From Mobula hypostoma (Eukaryota), in assembly GCF_963921235.1 (NCBI RefSeq), contig NC_086108.1, positions 65,722,001 to 65,786,000 on the forward strand: a stretch of DNA of 64,000 nucleotides, given 5' to 3'. The position numbers and the translations under genes were made by a program. Below the pieces are notes generated by a model. It was not told the DNA's origin. It saw only the letters and a list, made by a program, of their open reading frames with translations, and did no database searches. Positions 1 through 64,000 of this stretch are shown here, one piece after another. The stretch's first letter is position 1. Each line of letters opens with the position of its first letter.

Positions 1-985
1 ACATACTTCCATACTATGTGAGATTGCAGAGCTGTGTATCAGATACTGTGGTTAGCAGCACAGGGGCACCTCAGGGGACTGTTCTGTCACCCTTCCTGTT
101 CACTGCTTATACCGCGGACTTCTGATACAACTCAAGAGTCCTTCCACCTGCAGAAGTTTTCTGATGATTTGGGCAGTTTTGGGCTGTATCAGCCAGGGTC
201 AAGAGGCTGAGTACAGAAGAGTGGTGGACAACTTTGTTGAGTGGTGTGGGCTGAATCACCTGCAGCTCAACATCACTGAGACAAAGGAGTTGGTGGTGGA
301 CTTCTGGAAGATGAAATCACCCATCTCCATCAAGGGAACCGATGTGTAAGTCGTCCGGGACAATAAACTGGACTGGTCTAAAAATACAGGGGCTCTGTAC
401 AAGAAGGGACAGAGCCGACCATACTTCCTGAGGAGGCTCTAGTCATTCAACGTCTGCAGTACTATGCTACAGATGTTCTGCGACTCAGTGGTGGCCAGCA
501 TTCTATTCTACACTGTGGTTTACTGGGGCAGCAGGGTGAGAGCAGCTGATGCCAAGAAGATCAATGAGCTCGTCAGGAAGTGTGGTTCTGTTCTGGGGGT
601 GGAACTGGATTCCCTGGTGGTTGTGTCTGAGAGGAGGATGCTGCAGAAGCTACAGAGCATTATGGACAATCCCTCTCACCCCATCCATGACATGCTGGAC
701 TAACAGAGGAGTATGTTTAGTAACAGACTGATTCCACTGAGGTGCACCACTGAACAGCACAGGAGATCCTTTCTCCCTGTGGCTATTAGACTCTACAACA
801 TCTCCTCCTTAAGTATATAAGAATATGGTTTCATTGCACATCTGTATTTTGCACTTTTACTTTTTAATGCACATTTTGTATTATTTTTCATACCTCAGTG
901 CTTACAGTTTCCATTTTAAAGTATATATTTCTGAACTTTGCAACAATAATTTCCTTCTGGATAAATGAAGTTTTATGTTATCTTA
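1..985 (+). mobile_element. Rex1/Babar-type non-LTR retrotransposon, 3' part (RT C-terminus and 3' UTR), degraded
   Basis: Frames read GAPQGTVLSPFLF, then WCGLNHLQLNITETKELVVDF and SVVASILFYTVVYWGS...MDNPSHPIH. Frameshifts and stops are present; AT-rich tail at ~960-985. Confidence 0.8.
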
Positions 986-1934
986 TAACAGCCAAATATT
1001 GTATATTATTCTGCTGTAGTTTCATATAAGGTGTACTTCTTTATCAGAGGAGATACAACTGAATATTGTACGTCCAACTAACATCTCTTTTTCTGACCTT
1101 CTGAAGGAAGGAGCAACATTGATGAAGCAGCTGAAGATGGTTGGGTCTTGGATGCCACCTGAGGAGCTCCAACAGAGTTGTCCTGGCTGAGTTAATTAAC
1201 CTCCAGCCATGGTGACTCTTTTCCTCTGTACCACATATAACTCCAGTCAGCAGAGAAGGACCAACTTGGTTTCCTTTGGCTGCCTAATTCTGCTCTTAGT
1301 TAAAATGCTACCTTGATATTAAAACCAGTTATTCCTTCCTAATCTCTAAGTGGCAAGTCTTTAATCTATGTTTGGACTGATGCCGTGAAGAGGTCTTACA
1401 GAACTCAATATCAGCATCCTTAGAGTTTACTGTGGGTAAGTCCCATTGTTGTTGACCCCTTTCATTATTATATTAAAAACTGAGAACAGGCTAATAGTGT
1501 AGTATTTAACTGATTTACATTTGTTCCTCTTTTTTTCAGACTGAACAGACCTAGCAACTTTATACTTTGTTGGCCATATGCTAATTTTATAGTTAAAGTG
1601 AAATAGTTAGCTGCAAGTACAAATGGTTCCAGAACATAATACCTCATCTCTGCTGCTGAAATGAGGCTAAGATGAATCATCTTGAAACCCTTGACCTAAT
1701 ATGATTGTGAAAGCATTCTCTCAGTATTTTGCACGATGGGCAGGACTCATAGAAGCTCTTCTATATGCTAACTGGTGAATATCCTCACTTCCTGACATCC
1801 CAAAAGAATTTCTGCCATTTACAAAGCACATGATAGCTATGCAAAGGAACACCCCGCTTGCCAGGATTGGGGAAGCTCCAAAAGAACCCAGGAAGTTCAA
1901 CACTACTCAGTCAATAGAGTAGCCCAGGAAGCAG

Positions 1935-2190
1935 AGCTTTGGCAGCCACGGTTCAATGATGCTGTCTGTGTGAAGTTTGCAGGTTCTCCCTATCACAGTA
2001 TGGGTCTCTCCAGAAGCTCTCATTTCCTCCCACATCCTAAAGATGTGTTGATTGATAAGTTAGCCCTGGTGGAGGTGGGAGATGGGAGAATCAGGGCAGA
2101 GTTAATGAACACATGAAATAGGTGGAGGAATTGGTCTGATGGCATGCTCTGAGAACTGACATGGATTCAGTGGGACAAATGGCCTCTTTC
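1935..2190 (+). mobile_element. tRNA-derived SINE (HE1/V-SINE-like), degraded
   Basis: Core 'gctgtctgtgtgaagtttgcaggttctccc...tgggtctctccagaagctctcatttcctcccacat' resembles the copies at 25530 and 45352. Confidence 0.6.
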
Positions 2191-3879
2191 TATGAATCCC
2201 TATAGGGAAATATGAGAAGTGCATGCAGTTACTCATCTAGGCTACTCTAAAAGTACTTTTCAAGCGTGTGAAAAAGAGCAAAGGTATCAGAAACATGGAA
2301 GCATCACTGCCTCTTCATTCTCCTCTAAATTCCCATTGTGAGCTGTAGCATCTCCTTTTCATTGCTGCTGGGTGTAAATCCTGGGCTTCCTAGCCAGCAG
2401 CATTATTGCAAATATCTTCATGAGAAGGATGGCAGTGGTTCAAGAAGGTGGTTACTTATCAACTTTTCAAGAGCAATTAGCATTGGGCAGTAAGTGCTGG
2501 TCTTAGCAGCAATGTCCATATTCTGATAGGTAAGTAAGCAACAGCACTGTGATTTACCTGCCAACATTGTGACTGCCACAACAAGGCTCACGGATCTGAT
2601 TTCTCAGGTTTGAAACCGATCAATGGTGGTACACTTCGACGCAGCAACATCCCTGGGTCCAAGTAACTGTGTAATTGTTTGCCTTTTATGTCATTTTCAT
2701 GATTGCAGGACATGGCTGCATATTAAGAAAATCAAGTGCTGCAGGTCTACCCCATCAGTGAGTTGCTGAATAGTGACAGATCTGCACTTATTACATACCG
2801 TTACTGAGTTGTCACCTGGACTCGTTGCATACTAATGTTATGCTGATGGGGTGTGCGGTCCAACAGATGGTGCGAGTGATTGTCTTGGACATTTCTCTTG
2901 TGATCACAGGACCCTGTAGGACATTGGTAATGTAGAAAACTGCAAGTCCAGATCACTGGTTCATTTGCGAGACCGACGACAGGAAGCTACTTTCCCTCAG
3001 TTGTGGTGTGGTCTAGACCCTCACACAGCAGGGTCTTCTGTTGCAGCCGCCCAGGAGTGGAGACACTAGAGACGGAGTGGGAGAGAACAGCGGTCTCTGT
3101 GGGTGCGCTGGAATCCAAACTGGATTGGGGTCTGGCCCCTGCTGCTGGTGCTGGCCTCCAGTGTTTGCTCAGCGTTGCCCTCCAGTGTTCACTTGATGGA
3201 AGAACAAGCCAGACCAGGCCGATATCCCATACACCATCAATCTACAAACCAAGTCACTCAGGGGCTCGTGGACTTTTATTTTTGTGACTATGTTTTTCAG
3301 TTAACATAACCATATGTGCTATATGTGCATTGTGCTCTGTGATGATGGTAGTATGTTTTGCACCTCGGCCCCAGAAGAAAACGCTGCTTCATCGGCACGG
3401 ACTAGAAGGGCCAAGATGGCCTTTTTCCATGCTGTAATAGTTATATGGTTATATTTGGCTACATTCATGTATGGGTGAATGATAATTAAACTTGAACTTG
3501 AAGTAAATGGCATATTTTCCCCATCAGCCAAATATTTTGGGCTCTCTAAGTGCTGGTGTTAAGGTCAATAGCAAACACATGTTGGGATGTTTATAAAAGA
3601 AGTATTGGCCAACATTTTGATATGGGTTGAACCCATTGTAGTCAAGTCTAGATCAGTTTCTGACAGGCCCCATGGAATACCAATGCGGTGTACCATGCCT
3701 GTAATTCCAAGGCTTAGCTATTAGCAACAATTCATTGCAATAGGAAGTAAACACGCAATTGCTAGATTCCAGGGAACAATCTGTAGATTTTATGCATAGA
3801 GGTCGCTAGTAAAGCCAGCATTATTGCCCATCCTTAAATGCCACTGAGAAAATGGTGACGAGTCTCCTTTTGTCAATGG

Positions 3880-4410
3880 CAATTGATGTTATGCTGCAAT
3901 TACATTGGGATTGGTAAAACCACACCTGTAGTATTGTGCACACTGTACAGAATTAGCCACCCTATTAAAAGATGGAATAGAGCTGTTCCCTAGACTAAAC
4001 ACCTGGAATGGGCAGGAACAGTTGGACATGCTAGTCTTGTATCTTCTTTAAGTTTAGAAAACTGCAAAGATACTTGAGTGAACCATGCAAGATTCTAAAG
4101 GATCTTGGTGTATGTGAAGAGGATGCTTTCTTTTCTGGAAGAACTTAGGAGGATTATTCTTTGAAAATAAGCAGTTGCCTGGTCAAGAGAAGGTTGTAAC
4201 AAAAATATTTCTCTTAGATGATTATGGGTGGTTGGAAGGTGGAAGCAAAGACTTTGAATAATTGTAAGCTGGAGACACAAAACTTATCAGCAAAAGGGTG
4301 AGAGATTTCTGTATAAATATGGAATATGGAACTGAAAGTGTAATCAAATGAACCAGGATCATACTAAATGACAGAATGGGTTTGTGGTGCTAAATGACCA
4401 CAATCCCCAC
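3880..4410 (+). mobile_element. Old CR1-type LINE 3' fragment
   Basis: 'ttggtaaaaccacacctgtagtattgtg' (LVRPHLEYC-like) and 3' UTR similarity to the other CR1 copies; heavily decayed. Confidence 0.55.
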
Positions 4411-4856
4411 GTTTGTTATTCCCAAACTGCAGCAACCTTTCCATGAAAATACTCTGACAGTCCTTTAGTTTGCATGTTCTAGGATGCAGGCCCAGAGATA
4501 ACGGATGATTGACCATGTAGTTCCGAGTCAGGATGGTAGGTCCTGGTGCTCCTGTGAGTTTACGGTGCCTCTTGTTGGTAGCGGTCTCAGGTTGTGAAGT
4601 GTTGCTGGAGAAGTCCTGGTGAGTAATAACAGTGCATTCCCTAGATGGCACACCTACACTGTAGTTAATATTGTCACTGGTGGACGAATTCAATGTATTA
4701 ATGAATGAATGTCAATTAAGTGACATATAGCGCCAAGCTTCTCCAGCGCTGTTGAAACTGAAAGCGGACCCTGGGTCTCATGCTTCTGACTTGCAGATGT
4801 TCGAAAGGCTACACTTGCTACAGGATTCCCAGCCTTTGACCTTCCCTTGTGGCTTA

Positions 4857-6690
4857 TCATAGGAACATAGAAAATAGGTGCAGGAGTAGGCCATTTGGCC
4901 CTTCGAGCATGCATCACCGTTCAGTATGATCATGGCTGATCATCCAACTCAGAACCCTTACCAGCCTTCCCTCCATACCCCCTGATCCCTTTAGCCACAA
5001 GGGCCATATCTAACTCCCTCTTTAATATAGCCAATGAACTGGCCTCAACTGTTTCCTGTGGCAGAGAATTCCACAGATTCACCTCTCTCTGTGTGAAGAA
5101 GTTTTTCCTAATCTCGGTCCTAAAAGGCTTCCCCTTTATCCTCAAACTGTGACCCCTCATTCTGGACTTCCCCAACATCGGGAACAATCTTCCTGCATCT
5201 AGCCTGTCCAATCCCTTTAGGATTTTATACGTTTCAATAAGATCCCCCCTCAGTCTTCTAAATTCCAATGAGTATAAGCCTATTTCATCCAGTCTTTCAT
5301 CATATGAAAGTCCTGCCATCCCAGGAATCAATCTGGTGAACCTTCTTCATACTCCCTCTATGGCAAGGATGTCTTTCCTCAGATTAGGGGACCAAAACTG
5401 CACACAATACTCCAGGTGTGGTCTCACCAAGGCCTTGTACAACTGCAGTAGTACCTCCCTGCTCCTGTACTCGAATCCTCTTGCTATAAATGCCAGCATA
5501 CCATTCGCCTTTTTCACCGCTTGCTGTACCTGCATGCCCACTTTCAATGACTGGTGTATAATGACACCCAGGTCTTGTTGCACCTCCTCTTTTCCTAATT
5601 GGCCACCATTCAGATAATAATCTGTTTTCCTGTTTTTGCTACCAAAGTGGATAACCTCACAATTATCCACATTAAATTGCATCTGCCATGAATTTGCCCA
5701 CTCACCTAACGTATCCAAGTCACCCTGCATCCTCTTAGCATCCTCCTCACAGCTAACACTGCCGCCCAGCTTCATGTCATCCGCAAACTTGGAGATGCTG
5801 CATTTAATTCCCTTATCCAAGTCATTAATATATATTGTAAACAACTGGGGTCCTAGCACTGAGCCTTGCGCTACCCCACTAGTCACTGCCTGCCATTCTG
5901 AAAAGGTCCTGTTAATTCCCACTCTTTGCTTCTTGTCTGCCAACCAATTCTCTATCCACATCAATACCTTACCCCCAATACCGTATGCTTTAAGTTTGCC
6001 CACTAATCTCCTGTGTGGGACCTTGTCAAAAGCCTTTTGAAAATCCAAATATACCACATCCACTGGTTCTCCCCTATCCACTCTACTAGTTACATCCTCA
6101 AAAAATTCTATGAGATTCGTCAGACATGATTTTCCTTTCACAAATCCATGCTGACTTTGTCCGATCATTTCACCGCTTTCCCAATGTGCTGTTATCACAT
6201 CCTTGATAACTGACTCCAGCAGTTTCCCCACCACCGAGGTTAGGTTAACCAGTCTATAATTCCCTGGTTTCTCTCTCCCTCCTTTTTAAAAAAGTGGGGT
6301 TACATTAGCCACCCTCCAATCCTCAGGAACTAGTCCAGAATCTAAAGATTTTTGAAAAATTATCACTAATGCATCCATTATTTCTCGGGCTACTTCCTTA
6401 AGCACTCTGGGATGCAGACCATCTGGCCCTGGGGATTTATCTGCCTTTAATCCCTTCAGTTTACCTAACACCACTTCCCTACTAACATGTATTTCCCTCA
6501 GTTCCTCCATCTCACTGGACCCTCTGTCCCCTACTATTTCCGGAAGATTATTTATGTCCTCCTTAGTGAAGACAACCCCAAAGTGATTATTCAATTGGTC
6601 TGCCATGTCCTTGCTCCCCATAATCAATTCACCTGTTTCCGTCTGTAGGGGACCTACATTTGTCTTAACCAATCTTTTTCTTTTCACATA
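4857..6690 (-). mobile_element. Young 5'-truncated CR1 LINE (ORF2 RT region)
   Basis: ORFs 6286-6711, 5347-6234 and 4930-5331 give [54 protein letters not shown] and LVRPHLEYCVQFWSP. Few frameshifts; short-repeat tail near 4857. Confidence 0.95.
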
Positions 6691-7700
6691 TCCTGTCAAG
6701 TTGTTGGCCAATACCTTTCGTAATTATAATGGACTATGTTCAGTTTGTCTAAATGGTAGCTGGAGCCAGGCCATGCAAAGATTGTGCGCTCATTACGTGA
6801 CCAAAGGAAACGTGTAAGCCTATTTCCTGGTTTACTTCACTCACTACACATCGGGTCCTGTACTCTAAAACGTCAAAGGATTCAGTATTAGAGCCCACTG
6901 TGCCATTCCACAGCCTTGTCTGGCTTCCTGAAACAAACGCTGGTCTTTTTACCCTCACATACGCTACAGTAACGGGGATTGTGCGGAAGTAGCAGGATAG
7001 TTATCCAACAATCCTTAACGAATTTATTTGCAGCCGGACCGTCCAGAAGTTACTGCTCTGAACTCGTTTGCATTTAATTCGGGTTTAAGTTACGTACTGG
7101 AAATGACATTGTGGTGAGAGAGGTTAGTTCCTCGCAACAGTAAACAAGGTCCAAGTCCCGTTGCGTCCATGAATAGAAGTAGTGACCAGCCGAGAGACAC
7201 AAACCAATGCGTACTTCACCTATTCTGAATCACCCCCTCCCTGAAACTTCCCCGTGCATGGTTCTAAATTTAGGCTGGACAGAGTAATAAACACGATAAT
7301 GAAACCCGAACGGGAAATATCCTTCCGATGGATTTCAATATCTTCTTTCCGGGAAAAGTACACAGCGCGGATCCCATCACTGGCTTTAAACTGCTAAAGG
7401 ATGAGTGGTTTTATTGTTCGTTAAGGTCCTACAATGTTTCGAAACAAAAGACTTCTATTTGAGTGTTAAATCGCTGATAGTTTAATTTTCAGAGGTAACG
7501 AAACACTCGTGGAACTGTTTCATGTAATTTGTGTAATATGATTCACCTGTCTTTGTTAACAGACATTTCACAATGGTAATACGTTCAGAGACTTGGCAAA
7601 GCCGTATGTTTACACCGAAAGCTGGAATTTGAGTTTCGTTCAGTTTCGGAGCAATGCTAATCGCCGGGTTTACAGGTTAAATTAAACGGTGTTTACTTAC

Positions 7701-7764
7701 CGTTCTGGGCATGTACCGAGACGAACGCGAGAAAAATGCAGCAAAAGCGAAGGCTGTGAAACAT
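7701..7764 (-). CDS. PDZK1IP1: First coding exon (signal peptide MFHSLRFCCIFLAFVSVHAQN) of a small membrane protein, probably PDZK1IP1/MAP17; remaining exons not identified in the window
   Basis: ATG at 7764 is followed by 21 codons plus 1 nt and a consensus phase-1 donor G|GTAAGT at 7701/7700. The peptide is hydrophobic with a VHA-Q cleavage-like site, in CpG-rich non-repetitive sequence. Same strand and downstream of TAL1, the known vertebrate TAL1-PDZK1IP1 synteny. The identity rests mainly on synteny. Confidence 0.65.
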
Positions 7765-7879
7765 TGCGGGCTTCAACCGGACTCCGGACTCCGAGTGGAC
7801 CTTATCGCTGCCTGGGTGCACACTGGCTGAGATTTGGCATTCCTGGGGATCTAGCTCCGTGTCTGTCCACCACACCTCC

Positions 7880-8260
7880 TCCACCTGACATTTCCTGTAG
7901 CGTCGCAAGAGTTTTTTTTAAAATAAGGAAAGTTGAACTTCACCTCATTACTGTCACACGGAATCAGCAATCATAACTTCGCAGCAAATAAGGACTTTTG
8001 GATGAACAGCTCTAGGGTAATATTGCTGCTCCTTTCTCGGGAATCTGCACTTACTGCTGGCGTAACTCCAGCCTAGTGCTAAACATGGTAGCCCCAGGAA
8101 GTGCTGTACGTTTGTTTTGTACTCCTTTAGTGTTCTGGGAGAAGCAAACACTTTGGGCCACTCTTCCCCGGAGGCAAAAATAAGCAGTTACACATCTCCA
8201 CTGTGGCCATAACCGATCAATTCCACCCCCCCCCCCCCGGCTACCCTCCCCTCCGCCGGC
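7880..8260 (-). promoter_or_regulatory. Putative promoter of the PDZK1IP1-like gene
   Basis: TATA-like TATTTTAAAAA (minus, ~7916-7926) lies ~150 nt upstream of the ATG. CpG enrichment over ~6.7-8.4 kb; GC-rich tract at 8225-8260. Confidence 0.4.
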
Positions 8261-8414
8261 CCATGCAAATCAAATGAAGATTATTGCATCTCCTCTGGCT
8301 CCACTTTCCCTCCTTGATTCATTCGTTGCCCTCAGAGATATCGCCTCCTGAGTATCAATATCTTTGAGGACCTGAGCTCGAGCGGTGCCTCAGGAAGCCG
8401 GCGTCCATCTTTGA

Positions 8415-8730
8415 GGGTTCCCACCATCCAGGACATGCCCTTTGCTCACTGTTACCGCCAGGAGGGAGGTACACACTCAGTGACTCAGGAACGGCTTCTT
8501 CCCCTCTGCCATCCCATTCCTAACTGGACGTTGAACTCATGAACTCTACCTCACTACTTTTTTATTTATTTATGGTGTTTGCACTACTTATTTTAACTAT
8601 TTAATAATTATATATACTTACTGTAATTTGTCCCCCCCCCCATATTTATCATGTATTGCATTGTACTGCTGCAGCAACCGTTAACACATTTCACAACGGA
8701 TGCCTGTGATATTGAACTTGATTCTGATTC
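8415..8730 (+). mobile_element. Rex1-type LINE 3' end fragment
   Basis: 'caccatccaggacatgccctt...caggaacggcttcttcccctctgccatc' and a ttgattctgattc tail. Confidence 0.65.
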
Positions 8731-11700
8731 TTACTCACTTGGACTTCTCTGTATCCACTAGGTGCACCTCCTGATCTCATCCCTGATAAAGATAGGCGTT
8801 TGTTTTATTTTGCCTCCACTTGCTCAACCCCCATCATGAAATCTTCTCAAGCATTACCCCTTCCTTGCTGTGCTCACCTGTCATACCCTCTCATACACAA
8901 CACACTATTCTAGTAAGTCAGCAGATCATCATCCTATCAACATACTACCAGCAGGAGTAGGTTCCAGAGCCCATTATTCCCGTAGTAACCTCTTGCCTGG
9001 TTCACATCGAGAGTCTTGCTCACTCTGCCTTTAAAATGTTAAAGGACTCTGCTTCTCTCACTATTTGAGGAGGAGAATTTCAAAGATTCTTGACCCATTG
9101 ATAGTAATTTCATTTCAGCTCTTTGTCGGTGATTCATTATTGGTGAATTTATTAGTTCTGATTCTCCCACAAGAAGAAGCATTTTCACATCCAATCTATC
9201 CCACCTCCTGGGAACTAATCACTCTCCTAAGAGTTATGAACGTAGTCTGTCCACCCTTTCCTCATAAGACCCTTTCCAGATGTTATTACAATAAACCTTC
9301 TCTGAACTGCTTTTTAATATTCTCCTTTTTAAATAAGCAGACCAACATGATGAATAGCACTCCTGGTGTAGTTTCATCAATACTCTAGCTAACTGAAGCA
9401 AAGCCTCTTTATTCCACTACACAACTTCTATTTTCAACATTTCTTTACTCACAAGATGTACAATAAATTATGTGCAGGTTGTCATCAGACACAATAGATT
9501 TGGTATTAGGTCCATGACCTATGTCATGGGTTATTTTTTTAAATGAATGTCAGTAATTCGAGGAAAGCTGTTGATCTAAGGATGATAAGCTTCTTTCTTA
9601 CATTGTCTGTTCTGGAGCTGGCAAAGATGCTGGAAAACAGTAGCAGCAACTGGACTGAGGCAGAGGTGGAGGTATAAAGCCTTTACAATAGAAAGGATAT
9701 GAGCTAAATAGGATGGCAGGATGGGATCAGGTTGGTTAGCATAGACCAATGTCCAAGGAGTAGGATGAAATAATTGAAAAGGACTGAGCAATTGGAAGTT
9801 GAGGGTGAGAAATGCAAAGACTCAGCACCTGGCACTGATAATGTCAAAAGTATTGCTTCCTCAGAATCCTTATATGGTTATGATAGAATGCTTGATGCTG
9901 AACACAAATATAATTTCAGACTACTTGTATCACATAGGAATTTGGAGAAACAAGAAATTAACTTTTTTTGAATATAATATGTTTAATTGCAAAATTGTGC
10001 TAACGCTTTGCAAAGGTTCAACTAAGCTAAAAATGTTTTGTTGATTACTTTTGCTTGTTCTTGGTGTCTGAAGCTTCTCACTTAAGTGACCAAAAGTAAT
10101 CAGCCAGCACTGATGGATTCCAGTTGCCCTGATACCATTTCTCTATGACCATAATGTCCTGGTGAAACCTATCACCATGCTCATCACTGAGAGTGCCAAG
10201 ATTTGCAGAGAAGAAGTCTAAATGAAAATTCAGAAAATGAATCTCATGCACTTCGTGGTTTTGTATGCTGGAAGTATGTTGTCAACTGGCTGCACATAGG
10301 TGCTCTGTAGTTCTTCCATGCTATTTTCTGCAGTCCCACACACAAGAAGTTCTTCAAATTACCTGTCATTGATGGCCTGTTTGATTAGTGGACCAACAAA
10401 AATGCCTTCCTTAATCTTGGCATCAGTTATTCCTGGAAACATCTGTTCAAATATCGAAATCCATCATGGACATTTTTGTGCCTGGTGACAACAGATTCCA
10501 TCCTTGCTGTCTTAAACCCAGTAATTCTACTTTTCCTTTGACAAACCCAAGTCTCTGACCAGATCATTTAACTCAGATTGAGTTATCAGATGAGGCTCAC
10601 TTGACCATAAAGGGTTCAAAATCTGTATTAGTATCTGTGTTGTTTTCCATCCCTGGCTTGTGCATCATGGCATCTGCATCTGTCTCCTCTAGACTCCATG
10701 TCTGTGCTGGCTTTGGCACTGGAAGACTATCACCATGCAGCACAGGTTTCATGGCTAAAGGGAGATTGGGGTATACAATGAATTTCTTGATTTTAGCAGT
10801 GAAACCAGACACACTGGTCAGATGGAAGTAGCAGTCTGTCATAAGAGAGCTTTGACTAGAGACCAATCTGGACTTCAGAGTTTTGAGAGGAGGGGATTTC
10901 AATCAGGTCCACTGCCCAAACAGACAACACAGCAGCGGGTCACTACAGGAAAAAAGAGCTTTGACCAGCAGCCAGTCAGCATTTGGGATTGATCAGCAAG
11001 AGCAAATTAAAAGAAGGCAGGGACAAGCTCAGAGGCTGTCGTCACAGCAGCTGTCAGATGAGTGGACAGGGTCAGAGTGGTGATCTTGAAGCTTTAGCAA
11101 AGGGAGGCTTCAGTCAGAGAAAGCAAAGGAAAGAAAAACTCAGGGTTGCTTTTTTCCCCTTCCCTTTATATCTGCTCAGCTGGGAAAATAGAAATGCCAG
11201 GCAGAATAGTTGAATGCACCTCTTGCAGGATGTGAGAAGGCAGGGAGACCTCCAGTGTCCCTGATGACTACAACTGCAAGAGGTGCATCCAGCTGTAGCT
11301 TCTAACAATCCACGTTAATGAGTTGGAGCTGGAACCGCGTGAACTCTGGATCATTCGGGAGGGTGAGAGGATGACTGGACATATAGAAAGATAGTTACAC
11401 CCAAAGTGCAGGACACAGGAGACTGGGTGATGGTCAGGAAGGGGAAAGGGTTAAGGAGCCAGTGCAGAGTATCACTGTGGCCGGCCACCCCCCCCCCCAA
11501 CAACAGGTATATCACTTTGGATACTGTTGGGGGTGTGGTGGGGGGAATGACCTAACAGAGGAAAGCAACAGTGGTCGGGTCTCTGGCACTGAGTCTACCT
11601 CTCCAACTCAGAAGGGAAGAGGGTAGAAGAGGCACGCTGTGGTGATAGGGGATTCATTAGTTAGGGGAATAGACAAGAGGTTCTGTGGGCGAGAATGAGG

Positions 11701-12431
11701 TTCTTGGATGGTATGCTTTCTCCCGGGTGCCAGGGTCCAGGATATCTTGGATTGAGTTCTCAGCATTCTTAACAGCCAGAAGTGGTGGGCCATGTAATGA
11801 CATGGGTAGGATGAGTGACAATATTCTGTATGGGGAGTTCAGGGAGTTAGGTGCTAAGTTAAAGGGCAGAACCTCCATGGTTGTGATCTCAAGATTGCTA
11901 GTGAAGCTAGAACTAGGAAGATTATACGGTTTAGTACAGTATAAGCAGCTGGTGTAGGAGAGAGGGCATAAGATATTTGAATCACTGGGTTCTCTTCCTG
12001 GGAGGTGGGACCTGCACAGACGGGACAGTTTGCACCTGAACTGGAGGAGGACTACTACCCTAGTGGGAAGGTTTATTGATGCTGCACAGTGGGGTTTGAA
12101 CTAGAGTTGCAGGGGGATGGGAACCAGAGAGCCAGAATAGTGAGTGGAGAGGTTGTGGAGTCAAATGTTGGTAAGACCTCAGACAAAGTTAGGAATCAAA
12201 ATGTTGGGCATGGTGTAACTAGTGTCCTGAGCTACATATATTTCAATGCAAGAAGTATCGTTGGAGAGGAGGATGATGGTGCTGAATATGAAGTAGCTGG
12301 TTTACAAACAGGGATAATAAGGAGAGGCTGTTGATAGGCAAAATTGCAGTCAACAGGATGAGTTGGAACATAAAGGGTGGACAAGATCAAAAAGGGTGAA
12401 TGCAGGACTGAAAGTGTTATATTTGAATGTG

Positions 12432-12588
12432 CAAACACAAGGAAATCTGCAGATGCTAGAAATTCAAGCAACACACACAAAAAATGCTGACCCACATCAG
12501 GACGAAGGGTCTCGGCCTGAAATGTCGACCAACCTCTTCCTATAGATGCTGCCTGGCCTGCTGTGTTCACCAGCATTTTTTGTGTGTG
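12432..12588. mobile_element. Penelope-derived short fold-back element with degenerate hammerhead motif, inserted in CR1
   Basis: Matches the 3' end of the Penelope copy at 18440-18575. 13-bp TSD ATATTTGAATG(T/C)G at 12419-12431 and 12589-12601. Confidence 0.8.
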
Positions 12589-13390
12589 ATATTTGAATGC
12601 GTGCAGTTTACGGAATAAAGTGGATTAACTTGTAGCAGATTTACAGATTGGCAGGTATGATGTTGTAGGCATCACTGAATCATGGATTAAGGAAGATTAT
12701 AGCTGGGAGCTTAATATCCAAGGATAAACATTGTATCGAAAGGATAGGCATGAAGGCAGAGGGGATGGTGTTGCTCTGTTGGATAAAAAATTAAATAAAA
12801 CTATTAGAAAGAGGTAATATAGGGTCAGAAGGCATTGAATCATTGTGGATAGAGCTAAGGGTAAAAAGACACTGAAGCAAGGGTAAAAAGACACTGATGG
12901 GATTTGTATATAGACCCCCAAACAATAGTTAGGATTACAAGGGGACATAGAAAATGCATACCAAAAGGGCAATAGTCATGGGGATTTCAATATGCGGGTA
13001 GATCGGGAAAATCAGGTTGGTGCTGGATTCCAGGAGGAGAAATTTCTGGAGTGCCTATGAGATGGCTTTTTAGAGCGGCTCGTGGTTGAGCCCGCTACGG
13101 GATCAGCTATTCTGGACTGGGTGTTCAGCAATGAACTAAAATTGATTAGAGAGCTTAAGGTAAAAAAAAATCCTTAAGGGCAAGGGATCATAAGATGATT
13201 TAATTCACCCTGAAATTCGAGAAGGAGAAGCTAAAGTCAGATGTCTCTGTACTACAGTAGAGAATGGGAATTGCAGAGACATGAGAGCAGAGTTGGCCAG
13301 AATTGATTGGTAAGGAACACTGGCAGGAATGATAGCAGAGCCGTAATGCCTGGAATTTCTGGAAGCAATTCAGAAGGATCGGGATATATG

Positions 13391-13825
13391 CAGTGGTGCA
13401 GTGCTAGTCGGAGCGCACTGGAGTGCGTCTGTCACATCTTTAAGAAAAAAGCTGAAATAAACAAGTTAATTAATTAGGTGCCGCCCAGGGTGATTTGAGT
13501 ATCTCGGAAACTGCTGATCTCCTGGGATTTTTACGCACAACAGACTCTGGAGTTTACAAAGAATGGTGCTAAAAACAAAAAAAATCCAGCGAGTGGATTT
13601 AGCAAGATGTTTTTGCTCACAGAACAGCCACTCGGTGGATGATTTTTTTGTTTTTGGCACCATTCTTTGTAAACTCCAGAGTCTGTTGTGTGTAAAAATC
13701 CCAGGAGATCAGCAATTTCTGAGATACTCAAATCACCCTGGGCGGCACTTAATTAATTAGCTTGCTTATTTCGGCTTTTTTCTTAAAGATGTGCCGGCCG
13801 CGCTCCGGCTAGCACTACACCAATG
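13391..13825. mobile_element. Fold-back MITE (Tc1/mariner-derived), ~200-bp inverted arms
   Basis: Termini CAGTGGTGCAGTGCTAG ... CTAGCACTACACCAATG in a TA-rich context. The arms are near reverse complements around a ~30-nt spacer. Confidence 0.85.
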
Positions 13826-16609
13826 GATACGTATATATATATATATATATATATCCCAAAGAGGAAGAAGTATCCTAAAGGAAAGATGACACAACTATGG
13901 TTAACTAGAGAAGTCAAAGCCAACAGAAAAGCCAAAGGGAGTGCATATAATAGAGGAAAAATTAGTGGGAAGTTAGCGGATTGGGAAGCTTTTAAAAACC
14001 AACAAAAGGCAACTAAAAAAAAGTCATTAAGCAGGTAAAGATGGAATATGAAAGTAAGCTAGCCCATAATATTAGAGAGACTACCAAAAGTTTCCTCAGA
14101 TACAGAAAGTGTAAAAGAGAGGCGAGAGTGGATATCGAACTGCTGGAAAACGATGCTGAGATGTGGTAATGGGCGAACAACGAAGTGGCGGACAAACTGA
14201 ATAATTATTTTGCATCAATCTTCAACGTGGAAGATACTAGCAGTATGGTGGAAGTCCCAGTTGTCAGGGGTCATGAAGTGTGTGAAGTTAACATTGATAG
14301 AGAGAAGGTTCTTGGGAAACTAAAAGGTCTGAAGGTAGATAAGTCACCTGGACAAAATGGTGTACACCCCAGGGTTCTAAAAGGGGTAGCCGAAGATATT
14401 GTGGCAGCATTAATAATGATCTTTCAGGAATCACTAGATCCTGGAATGATTCTGGAAGTCCAGAAAATTGCAAATTTCACTCCACTCTTCAAGAAGGCCA
14501 GTTAGTCCGATCTCTGTGGTTGGAAAGATGTTGTAGTTGATTATTAAGGATGAAGGCTCAGGGTACTTAGAGGCACATGATAAAATAAGCCATAGTCATC
14601 ATGGTTTCCTCAAGGGAAAATCTTGCCTGACTAATCTGCTGGAATTCTTTGAAGAAATAAGAAGCAGGCTAGACAAAGGAGAGTCGCTTGCTGTTGTGTA
14701 CTTGGATTTTCAGAAGGCCTTTGACAAGGTGCCACATATGAGGCTACTTAACAAGCTACAAGCCCATGGTATTACATGGAACATTCCATGGATAAAGCAG
14801 TGGCTGATTGGCAAGAGGCAAAGAATAGGAGGGAACTGAGCCTTTTCTGGTTGGCTTCCAGTGACTAATGTGTTCCACAGGGATCCGTGTTGGGACCGAT
14901 TCTTTTTACATTATTTGTCAATGATTCGGATGATGGAATTCATGGCTTTTTTTGCAAAGTTTGCAGACGATATAAAGGTAGATGGAGGGTCAGGTAGTCC
15001 TGAGGAAGTAGAGAGGCTCTAGAAGGACCGAGACAGATTAGGAGAATGTACAAAGTGGCAGACGGAATACAGTGTCGGGAAGTGTATAGTCATACACTTT
15101 AGTAGAAGAAATGAAAGTGTTGACTATTTTCTAAATGGAGAGAAAATCCAAGAAACTGAGGTACAAAGGGACTTGGGAGTCCTCGTGCAGGATTCCCTAA
15201 AGGTTAATTTGCAGCTTGAGTCTGTGATGAGGAAGGCAAATGCAATGTTAGCATTCATTTCAAGAGGACTAGAATATTAAAGCAAGGATATAAAGTTGAG
15301 ACCTATAAAACACTGGTGAGGCCTCACTTGGAGTATTATGAGCAGTGTTGAGCCCCTTATCTTAGAAAGTATGTGTGGAAACTGGAGAGGGTTCAAAGGA
15401 GGTTCACAAAAATAATTCCAGGATTGAATGGCTTGTCATATGAAGAGCGTTCGATGGCTCTGGGCCTGTATTCACTAGAATTCAGAGGAACGAGGGGTGA
15501 CCTCAGTGACACCTATTGAATAGTGAAGCACCTTGATAGAGTGGATGCGGGGAGGATGTTTCATATGGTGGGAGAGTCTAAGGCCGGAGGACACAATGTC
15601 AGAATAGAGGGGCACCCTTTCAGAACAGAATGAGGGGGAATTTCTTTAGCCAGAGTGTGGTAAATCTGTGGAATTCTTTGCCACAAGCAGCTGTGGAGGC
15701 CAAGTCTTTATGTTCAGTATACTTAAGGCAGAGGTTGATAGATTCTGCATTGCTCAGGGCATGAAGGTATGTGGGGAGAATTCAGGAGATTGGAGCTGAG
15801 AGAACAACTGGATCAGCCATGAGGAAATGGCGGAGCAGACTTGACGGGCCAAATGGCCTAACTCTGCTCCTATATCTTATGGTCTCATGATCCTTCTTCT
15901 CTTGCTATATCATTGCAACAGCGAATGGCATTGCCTTCGAGTACTTCTGAGCCAAGCTCTAAGCTCGACAGCACATGTTGTGCAACAAACAGGAGGAGCC
16001 CAGGCTTTGGCCTGGTCGCCAGTTTTACACCCAAAGTAGAGTTCATAGGCTTTCTTAATAAGAGAAGTCATGCTCCGTCTTTGAGATTTAAGCGTACACT
16101 CACGACAAATATAACCAAATATATTTGGGTCATGGCTGTTGCAACATTGGCGAGACATTTTGCTATCACAAATACAGCTAAAAATACAATTGCTATATTA
16201 TAATGAGTACATACAATACGCTATGCATGTAGAGCATGCACATCAACTTGATAGTAAACTGATATACATGTAAACACAATGAATCGAACAGTGTGTGTGT
16301 GTGATGCTTTTATAGCCTTTCTAAAACCTGTCCTGCCATGCAGCATCCACCATGCCTAAGCATACACAGGCATGCCTGCACAAGGTAGAAAACTTTTCAG
16401 CTTACATTGTGGGCAACATTTTAATTGAATTGAATTATGAATTGAAATAACAAATATTGGTGATTTCAAAAAAATGGCATGTGATATTGGCATTTCATGA
16501 TCAGCGGCCAAAATCCATCAGATACACCTGAAAGTATTCAAGAAGCAAGATCTTTGTTGTCCAGTGTAATTTCAACCCGTAAAACTGTCAAAGCATTCTG
16601 AGTGTATTA

Positions 16610-18575
16610 ACTCTGAGGATCTCCCATATACTGCCACCAACCTCATAGCTCCCTCACCCCACACCCCCCGTTTCTACCTCCAATGTAAGATCCATAAACC
16701 TGCCTGTCCAGTTGGACCCATTGTTTCTGCTTGTTTCTGCCCAACTGAACTTATATCTGAATACCTCAACTCAGTTTTATCCCCCAGTGGTCCAGTCCCT
16801 TCCTACCTACATCCGTGACACTTCATACGCTCTTAATCTTTTCAATTATTTCAAGTTCCCTGGCCCTGGTCATCTTATTTTCACTATGGACGTCTAGTCC
16901 CTATACAGCTCCACCCCCCACCAGGAAGGCTTCAAAGCTCTCTGTTTCTTTCTAGACACCAGACCCAACCAGTTCCCCTCCACCACCGCTCTCCTCCATC
17001 TGGCAGAACTTGTCCTCACTCTTAATAATTTCTCCAACTTCCTTCAAACACAAGGGGTAGCCATGGGCACTAGCATGGGTTCCAGCTATACCTGTCTCTT
17101 GGTGGGCTATGTGGAACAGTCTACATTCCAAGCCTACACCGGTACCACTCCCCAACTTTTCCTATGCTACATTGGCGACTGTATTGGTGCTGCTTCCTGC
17201 ACTCATGGGGAGCTCGTCAACTTTCTGACACCTCCCTTCCCTTTCTCAATCTCTCTGTCTATATCTCTGGAGACAGCTTATCTACTGATGTCTATTATAA
17301 ACCCATTGATTCTCACAACTACCTGAACAATACCTCTTCCCATCCAGTTACTTGTAAAACACCATCCCCTTCACTCAATTCCTCCATCTCCACCACACCT
17401 GCCCTCAATATGAGGTGTGTCATTTGAGAACAAAGGAGGTGTTTGCCTTCTTCAAAGAAAGAGGCTTCCCTTCCTCCACCATCAATGCTACCCTCAACTG
17501 CATCTCCTCCATTTCACGCATGTCTGCCCTCACTCTATCCTCCTGCCACCCTACCAGGGATAGGGTTCCTCTTGTCCTCATCTACCACCCCACCAGCCTC
17601 TTTATCCAACAGGTAATTCTTTGTAACTTCTGCCATCTCCAGCGGCATCCTGCTGCCATCTCAAGCACACCCTTTCCTCCCTCCATTTCTGCTTTCTGTG
17701 GGGATTGCTCCCCATACGACTCCCTTGTTCGTTCATCCCTCCCCACCGATCTCCTTCCTGGTACTTATCCTTGCAAGTGGAACAAGTGCTACACCTGCCC
17801 CTACACCTCCTCCCTCACTACCATTCAGTGCCCCAAACAGTCCTTCCAGGTGAGGCAACACTTCACCTCTGTCTGTTGGGGTTATCTACTGTATCTGGTG
17901 CTCTTTGTGTGACCTCCTGTTTATCAGTGAGACCTGGTGTAGATTGAGAGATCGCTTCGCTGAGCATCTACGCTCCGTCTGCCAGAAAAAGTGGAATCTC
18001 CCAGTGGCCACACATTTTAATTCCACTTCCCATTCCCATTCCAACATGTCAGTCCATGGCCTCCTCTACCATTGTGGTGAGATCACACTCAGGTTGGAGG
18101 AGCAACACCTTATATTCCATCTGGGTAGCCTCTAGCCTGATGGCATGAACATCGATTTCTCAAACTTCCAGTAATGCCCCCCCTTCACCAGATCCCATTC
18201 CCATTTCCCTCTTTCACCATATCCTCTTATCTCCTCATCACCTCCCTCAGGTGCTCCTCTCCCTTTTCTTTCTTCCATCCTCTCCTATCAGATTCCCCCT
18301 TCTTCAGCCCTGTATCTCTTTCACCAATCAACTTCCCAGCTCTTCACTTCACCCTCCCTCCCCCCAGTTTCACTTATCACCTTGAGGTTCTTCCTTCCCT
18401 CCACCCACGTTCTTACACTGACTCCTCATCTTTTTTTTCCAGTTCTGATGAACGTCTCATCCCGAAATGTAGACCGGACTCTTTTCCACAGATGCTGCCT
18501 GGCCTGCTGAGTTCCTCTGGCATGCTGTGTGTGTTGCTCGGATTTCCAGCATCTGCAGATTTTCTCTTGTTTGTG
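16610..18575 (+). mobile_element. Penelope-like retroelement (RT and GIY-YIG endonuclease), 5'-truncated, degraded
   Basis: PRFYLQCKIHKP, YIRDTSYAL, FTMDV, GVAMGTSMG, TDVYYKPIDSHNYL, FFKERGFP, CKWNKCYTC, ISETWCRLRDRFAEHL, VATHFN. Pyrimidine-rich 3' region ends in the terminal repeat with CTGATGA at 18445-18451. Confidence 0.9.
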
Positions 18576-21500
18576 ATTCTGAGTGTGTGCCCTGGCTCCT
18601 TGATTTGAATGCAAGAGGGCCTAATTATAGTTCAAGGTCACCTCTGGTCAGATATACATTGAAGTAATGTTTGAGATCTGGTCAGGCCTTGTTTAGTACT
18701 TTATCCAGGTTAGAAAGATTTACTTAGAATTACCATTTTTGTGAATTGTTCTTGATCAGTATTTAATATCAGTATCGGTGTTTAATCTTCAAGCAGGCAG
18801 ATAGGGATGCTTAAGATTATTGCACTTGCTTTGCATCAGGTATGGGGAATGAAAGTACTCAGGCTCAGATCAGTTTTGAATGGGCATGGTTCGGTTGAGT
18901 TTTAATTTTGTAAAAGCAAGTATAATGTAAAATAACTCAGTTCAGCTTTAATATGTTCCACCTTGTTGCTTTTAATCCTGGTCTCAGGTCTCCCTTTGAT
19001 CTCCGGATGCCCTTACGAAGCACAAAAAAAAAATGTTGGAAAAACTCAACAGGTTAGTCAGCATCTGCAGAAAGAGAAACAGTTAATGTGTCAGATTGAA
19101 CAGCCTTGTTTGATTTCAATCTTACGAGGAAGCTTCTTTTGTTGACAGATTATCCACATTTCTGGCAAAGAATAGTTAATTTATGGTTCTCTGAGTGAAG
19201 AGTAAAACTGTGCATCATCCTTGTTAATTGGATCATAAAATACAAAGTTTAATTTTCAACCCTTGCACATGTATTTAAAGGAAGGAGGATTAAATTCTAA
19301 CCAACTCAATATATTATAAATCAACCATTAAAATGAATACGTTAGCAGTTTGGAATAGGGAAAATTTAAACATTTACTTAAACTGCCAAACATCAGAAAA
19401 TGCTGGAAGCATTCATCAGCTCAAACAGTATCTGTAGAAAGAGAAATTGAGCTTCAGGTCATCAGCTCATTTCAACTCTGAATCACCCTGTGTGGAACTG
19501 AGGTCTAGAGTGTCAAACCGAGGGGTGACGTACCTTCATCCTTTAAGGGTCATAGAGCACAAATGCAGGTCCCGAGCTTTCCGGATTCTACAACTCACCT
19601 CCAAGGTAAGAGCAAGTTAAAGTGGCCAAATTAACCTATCGAACCTCATATCTTTGGGAAGTGAAATTACATCAGAACACCAGATAAATATTGTGGTATA
19701 AAGTGTAAGTGGGATATGAGAAGAAGTTTTAGATAGTAGCCTACAATCACTTACCTGGTCTCAGCCCTTTAATCTAGCCATGGCAACTCCATTTATGGCA
19801 AGAAACATCTTTTCAAGCACAGGTATGCAGCCAGACAGCTGGTATTACCATCAGTTGCGTGCAATCACGTTGAGCCTGTTAGGGCTTCTTGAGGCTTGGC
19901 TCCTCCCTTTTTCAGAGTGTGACAGGAGGGGTTTAGCACCATCTACACTGGCGGACCCCTCTCTCCAGCATTTGAGAATTGTGGAGCCCATCATCTCCCA
20001 TGTTGTGCCAATGAGCCTTCTGTCAAGCTACAATCACCTCCAAAATGAACTCCCCTACCTGTTGCAATCACAGAGTACCTTCCGTTAAGAGGTGCGGACT
20101 AGCTTTTAAATTTTGTCTGATGAAGGCCACTCAGAAAATTGGTTCCCATGTTGGCATGAAGACAGGCAGAAGCATGATTACTGCTGGTAGACTGCAAAAT
20201 TATTGTTATGAGTCTATTCGAATGGCTTGGAGGCCTGCGCAAGGTCATCTAGGCATATGGGTTACATGAAACATCACCTGTTCTTCAGATCCTGCTGAGC
20301 AAACTGGTCAGAAAGGCAGGGTTAAGAAGAGTCATGAATGTGGAAATGGAAGTAAGGACTTGGAGTATAAAATGGTGCCTTGCAAGAATGAAAATATTTA
20401 ATTCCTCAGCTGCCTTTCGTAAGGAATCTGCACCTTCTAGAAAAAGCCATTTTTAGACTGCCACATTCGAACTTAGAATGTCAACCCTGCCCACATTTTC
20501 CAACCCAATTTTGATTGGTCCTGGATCTCTTCAACAGACTTGAGTTAATTTGTGTTGCGGAAAATGAACATCTAATGACATGCATTCAGAACCTGAAGAT
20601 TGATTCAAGTTGACCAGCTGTGAATAAGAGGAGGTTCTAAGAAATTTAATTAAGGCATTCAAAATTATAAATAATACATAATAAAGTATTAAAAATGAAG
20701 TGTTACAATTGGTCAGCAAGCTGATAAGATAACAGAAATCTAAGATCATCACTGAAAAAATGATAGGAGACCAATATGACACTTTCTCGTGAGGACTAGA
20801 TATAGGCGCACATAACAGGTAAGTGTGGTATCCAGCATGGACTTGGAAATCCAAAATATTACAGATTGATAAACAATACCTCCCCTTTTAGTCACACATC
20901 TTACAACTTGTTGACCTTAATGATAATTTTTATCCTTTTGGATGTTAACTATTGCTCTTATTTCTTATGAACAGCCAGTGTTCATAATGAAGAATAGCTC
21001 CACCAGAGCTATTGAGAGTGGCAGAGAAATGGGTTGTGCTTGCAGTGGTAATTCACTATTAATTCACAAATTGTCCTCATGATCTAATGGCATTTCTCCT
21101 GCCTCAGTCCTGGATAATAGAAACATTATTTTTGTCAGATTCTCAACACTTTCATCTCCCTCTGCTACCATTAACTATTCAGACATCTTCTGGACCAGCA
21201 AGTGATCATTTCTGACTTGGTCACTTTGCACTGTCAGTGCTTCAGTCACTTTGTCCACCAACCATTACAAACCTCACTGCTTTGTTCTTTGGTAAGCTCA
21301 AACCTCTTTCCAAATGCTGTTGCCCATCACTAGCCTTTCCCAGTTCTGATGAAAGCTCATGGACCTAAATCATAAACTCTTCTTTCCTCTTCACAGGTGC
21401 TGCAAGCCCTGCTGAGAGAGGCTACGTTTTCTGTTGTTAGTGGAGATGTACAGTGCTTTACTTTTGGAAACTTGGTGATGTGCCAGCCCTGGACAAGTGC

Positions 21501-22055
21501 TGACAAGTTTTTTCATTGGAGAGGGAAAAAAAAAGAATGCATTGAACAGCTTTTATTTTGTTCAGCTGTGTGTGGCAGTCATTCCTGGAGGCCTTCAAGC
21601 AATGGAGTAAAAAATTTTTGAGGTGGGGTGGAGAAAATCCTCTTTACTGATTTTGCTACAGCCCATTGCAATTCCCATGACCACTCAAAACTCACTTGGA
21701 CATGTGCTAATTATTTCAAAATCCTGGTGAGATCCTAAATCAAGGTTTATGCCACAGCTGAATCAAGTGGGCCTAGGATAAGATAAAAGTGGTAACATTT
21801 TTAATAACATACTCCTTATATGAAAAAAATGAGGCTGTAGGTTGACAGAAACACGTCATGAGAAGTCTTCAGTATTGTTTAAGCTGAGTCAAATTTTAAG
21901 ATTTAATACAGAACATTGTTATACAATGAGTGATTATAAAATTGCACTTGTCACTTAGTGTAAGAAGAACTAAGGGTAAGAAGTCTTGCACTTCAGATCA
22001 GCCTGCATCCATTTTAATAGGGCTCCTTCTGACCACAGACTTATATTCTTCTGTA

Positions 22056-22070
22056 CCACCAGAGGGCAGC
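22056..22070 (+). promoter_or_regulatory. CTCF consensus site
   Basis: CCACCAGAGGGCAGC matches the CTCF core consensus and lies in non-repetitive sequence. Confidence 0.65.
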
Positions 22071-24548
22071 AGTGTGCCATCTTTCATCAGCAAACACTGC
22101 TATCAAGTCACCAATTTCCTGCCACTGGTGCATTACATAAATGAAGTAAATATCAGATTTAATCAGTTAGTCATAATAAATATCTGTCAACATCTAGCCT
22201 TTAATGCCTAAACCACTGTACATTTACATCTCAATTCAAACAGTATACTTGGGAAAATGTTTTCATGCCAATTTGATTATGAATTACCAATCATTGCTGT
22301 GTGATTTCCTTCTTGTTAAAGTAACTGTTCTATAATTTTAAAACTACAAAAAATTATTTAAAAATGCACAAATTATCTTCAAATAACTGCTTTTCTTCAT
22401 TATTTTGTCAATTTTAGTGTAAAATATTTTCTCATCATTAAATTGAATAATATACATCTACTGTATGACAAAACATAGGGCAAACAGAGATATCTAGTTG
22501 AAAATCTGACAAAGTGCAAAGAGTTTCCTCTGTGTCCAAGAATGTTTCTATGGCATTACACAGAGGTGACAATCTTGGGGAATAGAAGCTTAATGTTACC
22601 CTTGGAAATTACTCAAATGATGAATTCAGTACTAATCCACTATACTGAATGCAAAATGACAAGTCACACTTCACTTTAGAACGTTACAATACAAAGCTAA
22701 ATTCATGAGAAGTTAGAATGCTCTGTTGGTATAAAATATATTCATTTAATGCATTTCAAGATCAGTTCACATCTCAAACTATTTTACAGCATTTGAAATA
22801 GTTGAAAAACACAGTCCCAGCTGTAATAACTAAATATATTTGGCCAAAAGAGTATTTTACTTCTCCCATAAGGCTGTTATTATATTTGTATTTGATGAGA
22901 AAACCTAATCAGCTGTTTGTACACATATTATTCAGTATAAATAGTTTAGTAACTCCCTTTTTATGGAGATATCATCAGTGAGAATGTAGATTAAATCCAC
23001 TGACAATAGTCCATGATTCTTTCATGGTCTTGAGGTTTACTTACAATTATTACAAACATCATAGAGTTTTCCAACTAAGTATGTTTTTACATGCCATGAT
23101 TAAATGGAATAGACATTTTAGCAGGCAAGCTAAGTATTATTGCTCATCTCTCTTTTGTTTCATTCCTTCACATGTGGAATACAAAAGCAATTCTTACATC
23201 ATATTAATTTATTTTTTATTCCATCATTTCTGTTTTAACATAATTCTTATAAAAGATGACATCTGAATGATTTGCACTTAATGATCTCAAACAACTGATA
23301 AAGCTCCGAACTCTAAATAATTCAATTAATCAATCTGTTCCAGACTTTTACTTTATATTTGAAATTGCAATGGGTCTCTTTTCTTTCAGTCCTTCTGAGC
23401 TGCTTATTTCCAGGAACCTGAAATATATGCATCTTTCCCATGAGAAGAAATTGGTTTGACCTTTGACCTTAGAGATACAATCCAATAGAATTGCACCAAG
23501 CAGTTTCTGATGACACTTCATTAGAAAGAGAGAATAGGAAAGGTCAGGCAATTGTAGCTTCTCCTACTCTAGGGAAAAATTAATTTAAGTGACTGTGCAT
23601 TTAACAAGGCAATATTACATGTGATCTTCCTAAGTATTGTTTCCCACATTCTAATGCTGATACAGATTTAGTGGTAGTTCCCAGTAAGTAAACACTAATT
23701 TATTTGTATATGCTAACACTTTCCCAAGAAAGATATTTACAGCACTGACAGAGATAGATACAATTTTAAGTTGCCTGATTATAATGAGTTTAACAGATGT
23801 ATCACTCTGGACTGTCATTTGCTCGTTTGCCAATATCAGTCAGTCACTATCACCATTATACATACAACCATTATATGTGCAGAGCATTACCTTTACACTG
23901 GTTAAAAAGTAATGTATTATGTATGGTTCTTTGTTATTTTTTATAATCATCGATATGTTGTGTTAGCAGTGGAAATAGTGTCTGCATTAGACTGCAAAAC
24001 GAGTTGTGCAGAACAATCTATCATTAGTATCAGAAAATTAACATTTTTTATTGCTGTGACATATTAAAAACAGTTTTTTATGAGGTTAAGGAAAGGAATA
24101 ATGCCAAACACCTGATTATTTTCAAAGAATTTCATTCATCTGCCATGTTGACAGCTTCCATACCGGGGAAACATTGTTTCTCTGTAAAAACACATTAAAA
24201 AAATTATATTCAGCACTTTTAATGTCTTTAATTGTCTTATTGTTTCTTTGAAAGAAATGTGATATCTTATTTCAAAACATTAATTCAACTTCCTATAACC
24301 AACACTTTACAGTTATGAAAGCTGGAACCCTGAGAAAATTGACTTTAGTAATGTCAGACAGGAAAATGAAATGATAACGCAGATTGCATTAAAACCCATT
24401 GTCCTGCATTAGAGTATAAACAATGAAAACACAAGTTCCATATGGGTTTTTGGTACCTAGGTAACTGATGCTGGTCTCCAGGGTCAGAGGAGGACAGTAT
24501 ATTTCTCCACTTCCCCTCATTGTTCAAAGCTTCTCTCTTCCTTTAGAC

Positions 24549-24740
24549 CAGGGGTGGCCAACCTTTTACATTCCAGGCGTCAATTTTTTCACGCACAAGT
24601 TCAGATGCGATTTTTTCAGTACCAGTTCTATATTAACATATTTTTACCAGAATTGAATGGGGGTACAAGAGTTGTATGGCGCATCTGAACTCGTGAGTGA
24701 AAAAATTGACGCAGGGAATGTAAAAGGTTGGCCACCCCTG
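24549..24740. mobile_element. hAT (Charlie-like) MITE, 192 bp
   Basis: ~60-bp TIRs begin CAGGGGTGGCCAACCTTTTACATTCC. Perfect 8-bp TSD CTTTAGAC at 24541-24548 and 24741-24748. Confidence 0.92.
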
Positions 24741-24804
24741 CTTTAGACACCTTCATTCCCAATCCGTTCAATTCATGAAAATTATCGTCTTCCTGCAATT
24801 TGCC

Positions 24805-25020
24805 GGAGAAACTCAGCAGGCCAGGCAACATCTGTGGAAAGGAATAAACAGGTGATGTTTCGGGCCGAGATGCTTCATTAGGTCCTGAAGAAGGGTCTCG
24901 GTCCAAAACGTCGACTGTTTACTCTTTTCCATTGGTGCTGCCTGGCCTGCTGAATTCCTCCTGCATTTTGTGTGTGTTACTTTGGATTTCCAGCATCTAC
25001 AGATTTTCTTGTGTTTTTGC
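24805..25020. mobile_element. Penelope-derived fold-back element, degenerate hammerhead motifs
   Basis: Inverted arms centred at ~24880: 'gtttcgggccgagatgcttcattag-gtc-ctgaagaagggtctcggtccaaaacgtcgactg'. Confidence 0.8.
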
Positions 25021-25527
25021 TCCTCTGACAACTTACAGCTTTTAGGAGTCTGGGACAGGTTTAACTGCTTCTTCTTTGCAGATACCATCTTCTCTGCCAT
25101 ATTTTCCATCTGAAGTAGAGATCATGGCCTTTCACTACATTGTATCAGTTACAAAACAGATCTTTTGTCACGAGCTCCACCTTGAGCTTACTAATGCTTG
25201 GATGTGGAATTACTCTAATGTGGTTCAATAGGATAAGACTGAACACATTTGTTCCTAACTATGCTTGACCAGTGTGCATTCTCCAAACACACGCGTCAGA
25301 CAAAAAAATGTACACCCATTAATAGCTTCTTCTTTTCACCTATTTCTGTCTTACGTCTTGATTTTGCTGAAAAGGTCAATATTTATTCCCAATATGTGCC
25401 GTACCAACAGGTAGAAGCAAAGCATTATAACAAATGCTGTAACCCTCAAATTTTTAATTCATTCCAAGTTATGATGGGGATAAATTATGAGAAGTGCCTG
25501 TGTAATGTAAAATGCTGGAGTCTTTAC

Positions 25528-25832
25528 GGGTGGTGCAACAGTGCACTGGCAGAGCTGCTGCCTGGCTGTTCCACAAACCCTCACTAGATCCAGACCTCTG
25601 GTGTTGTCTGTAGTTTGCAGATTCTCCCTGCGACCAAGTAGGTCTCCTCCTATAATTAGTCAGTTATTAAACCACTGTAAATAATCTATAATGTGAAGTG
25701 AACCATGGAATCTGGGCATATCTGATGGGAATATGGAGAGAATAAAATGGGATTAATGCAGGATTAATATAACATTTGATGGTTGACATGGACAAACGGT
25801 GCCAAAGGGTCTGTTTCTCTGTTCCATGATTC
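25528..25832 (+). mobile_element. HE1/V-SINE-like SINE, degraded
   Basis: tRNA-like head, 'gtctgtagtttgcagattctccctgcgacc' core, and 'gggtctgtttctctgttccatgattctcta' tail. Confidence 0.6.
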
Positions 25833-26259
25833 TCTATAATGTGAGGAGTTCACCATCTTTGGCACCACAGGGTAAGGGCAATAACATTGTGTCAGATATC
25901 TGGGTGGACCATGCTTGATATGGCCCACAGTCTGTGTTTATAAACCCCTCCTTGCTTTTCCTGCAGTCACACTTCCAGCTGCCCCGTAGATCCAGTCCCC
26001 CTAGAGGTGCCACAACTCCAACTGTCCTGCATGGTGGAATACTCCACAAATGACCATGAGCCCTCAGATGGAGGATCTGACACCAGGCCTCAATACTCCT
26101 CTGATGACTTTTAGCAGCTTTCTGCTGCCTAAAGGCATTTAATCAAATTCAAATGTCCCTGATCATCAAAAGCATTTGATAACAATTAAAGCAAATTTAC
26201 ATAATTTATAAATAATTAAATTTACAAAATATTTTTGTGATGGAAATTAATTTAAAACA

Positions 26260-28005
26260 TCAAAGTTCAAAGTAAATTTATTATCGAAGTAAATATATGT
26301 GACCATATACACCCTGAGATTCATTTTCTTGTGGGCATTCACAGTAAATACAAAGAAACACAATAGAACCACAGAAAGACTGTCCCAACAGGACAAACAA
26401 CTATTGTGCAAAAGTCAACAAACTGTGCAAATCCAAAAGAAGTAATAATAATAATCATAAACAATTAATATCGAGAACATGAGACGAAGAGTCCTTCAAA
26501 GTGATTCCACAGGTCATGGGAACAGTTTAGTAATGAGGTGAGTGAAGTTGTCCCCTCTGGTTCAAGAGCCTGATGGCTGAGGGGTAGTAACTGTTCCCGA
26601 ACCTGGTGATGTGGGACCTGAGGCTCCTGTACCTTCTTCCAGATGGCAGCAGTGAGAAAGGAGCATAGCCTGAATGGTGGGGATCCTTGATGATGGATGC
26701 TGGTTTCCTGTGACAGTGCTCCATGTAGCTGTGCTCAATGGCGGGGAGGGCTTTACCCATGAAGTATCCACTACCTTTTGTCGGCTTTTCTATTCAAGGT
26801 TATTGGTGTTTCCATACCAGGCTGTGATGCAACCAGTCAGTGTGCAGTCCACCGTACATCTATAGAAGTTTGTCAAAGTTTCAGATGACATGCCGAACCT
26901 TCGCAAACTTCTAAGAAAGCAGAGGTGCTGTCGTATTTACTTTGTAATGGCACTTACATGCTGGATCCAGGACAGAATCCTCTGAAAGCCAGTGGATGTA
27001 GTGTACCTGGACTTTCAGAAAGCCTTTGATAAAGTTCCACATAGGAGATTAGTGGGCAAAATTAGGGCACATGGTATTGGGGGCAGAGTACTGACATGGA
27101 TTGAAAATTGGCTGGCTGACAGAAAACAAAGAGTAGTGATTAATGGCTCCCTTTCGGAATGGCAGGCGGTGACCAGTGGGGTACCGCAAGGTTCAGTGCT
27201 GGGACCGCAGCTGTTTACAATATATATTGATGATTTAGGTGAGGGAATTAAAAGTAACATTAACAAATTTGCCAATGACACAAAGCTGGGTGGCAGTGTG
27301 AAATGTGAGGACCCAGGTCAGAGCCTCTGAAATTATAACACTGAGGAATTTAGTTTTGGACCCTCTCCATCTCTGATCCCTCGATGAGGGTTGACTCACG
27401 AACCTTTGGTTTCCTCTACCTGAAGTCAATAATCAGCTCCCTGGTCCTTGCTGACATTGAGCGAGAAGTTTTTGTTGTACAACCATTCAGCCAAATTTTT
27501 AGACTCCGACATACTGATTCACACCACACTTGATTTGGCCAACGACAGTGGTGTCAACAGCAAACTTATTATGGCATTGGAGCTGTGCTTCGCCTCATAG
27601 TCATGAGTATAAATCAAGTAGAGCGGGGTGCTAAGCACACAACCTTGTGGTGCACTTGTGCTAATTGTAATTGTGGAGAAGATGTTGCCAATCTGAGTGA
27701 AGGATTCAAGGGTCCAGTTGCTCAAGAAGGTATTCAAGCCTGGGACTTGAAAATTATTGATTAGGTTCGAGGGAATGATAGTATTAAATGCTGAGCTATA
27801 GTCAATGAAGACCATCCTGATATATGCATCTTCACTGTCCAGATGTCCCAGGGTTGAATGAAGAGCCAATGAAATGGCATCTGAAGTTGATATGGCAAGA
27901 GCTGATATGTTTCATCACCGGCCCCTCAAAGCACTTCATCACAATGGATGTAAGTGGTACTGGATGATATTCACTGAGGCAGGTTACCATGTTCTTGGGC
28001 ATCAC
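26260..28005 (-). mobile_element. Rex1-type LINE (RT to 3' end), interrupted by a CR1 fragment
   Basis: YIRMVFIDYSSAFNTIIP, SAPQGCVLS and IIKDPHHSGYAPFSLLPSGRRYRS; tail near 26260-26285. Confidence 0.85.
26988..27308 (+). mobile_element. Internal CR1 RT fragment nested in the Rex1 copy
   Basis: ORF 26992-27330 [15 protein letters not shown]...[19 protein letters not shown]; no 3' tail. Confidence 0.9.
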
Positions 28006-28520
28006 TGAATTGTAGCTGAAAGAAGATTATAGCTGGGAGAATAATATCAAAGGAATACAAATTGTATCAAAAGGCCAGGTAGGTAAGATAAGGGTGTGGG
28101 GTGGTTCTGTTGGTAAAAAATGAAATCAAATCATTAGGAAGAAGCGACATAGGATTGGAAAGTGTAGAATCATTGTGGGTAGAGCTAAGAAGCTGCAAGG
28201 GGAAAAAGAATGATGGGAGTTATATACTGACCTCCAAACAGCAGATGTGGGTGTGGTCTACAAATTGCATTGGGAGACAGAAAATGCACATGAAAATGGC
28301 AATGTTACAATAGTCATGGGGGATTTCAATATGCAGGTATACTGGGAAAATCAGGTTGGTGCTGGATCCCAAGGAAGGGAATTTCTAGAATGCCGATGAG
28401 GTGCCTTTTTAGAGCAGCTCATGGCTGAGCCCACTGGGGGATCAGCTATTCTGGATTGGGTGTTATGTAATGACCCAGAATTGATCAGAGAGCTTAAGGT
28501 AAAGGAACCTTAAGAGGATA
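28005..28520 (+). mobile_element. CR1 ORF2 endonuclease fragment
   Basis: ESVESLWVELR and VMGDFNMQV; similar to 12690-13170. Confidence 0.8.
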
Positions 28521-28524
28521 GTGA

Positions 28525-28862
28525 CCATTTCGTCCCTCTTCCCGCTGGGAGAAGGCTCAGGAGCTTGGAGACTTGTACGGCCAGATTTGGGAACAGCTTC
28601 TTTCCAACTGTGATAAGACTGCTGAACGGATCCTGACCCGGATCTGGGCCGTACCCTCCAAATATCTGGACCTGCCTCTCGGTTTTTTTGCACGACCTTA
28701 CTTTCCATTTTTCTATTTTCTATGTATGATTTATAATTTAAATTTTTAATATTTACTATCGATTTGTAATCCAGGGAGCGGGAAGCGCAGAATCAAATAT
28801 CGCTGTGATGATTGTATGTTCTAGTATCAATTGTTTGGTGACAATAAAGTATAAAGTATAAG
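28525..28862 (+). mobile_element. Rex1-type LINE 3' end
   Basis: 'ccctcttcccgctgggagaagg...gggaacagcttctttccaactgtgataagactgctgaac' and an (AAAGTAT)n tail. Confidence 0.7.
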
Positions 28863-29039
28863 TACTCTTCCAATCAGCCTGGCTCACTAATGGTACTCTA
28901 AATGACATAGGTTCAAAGTAAGTTGAGCAACCTGTATATATATCGCTGAGAATTTTTGTGGGCATACTCAATAAATCTATAGAATAATAACCATATTGAA
29001 TACTGAGGTAAAGCATCTATTAGATCTCAGGGCTAAACT

Positions 29040-29792
29040 CATAGTCATAGTATAGTCATAGTCATACTTTATTGATCCCGAGGGAAATTGGTTTTCGTTA
29101 CGGTTGCACCATAAATAATTAAATAGTAATATGTAAATTATGCCAGGAAATAAGTCCAGGACCAGCCTATTGGCTCAGGGTGTCTGACCCTCCAAGGGAG
29201 GAGCTGTGAAGTTTGATGGCCACAGGCAGGAATGACTTCCTATGACGCTCAGTGTTGCATCTCGGTGGAATGAGTCTCTGGCTGAATGTACTCCTGTGCC
29301 CAACCAATCCATTATGTAGTGGATGGGAGACATTGTCCAAGATGGCATGCAACTTGGACAGCATCCTCTTTTCAGACACCACCGTCAGAGAGTCCAGTTC
29401 CATTCCCACAACATCACTGGCCTTACGAATGAGTTTGTTGATTCTGTTGGTGTCTGCTACCCTCAGCCTGCTGCTGTAGCACACAACAGCAAACATGATT
29501 GCACTGGCCACCACAGACTCGTAGAACATCCTCAGCATCATCCGACAGATGTTAAAGGACCTCAGTCTCCTCAGGAAATAGAGACAGCTCTGACCCTGCT
29601 TGTAGACAGCCTCAGTGTTCTTTGACCAGTCCAGTTTATTGTCAATACGTATCCCCAGGTATTTGTAATCAACACCATGTCCACAATGACCCCCTGGATG
29701 GAAACAGGGGTCAGCGGTACCTTAGCCCTCCTCAGGTCTACCACCAGCTCCTTAGTCTTTTTCACATTAAGCTGCAGATAATTCTGCTCACA
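29040..29792 (-). mobile_element. Rex1-type LINE 3' part (same family as 1-985)
   Basis: WCEQNYLQLNVKKTKELVVD and MFYESVVASAIMFAVVC...HRKSFLPVAIKL; (CATAGT)n tail at ~29040-29066. Confidence 0.85.
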
Positions 29793-31470
29793 CCAGTGGG
29801 GGACAAGGAAATGGCGGATGAACTGAATAAGCATTTTACGTCAGTCTTCAATGTGGAAGACACTAACATTATGTCAGAAGTTTCAGAGTGTCAGGGGACA
29901 GAAGTTATGTGAAGTTGCCATTACTGAAGGTAGATAAGACACCTGGAACAAATGGTCTACACCCTGTGGTTCTGGAAGAGGTGGCTGAAGAGATTGCAAA
30001 GAATCAAGAAGCAATGGATTCTGGCATGATTCTGGAGGACTGAAAAATTGTGAACGTCACTCCACTGTTCAAGAAGGGAGGCAGGAGAAAGGAAATTAGG
30101 TAGTTAGTCTGATCTCAGTGGTTGGAAAGGTGTTGGAATCGATTGCTAAGGATGAGGTTTTGTGGTACTTGGCTGCACATGATAAAATAATCAGCATGGT
30201 CTCCTTATGGGAAAATCTTGCCTGACAAATCTGTTGGAATTCTTTGAAGAAATAACAAGCGGGTTAGACAAAGGAGAATTGGTGGGCGTTCTGTACTTGG
30301 ATTTGAAGGCTTTCAACAATATGCCACCCTTGAGGCTGCTTAACAAGTTAAGAACCCATGGTATTACAGGAAAGGTACTACCATGGATAGAACATTGGCT
30401 GATTGGCAGCAGGCAAAGAGTGGGAATAAAAGGGACCCTTTTCTGGTTGGCTGCTGGTTACTAGTGGTGTTCCACAGGGGTTTGTGTTGGGACTGCTTCT
30501 TTTTACATTACATGTCAATGATTTGGATGATGGAAATGACAGCTTTGTTGCCAACTTGGTGGATGATACAAAGATAGGTGCAAGGCCAGGTAGTTTTGAA
30601 GAAGCAGAGAGGCTACAGAAGGACTTAGACAAATTGGGAGAATGGAGAAGGAAGTGGGAGATGGAATATAGTATCGGGAAGTGTATGATCATTCACATTC
30701 ATAGATTCATAAATTAGACTATTTACTAAATGAGAGAAAATCCAAAAATCTGTGGTGCAAAGGGACTTGGAAGTTCTCGTAAAAATTCTCTAAAATTTAA
30801 TCTGAGGTTGGGTCAGTGGTGAGGAAGGCAAATGCGATGTTTGCATCGATTTTGAGAGGACTAGAATATAAAAGAAAGGATGTAATATTGAGACTTTATA
30901 AAGCAATGGTGAGGCCTCACTTTGGGTATTGTGAACAGTTTTTGTCCCCTTATCTAAGAAAAGGAGGTTCACAAAAATAATTCCGGGATAGAATGGCTGA
31001 TCATATGAGGAGTGCTTGATGGCTCTGGGCCTGAACCCAGAGGAATTCAGAAGGAAGAGGGGTGACCTCATTAAAACCCAGTGAATGGTGAAAGCACTGC
31101 AATAGAGTGGATGTGGAGAAGATGTTTCCTGTGGTGGGGGTGTCTAAGACCACAGGACACTGTCTCAGAATAAAGGAGCATCCTTTCAGAACAAAGATAA
31201 AAAGATAAGGAGGAATTTCTTTAGCCAGAGAGTGGGAAATCTATGGAATTCATTGCCATACGCAGCTGTTGAGGTCAAGTCATTTGGTATATTTAAGGCA
31301 GACATTGATAGTTTCTTGATGAGTCAGGGTATTACGGGTTATGGGGAGAAGGCAGGAAATTAGGGCTGAGAGGGAAAATGGATCTTATTAGATCCCCATG
31401 ATGAAACGGTGAAGCAGACGCAATGGGCCAAATGGCCTAATTCTACTCCTATATCTTATGGTCTTATGGT
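29793..31470 (+). mobile_element. CR1 ORF2 RT and 3' end, degraded
   Basis: MGKSCLTNLLEFFEE, NLVDDTKIG; 'cttatggtcttatgg' tail. Confidence 0.85.
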
Positions 31471-31829
31471 TCTTATTAGGCACCAATATAATTGAAGCTT
31501 CCCTGAAGTAGGAGGGTACCTCAGACTGCCAAAGCAAGTGGTTAGAGATTAAAGTAAAAACTAAATATAAGTGCTATATCTGCACTTACCTTTTCAGTCC
31601 TGGTTGGTGACTCCATTTGGGCGAATGGACTTGCATCAGCAATTCTGGTCATGGCTGACATAACAGTGAAGGGCTTGGCAGAAAGTGTACCCAACCCCAT
31701 TGAGTCCAGAGGAAGAATGGGATCAGATGCAGCATTCGTCTTACAGCTTGTCTCTAGCATCTGCTTTTTACCCCATGTGTACAGAAACCACGAACACTGC
31801 CTCACCTGCCACACTTAGCTACTGGGTCT

Positions 31830-32570
31830 GCACATAAACAGCTCCTCCACCGTGAGAGTTAGGAACACCAAGTTTCTGGGAGTGTGCATCACCTGGTCCG
31901 TCAACACCACCCTTTCATTCAAGGATGCATAGCAGCGTATCCACTTCCTGATGAAACTGAGTCGAGCAAGGCTCTCCCCCGCAATTCCGTTCTAACCAGT
32001 CTTTACAGGAGCACCATTGAGAGTGTTCTCACCAGCTGCAACACCATATGGTTTGGAAATTGCAAGGCATCTGACTGCAAGGCCCTACAAAGGATCGTGA
32101 GGACTGCTGAGAGGATCATCAGGACCTCTCTTGCACCCATCCAAGATGTTTACCGGGAGGGCTGTGTATGCAGGGCCCTTAACATTGTCACGAATCACTC
32201 CCATCTGTCCCACAATCTCTTTAAACCCCTACCACTGGGCAGGAGGTACCATAGCATTAGGACAAGGACTGTTAGGATGGGAAACAGTTTCTTCCCCCAG
32301 GCTGTGAGACTACTGATCTTCCTGACACCACCCAGGTCTCATCACATATGAAGCAACAGTAGTGTTATGCTGTTTACTTTTTGAATTAATACATTTTATG
32401 CTAAATGTCAATCTTCTGGAATATATTTTATTTTATTTATTTGTGGTAGTATTACTTTATGTGTTGTGTATGACTTAAATGTATTGTGTTCTACACCTCA
32501 GTCCAGAGAGATGTTTCCTTTGGTGGTATACACGTATTTGGTTGAATGATGCTGACCTTGCACTTGGACT
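31830..32570 (+). mobile_element. Rex1-type LINE 3' part
   Basis: YRSTIESVLTSCNTIWFG...LQRIVRTAERII...NSFFPQAVRLL. Confidence 0.8.
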
Positions 32571-33129
32571 GCCAGTTGGAGATGAATATATTTTGAACCT
32601 TAGCATTGCCACAGATCACTACTGAGAGCAGCCGGCCTTACCAAAATCCACATTCCATGCTCACCCAGGAAATTACCCTACATCACTTCTGCACCCCTCA
32701 ACTATCTTATTATTGATTTTCGAGACTGCCTAAGAAGAAAGGTATTTGGAGATTGGAAGGATTTTATGTGTGGCAAGAAAATAGGTAAGGCTGTCTGAGC
32801 TGTCAAAAGGGAATATGATTGTTCTCTTAATGTAGTAAAACTGCTTCAAGAATTCCTTCATGAAAAATGCTGGTCTCTCTAGGGTTATGACCTCTTGGAA
32901 GTCTCTCCTTCAAAGGGTGATAGTAGCAGGACATCTGAATACTTTTAGGGCAGGGGTAGATAAATATGTGATAGGATTGGGGTGAAAGATCACTGCAGGT
33001 GGATAGAATGTCAAGTAAATCAAATAATCAAATCAGTTAAAATACAATGAAATGTCGGTGCAGGTTTCAGGGGCCGAGAGTTCTCCCACTGCATCTAATT
33101 TGCACAAATTTTTCCTAAAATTGAACATC

Positions 33130-33385
33130 TTATTCCCTTCCTCCCTTTCTCCCATGGTCAAATATCCTCTCCTATCAGATTTCTTCTTCTCCAGTCTTTA
33201 CCTTACCCACCCACCTGGTTTCACCTTTAACCTTCTAGCTTCTCCTCCTTCCCCTCCCTCCACTTTCTTATTCTGTCATCCCTCTTTCTCTCCAGTCCAG
33301 ATGAAGGGTCTCGGCCCCAAACTTTGACTGTTTGTTCATTTTCATAGATGCTGCCCGGCCCGCTTTGTTTTCATCTGTATTTTTA
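33130..33385 (+). mobile_element. Penelope 3' end fragment with degenerate hammerhead motif
   Basis: Pyrimidine-rich tract like 18200-18440, then 'cagtccagatgaagggtctcggccccaaactttgactg'. Confidence 0.75.
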
Positions 33386-36300
33386 TCCCCTCAGGGAACA
33401 GGCAGAAGATATTCCTTGTATCTTCACATGATGCTGTGTGATGTATCTGAGTAGTGTTAGTGTACAAAAGAAGGCACTGCTAAAATAAATCTCCTTATTG
33501 ATTTAAATACAAAACTAGAGGACTGAAAAGAGCTGCAAGGCTCATAGCTGCACTTCACTTCCATTCAGCAGACTGCAAAGACCCCACATATTGTCAACTT
33601 ACAAGGGTACTTAAAGTACAACCAGTGTTTTACAAAAAGCTCAGTCTCCTCCCCATTATCAGTAAAACTGATGAAGCAGCCTGCGTCTGCTTACTGGCAA
33701 CAGCCATGCTGATTACCATAACAAACTGCAAAGAGAACTGAGGTTAAACTGGAATTGTGCAACCTTGCTGTTTAACCTGGAATAAATAAAATTTACAATA
33801 GGCATGGATTTTTAATTTAACTAAACAAAACTCAAGTCATGTTTCTTTGGCCAAGGGCCATGAAGACAGATGCAGGTGCTGGGAACTAAAACTCTCACAC
33901 ATAAAATTCTGTTTTACATAATCACTTTGGACCCCTTTGTTGTGGGATTTTTACAGACAAGCAAAACTGAATGCATTTCAATTTGGTCATTGGGGGGTTC
34001 TGAGGTGATTATCTTCTCAATAAAAAACACTATACAGTAAAAGAAAAATTAAAAAGTTCCCCATCATTGAGCTGGGTGACACACTTGCCAAGTGCTGAAT
34101 GTGAGAGCATGGATTTAAACTGATGCCTTATCAAGGACAGCCTCCCAGGGGAGCTCAGGCAGAATTGACTGAATAACGGCAGCAATCTCCACTGTGTCAC
34201 ATACTGTAGGCTTCGGGAACATCCATGGCCTCCAGTGAATAGGCTTCAAGGGCAACAGAGTCAAAGACCTGTGAGAGAACACATTCCCTGAGAACAGAAA
34301 TCCCCTGAAAGTAGAGGGGTAGCTACCTTTGTTTCAACTCCTGTCATTTCGTGGGAATATTCACCTCCAGAGATTATTAGTTGCTAAATTGCAAGTGGGA
34401 AGAACAGACACGATGATTACTGTTAGCAATAAATTTTTCTCACAGCGACAGTCTCTGTATACTAATCACAAAGTGAAGCTCCTCATAGACATCAAAGTTG
34501 CCAATGTTTAAATACACCATCCTACCTAACTAATAGCTTCATCATTTTAAAACCTGAACCTATTTGTGAACCAGTGCATGAACTGAATTTGTTTCCTTTC
34601 TCGCTTAATAATGTTTCAATTACATATTCAGCTCCATGCAGTCCGGTGCCATTTACATCTTGTGAAATCTTTGCTGGTCTGATTTGCGCCTGTAACGATG
34701 TACATGTACCCTATTTGCCTATTAAACTTTCAGGGGGAAATCATATAAAACCTACGATGAATTATTGTAAGAATGAGCTTCAAACTACATCTGCCAGCCT
34801 GCTCTCTGAAGAAGAGCTCTATTCTGAAAAGGTTTTAGTGGGTGCATTATTCACAGAACATTAAGTGTGATGCAGTGGAGTGAATGTCCTTTTGACATCA
34901 CTGTTACCATTTAAAAACTGGCTTGGTATATAAATCCAGTAATGCTCATGACTACTGGTAAACTGGCTGGCTCACCTCATTTACATTTATTCAGTGAACT
35001 GGGAGCTCAAGGGCTCCAGTTGCAGATAGGGTGCAAATTCTTCAGCCTCAACTGCATCAGTAATGCAGACCTGAGTCTGACAGCAGGAAGCAGGCAGGAT
35101 AGTACAGAAGGTAACGAACGCAACAGTGGCTTGCCAATTTAATGGAGAAAGAGCACCCCTATTTTTAACAGCTTTAATATCAGATAATTGAACCTTAACT
35201 TTCAGGTGGCCATACCTGGATCCTTTCAAGGACTATGGTTTGACAAGCTTGCTCCTGAAGAAATTGACTGGTACTCATCGACCAATACATGGTCAATTGC
35301 TTTTCGATTGAACTGCATACAGTGACACTGTGAAAGCCAGTCAACATGGTAATTGTCCTGTCAATCAAGCTTGACAGATTAATATTTTACACATAATTTA
35401 TATGCAAACTATCCTTCACTCATTGTATTTTTTTCTAACAAATTACCTTACCTTTATCGGGAGAGATTGCTGTAGTTTCTGTTTTCATCAACTATGTAAC
35501 TACACAATGTTTTCTGAGAAAGTTAGCTTTGTTTACTAGACAATAAATAGTGTGCTATCTGTCATTTGCCCTGTTCGCATTCAACTCATTAGATGGCAGC
35601 TCTGTCAATAAATTCTTGAATTAGGTTTTGCATATGAGGACAAAAGTAGCAATTAAACACTTTGCACTTGGAATGAGACATAACATCTCCTAAAAACTGG
35701 CACCTTAAATGCTATGGAAGATCTCTAGCCAAGCTGTTTGGCATCACATTAGTACCAAATAGGGATTTATATTTTAAAAAGATGCCACAAGGTTTGAGAA
35801 AACCTGGACACTTTGGGCTAGTGAAATGAACAACAATTAGAAACAGCCTTAGTATCACTTCTCCTAAAATAAATATATTGCAGTATTTCCCATTTTCTCT
35901 TTTCCCTGAACTCCAATACATTTCAATAGGTTCAATATCATTTCACCTTTCATGATCTTAGTTACTCACTGTTATGATTTTAAAGCAAAAACTTATTTGA
36001 ATAATCTATTCTCTTATTTTTCTATCATTCTTTGTTTTCAGTATTATCCATTCTTTAGTTGAGAGCCAAATCCAAGAACAGAGTTATACGTGAAACCTGA
36101 TTCCAGCTACAATTTTTAAAAAGCTATTAAAAGTAGATCTGAATTAAGCCCCCCAAATGGATACTGTTGTTTTTGGGCCGGAGGTTTGGAAAACATAAGC
36201 ACACTATCTAGCACATATCATTTTTGCTTGATGTGGCTCATGTGATCACACCCAACATACATACTGTGCAGCCACCGCAGACAAAATTTAAGTATGAAAC

Positions 36301-37119
36301 ACAGCTACATTTAAACTTCAATCCTAATAAAATGATACCATTTTCATAAGAACATCGTTAACAGTATTCTAAAGATTTTGTCACCATTGAATTTGGACTC
36401 TTTTCAGAAATTTAAAAAACCTCCTAGAAACTGAATTGAAGTCATTGGAGTACTAAGTGCTAGAAATTAACAAGTTGACAATACACTTCTGAGTGACTGG
36501 TAAAGTTCCATTGTACTGGGAGTGGTAGACCTGGAGTGCATAAGATAAGAATGCTTAGATATCCCCAGTGCATATTGCATCTAGGATATTTCTTTTTACT
36601 TTGCTCACATTCAGATGAATTGAGAGAGATGCTCATTTCATTCCATGATGTTTATATTTTGTGGATGAACTGAGGCAGATTCGCATGTTTTACCATTTCT
36701 AAGGGTGCTGCTGTTCGGTCTTTGGAGATGAGGTTTGTCTCAGGAAGTTGCACAATATTGCTAATATTGCATTAACTGCTGATTTTTATGCAGTTTGATT
36801 TTTGTTTCCTTTCATTTAAAATCATAAAATATGCAATTATACATATCTGGACAGTGATCTCTCATCTTTCACTGCATAATATCTCTTACTGTACAATATT
36901 TACTGTATATTATATTAACATGGTATTGTATTCATTCCCAAACAATCATATGTTTAGGAGGGTAATATGCTGAGCCCAGTCCAGTATTCAGTGGCAAGAC
37001 ACAGAGCCTTTATGACAGCTTTTCAGCAAGAAGAGCTTCCCTCAGCAAGAAGCCATGAACTTTGAGAAGTGCCAGTTTGTAGCATTCAGTTTCAGACATC
37101 TTATAACATTGGTTGACTT

Positions 37120-40100
37120 ATAATGATGTACAAAAGGGACAGGTTACACCTAAACCGGAGGGGGTCCAATATCCTTGCAGGAAGGTTGGTAAGAGTTGAT
37201 TGTCAGGTATTAAACTCATTTGGCGGGGGGGGGGGTGGTGGGAATAAGAGTGATGGTGCTGAAGATGAGGTAGTTGGTTTACAAACAAAGGCAATGTGTA
37301 GTGAGACTCCTAACAAGGAGAGAATGATGATAGGGCAAAATTGCAGTCAACGGGATGAGCAGCAATGAAAAAGATGAACGATATCGAAAAGGGGTGAATG
37401 CAGAACCGAAGGTGTTATATATGAATGCATGCAGTATACGGAATAAAGTAGATGAACTTGTAGCACAGATACAGATGTAGGCACCACTGAATCATGGCTG
37501 AAAGAAGATTATAGCTGGGAGCTAAATGTCCAAGGATACACATTGTATCAAAAGGACAGATAGGAAAGCAGAAGGGGTAGTGTTGCTCTGTTGGTAAAAA
37601 ATGAAATCAAACCAATAGAAAGATGTGACATAGGGTTGGAAGGTATTGAATCATTGTGGGATAGAGCTAAGGAACTGCAAGGGTAAAAGGACCACGATGG
37701 GAGTTATATACAGACCCCCGTACAGTAGCATAATGTAGTTTACAAATTACAACAGGTGATAGAAAGTACATGCCAAAAGGGCAATGTAATAATCACCCTG
37801 GGGTTTTTAATATGTAGGCAGATTGGGAAAATCAGGTTGGTGCTAAATCCCAAGAGGGGTCATTTCTAGAATGCCGATGAGATGGCTTTATAGAGCAGCT
37901 CATAGATGAGCACTTTAAGAGATCAGCTATTCTGGATTGGGTGTTGTGCAATGAACCAGAACCAGAATTGATTAGAGAGCTTGAGGTAAAAGAACACCTA
38001 GGGGAGAGTGATCATAATATGATCAAATTCACCCTGAAATTTGAGAAGAAAGAACTGAAGGCAGATGAATCAGTATTACAGTGGAGTAAAAAGAATTACA
38101 GAGGCATGAGAAAGGAGTTGGCCAGAATTGGCTGGAAAAGAACACTTGCAGGGATGACAGCAGAACAGCAATAGCTGGTATATCTAGAAGCAATTTGGAA
38201 GGCACAGGATATATACATCTCAAAGAAGAAGTATTCTAAAGGTAAGGTGACACACCTGTAGCTAACAAGAGAAGTCAAAGACAACAGAAAGCCAAAGAAG
38301 GGCATATAACAGAGCAAAATTAGAGGAAAATTAGGGGATTGGAAACTTTTAAAAACCAACAGATAACAGCTAAAAAAGTCACTCAGAAGTAAAGATGGAA
38401 TATGAAGCCAATTATATTAAAGAGGATAGCAAAAGTTTCTTCAGATACATTAAGTGTAAAAGAGAGGCGAGAGTGGGTATCGAACCACTGGGAAATGATG
38501 CTGGAGAGGTAGTAATGGGGGATGAAGAAATAGCAGACAAACTGAATAAATATTTTGCATCAGTCTTCACTGTGGAAGACACTAGCAGTATGGTGCAAGT
38601 TCTAGGAGTCAGGGGGCATGAGTGTATGAAGTTACCATTACAAGGGAGAAGATTCTTGAGAAACTGAAGGGTCGATGGATAGGTTAGCTAGACCAGATGG
38701 TGTACACCCAAGGGTTTTGAAAGAGATGGCTGAAGATATTGTGGAGGCATTAGTAATGATTTTTTGAGAATTAATAGATTCTGGAATGGTTCTGAAAGAT
38801 TGGAAAGTTGCAAATGTTGCTCCATTCTTCAAGAAGGGAGAGAGATAGAGGAAAGAAAATTATAGACCAGTTAGCCTGACCTCAGTGTAGGAAGATGTTG
38901 GAGTCGATTGTTAAGGATGCGGTTTACAGGTGCTTGAAGGTGTATGATAAAATAGGCCATGTTTCCTCAGCATGGTTTCCTCAAGGGAAAATCACACCTG
39001 GCTAATCTGTTGGAATTTATTGATAGCAAGCAGGATAGACAAAGGAGAATCAGTTGAAGTTGTTGTCTTGGATTCTCACAAGGCCTTGAACAAGGTGCGA
39101 TGCTTAATATGATATTGCAGGCCCATGATATTACAGGGAAGATTCTAGCATGGATAAAGTAATGTCTGATTGGCAGCAGGCAAAGAGTTGGAACAAAGGG
39201 AGCCTTTTCTGACTGGCTGCTGGTGACTAGTGGTGTTCCACAGCAGCCTGTGTTGGGACCAATTCTTTTTATGTTATATGATAATGAATTGGATGATGAA
39301 ATTGATAGCTTTGTTGAAAAGTTTGCAGATGATATGAAAATAAGTGGAGAGTCAGGTAGTTTTGAAGAAGTAGAGAGGCTACAGGAGGACTTAGATAGAT
39401 TAGGAGAATGGGCAGTGAGGTGGCAGATAGAATACAGTGACAGGAAGTGTATGGTCATACAAATCGTTAGAAGAAATGAAAGGGTTGACTGTTTACTAAA
39501 TTGAAAGAAAATACAAAAAACTGAGACTCAAAGAGACTTGGGAGTCTTGTGCAGGATTCCCTAGTGGATATTTTGCAGTTTGAGTCGGTGGTGAGAAAGG
39601 CAAATGTGATGTTAGAATTCATTTCAAGAGGACTAGAATATAAAAGCAAGGATATAATGTTGACACTTTATAAAGCACTGGTGAGGCCTCACTCAGAGTA
39701 TTGTGAGCAGTTTTGGGCCTGTTAGCATAGAAAGGACATGCTAAAGCTGGCGAGGGTTCAACAGAGGTTCACAAAAATGATTCCAGGATTGAACAGCTAG
39801 TCATTTGAGGAGCATTTCATGGCTTTGGACTTGTATTCACTAGAATCTGGAAGAATGAGGGGTGACTTCAATGAAACCTATCAAATGGTGGAAGTCCTTG
39901 AAAGAGTGGACGTGGAGGGGATGTTTCCTTTGGTGGGAGAGCCTAAGACCAGAGGTCACAGCATCAGAATAGAAGGGCATCCTTTCAGAACGGAGAGGAG
40001 AAAGAATTTCTTTAGCCAGAATGTGGTTAATTTGTGGAATTCTTTGCCACAGGCAGCTATTGAAGCCAAGTCTTTATGTATATTTAAGGTAGATGTTGAT

Positions 40101-40240
40101 AGATTCATGATTGGTCAAGGCATGAAGAGATACAAGAAGAAGGCAGGAGATTGGGGCTGAGAGGGAAAATGGATCAGCAGTGATGAAATGGGCCAAATGG
40201 ACCAATTCTGCTTCTATATCTTTTGGTCTTATGGTCTTAT
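37120..40240 (+). mobile_element. CR1 LINE (end of ORF1 through ORF2 and 3' end), degraded
   Basis: DRLHLNRRGSNILAGR, HLGESDHNMIKF, KFADDMKI, NFFSQNVVNLWNSLP; 'ggtcttatggtctta' tail. Confidence 0.9.
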
Positions 40241-40249
40241 TAATGCACA

Positions 40250-40440
40250 CTGTACAACACACACAAAATACTGGAAGATCCCAGCTTGTCAGGTGGAGTC
40301 TATGGGCAGAAATAAACATTCAGCATTTCAGACTGAGACATGAGGCATCATGAAACTTGGTGAAGGGTCTTAGCCCAAAAGATCAACTGTTTATTCCTTT
40401 CCATAGATTCTGCCTGACCTGCTAAGTTCCTGTAGCATTT
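40250..40440. mobile_element. Older Penelope-derived fold-back element
   Basis: Decayed 'ggtgaagggtcttagcccaaaagatcaactg...tgcctgacctgctaagttcc' with an inverted left arm. Confidence 0.6.
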
Positions 40441-41210
40441 CATGGGATAAGGTGCCAGTGATAAGCCTTGTGGATGACAAACTTTCCAGATCCTTTTGCC
40501 AGATGCAGACTCCAGAAACTGTAGTGCCCTGTTACAGGTGTGCTACAGCTACAGGGCCATTCACTCTGGACGCAGGAAGGAAACTGAACCATGTGGACAT
40601 AGTTGGTTCTGTAATGGATGGAAGATTGGGGTGGCAGGATGGGCACTTGATGAGGGCGAGGAGGACTTGATCTCCTGAGGAGCAAGCCCTGGATTTAGAG
40701 GTTGTTACCAAGGATCTGGATTTGAGGGCATTGGGTCAGTGTGCATACTACTGGTGGCAGTGGGTGCCTTCTGATGATCAGGATCAATTATTGGAGGTGA
40801 GGATGGAAGACTCCAGTGGGAGCTCTGAAGTGTTTGGACATTTGAATCTCTGGACATCAGTGTATCAGAAAGAGAGCTAAATCATTGCTGAGGGTTAATT
40901 GATTAATGACATCAGTGGGTGGGGCAGGGGCAGAATGCTGGGGTGGTGAGAGGCAAGGCAAAGGTTCAAAGGGAAGATTAATGAGCCCATTGATAAATTG
41001 TGTATCTGATCCATTTGTGCCTATCAGACTAAACCCTGAGGCAGAGCTGTTGGTCTTTCCTTAATTGAGATAAGTAAATGAATATAGCATTGTGCGCCAA
41101 CTTAGAATTCTATGTTGTGCAGGTCTTTTGGAGCATTTCTCAAACCCACAACAACTGTCTCAGAGGTTAGAGGGATGCCAACTTAACCACAGCTGACACA
41201 CAAGGAGATG

Positions 41211-41430
41211 CAAACAACAGGAATTCTGCAGATGCTGGAAATTCAAGCAACACACATCAAAGTTGCTGGTTGAACACAGCAGGCCAAGCAGCATCTATAG
41301 GAAGAGGCGCAGTCGACGTTTCAGGCCGAGACCCTTCGTCAGGACTGACGAAGGGTCTCGGCCTGAAACGTCGACTGCGCCTCTTCCTATAGATGCTGCT
41401 TGGCCTGCTGCGTTCAACCAGCAACTTTGA
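41211..41430. mobile_element. Young Penelope-derived fold-back element (86-bp arms, 1 mismatch)
   Basis: Arms at 41257-41342 and 41345-41430. 12-bp TSD CACAAGGAGATG at 41199-41210 and 41431-41442. Confidence 0.9.
41310..41347 (-). ncRNA. Minimal type-I hammerhead ribozyme motif (Penelope type)
   Basis: Minus strand reads CAGUC-CUGACGA-AGG-GUCUCGG-CCU-GAAA-CG-UC^GACUG: helix I (5 bp), intact core, helix II (3 bp), palindromic ACGU in place of helix III, GUC cleavage triplet. Confidence 0.75.
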
Positions 41431-43018
41431 CACAAGGAGATGTATGGGTTGCTGGCTCTCAGGTTGGGAAAGGATGAAGAGAGTGTGGTCAGCTATTCAC
41501 TCCATGGTGTTGTGCTAAACAACAGCTGTTATAGGCATTTGTTTCCTGGATGGAGATGAGCTGATGTAGGTCTGGAGCTGGATGATGTTGACACAGAATA
41601 AACAGTCTAGTGATGGTCTGATAATGGGATCCAAAACTCAATATATGGTCAAGTGTAACAGTCTGGTTTTGATCCAGATAGTTGCCTAGGAGGAAATACA
41701 AGAGAATGCAAATGCTGGAGCATGGAACAAAGAAACGGAACACTGGAAAAACTCAGCAGGTCAAGCAGCATCTCTCGAGGTGAAAGGTGAAAGTTGATGT
41801 TATGGATTAGCATGCTGCATCAGGATTAAATCCAAAATATCAATGTACACATTTGCCTCCTAAGGTGTTGCTTGACCTCCTGAGTTCTTCCAGTATCCTT
41901 TTTTTTCGTTCTAATTGCCTCAGAGAAGGTTGGAATCAGAAAGTGGCGAGTAATATTTATGACTAGGCCAAAATACAATGGCTTCATTCTTCCCAATATT
42001 TAGTTAAAAGAATTTTTCCTCAATTGTCATTGAATATTGAGCAAATGTATAACAACCTACAGAAAATGAAAGGGTCACAAAAGGTGGTGAAGAGAACATC
42101 TCCAGTGAAGACTGGCACATATTTGTGAGTTGGTATATGTTCAAGGGCCTTGGAGATGAAAAGAAGTTTGGAGAGAATACTAGTTTATATAGGTTGTACA
42201 AATTATGCAGATTGATCCAGAGTTAATTTTATATTGAAAATAATGAGAATAAGCTTGTGACTTCTACTGCAGATCACTGAAAGGAACAATTATTTTTATC
42301 AGAGTGTCAGTAACTAAAGTTGATGAAATCCTAGGACAGGCTTTGTTTTCTTGAACAATGCTAGTTATTTTTAACAAAGCCCTCAGAAAACTAACAATGA
42401 TTTCTGTTACTTTTTGGTATTGTTGCTAATTGTGTATGTAGTAACAGGTGTTCAGTCAATGACAGTGGCTCCATTCTTCACAATGTTTAGTCAGAAGAAT
42501 ATTGTGCTCAGTTGTTAGTTGATATTGCATGAATGTCCACAGACAAGGGAAGCGTCAAGGAAGTTGGTGCAGAGCAGAGGTCAGCTCCTCCACTTAAGAA
42601 GCCTATATTTCAAAAAAATGCTTAGGAAAACTTTAATTCTTATTTGCTGAAAGAGCAGCTAAAAGAATGTTAGCAAAAGTAATTGATTTTCATACTGTTA
42701 ATATTTCTGGAAAAAGACAGTAACTGTTTGGTAGTGCATATAGTAAGTGGCTTAAAAACGTGTATTGGTATCATCCTCTTGGATAATTTGAAAGGACTTT
42801 TTCACCACAAGTTTCTAATTTAACTAGAGTGAGCAAGTGCGATACTGGGTCTCCTGCGCCTGTTACTCTAAGGCTGTGGGATAGAGAGACTCAAAATATT
42901 CCATTTCCGTTATTTCTTTGATGACCTAAACAACAGAAATAGACAAATAATGATAAAAATTCTGAGAAAGCAATGTCAATTAAAAGTGTAGTACTTTTTT
43001 CTTCTTCTTGAAATAAAT

Positions 43019-43059
43019 GCGCGCGTGCGTGCGCACACACACACACACACACACACACA
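43019..43059. repeat. (GC)n(CA)n alternating purine-pyrimidine microsatellite
   Basis: gcgcgcgtgcgtgcgcacacacacac... Confidence 0.9.
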
Positions 43060-43735
43060 TTACTTTGGCACATTTTGACATGCAAAATAACCTGCTCCAA
43101 AATGAACTTCAGTGTTCCTCTAAAAAAATACTATCAACTCAAGTACATTAGTCCTATATAGTCTATTAGTAAAGAAACAATTAGCTAGGTTTATTATTCA
43201 AATTTTTGCTCATTTGTGCAATGATTTAAATTGCTCCAAATATTAACTCCGATATTATGTGGTAATACATTTCCTGGAGTATAACTAAAAATGATTTTAA
43301 ATGAACTTTTTAATCCTCAAATAAGCACAGAGGAATTTCATAGTTCAATAGCCTCAATATTCATTTAATGGCTGAGTACAAAGATCACGATAGTGACCCG
43401 TGTACTTATGCCTGAAATTTGCCATGCAGCAAATTTTCAAATATGTCCACAAATTTTGAAGAGGTTCCTAGCTAAAGCAGGGACTACCAAACAAAAGGCA
43501 GGAAACAAAGATTATATGATGCTAAACTGGATTGTTTAAAACATGTAAAATAGGGGGAATGGAAGACTGGGAGAGCTACAGATTTCCACAATTTAAGTTT
43601 CTTGATAACTCTGGTGTAGTGACAAGATGGCAGTTCTGCACAGGGGTGTGGGCACAATGAGCTCAGCATGGTCATGTTATCAGCTTCCATGCTTCCTCGC
43701 CCATGATAAAATTTAACGACACTAAATATATATAT

Positions 43736-43844
<109 letters not shown>

Positions 43845-44470
43845 TATTTCAAGGAGAAGAGAGTATAAAAGCAAGGACACAATACTGGGCCTTTATAAGA
43901 CACTCGTCAGGCAATACTTGGAATATTATCAACACTTTCGGGCCCCATATCTCAGAGAGGATGTGTGTGTTGTCCTTGGAGAGAGTCTAGAGGAGGTTCA
44001 CATGGATGATTCCGGGAATGAAGGGATTAACCTATGAGGAACTTTTGGCAGCTTTGGGCCTGTACTCACTGGAATTTAGAAATATGCTGGGGGATCTCAT
44101 TGAAACCTACCAAATGTTAAAAGGACTAGTTAGGGTGGATGTGGAGAGCATGTTTCCTATGGTGGGGGTATCCAGAACTAAAGGGCACAGCCTCAAAATT
44201 GAGGAGCGATACTTTAGAACAGAGGTAAGGAGGATTTTTTTTTTAGCCAGAGAGTAGTGAATCTGTGGAACGTTCTGCCACGGACTACGGTGGAGGCCAA
44301 GACAAAGATGGAATTTGATCATTCCCTGATCAGTCAGGGCATCAAAGGAATGGCGAGAAGGCAGGTGTATGGGGTTGAGTGGGATCCAGGATCAACCATG
44401 ATGGAATGGCGGAGCAGACTCGTTGGGATGAATGACCTAATTCTGCTCCTAAATCTTATGGTTTTATGGG
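43845..44470 (+). mobile_element. CR1 3' fragment
   Basis: LYKTLVRQYLEY, LGLYSLEFR, CR1 3' UTR. Confidence 0.85.
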
Positions 44471-45239
44471 GCAGAATTTTTAAAGTCCATTTAAGAGAAC
44501 TTTTTGAGCCAATATGTAGATGGCTATGCTGGACCTAATCTTAGGGAATGAAGCAGGACAGGTAGTTAAAGTGTTAATGTATGTGTGTGAGCATTTTGTA
44601 GATGTAACTCATAGCTCTGCAAATTTTAAGGTAGCTATGGAAAGGGAAATAGAAAATCTAGAAAATAAGGTCCTGAATTAGAGGAAGACTGATGTCAATA
44701 TAATTAAACAGGATGCAGCAAACATACACTGAGGACAGCTACTTGCATATAAACCACAACTGAGAAGAAAGTGCCCTTGAAACTGAAACAGTGAAAGCTC
44801 AGGGCCAATTATTCCTGTTAGGGTGAAAGATAAGTAAGGCAAGCCCAGAGAATACTCTATGTCAGGATTTCAAAGGCTCGATAAGGGAAAAATAAAGCAT
44901 ATGGATAATATAGAGAACTGAAAACAGGTAAAGGCCGTACAGAAGCATAAAACATAGAGGTGGATACCTCCAAAAAAGGAATTAGGAGGGCAAGGAGGGG
45001 CTACAAAATATCACTGCAGATGAGATTAAAGAAAAGTCCAAGGCATTTTATGTTTATTAAAGGATTAATTATGGAGAGACTAGAGCCTGTTCGGGAGCAA
45101 ATGGGCAAACTATACATTGAGTCAGAGGATGTGGTGAATATCTTGACTTAATTTAATACCGCAGTGGGAGGGAAGTGACTGATAAAACTTCTGAGAGGAA
45201 TGACAATAGGAGATCATGGATATTCAGAAGGGCTTTATC

Positions 45240-45350
45240 TGGTAATTGGTTTATTATTGTTGAATTATTGTCAGTAACTGGTTTATTATTGTTGGATTAT
45301 TGTCGGTAATTGGTTATTATTGTTGGATTATTGTCGGTAACTGGTTTATT
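45240..45350. repeat. Tandem repeat, ~33-bp unit x ~3.3
   Basis: Unit ~GGTAA(T/C)TGGTTTATTATTGTTG(A/G)ATTATTGTC(A/G); probably an expanded LINE tail. Confidence 0.8.
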
Positions 45351-45351
45351 A

Positions 45352-45655
45352 AGGGTGCCATGGTAGTGTGGCAGTTAGCACGATGCTATTACAGCTCAGG
45401 ACATTCTGCACTTTGAGTTCAGTTCCGGTGCTGTCTGTAAGGAGCTTGCACGTTCTCCCTGTTAACCATGTGGGTTTCCTCCAGGTGCTCCGGTTTCCTT
45501 CCACAGTCCAAAAACGTACTGGTTAGTAGGTTAATTTGTCATTGTAAATTGACCTGTGATTAGCCTAGTGTTAAATAGGTAGGTTGCTGGCAGGTGCACC
45601 TTGTTGGGCCAGAAGGGCCCGTTCTAAGCTGTATCACTAAATAAAAATAAAAGAA
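45352..45655 (+). mobile_element. tRNA-derived SINE (HE1/V-SINE-like)
   Basis: A-box-like TGGTAGTGTGG, B-box-like GAGTTCAGTTCC, core 'tgggtttcctccaggtgctccggtttcc', A-rich tail. Confidence 0.8.
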
Positions 45656-45659
45656 ATAA

Positions 45660-46275
45660 TGTACCAAGATAGAGTTAAGAGCTTTTGTTTGTATGCTATC
45701 CAGATTCATTGTTCCATGCATAACTACACTGAAATATTACAAAAGAGAAAAGAAAACAAGTTTGCAGAACACATTATAGAGTTATATATAATGTGCTGTG
45801 TAGGTAGACAAATAAATTATAAGGGCTATGATATGGTGGATTGAGAGATCGAGAGCTTATCTTTATCATATTAGGGGTCATTTCGATGGTCTTATAACAG
45901 CAGATCAAAGCTGTGCTTGATCTTGTGGTACAAGTTCTCAAGCTTTTGTGTCTTCCACCTAGTTGGAGGGGGAGAAAAGTGAATGACCGGGGCAGAAGGT
46001 TTTCTTGATTTTGTGAGGCAGTGGGAAGTACAGACAGAGTCAATGGAGGGGGGATTGATTGTCATGATAGATTGACTTGTATTCACAACTCTCTGCAATT
46101 TCTTGTGGTCTTGGGCAGAGCAGTTGCCATACCAAGCTGTGATACATCTATGGTGCATCTGTAAAATTTGGCAAGCATCATTAGAAATCAGGTAAATTTA
46201 CCCAGCAGTCTGGGGAAGTAGAAGCACTGATGTATTTTGTTGGCCATAGTGTTCACGTAATTGGACCAGGTCAAA
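45660..46275 (-). mobile_element. Rex1-type LINE 3' part, degraded
   Basis: CITAWYGNCSAQDHKKLQRVVNT. Confidence 0.75.
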
Positions 46276-46279
46276 TCTG

Positions 46280-46952
46280 GTGGTGGGTCCGCTTCTTTTC
46301 ACATCATATATCAATGATTTGATGATGGAATTGATGGCTTTGTGACCAAGTTTGCAGATAACATCAAGATAGCTGGAGGGGCAGGTAGTGTTGAGCAGGC
46401 AGGGAGCCTACATAAGCACTTAGACAGGTTGGGGGAATAGACAAAGAAGTGCCCAATGGAGTATAATGTAGAGAAATGTATGGTCTTGCACTTTGGTAGA
46501 AGGAATAAAGGTATAAACTATTTTCTAAATGGGAAGAAAATTCAAAAATCCAAAATGCAATGGGACTTAGGAGACCTCTTGCAGGATTTCTTAAAGATTA
46601 ACTTGCAGGTTGAGTCAGTGATAAGGAGGGAAAATGCAATGTCAGCATTCATTCAAGAGGACTAGAATATAAAAGCAAAGATGCTTTATGAGGCATTGGT
46701 CAGACTGCACTTGGAGTATCGTGAGGAATTTTTAGGCCCCTTATGTAAGAAAATATGTGCTGGCATTGGAGAAGGTCTTGAGGAAGTTCACAAGAATGTA
46801 TCTGGGAATTACAGGGTTAATACATGAGGAGTGTATAATGACTCTGGGCCTGTACTCGCAGGAGTTTAGATGAATGAAAGGTGATTTTACTGAATCCTGT
46901 CGACCACTGAAAGGTCTAGATAGAGTGGATGTGGAGGGGATGTTTCCTATAG
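46280..46952 (+). mobile_element. CR1 RT fragment
   Basis: KFADNIKI, MEYNVEKCMVLHFGRRN. Confidence 0.8.
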
Positions 46953-48934
46953 TGCTCATCATTCTCTTCCCAGCTGCTTAACTTATCACTTACCAGCCTC
47001 TGTCTCACCCACTTTTGTCCTGCTATGTACTGGCAAACTTTTCAGTTCTCTCTTGGTATTGATGCAGGGTCTTGAGGGCTGAAATGTGGATTTCTACCTT
47101 TCACCTCCACAGAGGCTGCTCAATCTGCTGAGATTCTTACGTCTTTACCTTCCAACATCTACCATCTGCTGTCTTATTTGTCTTTGTTGAGGCTAAGGAT
47201 ACTGCAGGAGGTAGGGGCTTAGTAGCTCAGTTGACAATTTAACTTTTACAGTGCAAATGTGATGGTCTGAAATATCGCATATTTGTAGCACTTGTTCTTG
47301 ACATTTTTTTTTGCCATTTAGAGTATTTATAACCCACAATGGCACTTAGAGGGGGGATGGAGATTGTGGCCCATAAGAAACAGCCAACTGTAAAGCAAAC
47401 CAAGTAAATTTACTTAGTGCCTAGCAGTAGAAACAAACTATACCAACTTCCCTCAAAGGTGCAGTGCGATTTCTACAGGAAAAGGTGAATGTGGGAATTA
47501 GTTACTTGTAAATCACGTGCACAAAATCGACTACAATCATTTCCATCTGTGAAATTTCTGCTTAAGTCATTATTCAATTTATTAAATCCCCATCAATCTG
47601 GCTGATTGTGGAGGTGTCACTCTATTTTCTCCATCTTAATCAGTCCTTTGGGATGTAGCCTCATATGTTTGCACTCTGGTTTTGTGGGTTCTGAGGCAAC
47701 TGCTGAGGTCAATGAGGGAACCACAGACTGTTCTACAGATGGCGCATGCTAGGGCAGGCGGTTTGGTCATTTGTGAAGTGGTGTGCTGTTTATATCATTT
47801 ATAGAGGATGTGGTCCTGGTGCACGAATTCTAGATTCTCATTGCCGTCCTGAATGCTCCTTCTCCAACTTGAGCTGTCATGTGCTGCGGATGTTGCTAGG
47901 GGTCAGACAGAATGTACTAGGTCAGAGGGATTTTGAGCATATGCTTGAAACTTTCTTCTCCTGCACATGACCGGGCTCAGAACAGAGTGTCTATTTCAGG
48001 AGTGTAATATCAAGCATATCCTCACAGAGCTGATGGAGTGCAATTTCAGCCTTGGTGCTGGAGATACTAGGTCACTTTTATTTGGTTGCATCACAGTAAC
48101 AATTTGTGACAGTCAGAGTAAACTTTCTTGCTAAGATCGGCAGGATGTCTTCAAATGATGTCACAGGAGTCCAGTTTCCTGCACATTCCCCTACTGGAGA
48201 GCAGCCAATAAAAAGCAGGAGTATTGCTGACTACACAGCATTCATAATCAAATCACGCATAAGTGTTAATGTGATTCTTGCTTCTTGCTGATGTAATCAG
48301 CATGTGGAATAATTACTATAACCCCCTTTTTAAATCCATTTTTGGTGCCAGTTCCTTGGAGAACTCTATTGTTAATTTTTTAGCCAGACTGGTTGGAAAC
48401 TCCGCGTACTGTAAGTAAATCCTTAGAGTGCGACTCCTAGCACCCACAGTATTATAACTTGCATTATAACTTATAATAAATAATAAAATGCTGCAGATGC
48501 TGAAAATCTGGAAAAGAAATCAAAAATTCTGAAAATAGTCATAAGGACAGGCCACATCTGAGAAGAAGAAAAAAACATTTTGGGTATTTTGATAATGATC
48601 TTTCATCAGTATGTAAATATTGGCACGATAAACTGAAGAAGCAGATTACTTCATCATCATAAGATCTTAATTATCATTTTGTTGATTTCAGTGGAGCATA
48701 AATGCAACTCTACAATGGGCCAAAGTTCTTCTGTAACAGGTTATAACTCAACAATGAAGGAGAAAATTACCTCTCCCCCCTTCCTCTGCCAGTCTGAGGA
48801 ATGAAAGACCTAGCATTGCTGTTCTGGAAATACTAGTTGCTCTCCAATCTCTACAGAAAAAAAAATCTTATCACTTTAACTTTCACCAAGCTAGAACAGA
48901 GATAAAATGTTTCTTCTTAGCTTTCATTTTAATA

Positions 48935-49811
48935 CAGTGGATTCCAGCTAATTAGACCATCGGTTAATTGGGGCAGCCGCTTATTTGAGACCACACTTAA
49001 AGAACAAAAACTGATCGAGAAAGTAGTCAGGATTCCTTTCGAATATTTGGAGAACGATGCAGCTAATTTGGACAGGTGACTCAATCTTTAACTCGCGTCA
49101 GACTATGGTGAGAAGGCAGGTGTATGGGGTTGAGTGGGATCCGGGATCAGCCTAGATGGAATGGTGGAGCAGACGCGATGGGCTGAATAGCCTAATTCCG
49201 CTCATATGTATTATAGTCTTATGGTCTTATGGTCAGATACATGTACTTGTGTGGCCATTACACTGCACATTGCTTACAGCGAACAGTTTTTAAGTAGTGT
49301 CAGTTGCATTTTTTGTGTTCATTAGGCAGCAATTTTTGTTACTGATAGTTGGCGAGAAATAACTGTAAGACAATTCAGAAATACTTTGCTTACTGCAATT
49401 TCAAATACTAAGGCTTGGAGATGCCAGAGACAGCCAGGAGTGGAAATGAAACAATTTCACTACTTGAAGATTTGGTGGATGCATTGTCAAAAGGGTTGCA
49501 CGAAGGCAGCTTATTATCTGTTCTAGGTGTTTGGACTGAGTTTGTTCAGTTACAGTTAATCAAAAGAACATGGCAGTGTACACTAGATGAATTCCTCAGT
49601 CAATTACTATTAGGAAGTAATACACAGTTTTATAGTACTATAGTAGTATTTGTAGCATTGTAATTTGTTCTGTATTTCATTTAAATATAACACACAATTT
49701 ATTACTCAGTTAAACAGTAATTTGTCTTTTTATGCAGTTTTAACTATTTCCATGAAAATTTTGGCTAATTTGTCCTGTTTCAGATGTGTCCCAATTAACC
49801 AGAATCCACTG
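48935..49811. mobile_element. Non-autonomous Tc1/mariner (Tigger/pogo-like) element with a nested CR1 3' tail at ~49103-49231
   Basis: TA|CAGTGGATTC...GAATCCACTG|TA termini. The nested CR1 tail is flanked by GTCAGA duplicates. Confidence 0.8.
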
Positions 49812-51039
49812 TATTTATCATTCCATTATACTTAAACCGAGGATTCACTGATAGGTTCTTTTTATCTACCAACAATGGGATAAAATTCTGGGGTAAACGC
49901 AGAGATTAAAGCCGGAAACCCAGTGCATGATTTTGAACTGTACATTTGAGAGAAGCAAATATTAAATATTAAGGAGGAAGGTTTAGGAAAAGTGTGAATT
50001 CTACTTGAGTATTAAGCATTTGTGCAGATCATTTATATTAGAATAAAACGTTTCTAGGAAAGGTTTGCTGATGAAGAACTACATTGAGTACATTGAGAAA
50101 CTAACGACTAGGGATTTAATATTCTTGATGAAATTGTTCCTTTATTTGAAATACTGCCAATGTCTTTTAATGCTGCATTTTCCATCCTACAGAATTATTC
50201 CCTTGAGGTAGAACATTCTCTCCTCTGGATGGTGGTGGGAGAAGTTTTGAGCTGCACGGGCGGTATTTAGTCCACTTTTTAGAGTTTCCAAACTATTCTC
50301 TGAAGTAATAGCTGAAAAGTGAGAGAGCTTTATAAGAATCGATCCCTTGAATGGACTTATTGATTTCTAAGCTTGGCCGAAAAGTCCGTAAGAACGTGAA
50401 ATGTCGCTAAAATAAATTTACGCATTATCTGGGTAGACACTTCAATTACAATTCTCAAAAGTTAACAATTGCCGTACTGCAAAATATGTTTCGATTTTAT
50501 GAAGTCTTCGCTGGGGTGTCAGAAAGATATGAAAATTTGGTCGTCTTACACCTACGCCCATAAATGTACTTTGTTGAATAATTTGTAGAAATCTGTGGGG
50601 GGGGGGAGGGATTGGGGAACAGGGGCGGGGAAATAGCAAAGACCTCCCAACTTCCTACGCACAGGTCAGGCTTGATTTAATTATCAGATTAGGTGTTTAA
50701 GAGGCGGAACAGTATACATCACACGGATAAAGATAAACATGTGCTGCCATTTCATAAATGTGTTCGCTAGCATGGTAGAAATCACGTATTGTATCTTAAC
50801 CAAGGAGTAAATTATAAAACTTGGAATGCTTCCTGGTATATTGGTCCTCAGCGTGGACACATCTTTATATCTTTGGCAGAATGTAAATGCATTCTCTGAA
50901 CTTTGTAGTAGATAGATCCAGAAAAAAATCCAAAATCAAATTTAAAGATGTCTCTTTAACTCGTAAATTGGATTATGTAATCCACTTCCTTGATTTAAGG
51001 AATTGGATTTAAAGGTGTAAGCTAGGCAGAGGAGGCTAT

Positions 51040-52288
51040 TAAGTTAAATTGTATACAATTTATTAAAAGTAAATTCTTGGTAATATAACATTGCATATAT
51101 TTTACAACAATACGTGATATACATACTGCACGCAAACTTTGCAGCCACATTAGGCTTTACAAAGGATACCAGTGAGAATCGCCCTGTCAGAATGTACATT
51201 GTAGTAGTTAACAGGTTTCGTTACCCAATCTCTGCTAACGCAGAAACAAAAAGAAACACATACAAAATATACTGAAAGTGCAGCGTGAATTATATACTAT
51301 GGTATTCACAATACATATAGCAGGCAAAAAGCGAACGTGGAAAATAAGGAGTGTACCATGCCTTTTATAGTTTAAAATTAACAACACATTGTCCATCGAA
51401 TTATTAAATACATGAATTTCTCTTTTGCAGAATGGTAAAGTACTTAGGAAAAATGTCACAATCTGTACCCATAAAAATGCCTGATATTCTAGTTGTTCCG
51501 TTGCGCTTAAGTATTGAGCACATGGAATAAATAATAATCATTTTCCATAAGAAATAGAAAACAGGGACCTGTAAATAGCTGCAACAACTCTGATAATACA
51601 CAGAAAGTGGTTCATTGTTCACTCAAACCACGAAAATATACAAAATAGTTATCCTAGGAAATTTAATTCTTCAAAGATTTAAACCCTCGGTTTCTTTTAT
51701 TACTTAAATTACAATATAGCTCAACAATTCACGTGTTTTGTTTTTATTTTGCTTCGTCTTTTAATTTATGAGCTTCCTTATTTCCGCTTAAAGTCCTGGG
51801 ATCCCTTTTCGGACGCCCAAATTTTAATGTAAAACAAAGTACCTCTCCCCTGCTCAGTGCTTCTTTGATAAATGATTAGTGTGTCCCGGCTGGTGTGTAT
51901 GAACTGGTTGTGTTGATATAAAAAGCCTAACATGGGGGAAAATTTTACTGTTTTAAATAAAACTAATCCGGTCGTTTTAGGTTTTCCATGACGTAGCCGC
52001 CTTTTCTCTCCATAGACGGTGCTCGAAGCTCGTACAATATTTACATGTACCACGATTTTAGGAAATATTACATTGTCTTTAAACAGATTCATTGATAAAT
52101 CCGGTAAAATTTAAATCCGAAAGGATAGTCATTTTGTTTTTTTGTACCTGAAAATGTTAGTGATACAGAAAATATCAGAAAATAAAACGCTAATCGATTC
52201 GGCAGGCGGTAGTAAGAGTAACAGTCTGTGTTATCTTTCAGCTGCAATTTTCCATTCCCCTTGTCGGCTCTTTTTTTTTGCAAGGATA
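51040..52288 (-). other. TAL1: TAL1 3' UTR with candidate poly(A) signal AATAAA at 51059-51064
   Basis: AT-rich non-repetitive sequence following the stop codon. TTTATT on plus at 51059-51064; other AATAAA hexamers occur near 51.7 kb, so the end is uncertain. Confidence 0.5.
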
Positions 52289-52710
52289 TCACCGTTGTCC
52301 ATTGACATCTGGAGGAAGTATGGAGTGATGGTGGTTTCCGTGTCGTGACTCGAGGTGATCGTGCTCTTCGCTTAGACTTCCCGGGCTTCCTGTTCCATCA
52401 AAACAGCTTCCACAGCTCGAGTCTGGAGACATCTCCTGCATGTCATCGCTGGGCAGCCTCGTACTGTCCGCCTCTTTAATCTGTAGCCCGCGCTGTTCGC
52501 CCTCCTGTTCTTGATCACTCAGGAGTTTGGCCAAGAAATTTATATATTTCATGGCTAGGCGCAGGATCTCGTTCTTGCTCAGTTTCTTATCGGGTGGGTG
52601 TGTCGGGATCAGTTTGCGAAGTTCAGCAAAGGCGCCATTGACATTCTGTTGCCTCCACCGCTCCCTGCTGTTTGTGAAAATCCGCCGGACGATTTTGGGC
52701 TGCGTGGTAC
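52289..52710 (-). CDS. TAL1: TAL1/SCL last coding exon (bHLH and C-terminus)
   Basis: [56 protein letters not shown], followed by SPDSSCGS. Acceptor TTTTTTTTTGCTTCCAG| at 52711/52710, phase 1; stop TGA at 52289. Confidence 0.97.
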
Positions 52711-53201
52711 CTGGAAGCAAAAAAAAACCTGGTTTTAACCAAATGCGTCTCAGACATGTGGAAGTGGTCGCCATGACTTAGAGAAATTTAAGGAACTTTA
52801 TATTAAAGCCGAACGGTCTGTCGTGACTGTCGGATTATGTGCGCGCACACGTGGCCCCGATTCTATCCCGTGCTTTTTCGGCGTAAATGCACAGAATGTA
52901 TATGTGAAAACCTGTTGACAGGCGTGAGCGACAAGGAAACAAAATAGGGGCTGGCTGAGATAGATTTTAGATGACTGTTTTATTAAAGCACGACTTTATC
53001 CTCCTACTGTAGTGCTACACGACATTAACTATGAGCCTTGTAGCTTCCGCAGTTTTCCCCTTTGCAAAATAATGCACGACAGACTACAAGACATTTCCTA
53101 CGGCAGTCGCAGTCAGGTGCCTAGCAACTGTATCAACACTCGAGCAGCGATGTGTACGGTTAAAAGATGTGGTAAATCGAAGGCTGAGTGATTGTCCATA
53201 C

Positions 53202-53281
53202 CAGTAGTGACTTCCACTTCGTAAGGAGCTGGCCTTCGTTTCGCTCTGTTACTGGGGAACATGTTGAATGGTTCTGGATCA
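53202..53281 (-). CDS. TAL1: TAL1/SCL middle coding exon
   Basis: DPEPFNMFPSNRAKRRPAPYEVEVTT. Donor G|GTATGG at 53202/53201; first usable AG gives exon start 53281 (homologous start would be 53293, see findings). Phases 2 and 1 fit both neighbours. Confidence 0.88.
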
Positions 53282-53710
53282 CTGGTGTAGCCATTAGAAC
53301 AAGAAAGGGACATTAGTGATGAGAATCCGGAATCTTATTTATTAAACGTCGACAATCATTTAAAAGAACATGTTCCGAGTAAATAAAATCTAATCGCACA
53401 GGTTATTATTTCTTGTATCGATCAACATAATCATGAATAGCGTACATCTGACAGTAAAGATTCGGTGACAAAATTACCACGTCTAAAGCAGTCCTTATTG
53501 AATGATCATTACAACGAATAGCATTTTATAAATCACAGTTTGCATTAACTCAATTTATCATCATTTGCTAATCGGAAAGCAATTTTGAACGCGGGTCACA
53601 TCAATTTGCAATTCAATTGTTGTCATGTACTTGTTAAGCTCCACGATCTTAAAAAAAACTTAGAAAAAATGGGGTTTTCGGATCTAACCAGCTTCCACAA
53701 CGAGACTGAC

Positions 53711-54168
53711 CTGCTTAGAAGAGGCAGGGTCTGATACTGGGACGTGCTGTTGTACAGCATCGCTCTGGCTGCAGGCAGAGTGAGGTGAGCTGCCGTTAAC
53801 TGGACCATCCGATTCTCACTGACTGGGCTCTGAAGAGTCAGAGGCACCGGGGGTCTTGACAACTCGGTGGTCGGCACTAAATGAGTAAACGTGCCTTTCT
53901 GATCACTCTCATTTATAGGCTGGACCCCTCTTTGCATCAGGTTTATGACGGGCACTTCCGATAGGGGATCAGGGGAGTCGTGCCTTGTTTCCTTGGAAAC
54001 CCCATCACTTGACGCAGTTCGCTGCTCAGCTTGGACCCGGTGTCCTTCAGTGGATTGGTCTGCAGGCTCGCTCGTGTTTTCCGGTGCCTGGCTGGGGGAA
54101 TCTTTCTGAACGGGGCTCAGGTCATCGCTGTCATTTTCACCATGATCCAGTCCGACCTTTTCCATCAT
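53711..54168 (-). CDS. TAL1: TAL1/SCL first coding exon
   Basis: MMEK start, EVPVINL, VPTTELSRPP, RMVQL, ARAMLY. Donor AG|GTCAGT at 53711/53710, phase 2. Exon acceptor TGTTTCTTTCAG| at 54247/54246. 458+80+422 = 960 nt, i.e. 319 aa plus stop. Confidence 0.93.
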
Positions 54169-54762
54169 CGTGTTGAACAGCGGAAATCGTCAATGTCTGA
54201 GCTGAGTTCGCGTCAAAGGTTGGAAGAAATGCCGAAGCAACTTCATCTGAAAGAAACATTGCCGTAAGACACAGGGGGAAACAGCAATCGCGAAAAAGGC
54301 GACCTCAATTATTTTTTTTGCACAATAAAGTAAACGCTCTGGCGACTTCGCCAGTACATTTACTGACTTTATAGTCCAACGATCTTTAGGCGCATTAAAT
54401 GGGAGTAACTACGAATATTATCACCAGCTGTACAAAATATCAAAGCCGCTGAAAATGATTTAAGCGTTCTTGAGGTTACAAATATTGATCTGAAGCTAAA
54501 TATTCAACACAAGCGAATGCAATATACAAATTAACAGTTGCAATTTGCTTTAAAGGGGGAAAAAAGAAGTCAAGTTTCCGTCCGCTATGCGCATCAAAAC
54601 TGAATGTAAATATAAACTTGGTCATTTCGCCAAGGTGAAAATGTGAAGCGATGCGAACTATTCGTGTGCATTTGCTTCAATCGAATTAAATAAGAAACTG
54701 CTGTATTCTCCCATTTATAAAACGCATTATATTTCATTACACACCCAAAGTCAAACACTCAC

Positions 54763-54854
54763 GTTGAGTTATAGGCTACTGGGAGTTATATTCGTTTCTT
54801 GCACTAAAGTCGATAGAGACTATCCAGCACCTGCAGCATTCACGTTCTTTTAAT
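54763..54854 (-). other. TAL1: Possible additional non-coding TAL1 5' exon
   Basis: Acceptor CTTTTATTTTCTATGAAG| and donor AAC|GTGAGT; splice signals only. Confidence 0.3.
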
Positions 54855-56281
54855 CTTCATAGAAAATAAAAGCTCCTTAGACGGATTGAGCTTTTCACAG
54901 TTTATGGAAAATCAACCGAGATACGTAAACAGTTGATCAATTAAAGATTAGGTTTAAATAGTCCCTGAATTCTAAACATGCAGGACACGTTGTAATCTTT
55001 TCAAAATTAATTGTATACGAGCTCAGAAATATATATGTAATTGTACCCTAAGACCGAACTACTCCACTGTCCAAGGTATTTAAAAGGAGATTAGGATGGC
55101 AATTCCGGTTGTAACTGGCACACTTCATGCCATCAGAAAAAGAAACATTCCCTAGAAAGAAAACTGGAAGACAATACTAGCTACAATTATATAATTTACA
55201 TATATTATATAATAAAATGTGGAGTTTGGTGTAAGGTAACACGAATACGCCCAGCAAAGGAAACACTTCCATCACGTATTTGTTTCGATTTAAAAAAAAC
55301 ATCTTAGAAATATGCGGTGAGCTAACTTCTGTCCCATTAAAATGACATCCAGTCTGACGGTGCCGCATTTAGCAGTTCCGGGCTATGTGTGTATGCCCAA
55401 CATGAGGCCTCAACGGAATGGAAAGGACAAAATAAACATACGAGCACAATGGGACGAAATGAGTATTTCAGGGGAGCCGGTACTTGTTACCAATATCGAT
55501 GTTATGATCACAATATTTTACTGCATCTAAATAGGTTTGTTCATCTGAAGTGAACACCCAATATTGGGAAAAGTCCAAGCTAAGACAATAATCTATATTT
55601 ATTGAAACTTTATTTTGTACTGAGTTGTGGCGAGGATGGAACAGGAATAAATCACCTTTAAGATTTCATAACGCTATTCATTAAAAATACCCCCAATCTA
55701 ATTAAATGTATGATAGTCTGAATCCCCATCAGTTCTCAGAGCGAATTCATAAATAGTGGGCAATTTGTTTATACATTCCTGGAACGAATCCTAGCGAAAA
55801 CAATCGTCGTATGAGCCAGATAAATGTTTATAAATGCCGTTGTTTTTCTCTCTTTCTTCTGGCACTTAATTACTGTTGGGATGAACGGTGAAAACCTTCA
55901 GATGATCAAAACGGCAATTATGAGAAACTGTTGGATCATAATGCTAAAGAGGCTTCATCTATTTCTGTTACTGCACTACTTTTCCATTAGAAAAATCATC
56001 TCTATTTACACAAATCAAATTAAAATATCATTAAAGATTTCATTATACATAATCCATTAGGCAATTAAAAATGTCCCAAGAAAGACTCCGCACTCCTGGG
56101 ATTATTGCAAACAATGCTTGCAGCCATTTCTATTTTTGATTATTTATTTCGTTGCAATTTTAAAAAGTACTTTTATGTCGCAATTATTTACGTTCCATTC
56201 GAAATTAGTTATAATTCGTCATCTTAAAGTGTTGAAGAATAAAACGCGCCCTTAAGAGCCGACAATTAGATAGATACTCAC

Positions 56282-56425
56282 CATCCTCGCTTATTAGAAA
56301 AGCGTTAGCAGCCATTTTCAGCCCCCTCCATGGCTGATCTTTGTGCTGTATTAAGTTTTTTTGGCAGCTTATGCTTGGAGAGTGGAGTAGATTTTACATC
56401 ACGTTCGATTTCCTATTTAGTATGG
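56282..56425 (-). other. TAL1: TAL1 non-coding exon 1a (predicted)
   Basis: Strong donor ATG|GTGAGT at 56282/56281. TSS inferred ~35 nt downstream of the proximal GATA site. Confidence 0.65.
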
Positions 56426-56454
56426 AGAGCGGAACACTACAGCAATGTGGCCAG

Positions 56455-56535
56455 GCGAGATAAGAAACCAGCCCAGGCCGCCCTGCCCAGATAAGACAGC
56501 CAAGCCATTATTTATGAAATGATTCATTATTATTT
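56455..56535 (-). promoter_or_regulatory. TAL1: TAL1/SCL promoter 1a
   Basis: AGATAA at 56458-56463 and 56489-56494, GC box (GGGCAGGGCGG on minus) between them, and AP-1-like AATGAATCATT with core 56520-56526. Same order as the known vertebrate SCL promoter 1a. Confidence 0.85.
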
Positions 56536-59500
56536 GGCAATTTTATCGAGGGAAAGCGGAAAAATATTGCATGGATATGCATAGGAATAACTTTGGAACG
56601 CAAGGCATAACAACCTTATATAGATTTTTTTTTGTGGCACTAAAAGAGATTGCAGAATAGCAAAATACTCTTGCCTGCCTACCTGAATTGTAATTTATAT
56701 ATGTTTTCTTTGTGGTAATTATCCCATGTTTTCATTAAACTGGAAACACCTACTCAGCCTTTAATTAATTTTAATGACGAATTCAAAGCGTCCACGGGAC
56801 TGTTCTTTCCCCTTTCTATATCTCTCTCTCCGTGATGGAACCAAACAAAGCCGCTGTTAAGGAAGGACATTGGGTAAAATAGTTTCCCATGTTTCCTCGC
56901 CATTTGGAAAATATAGACATTTCCTAGACAGGCATTTTACCATGAGCGGTGTTGAAGGCCGGTATATTTTAAGACTTAAGAGAAATGATTCCCTATCAGA
57001 GATGTGATTACACTGCGATAGGCTAGGACAAATTTAACATTAAGACCAGGAGTGAAAATACTTTATCAAAACCTTAAAGATCACTACAAAGGCAGATTGC
57101 TTGATTCTGTTTTAATTACCCGGAATGGCTTTTTGGGGTTAAAATCGTTTATTTCAAAAATGGCAGTTTAAAAAAAATAATCGGAATGAAGCATTCTTAA
57201 ATGTATTCTGTCAATTATTTTTATTGTACACTTGATTACTGAACACAATTAAGCATGCGATATCAATTAATTATCAAAGCGTAAATTATATAGAATTGAA
57301 AGATAAATTTCACATTAGAAACGTAAAGCTTTGAATATAGTGCTGAGATGAAATAATTTTCTGAAAGTTGTCAAAGCTGTTTAAGTTAAAGGCGGCCACC
57401 ATTAGCTTCTAATAATTGGATTTGATGGACGCCTTCATCCAATAATAGGTTAATGGCAAGTCGAGTTTGTAACACAAGTAATCTTTAAAAAAAAGGTTGG
57501 ATCCGATCTGAACTGGTAAGATTACCTTGATTTATAGAATATTTTTAATGTGTAATTAAGTTGCTACACCAATAATTTATATGGTTGCTAAGGCCAACAC
57601 GGCAATTTTAACGATGCCCCAATGAAAAGTAACCCGTTTTTTTGCTGCACTATTATGAGCACAGCCAGCATGAACTTGTAAGTATTTTTTAATCTGTAGG
57701 ACACGTCGTGCCCATACATTTCTTTATCCAATTTCGAGTCCATTTATTTACTTGTTATAAATATTAATGAGTATATGGTAACTTGGATCTTCTAACAAAT
57801 TAATGTCCTAACTATTTATTGGAGATTGAAACCTTAGTTTAAAAGAGCCAGGTTCAGCGGCCTGTCTGCTAACATCTGGCATCAAGATCCTAAAAGTAAA
57901 TGAAACCGCGAACACTTTACCCCCCCCCCCACCCTCATCCCTCCACTCCCAAGCCAGAGATCCGCGTCGCCATATCGCGCTCCATGACTGATGTAGCCTA
58001 CATAGGAAATTTCATGTTGGTTTATCTGTACATTCATATTTTCTGCGTGGGCAACTGCAGCAAAATACAAAATAAAATAGATAGCTGTAAATACAGCTAC
58101 AGCTTAGCGGGGCTTGTTCCAAAAAGTAATGAATAACTATGAGGTGTAACTGTCTTGAATATCTGGCAGGGTTACCTTATCGCGAATAGCTGTATTTGTA
58201 ATACCGATGATGCCCATAAGAACTGGGACTAGAGTTATAAATACCATTGAAAACGGGCTTTATTAGGACTGAGAAGGTTTATGTTGGTCCTGTTCTTATT
58301 TTTTGCTCTCTGATAAATTGTTGAACTGATTAACTTTGAGAAATATTTAAGAGTCTGACACAAAAGTGACCAATACTTATGAAAAATAAAATTGCCTATC
58401 ATTAAGACATGAAAACATTGCGTTGCTATCAAATGCTGTAAATTACCATTTTTGCAGAATAACTAAATATTTTCAATCAATTTACTGAAAGAGTGTAAAG
58501 TCTATTGTGTTTTCCATGAAGTAAGTTGAAATTAATCGTGAAGATCAATGATTGTGTCTCTAGAATTTGTATTATATTGACAATGGCGTAGAGGAGAATT
58601 TCTTATTATTTGTATTTATAATTCTCCATTCCACTTGTCGGATTCAGTAATCTAATTGGAAGCCAACCCTTTGCACGGGCAGTTACAGTCATTTCGATAC
58701 AGAATCATTCTGCTGGCTTTTGGGAGATTGCACAGTAAAAATGTTTCACGCATTCCAAGAAACGGATTGGCTCTACGCTCAGCGTTTGCTCTCTGTGCTA
58801 GATAGGAATATAGATAAAGTATTTAGTTGGTTGTATCTTCTAAAAATGTGTTATTAATTTCGCGGTATACGGCACGAACAAACTGACATTATTACCCCAC
58901 AGAAAGAACAGTTGTTCTACACTCCAGGAGAAAACGGAGATCGACATTGTAATTCTCTGTCTAAACAATGGGATGGATCCCTCAAAGTAGCTTAGCCGTC
59001 TTTAAGAAATAAAGGCGTTTATAAAGTGTTTCTTCCACCACGAACCCGACCCTAGAGGAGCTTGTATTGAATAAGTCCAATCATTTTAAACCGCTGTTTG
59101 ACTAATATTGGTTTTTCGCGATGTGGGTATCTTTGCAAAGGTTAGTAATGATGACCCATGTCTAATTGTTCTTGGTAAGATGATGGTAGCCGCCTTCTGA
59201 AGCCACTGCAGTTCTTTCAGTTTAACGTACCTTCACGAAGCTGTTGTGGAGATCCAGGAGACAAGACCATAAAGCTAAAAGATATAGGAGCACAATTAGG
59301 CCGTTCGGCCCATCGAGTCTATGGCTACAGCTGCTCAGACAAATTGGCTGGGGAATAGCAATCCAGGTTAGAATTAGGATTTGCAGTCCAGAAAAGAATA
59401 TTTCCAGGTTAGAATGGAAGTCTGCTGGTGTTCCTTGTAGCTGCTACCATTGCTCCTTCTGGTAGAGGACATCGAAGTTTAGGGTGAAGGTGTAGGAGTA

Positions 59501-60700
59501 GCTAAGTGAATAATTGTGGTATATTTTGGAAATGCACATTTCTCTGCCAGCATGGTCAGTTAAGTATTTAAATTGCTTTGGATTGTAAACAAATAGGTGG
59601 CAGTAACTTGAGTTGTGTTGGGATTCCTCAGTGTTTGTTGAAGTGCACTCATTCAGGAAAGTGGATTTCCTACGTAGAGCTGGTGCTCCATCACACTCCT
59701 GACTTAAGCCTTATAGATACTGGAAATGCATTGGGGTGTGAGGAGATGAATCACTCACTCCAATATACCCGCCTCGAACCACCTCTTGTTGCTAAAGCCT
59801 TTATGTAGTTCAGTTTTACAGTCATGGAGTAATTCAGCTTGGAAATAGACCCTTTAGCCTTTAGCCCAACTTGCCCATGCTGACTATAGTGCTCAATAAG
59901 CTAGTCCCATTTGCCCTCCTCTGGAACTGCTTGGCCAGAGATGTGGCTAGTTTTGAAGCACCAGCCATCAATGCCATAGACTGGATATCATCTAATTCCC
60001 TCTGTTATGTTCAATCCATCACTCTCAAACTTTATCTATAACCAATGAAAATCTTTGGAAGAAACTGCAATGGGTCTTCCATTCACTGAACATGGTTGCA
60101 AATTCTTCATCCTTTTCTTCAGCACACACATGCTGGGCTCTGCAGTAGCTTGGATTGTCAATGCTCTTGGATCCATCTCCTCTTCCCTTTAGCTGATTCA
60201 TTTTCCATCACAGTTCATGACTGATGTGGCAGCTTTATCTCATTCATTAATTGTGTGAATGCTTGGTTCTGTCTATTGCATGGTGCGTTTACTCTTTATC
60301 ATAGAAATAGTTCTGCATTGTTATCTCATAAGATTGACTCTCCATTTTTACAAAACCCTGATGCTGCTCCAAGTATGTTCTTTCACCCTCCTCATTGAAC
60401 CAGATGGGTTTTGGCTTGCTAGAAATGGCAATGTGAAGGCTATTCCAGGCCATCAGGTGGTCTACATTTTTGCTGCTGCAGATAGTCAACACCTCCTTAA
60501 GGTGCTAGGAAATCAGTTGTGAATGGTTCCCAATTACCATATTAGTTCATACAACACAATGGAGTTAGTGTAATGCTGAGACTTGTGCTGCAATGGAATG
60601 AATATCTTTGCCACCTCACAGGACTGTGGCCCATTCTATTTGTATTACTTTCAAAGCTGAACTTTAACATCTCAGTCATAATCACAAGTAATTTTATTTG

Positions 60701-60869
60701 AAGAGGTGCAGTCGACGTTTCAGGCCGAGACCCTTCATCCTGATGAAGGGTCTCGGCCTGAAACGTTGACTGCACCTCTTCCTAGAGATGCTGCCTGGCC
60801 TGCTGCGTTCACCAGCAACTTTTATGTGTGTTGCTTGAATTTCCAGCATCTGCAGAATTCCTGTTGTTT
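60701..60869. mobile_element. Young Penelope-derived fold-back element with hammerhead core
   Basis: 40-bp inverted arms at 60700-60739 and 60742-60781; CTGATGA at 60740-60746, then GAAACGTT. TSD TAATTTTATTTG at 60689-60700 and 60870-60881. Confidence 0.88.
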
Positions 60870-61449
60870 TAATTTTATTTGAGCTCTGTTACATGATTAT
60901 CCTGTATCCTTCAATATGTTTGTCTTTTTTTGTCTCCACAAAAAGATATATTTTATCAATATCTCATGTAGCCTGCCAAGTAGGGAGGAAATGCTAAACC
61001 ATAATATTACTTACTGAGTCATAAATGAATTGGCAAATATACAACAATCTGTGATGGAAGGCAAACCATGTTTGATTAGCTTAGGCAATGGACTGGCTAA
61101 AAATGGATATTTCTACCAACATGTGCATAACAAGACTTGAAGTGGCATATTGGTGCAATATGGCAGGATTGCTGATTTATCAAAAGTACCAATATTAGGA
61201 AGTAGTGATAAACCCTGAAGCCGTCTGGTCCACTTATGTGACCACCTGGTCACCTGGCACTAATGTAAAAGATAGCAGAAATCTGCTGAGGGCCCAGCAG
61301 GCACAGAGTCTTCAACCATCAAAGCACTTAACTGGTAAGGTCATCATTTATGCCTATTAGATTTTGAATAAAGTGAAACCATATAGGCTAAAATACTCAA
61401 AATAAATTCAATGAATAAAGTAATTTTTTGTTGAGTACTTTGGAATATT

Positions 61450-61820
61450 TGAAGAACATAGAAAGCATGCTTGTTAATGTAAGTACCTAACCTACCAATC
61501 ATGTGGTAGCACTCCAATGCATAAAAGCATGCAGGCATAGTCACAAAGTTCAGTTGTAGTTCAGACCAAGCATCAGAATGGATGTGATCATGACTTTGAC
61601 CATAGAATATTATTGGTGCAAGACAGTGATTTGAGTATCTCAGAAACTGTTGACTCACTGGGATGTCCATGAACCACAGTGTCCAGAATTTGCCGAGAAT
61701 GGCACGAAAAGAAAAATAAATCATCCACTGAGCAGCAGTTCTGTGGGTGAAAATACATTGTTAATGAGGTAAGTCAGAGAAGAATGATTAGACTGTTTCA
61801 AGCTAACAGGAGGGTGACCA
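61450..61820 (+). mobile_element. Tc1-like transposon 5' remnant (HTH region)
   Basis: 'gatttgagtatctcagaaactgttgactcactgggatg' encodes LSISETVDSLG, related to the 13391-13825 arms. Confidence 0.7.
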
Positions 61821-64000
61821 TGTAGGATAACATAATTGTGAGAAATGTACATAACTCACACCACAGACATTGAGTTGGGGTTTTGCTTTAAGGGGCTTGT
61901 TTGACATAATTACATTTTTACATAAAAAAGTTTTTTAGCGTGGTTTTCTCTCCCTCAGTAAGCCTGGTCAACAAGGCCCCTAACACAAGGATGCCCATGG
62001 CTGTGAAACAGACATCGGTGGACCTGTACTTCTACCGTGCTGACTTTGGTAGGAATGCTGGGAAGTGCTGACTGCCATGCAGCTTTAACAGCGCCAGTGC
62101 ATCGGGACCTCAGAGGTCTGTGAACTCCATGGGTTCCAGCTGCCAGGGTCATCTACTGTTCATTATGGACACCCTTTTAGGGCGATGTTTCCTGTGTGAC
62201 TTGGGTGCTCAAGTGAGTGTTGCCTATTGATGAAAAGGCAAAGAGTGACGAAACCTCACTGGAAACTGTCAACGGCAGTAAGATCCAGACTTATGGGGCA
62301 CAACAGGTGAATTTCTGCTTCAGTGGACAACGCTATACGTTGGGCCTCATCTGGCTAAAGTGCCTAGTCCTCTGCTCGGTGCAGATTTCTGTGTGTCCAA
62401 GGACTATGAGTCGATCTTAAGAACTGCTGGCTTGTGGTTGTCAAGGACTTTGGGTTGTTACCCTGCTCCCCCAGTAAGCTCCCCACAACAACTCTGTCAA
62501 GCACATGAGAGCTTACTCGACCGCTGGGTGAATTCCCAGACCTCACCAAGCCCATATTCCCCACTATAGTTGCAAAACATGGGGTTCAACACCACATTTC
62601 CACAACTGTCCCACTAGTTCATATATGCATGTTTAGACTAGACCCAGAAAATCTGGCAACTGTGAAGGCTGAGTTACCAACATGTAAAGACTTGGCATTG
62701 TATGCCAGTCGAATAGCCCCTGGGCTTCACCCCTCCATATGGTTCCTAAGTCTGATGGTGGTTGCTGCCCTTGTGGTGATTACCGATGCCTTAATGAGAC
62801 CACTACCTTGGAGATTGTCACCCAGTCCTACTCATTCAAGACCTTTCGGCACGTATGATGGAAAGTCAATTTTTTTCAAAGTCAATCCAGTTAGGGGCTA
62901 CTATTGGGTGCCTGTCTGTTCAAAGGATATTCCCAAAACAGCTGTGATAACCCCATTTGGCCTTTTTGAGTTTCTGTGTATGCTGTTTGGATTGAAAATT
63001 GCAGCACAGACTTTCCAATGGCTGATGAACTCTGTATATAAGACAGATTTTCTTTTTGTTTACCTGGATGACATACTTGTCGCCAGTGCGTCTAAATCCG
63101 AACACGTATCTCATCTCCATGCACTTTTCCAACACTTAAGCCGACACGGGTTGATTATTAACCCTGCTAAATGCCAGTTTGGGTTGTCAACCATTGACTT
63201 TCTCAGCTATCACATTTCTGCAGAAGGTGCAAAGCCCCTCCCGTCAAAGATAGCTTTCCCGTCACCCCATACTCCTAAAAAAACTACAGGAGTTTTTAGG
63301 CATAGTGAATTTCTATTACTGCTTCATTCCATGAGCAGCTGAACCTATGCTGCCCCTGTAGAGTGTACTAATCAAGTGTTTGACTGGTCAGGGGATATAA
63401 CCCAGGCATTTGATGATACCAAGCGAGTTCTTTCTAACGCGACCCTAATGGCATATCAACTCCCCAATGCATCCATAGCCATCATAACTGAAGCCTCAGA
63501 CTATGCTACGGGTGCTGTGCATGAGCGGCTAGTCAGAGGTGTGTGGCAACTGCTCACCTTCTTCAGTCAGCAGCTCTGTCTACCCAAAAGGAAGTACAGC
63601 ATGTTTGACCATGAGCTTCTCGGTCTCTTATCTGGCTGTCTGCTATTTTCATTTTCTTCCAGAGGGTCACCATTTCACAGTGTTCATTGACTACAAAACC
63701 CCTCGTGCACGTGATGGCCAAATTAGTAGACCCTTGGTCTGCATGGCAGCAATGCCACCTGGCCAATTTAACAATGGATGTACAACATATCAAGGGTAAA
63801 AATAATACCATGGCCAGTTGCTTCTCACAGCCAGCCACTGAGACTGTATACATAAGGGTTGACTATGCCGACATGGCAGCTGACCAAGTTCCTGACCCAG
63901 AGGTCCTGTCTTACTGAACAGCAGACATGAGCATGCAATTGGCTGACATTAAGTTTGGGAAGCTGGGGTTTCCCTCCTGTGTGATTTCTCGCCTTCCTCC
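61821..64000 (+). mobile_element. Gypsy/Ty3 LTR retrotransposon remnant (protease, RT, RNase H), running off the window end
   Basis: FLCDLGAQVSV (protease), DIPKTAVITPFGLFEF...FVYLDDILVAS (RT), TEASDYATGAV...RKYSMFDHELL (RNase H). Frameshifted and gag largely deleted; possible LTR remnant starting TG at 61821. Confidence 0.9.

Follow-up and report, generated by a model that had tools for sequence, protein, structure and literature searches.

The question raised by this locus, a window of 64,000 nucleotides from Mobula hypostoma (NC_086108.1), is whether the short fold-back copies of a Penelope-like element (PLE) terminus found in it constitute a ribozyme-bearing, non-autonomous family of their own, as the initial annotation considered, or are made by the parent element each time anew. 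Ribozyme positions are numbered here with C3 of the CUGANGA box as +1, and the hammerhead cleavage site is then +28/29. All counts of axes, junctions and subfamilies refer to this 64-kb window with its six two-armed elements, two of which are unreadable to the base.

The parent element is represented in the window by the following copies with a single arm:

16606..18575 (+), ordinary 5'-truncated PLE copy of 2 kb; its RT is broken, and it has GIY-YIG-like frames and a linker motif of the form CX4CxxC
18440..18477 (+), minimal type I hammerhead within this long copy, in a decayed state (C3 = 18445)
21320..21447 (+), one-armed old PLE end that extends past the core on the upstream side, without folding back
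33160..33390 (+), ordinary PLE 3' fragment with one arm, which crosses the acceptor-like site in the upstream direction
46960..47180 (+), old PLE end with one arm, rich in pyrimidines upstream and not folded back
19017..19097 (-), PLE end with a single arm, too decayed to class
48487..48610 (-), one-armed decayed PLE end, too decayed to class

The terminal sequence of the long copy is matched by the insert arms; no inverted arm was found at the 5' end of this copy. Relatives of its RT region were obtained in 15 hits among 622 candidates, with PF00078 matches, and those with a name were from rays, a skate and sharks; for the endonuclease region, 3 of 29 candidates were related, and the GIY-YIG matches of the top two have E values of 5e-4 and 2e-3 and score below the Pfam cut-off. 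When the broken frames of the long copy itself were compared with Pfam, four of the five gave no match and the fifth an irrelevant one (E 0.53). The frame at 17358-17912 carries a C-X4-C-xx-C motif, fitting the CX2-5CxxC signature between RT and EN that, in PMC8557442, defines the Neptune clade and is also present in Nematis. Judging from this linker motif, the parent is probably a Neptune-type PLE.

Six two-armed, head-to-head inserts of 157-224 bp were found in the window, built solely of the ribozyme-bearing PLE 3' end:

12432..12588, two-armed insert; left arm antisense, from the tail end at +132 to about +80, then an internal deletion and a remnant at +12..-3; right arm +3 to about +95
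24796..25019, two-armed insert of an older subfamily; left arm from about +87 to -1, right arm -3..+131 with tail
40250..40444, two-armed insert in a decayed state; neither arm has a tail, and the junction, close to the core, is unreadable to the base
41211..41429, youngest of the two-armed inserts; left arm tail-bearing, +132..-4, and right arm +1..+86
41690..41905, old insert with two arms, from a third subfamily; the left arm spans tail end to core, the right arm starts at about +13..+17, and the TSD is uncertain
60701..60869, two-armed insert; left arm +42..+3, right arm tail-bearing, -2..+131

All five of the ~160-220 bp copies named in the initial annotation (12432, 24805, 40250, 41211 and 60701) are thus real and two-armed. 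Among the five fainter copies mentioned there, only that near 41740 is a fold-back; those near 21340 and 47040 are one-armed and reach upstream of the core, and those near 19020 and 48490 have one arm and have decayed beyond classification. The ordinary copy at 33160-33390 had been overlooked.

The inserts share a layout. The tail is on one arm only in five of the six (40250 has none on either arm); the tail-bearing arm usually ends at +129..+133 and its partner 30-45 nt before that point. The short arm ends at +83..+102, near a defined site, in five of the six inserts, the exception being 60701 with an end at +42. Both arms of each insert come from one source variant, and arm identity amounts to 85/86 in 41211, 39/40 in 60701 and 67/87 in 24805. 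The left arm of 12432, an insert located within a LINE, has lost about +13..+80 (~70 nt in all) and kept a 14-nt core remnant.

Three of the six short copies are flanked by clear target site duplications (TSDs), as had been claimed, and so is the long PLE copy:

12419..12431 (+) and 12589-12601, TSD of 12432; 11 exact bp, 13 with one mismatch
41198..41210 (+) and 41430-41442, TSD of 41211; 13 exact bp
60689 and 60870, TSD of 60701; 13 exact bp, the last base possibly belonging to the arm
16595 and 18576, TSD of the long PLE copy; 11 bp

In a random control, an exact repeat of at least 11 occurred in 0 of 600 site pairs, the maximum being 10 (in two pairs). Short and long copies have the same class of TSD (11-13 bp and 11 bp). 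TSDs are undetectable in the three old inserts: the best flanking repeats of 24805 and 40250 are within chance, and so is the candidate for the 41700 copy (a match of 8/9). Candidates for 33160, 21340, 47050, 48490 and 19020 were likewise dropped, the best repeats being at chance level. Insertion is further documented by the target of 12432, which is present once, as an empty site, in a paralogous LINE at ~37418. Also, contigs of organisms B and E follow the 41211 flank to 41210, the last TSD base, and then diverge from the reference; because the reference lacks the right flank, we infer rather than read the empty 41211 sites in these organisms.

The initial annotation described the short copies as consisting of the sequence that ends the Penelope copy at 18440-18575. 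They are homologous to it, but do not derive from it, with an identity of 76-79% over the longer matches. Instead, 41211, 60701 and 12432 form a younger subfamily of their own (87-95% identity, clade support 97/98), of which the window contains no ordinary copy; at least three subfamilies are represented among the inserts. On the tree, fold-back status needs four changes and a single origin was recovered in 0% of 200 bootstrap trees, although the tree is weakly resolved (1 of 14 inner branches starred) and the starred branches alone are compatible with one origin. We consider it probable (roughly 0.8) that the inserts are dead-on-arrival by-products of the Neptune-type PLE, each made afresh at insertion, which agrees with the earlier reading as stereotyped 5'-inverted truncations.

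The inversion axis was proposed to fall at the core in 24805, 41211 and 60701, and this is also the case in 12432. Relative to the hammerhead core, all four junctions that can be read fall at -4..+3, and they have overlaps of 1-3 nt (2 nt in 41211 and 60701; 3 nt, at 12501-12503, in 12432), and the loops at the axis are 1 nt in 24805 (at 24883), 2 nt in 41211 (41343-41344) and 2 nt in 60701. No two of the four junctions are alike, and the arm lengths differ as well. For spans of 140-360 nt, five further junctions would fall within the same 22-nt interval with a chance of 1e-4 to 1e-6; in the 64-kb window, the bias of the axis is real. In the literature searched, we found no description of a fixed inversion axis at the front edge of a ribozyme.

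The axis coincides with the outer end of helix I and also with an acceptor-like pyrimidine-CAG site. The hammerhead at 18440..18477 is preceded by a pyrimidine tract and CAG, and an AG at -4/-3 after such a tract is found in three of four ordinary copies; the consensus of the loose ends of other copies has it too (24 of 693 listed). Cleavage was rejected as the axis-setter, as 0 of 6 junctions are centred on +28/29; since the axis is away from that site, the template would be uncleaved RNA. The suggested link between ribozyme and inversion is, therefore, positional, and catalysis is not implicated, given an axis that precedes the cleavage site by ~30 nt and coincides with a splice-acceptor-like motif. 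Palindromicity alone was also rejected, in that the arm contains nine further near-palindromes, one of them a perfect 6-mer at the cleavage site, and none of the six copies uses any of these. Any stop at the axis must be partial because four of the ten classifiable copies cross the site without inverting.

The ribozyme itself is predicted: the young arm can form all canonical pairs of a minimal type I hammerhead (core boxes, helix II, helix I and a palindromic 4-mer). An Rfam search gave no hammerhead among 10 matches at E<=1, the best matches of the hairpins being mir families below the gathering score, and a folding signal above shuffles was absent in 5 of 5 segments. The transcript of an insert is predicted to fold as a hairpin (-183.5 kcal/mol, z -27.8), and for 41211 and 60701 the pair probability of helix II is 0.0 whichever strand is taken. 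The ribozyme would thus be buried in fold-back transcripts, because the whole transcript pairs as one long hairpin.

Copies elsewhere were surveyed by aligning contigs from 4 of 24 listed runs, at 80% likeness, to a reference of our own made of one arm plus the left flank; contigs of a run presumed to be RNA were among them. This reference ends at -5, which makes breakpoints upstream of -5 invisible; counts for run X1 are under-counts, and contigs probably break at palindromes during assembly. In one run, 59,431 contigs of the PLE end family match the 360-bp reference. A joint of the window's own type was absent from the 15 of 41 joints listed. Pattern scans for the insert gave 0 matches in metagenome, viral and genome contigs; a shorter pattern hit 10 loci, all ten matching the pattern alone, and was dropped as chance.

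How, then, would such inserts arise? Their layout is a TSD, an inverted 5'-truncated end and a direct 5'-truncated end, with an optional tail on one side. The GIY-YIG nuclease would make a staggered cut in the target, reverse transcription would begin on uncleaved RNA at two internal sites bounding the tail, cDNA synthesis would tend to pause past the ribozyme at the helix I outer end or acceptor-like site, and the cDNA ends would join via microhomology within near-palindromes at the axis. A PLE protein has indeed been found to cut and extend both strands, to start at two internal sites and to use uncleaved RNA (PMC11167929). For the joining step, our tentative preference is that two cDNAs, one primed per nick, anneal head-to-head. 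It is nearly as plausible that a single cDNA stops at -4..+3, snaps back on the local near-palindrome and primes itself, with the second target end capturing the product. Both arms ending within ~7 nt of each other would come for free in this way, private variants are common to both arms (99% and 98%), and a strand-changing joint from -4 to +38, close to what folding back via the mirror image of helix I would give, occurs in other copies (3 contigs in X1 and 5 in X15; 15 of 41 joints listed). On the other hand, the 1-2 nt loops at three junctions are tight for a priming hairpin, albeit some 2-nt DNA loops are known, and the short-arm ends near a defined site and the unused near-palindromes speak against it. 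Self-priming has been proposed for PLE junction palindromes in PMC3846280. A template that starts or changes at the axis, i.e., at a transcription start or spliced exon boundary, with cDNA run-off independent of ribozyme folding, appears unlikely: the AG after the pyrimidine tract speaks for it, as do D. virilis data that place the intron end at the 5' terminus of helix I, with most transcripts spliced, but upstream-exon bases are found at 0 of 4 readable junctions. Slightly less probable still is a role of the minimal hammerhead as a structural scaffold, not a cutter, in integration. Two RNA segments would pair as a dimeric hammerhead, each would be reverse transcribed from one target nick, and both would stall where helix I pairs with the partner, whereupon the cDNAs would join head-to-head or jump to the partner's +33..+36. 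If true, this would account for inverted pLTRs, for the dispensability of cleavage in vitro and for joints of other copies that lead from -1..-4 back to +32..+35 (6 of the 12 'between' rows listed, out of 71); the dimer is, however, predicted at -10.9 vs -29.7 kcal/mol for an alternative cofold, and -4 adjoins the edge of the aligned reference.

The readings in which the inserts are not by-products of this kind fare worse. A non-autonomous family that propagates itself, be it retrozyme-like or SINE-like, with transcription from fold-back masters and mobilisation by the PLE, is improbable, even though three copies belong to one young clade, non-autonomous PLE derivatives and PLE-derived retrozymes exist, and X1 and X9 each have one contig with a head-to-tail joint of end units (15 of 41 joints listed). 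Within the window, junctions and arm lengths vary with none common to two copies, at least three subfamilies contribute, none of the inserts is tandem and the ribozyme is buried, and we do not uphold this proposal of the initial annotation. Later trimming of longer head-to-head inserts, by deletion of unstable palindromes, can point to the ~70 nt lost from 12432 and yet is highly improbable, as it expects asymmetric, scattered centres with spacers, as opposed to 1-2 nt loops at one site and near-identical young arms. Short, hairpin-shaped and numerous, the inserts do resemble DNA-transposon MITEs; that reading is refuted because their ends are asymmetric, namely, unequal arms terminating in two different sequences; the TSDs, at 11-13 bp, are not of one fixed length and fit the long PLE copy. 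The earlier preference for target-primed retrotransposition is supported. A true MITE-like hairpin with symmetric ends and an exact 8-bp TSD is present 55 bp away from the 24805 insert, at 24549-24740.

While the inserts would be mostly ordinary by-products, the recurrent fold-back at the ribozyme's front edge is the one mechanistic lead. The formation of inverted pLTRs by PLEs and the role of a weak ribozyme are questions posed in the literature; a breakpoint fixed at helix I instead of the cleavage site yields a sharp prediction for the PLE system established in vitro, and the size of the family would allow a large census of junctions. In annotation, such hairpins look like MITEs and microRNA precursors, and they ought to be masked under PLE ends.

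Comparison with known systems places the inserts closest to PLE insertions. Like the 5' inversions made by L1 twin priming, they have an inverted 5' part, an intact TSD and microhomology at the junction; the two parts of an L1 inversion are, however, successive stretches of one RNA, whereas both arms here copy the same stretch. With non-LTR retrozymes (PMC7229834; bioRxiv 10.64898/2026.07.22.740005), the inserts share a PLE-end origin, a type I hammerhead, no coding capacity, a 150-400 nt scale and a TSD of >4 bp. Retrozymes are head-to-tail tandems processed to circles, in contrast to the single head-to-head inserts here; none of the six inserts is a tandem of head-to-tail units with two or more ribozymes on the same strand, and the transcript is predicted not to adopt the ribozyme fold (helix II probability 0.0). 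The hammerhead resembles the minimal type I hammerheads of PLE pLTRs (PMC4209133) in its core boxes, the extra base after position 9, the short helix I and a palindromic 4-mer instead of helix III. Paired motifs on opposite strands occur in Schistosoma (PMC4209133), where they are ~100-700 bp apart, whereas the two cores here abut. Complex EN+ PLE insertions, as far as described in the Fig. 2 legend of PMC8557442 and in parts of PMC3846280, comprise an inverted 5'-truncated copy, a pLTR and an optional 30-40 bp tail; inverted pLTRs with a tail, a TSD of 8-10 bp (A. vaga) and junction palindromes are reported there. Our inserts are like these in the head-to-head inverted copy, the one-sided tail, the short TSD, the palindromic junction with overlap and the solo pLTRs, and differ from what these parts describe in having a direct copy that is also cut to its last 40-135 nt, TSDs of 11-13 bp and a recurrent junction at the 5' edge of the ribozyme.

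Searching the window, vertebrate DNA rich in repeats, with a profile built from the end of the element yielded 20 matches, and the copies were classed as six two-armed inserts, four one-armed copies, and four scraps.

Copies of the ribozyme-bearing 3' end of a Penelope-like element (PLE), with junctions numbered from C3 of the hammerhead core as +1
12432, two-armed; junction -3 to +3, overlap 3 nt
24805, two-armed; junction -1 to -3, overlap 1 nt
40250, two-armed
41211, two-armed; junction -4 to +1, overlap 2 nt
41700, two-armed
60701, two-armed; junction +3 to -2, overlap 2 nt
18445, 21340, 33160, 47050, one-armed, running on upstream of the ribozyme
19020, 19390, 48490, 54820, scraps, class not assignable

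All five short fold-back copies reported in the initial annotation (12432, 24805, 40250, 41211, and 60701) are indeed two-armed. Among its fainter copies, the one at 41700 is also two-armed, but those at 21340 and 47050 are one-armed and pass upstream of the ribozyme, and 19020 and 48490 are scraps without a class. The long target site duplications (TSDs) that it described were recovered as well: 11–13 bp TSDs surround three of the six two-armed copies, and the long 5'-truncated PLE copy (16606-18575) is likewise flanked, whereas none of 600 random site pairs had a repeat as long as 11 bp. The 12432 insert breaks a LINE, and a paralogous LINE near 37418 has the target once. Organisms B and E each have one contig that matches the left flank of 41211 as far as the last TSD base, 41210; beyond it, these contigs diverge from a reference without the right flank (328 and 454 unmatched bases), as an empty site would. 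At 41175, beside this young insertion, a second letter in one contig of sequencing run X1 is the letter found in B and E, which is possibly a heterozygous site.

The inversion axis had been placed at the core in 24805, 41211, and 60701; this is borne out and extends to 12432, the junctions lying at -4..+3. In the two old copies with junctions unreadable at the base level, one arm reaches the core and its partner lies no more than ~17 nt away. If spans of 140-360 nt are assumed, the chance of five more junctions falling inside one 22-nt window lies between 1e-4 and 1e-6, and none of nine near-palindromes besides the core one is used as a junction. As for the outer ends, five of the six two-armed copies carry the tail (+129..+133) on one arm; the other arm ends at +83..+102 in five of the six and at +42 in 60701.

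In the young arm, a minimal type I hammerhead is possible: -4..-1 can pair with +29..+32 as helix I, helix II spans +9..+20, +24..+27 is a palindromic 4-mer, and the cut is predicted after +28, an architecture matching that in PMC4209133. Hammerhead was absent among the 10 matches of an Rfam search, and none of five folded segments was better than shuffles; this call rests, therefore, on motif and pairing. Two features lie at the axis: the end of helix I on its outer side, and, in three of four ordinary copies, a pyrimidine tract whose AG is at -4/-3. Helix end and acceptor-like AG coincide inseparably here, as intron end and helix I are reported to do in Drosophila virilis Penelope (PMC4209133). 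The cleavage site was considered as the axis and rejected: no junction is centred at +28/29, despite a perfect 6-bp palindrome there. The proposed link between ribozyme and inversion holds as a matter of position, with no sign of a role for cleavage. Given an axis away from +28/29, we infer that the template was uncleaved RNA, in line with unprocessed RNA being the main substrate of a PLE protein (PMC11167929).

The sequence features to be explained are a staggered-cut duplication, both arms over the same stretch, a one-sided tail, and microhomology at a fixed site. In PMC11167929, cutting and extension of both strands are attributed to a PLE protein, with starts at two internal sites delimiting the tail. 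Synthesis would stop after the ribozyme, only partially because four of 10 classifiable copies run past the stop site, and head-to-head joining would follow; we put joining by two nick-primed cDNAs at about 45%. Snap-back, the reading proposed in PMC3846280, may instead make the head-to-head joint and is given almost as much weight, while it is unlikely that run-off at an RNA start or splice point makes the arm end. In the boldest and least secure reading, two templates would be held together by a ribozyme dimer, in which every pair is canonical yet another cofold is favoured.

In the long copy, the RT and endonuclease frames are both broken. Of 622 candidates for the RT-region frame, 15 are relatives; those with names come from rays, skate, and sharks, and three carry PF00078 (RVT_1). 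The endonuclease frame has three relatives among 29 candidates, the best two being from rays (72-77% identity), with GIY-YIG matches that fall below Pfam's cut-off. These relatives, together with a C-X4-C-xx-C motif preceding the endonuclease, indicate that the parent is an endonuclease-positive PLE of an elasmobranch, most likely a ray; under the definition given in PMC8557442, such a motif is compatible with Neptune or Nematis. A branch-point-like CTGAC lies ~25 nt ahead of a pyrimidine tract and CAG (18414-18442), as would fit an intron ending right next to the ribozyme. Three ray/skate proteins named as host-gene isoforms (P0005, P0006, and P0012) also carry PLE RT sequence (hits of 61-71%), probably because their annotation reads through into PLE copies or because of splicing into them.

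The contigs of four sequencing runs were compared with a reference made of one arm and its flank, which stops beside -4. The matching contigs numbered 59,431, 26,056, 18,185, and 3,876, and the PLE end family is therefore abundant in three organisms. Among the 15 listed of 41 joints, none is of the window inserts' own type: 12 are skips over a diverged middle, and the other three have one side each at -3 or -4, the far side being reached by a strand change (+38) or by a return (+31 and +117). Where letters lie between (12 rows listed of 71), seven have a side at -1..-4. Such joints fit a breakpoint hot spot, though -4 adjoins the reference end. Runs X1 and X9 also contain contigs with two same-strand ribozyme cores ~35-40 nt apart and, in one contig each, a head-to-tail joint of the ~135-nt end unit; other parts of the genome may contain derivatives that are truly tandem and retrozyme-like.

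Neighbouring repeats in the window
24549-24740, MITE-like hairpin, 17-bp perfect terminal inverted repeats, exact 8-bp TSD (traits of hAT-type elements); served as a control
13394-13821, long hairpin element with arms of 164 nt (93%) that continue outwards, its end next to a TA run; probably, with the next, a non-autonomous DNA transposon
61626-61764, second, partial relative of the preceding element
5000-6300, 12150-15890, 27000-31500, 37250-40240, 43850-49240, 59260-59320, numerous LINEs from at least one family, their 3' tails short and repeated
5350-6285, minus strand, stop-free RT-like frame of 312 aa in a LINE region
62509-63339, plus strand, stop-free 277-aa frame resembling the protease/RT region of LTR-type elements

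A propagating family would predict a single junction and common ends. The four readable junctions are all different, however, and arm lengths differ as well; the copies split into three groups or more (87-95% for the three young copies, ~55-75% from group to group). Near-identical arms (85/86 in 41211, 39/40 in 60701) with private variants common to both indicate that each of these two arose from a single source when it inserted. In the tree, the fold-back label requires four changes and a single origin appears in no bootstrap tree, while only one of 14 branches is firm and the firm branches alone are compatible with one origin. The 41211 transcript is predicted to fold as a single hairpin (-183.5 kcal/mol), and for 41211 and 60701 alike helix II has a probability of 0.0 on either strand. 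Retrozymes are by definition head-to-tail tandems (PMC7229834; bioRxiv 10.64898/2026.07.22.740005), whereas the window inserts are not tandem. The ribozyme-bearing, retrozyme-like family suggested initially is thus not supported, and the other suggestion of the same annotation, stereotyped 5'-inverted truncations, is preferred.

No report of a fixed axis at the ribozyme edge was found in the literature text available, and supplements, figures, Repbase, Dfam, and 2002-2006 reviews may show it; the recurrent breakpoint is a modest lead, open to testing. The hairpins themselves are real and of a kind already known, namely, minimal inverted-end PLE insertions: PMC8557442 and PMC3846280 describe inverted 5'-truncated copies of PLEs with an optional tail, palindromes and overlap at the junction, and a TSD of 8-10 bp, and PMC4209133 describes ribozyme pairs on opposite strands.

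Follow-up and report, generated by a model that had tools for sequence, protein, structure and literature searches.

Minimal hammerhead ribozymes (min-HHRs) are found in the pLTRs of metazoan Penelope-like elements (PLEs), where single copies are reported not to cleave in vitro and dimers to cleave weakly (Cervera and De la Pena 2014, PMC4209133). Insertions of endonuclease-bearing (EN+) PLEs are described as containing an inverted 5'-truncated copy, a one-sided tail of 30-40 bp and a target-site duplication (TSD) (PMC8557442, PMC3846280), and a CX2-5CxxC linker between the reverse transcriptase (RT) and endonuclease (EN) defines the elements of Neptune/Nematis type (PMC8557442). The protein of the Anolis carolinensis element Poseidon nicks and extends both strands, using two tail-matching internal starts on unprocessed RNA (Frangieh et al. 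2024, PMC11167929), and cleavage by the anole hammerhead needed the protein of the element (PMC11167929). The literature already describes minimal hammerheads in pLTRs as well as inverted truncated copies, tails and TSDs, and the family-level statistics of arm ends given below are the sole part of the present analysis without a counterpart in the literature searched.

The window analysed here, a stretch of 64,000 nucleotides from Mobula hypostoma, contains this architecture in reduced form. A 219-bp insertion at 41211-41429 is flanked by a 13-bp TSD, with the left copy at 41198-41210 and the right copy at 41430-41442 of the plus strand, as seen both by direct-repeat comparison and from contigs with the empty site. 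In three related organisms single contigs join position 41197 or 41195 directly to 41430, and because these contigs run from the left flank straight to 41430 the 219 bp represent a lineage-specific insertion, with the repeat as its genuine TSD. A reading made from the sequence alone, before the present analysis, had described a young palindromic insertion with an 86-bp inverted repeat; the TSD and the empty site in three relatives bear out the first part, and the second is matched by arms at 41257-41342 and 41345-41430 that are 99% identical. The arms of the insertion agree at 85 of 86 bases and have a rare 1-base insertion in common.

In element numbering, where q1 is 41347 and the scissile bond lies between q33 and q34, the long arm (41211-41346, minus strand) is a Penelope-like element end from q2 to q137 that comprises the hammerhead, a downstream hairpin and the tail, and it is 97.8% identical to the tandem element in locus L191. 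Comparison of the arms places the 46-nt tail (41211-41256, minus strand) on the long arm only. The short arm (41345-41429, plus strand) is a second copy of the element end, q6 to q90, that has the hammerhead core without the 5' strand of helix I, and a scan of the window with a hammerhead descriptor gave no match for this arm on the plus strand. Comparison with native copies shows that 2 nt of microhomology at 41345-41346 join the arms head to head. The head-to-head arms, tail at one end, TSD and junction palindrome are those described for EN+ PLE insertions, from which this copy differs in being the bare minimum, 136 + 85 bases with no open reading frame (ORF), and in a tail of 46 nt (PMC8557442, PMC3846280). 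It is very probable that the locus is a recent, lineage-specific 219-bp insertion of two head-to-head Penelope-like stubs, with a passenger hammerhead that is predicted to be locked in a hairpin and is likely inactive. The window has a second young two-armed copy at 60700-60869 (arms of 40 and 132 nt, 94-95%). It is bordered at 60689 and 60870 by a direct repeat of 8 bp or more, and its position is some 6.5 kb upstream of the TAL1 exon that spans 53623-54189. Three further intervals, 12430-12598, 24797-25016 and 41725-41911, contain older palindromic sequences that are copies or relatives of this end of the element, at 70-86% identity.

The hammerhead itself is a minimal type I motif on the minus strand at 41310-41347, at the centre of the 86-bp inverted repeat, identified by its core, a descriptor scan and folding. 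The 38 nucleotides proposed for it match the sequence from 41347 to 41310 letter for letter, the core elements named (CUGACGA, GAAA, the ACGU palindrome and GUC) are all intact, and the predicted scissile bond falls at 41315/41314, as had been claimed. Five pairs of the proposed 5-bp helix I are present here, but the fifth is supplied by the inversion junction and is natively U·G: the inverted arm contributes the C of CAGUC, and since the native base at q1 is U (T in the DNA) in 78 of 80 arms, the perfect fifth pair, with its junction-derived outermost base, is a by-product of the junction. The 3-bp helix II that had been drawn does not hold, its predicted pair probability being about 0.02 in the isolated 38-mer. 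That 38-mer is predicted to form helix I together with a 4-bp helix II in another register (G·U, G-C, G-C, U·G, with a 4-nt loop; predicted probability 0.88-0.97), which leaves one A unpaired just before the helix and is the only register in which C/U variation at position 11.1 retains pairing.

The descriptor scan of the whole window returned this motif as its sole match, and a similar scan of 642 kb of loci selected for the Penelope-like family returned 166 matches, with 0 in the reversed control. No hammerhead match was obtained from Rfam, a check that had been proposed for the motif, either at the gathering threshold or with E relaxed to 10, and the palindrome gave nothing but below-threshold miRNA hairpin matches; Rfam hammerhead models expect a helix III. 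The features that characterise a min-HHR were looked for individually, and the extra base between positions 9 and 10.1, the 10.1-11.1 pair (G·U here, G-C in 15 of the first 100 matches listed) and the palindromic 15.2-16.2 (ACGU) are all present. Like the published min-HHRs, the motif has type I topology, a helix I of 4-5 bp, no helix III, a palindromic 15.2-16.2 pair and one unpaired base between 9 and 10.1, and it occurs in thousands of dispersed copies, with pairs close together on opposite strands (PMC4209133). It departs from the min-HHRs of Schistosoma, where helix II is 7-8 bp, in a helix II of 4 bp, and from the published min-HHRs in the U that this subfamily has at position 11.1 (15 of the first 100 matches listed have C instead) (PMC4209133).

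The Penelope-type origin proposed for the minimal hammerhead is supported by sister copies that extend into a coding region. Those in loci L009, L187 and L188 contain a single ORF with RT and GIY-YIG domains, which the window copy does not have. This upstream ORF yields RVT_1 and C-terminal GIY-YIG matches (the GIY-YIG above the Pfam cut-off in L009, the RVT_1 below it at E 1e-5 to 1e-4) and contains a DKG motif and a CxxxxCxxC zinc-finger-like linker. Judged by its sequence, the parent is a Penelope-like element with an endonuclease, which the linker definition makes one of Neptune/Nematis type, and the EN+ PLE hallmarks that were looked for, namely a tandem forming pLTRs, an inverted copy, a tail and a TSD, are present. 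A near-complete tandem unit with a 3,518-bp period and some frameshifts is found at L191:2197-5850 (G000:C21); there q137 reads on into the next ORF, and the first ATG of the long frame lies at about q174. In L191 helix I is directly preceded by a pyrimidine tract and then CAG and TAG, an arrangement that resembles a 3' splice site. The window also holds an older, 5'-truncated 2-kb copy of the parent element at 16611-18573 (76%), with broken RT and EN remnants and a decayed hammerhead at its end.

The family is abundant. Exact matches to the 33-nt hammerhead core number 48,862 in the 3.48-Gb genome, one per 71 kb, with 0 in the reversed control, which exceeds the 4,000 reported for the coelacanth and 9,000 for Xenopus (PMC4209133). 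Matches to the 3' end of the element number 34,850 genome-wide, and matches to q34-q60 with loose first letters number 110,837, a figure taken as the count of arms, in which the degenerate letters included intact copies.

The anatomy of these copies was examined in 93 of the first 100 3'-end matches listed (6 ran off the fetched stretch), all located within the initial 6.3 Mb of a single contig and selected by their 3' end only; arm ends were taken from BLAST alignments, in which microhomology can shift them by a few bases. Long arms have their outer end at q134-138 in all 87 of 87 copies. Of 87 copies that could be scored, 49 have an inverted arm next to them, and the outer ends of these short arms fall at q88-113 in 42 of 47. 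A TSD of at least 9 bp is found in 62 of the 93, with the mode at 13-15 bp (44 of those copies), and the junctions vary between copies. From this we infer a cycle in which the GIY-YIG nuclease of the element would nick both target strands 13 bp apart and reverse transcription would be primed at each nick, at one of two internal RNA sites (about q137 and q90-105); both cDNAs would then traverse the uncut hammerhead and halt at its 5' edge, where the RNA likely begins, and the two cDNA ends would be joined via the 2-nt microhomology. Such a cycle would resemble that of Poseidon in its two internal RT starts some 100-135 nt past the hammerhead with the tail between them, in the nicking and extension of both strands, and in uncut RNA as the main template (PMC11167929). 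In Poseidon the ORF runs from stem II and the start sites lie within it; here they would lie in the 5' UTR, because in L191 the long frame has its first ATG at about q174, and the family, unlike Poseidon, has a linker of Neptune/Nematis type (PMC11167929).

The halt at the 5' edge of the hammerhead rests on where arms end. Of 136 arm 5' ends, 63 fall in q-27 to q10, a cluster that includes both arms of the 41211-41429 insertion, and 20 fall in q1-5 (4 per base), compared with 0.15-0.7 per base in q11-q100 and about 0.01-0.05 beyond q-50. The ends peak at the 5' edge of helix I, which lies 30 bases away from the cut site. Our preferred reading is that RNA would start here at initiator-like motifs and that this would account for the pile-up at q1-5. 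By the initiator consensus, TCAGTT and TTAGTC would serve as such motifs and would put +1 at q-2 and q2; the commonest arm end, counted by eye, is q2 (11, versus 7 each at q1, q3 and q4). For an RNA starting at q1-q2 the hammerhead helices are predicted with p of about 0.5, versus 0.001 when the upstream pyrimidine tract is included. Taken as a whole, the proposal that the 5' edge is the RNA start, that uncut RNA is copied from both nicks at two 5' UTR sites into 100-135-nt run-off cDNAs joined head to head, that only the 5' ribozyme copy folds, and that a small minority of templates (about 0.2-0.3% of arms) are cut in vivo, is offered tentatively and falls a little short of an even chance.

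A competing explanation has a barrier stopping the arms at this edge, whether a ribozyme that is folded or bound by protein, the pyrimidine tract, or a 3' splice site with its branch point. The tract and the CAG and TAG after it stand immediately before helix I, an intron of Drosophila virilis Penelope is reported to end where helix I begins on its 5' side (Cervera and De la Pena, PMC4209133), and ends are dispersed across q-27 to q10 rather than gathered on one base. As regards splicing, 94 distinct upstream contexts contained 0 same-strand junctions from the upstream element onto q0-q4 (two 'fw' rows are point variants), and no GT..AG joint landed at q0-q4 among the 15 joints listed of 318. 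Those results, together with initiator-like motifs that would put +1 at q-2 and q2 and with q2 as the commonest end by eye, leave a barrier as a possible explanation that we would place at roughly a third of the weight. Splicing at the acceptor-like site before helix I, considered in its own right, received no support, no spliced junction being present among the contexts and joints inspected. Neither twin priming in PLEs nor an accumulation of arm ends at the edge of the hammerhead is described in the literature searched (subscription papers and supplements lay outside it), and the main text of the Poseidon study does not mention 5' ends accumulating there (PMC11167929).

Cleavage of the template would instead place arm ends at the cut site. 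About 99% of arms, including both arms of the 41211-41429 insertion, run through it, and templates are therefore mostly uncut. Apparent 5' ends genome-wide number 571 at q34, 254 at q31, 89 at q33, 209 at q35 and 178 at q37. When 30 of the q34 loci were sorted by script, 11 were microhomology joins, 4 were local changes in longer copies and 15 were clean; inspection by eye reassigned 3 more to microhomology and showed that a single tandem duplication with its start at q34 accounts for 2 rows. The clean loci are 13 of 20 at q35 (11 by eye) and 15 of 20 at q37. The residual excess at q34 is about 2-fold, less once CpG scarcity in the flanks is allowed for, or about 0.2-0.3% of arms after the 27/64 capture rate of the search pattern, and it neither shows nor excludes rare cleavage. 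The tandem duplication, in L167/L168 (G000:C1:61736934-61736991), is of 31 nt, with both units starting exactly at q34. In L158, L159 and L160 the same junction occurs three times, an inverted arm ending at q3, one extra base, and the other arm from q34, which may be a recurrent join or copies of one event.

Covariation in helices I and II across genomic copies had been suggested as a further check, and within the Penelope-like family it was negative, with no excess beyond transition bias among neutrally decaying copies. Changes on both sides of one pair occur genome-wide in 110 copies for helix II and 115 for helix I, scattered, and 45 of the first 100 helix II double changes listed are A-T by hand count, versus 47.5 expected if the two sides changed independently. 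This result is no test of the ribozyme, because dead copies of one young family decay neutrally.

Whether the two arms were primed separately, or one was folded back upon itself, can also be addressed from the family. Fold-back, in which one cDNA (or antisense RNA) is self-primed at the junction and copied back, was put forward in PMC3846280, and would explain why the arms here are identical at 85 of 86 bases and have a rare 1-base insertion in common, and why paired arms across the family are concordant at 156 of 173 diagnostic sites (49% when shuffled). At non-diagnostic sites paired arms differ by 2.6%. Against it, in 19 of 47 copies the inverted arm overshoots the 5' end of the long arm by more than 15 nt, yet is without the tail; in these neither arm is a copy of the other, because each holds sequence missing from its partner. 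The far ends of the short arms cluster at q88-113, and 3 of 46 pairs are discordant at two or more subfamily sites. The two arms thus look separately primed, each from one of two opposite nicks, with one RNA or a sibling of it as the usual template; in this the end statistics point away from the self-priming proposal of PMC3846280 and towards two priming events, and fold-back as the general route is unlikely. For the 41211-41429 copy alone it could still apply, since its arms differ at only 1 of 86 bases.

A third explanation takes the palindrome as a non-autonomous unit that propagates itself, MITE-like or retrozyme-like, and is copied whole. Short palindromes with TSDs do recur, three of them in the window, and the insertion resembles non-LTR retrozymes in being non-coding, in its type I hammerhead and in its derivation from a PLE pLTR (bioRxiv 10.64898/2026.07.22.740005). 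Retrozymes, on the other hand, are tandem direct repeats, where here there is a single head-to-head pair with ends off the cut site (bioRxiv 10.64898/2026.07.22.740005); a retrozyme is defined by two or more units in tandem, every one of them with its hammerhead complete, and the insertion contains one complete motif. Junctions and arm lengths vary and grade into kilobase arms with ORF sequence, and tandem hammerhead monomers of the retrozyme kind are absent. The self-propagating reading is largely refuted and very unlikely to be correct.

The insertion lies in the neighbourhood of TAL1. The last coding exon of TAL1, encoding the bHLH (HLH match; best PDB match TAL1, E 1e-38), is on the minus strand at 52289-52777, with its stop codon at 52289, 10.9 kb from the insertion, and an exon of MAP17/PDZK1IP1 lies about 2.7 kb beyond the window start. 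Since both exons are on the minus strand, the sequence-only reading was right to give the hammerhead the same sense as TAL1/PDZK1IP1. Its placement of the motif about 10 kb past the TAL1 poly(A) site is made plausible by AATAAA sites at 51748, 51701, 51064, 50146, 49703 and 48082. In contigs of one run taken to be RNA, no cover was obtained for the unique flanks of the insertion, a result that weighs neither for nor against expression. The same reading expected the surrounding hairpin to compete with the ribozyme fold, and folding agrees: the whole insert is predicted to form one hairpin of -187 kcal/mol, with probabilities of 0.000 for helices I and II, and the predicted cost of the active fold is about 61 kcal/mol in the insert versus 4-5 in a single arm. 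As the antisense arm is made first on the TAL1 strand, it would zip up the ribozyme as it is transcribed.

An exact core would be found by chance within 10.9 kb in 7% of cases on the sense strand and 14% on either strand, or 29% if all 110,837 arms are counted. Because such proximity is expected by chance and the site is empty in three relatives, there is no case for a role in TAL1; the same two observations and the predicted sequestration in the hairpin leave a special TAL1 link, or activity at the locus, unsupported. It is therefore most improbable that the hammerhead acts in TAL1 read-through RNA to aid transcription end or insulate PDZK1IP1, for although it has the sense of both genes, an intact core and, as an isolated 38-mer, predicted helices I and II, it would be sequestered, it is missing from three relatives, its position is accounted for by chance, and it would require a dimer partner, single minimal hammerheads being uncleaved in vitro (PMC4209133). 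The interval between TAL1 and PDZK1IP1 also holds many LINE RT fragments (4930-6723, 14170-14839, 26986-27911, 29167-29721, 31863-32351 and 38967-40160). By their motifs these look CR1/L2-like. Broken RT, RNase H-like and further pol-like frames at 62509-63917 are presumably of LTR retrotransposon type.

Finding an intact hammerhead close to any one gene of this genome is what chance predicts, and the TAL1-side locus is in itself ordinary. The interest lies in the family, where some 100,000 young arms provide base-level statistics on the starts and stops of reverse transcription. These statistics argue for two primings rather than fold-back, and they cap the share of ribozyme-cut templates at well under 1%. 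The family is thus useful for the study of the Penelope insertion cycle and of the job of its hammerhead. If the RNA does start at the hammerhead edge, then tens of thousands of stubs would stand as a record of the Penelope insertion mode.
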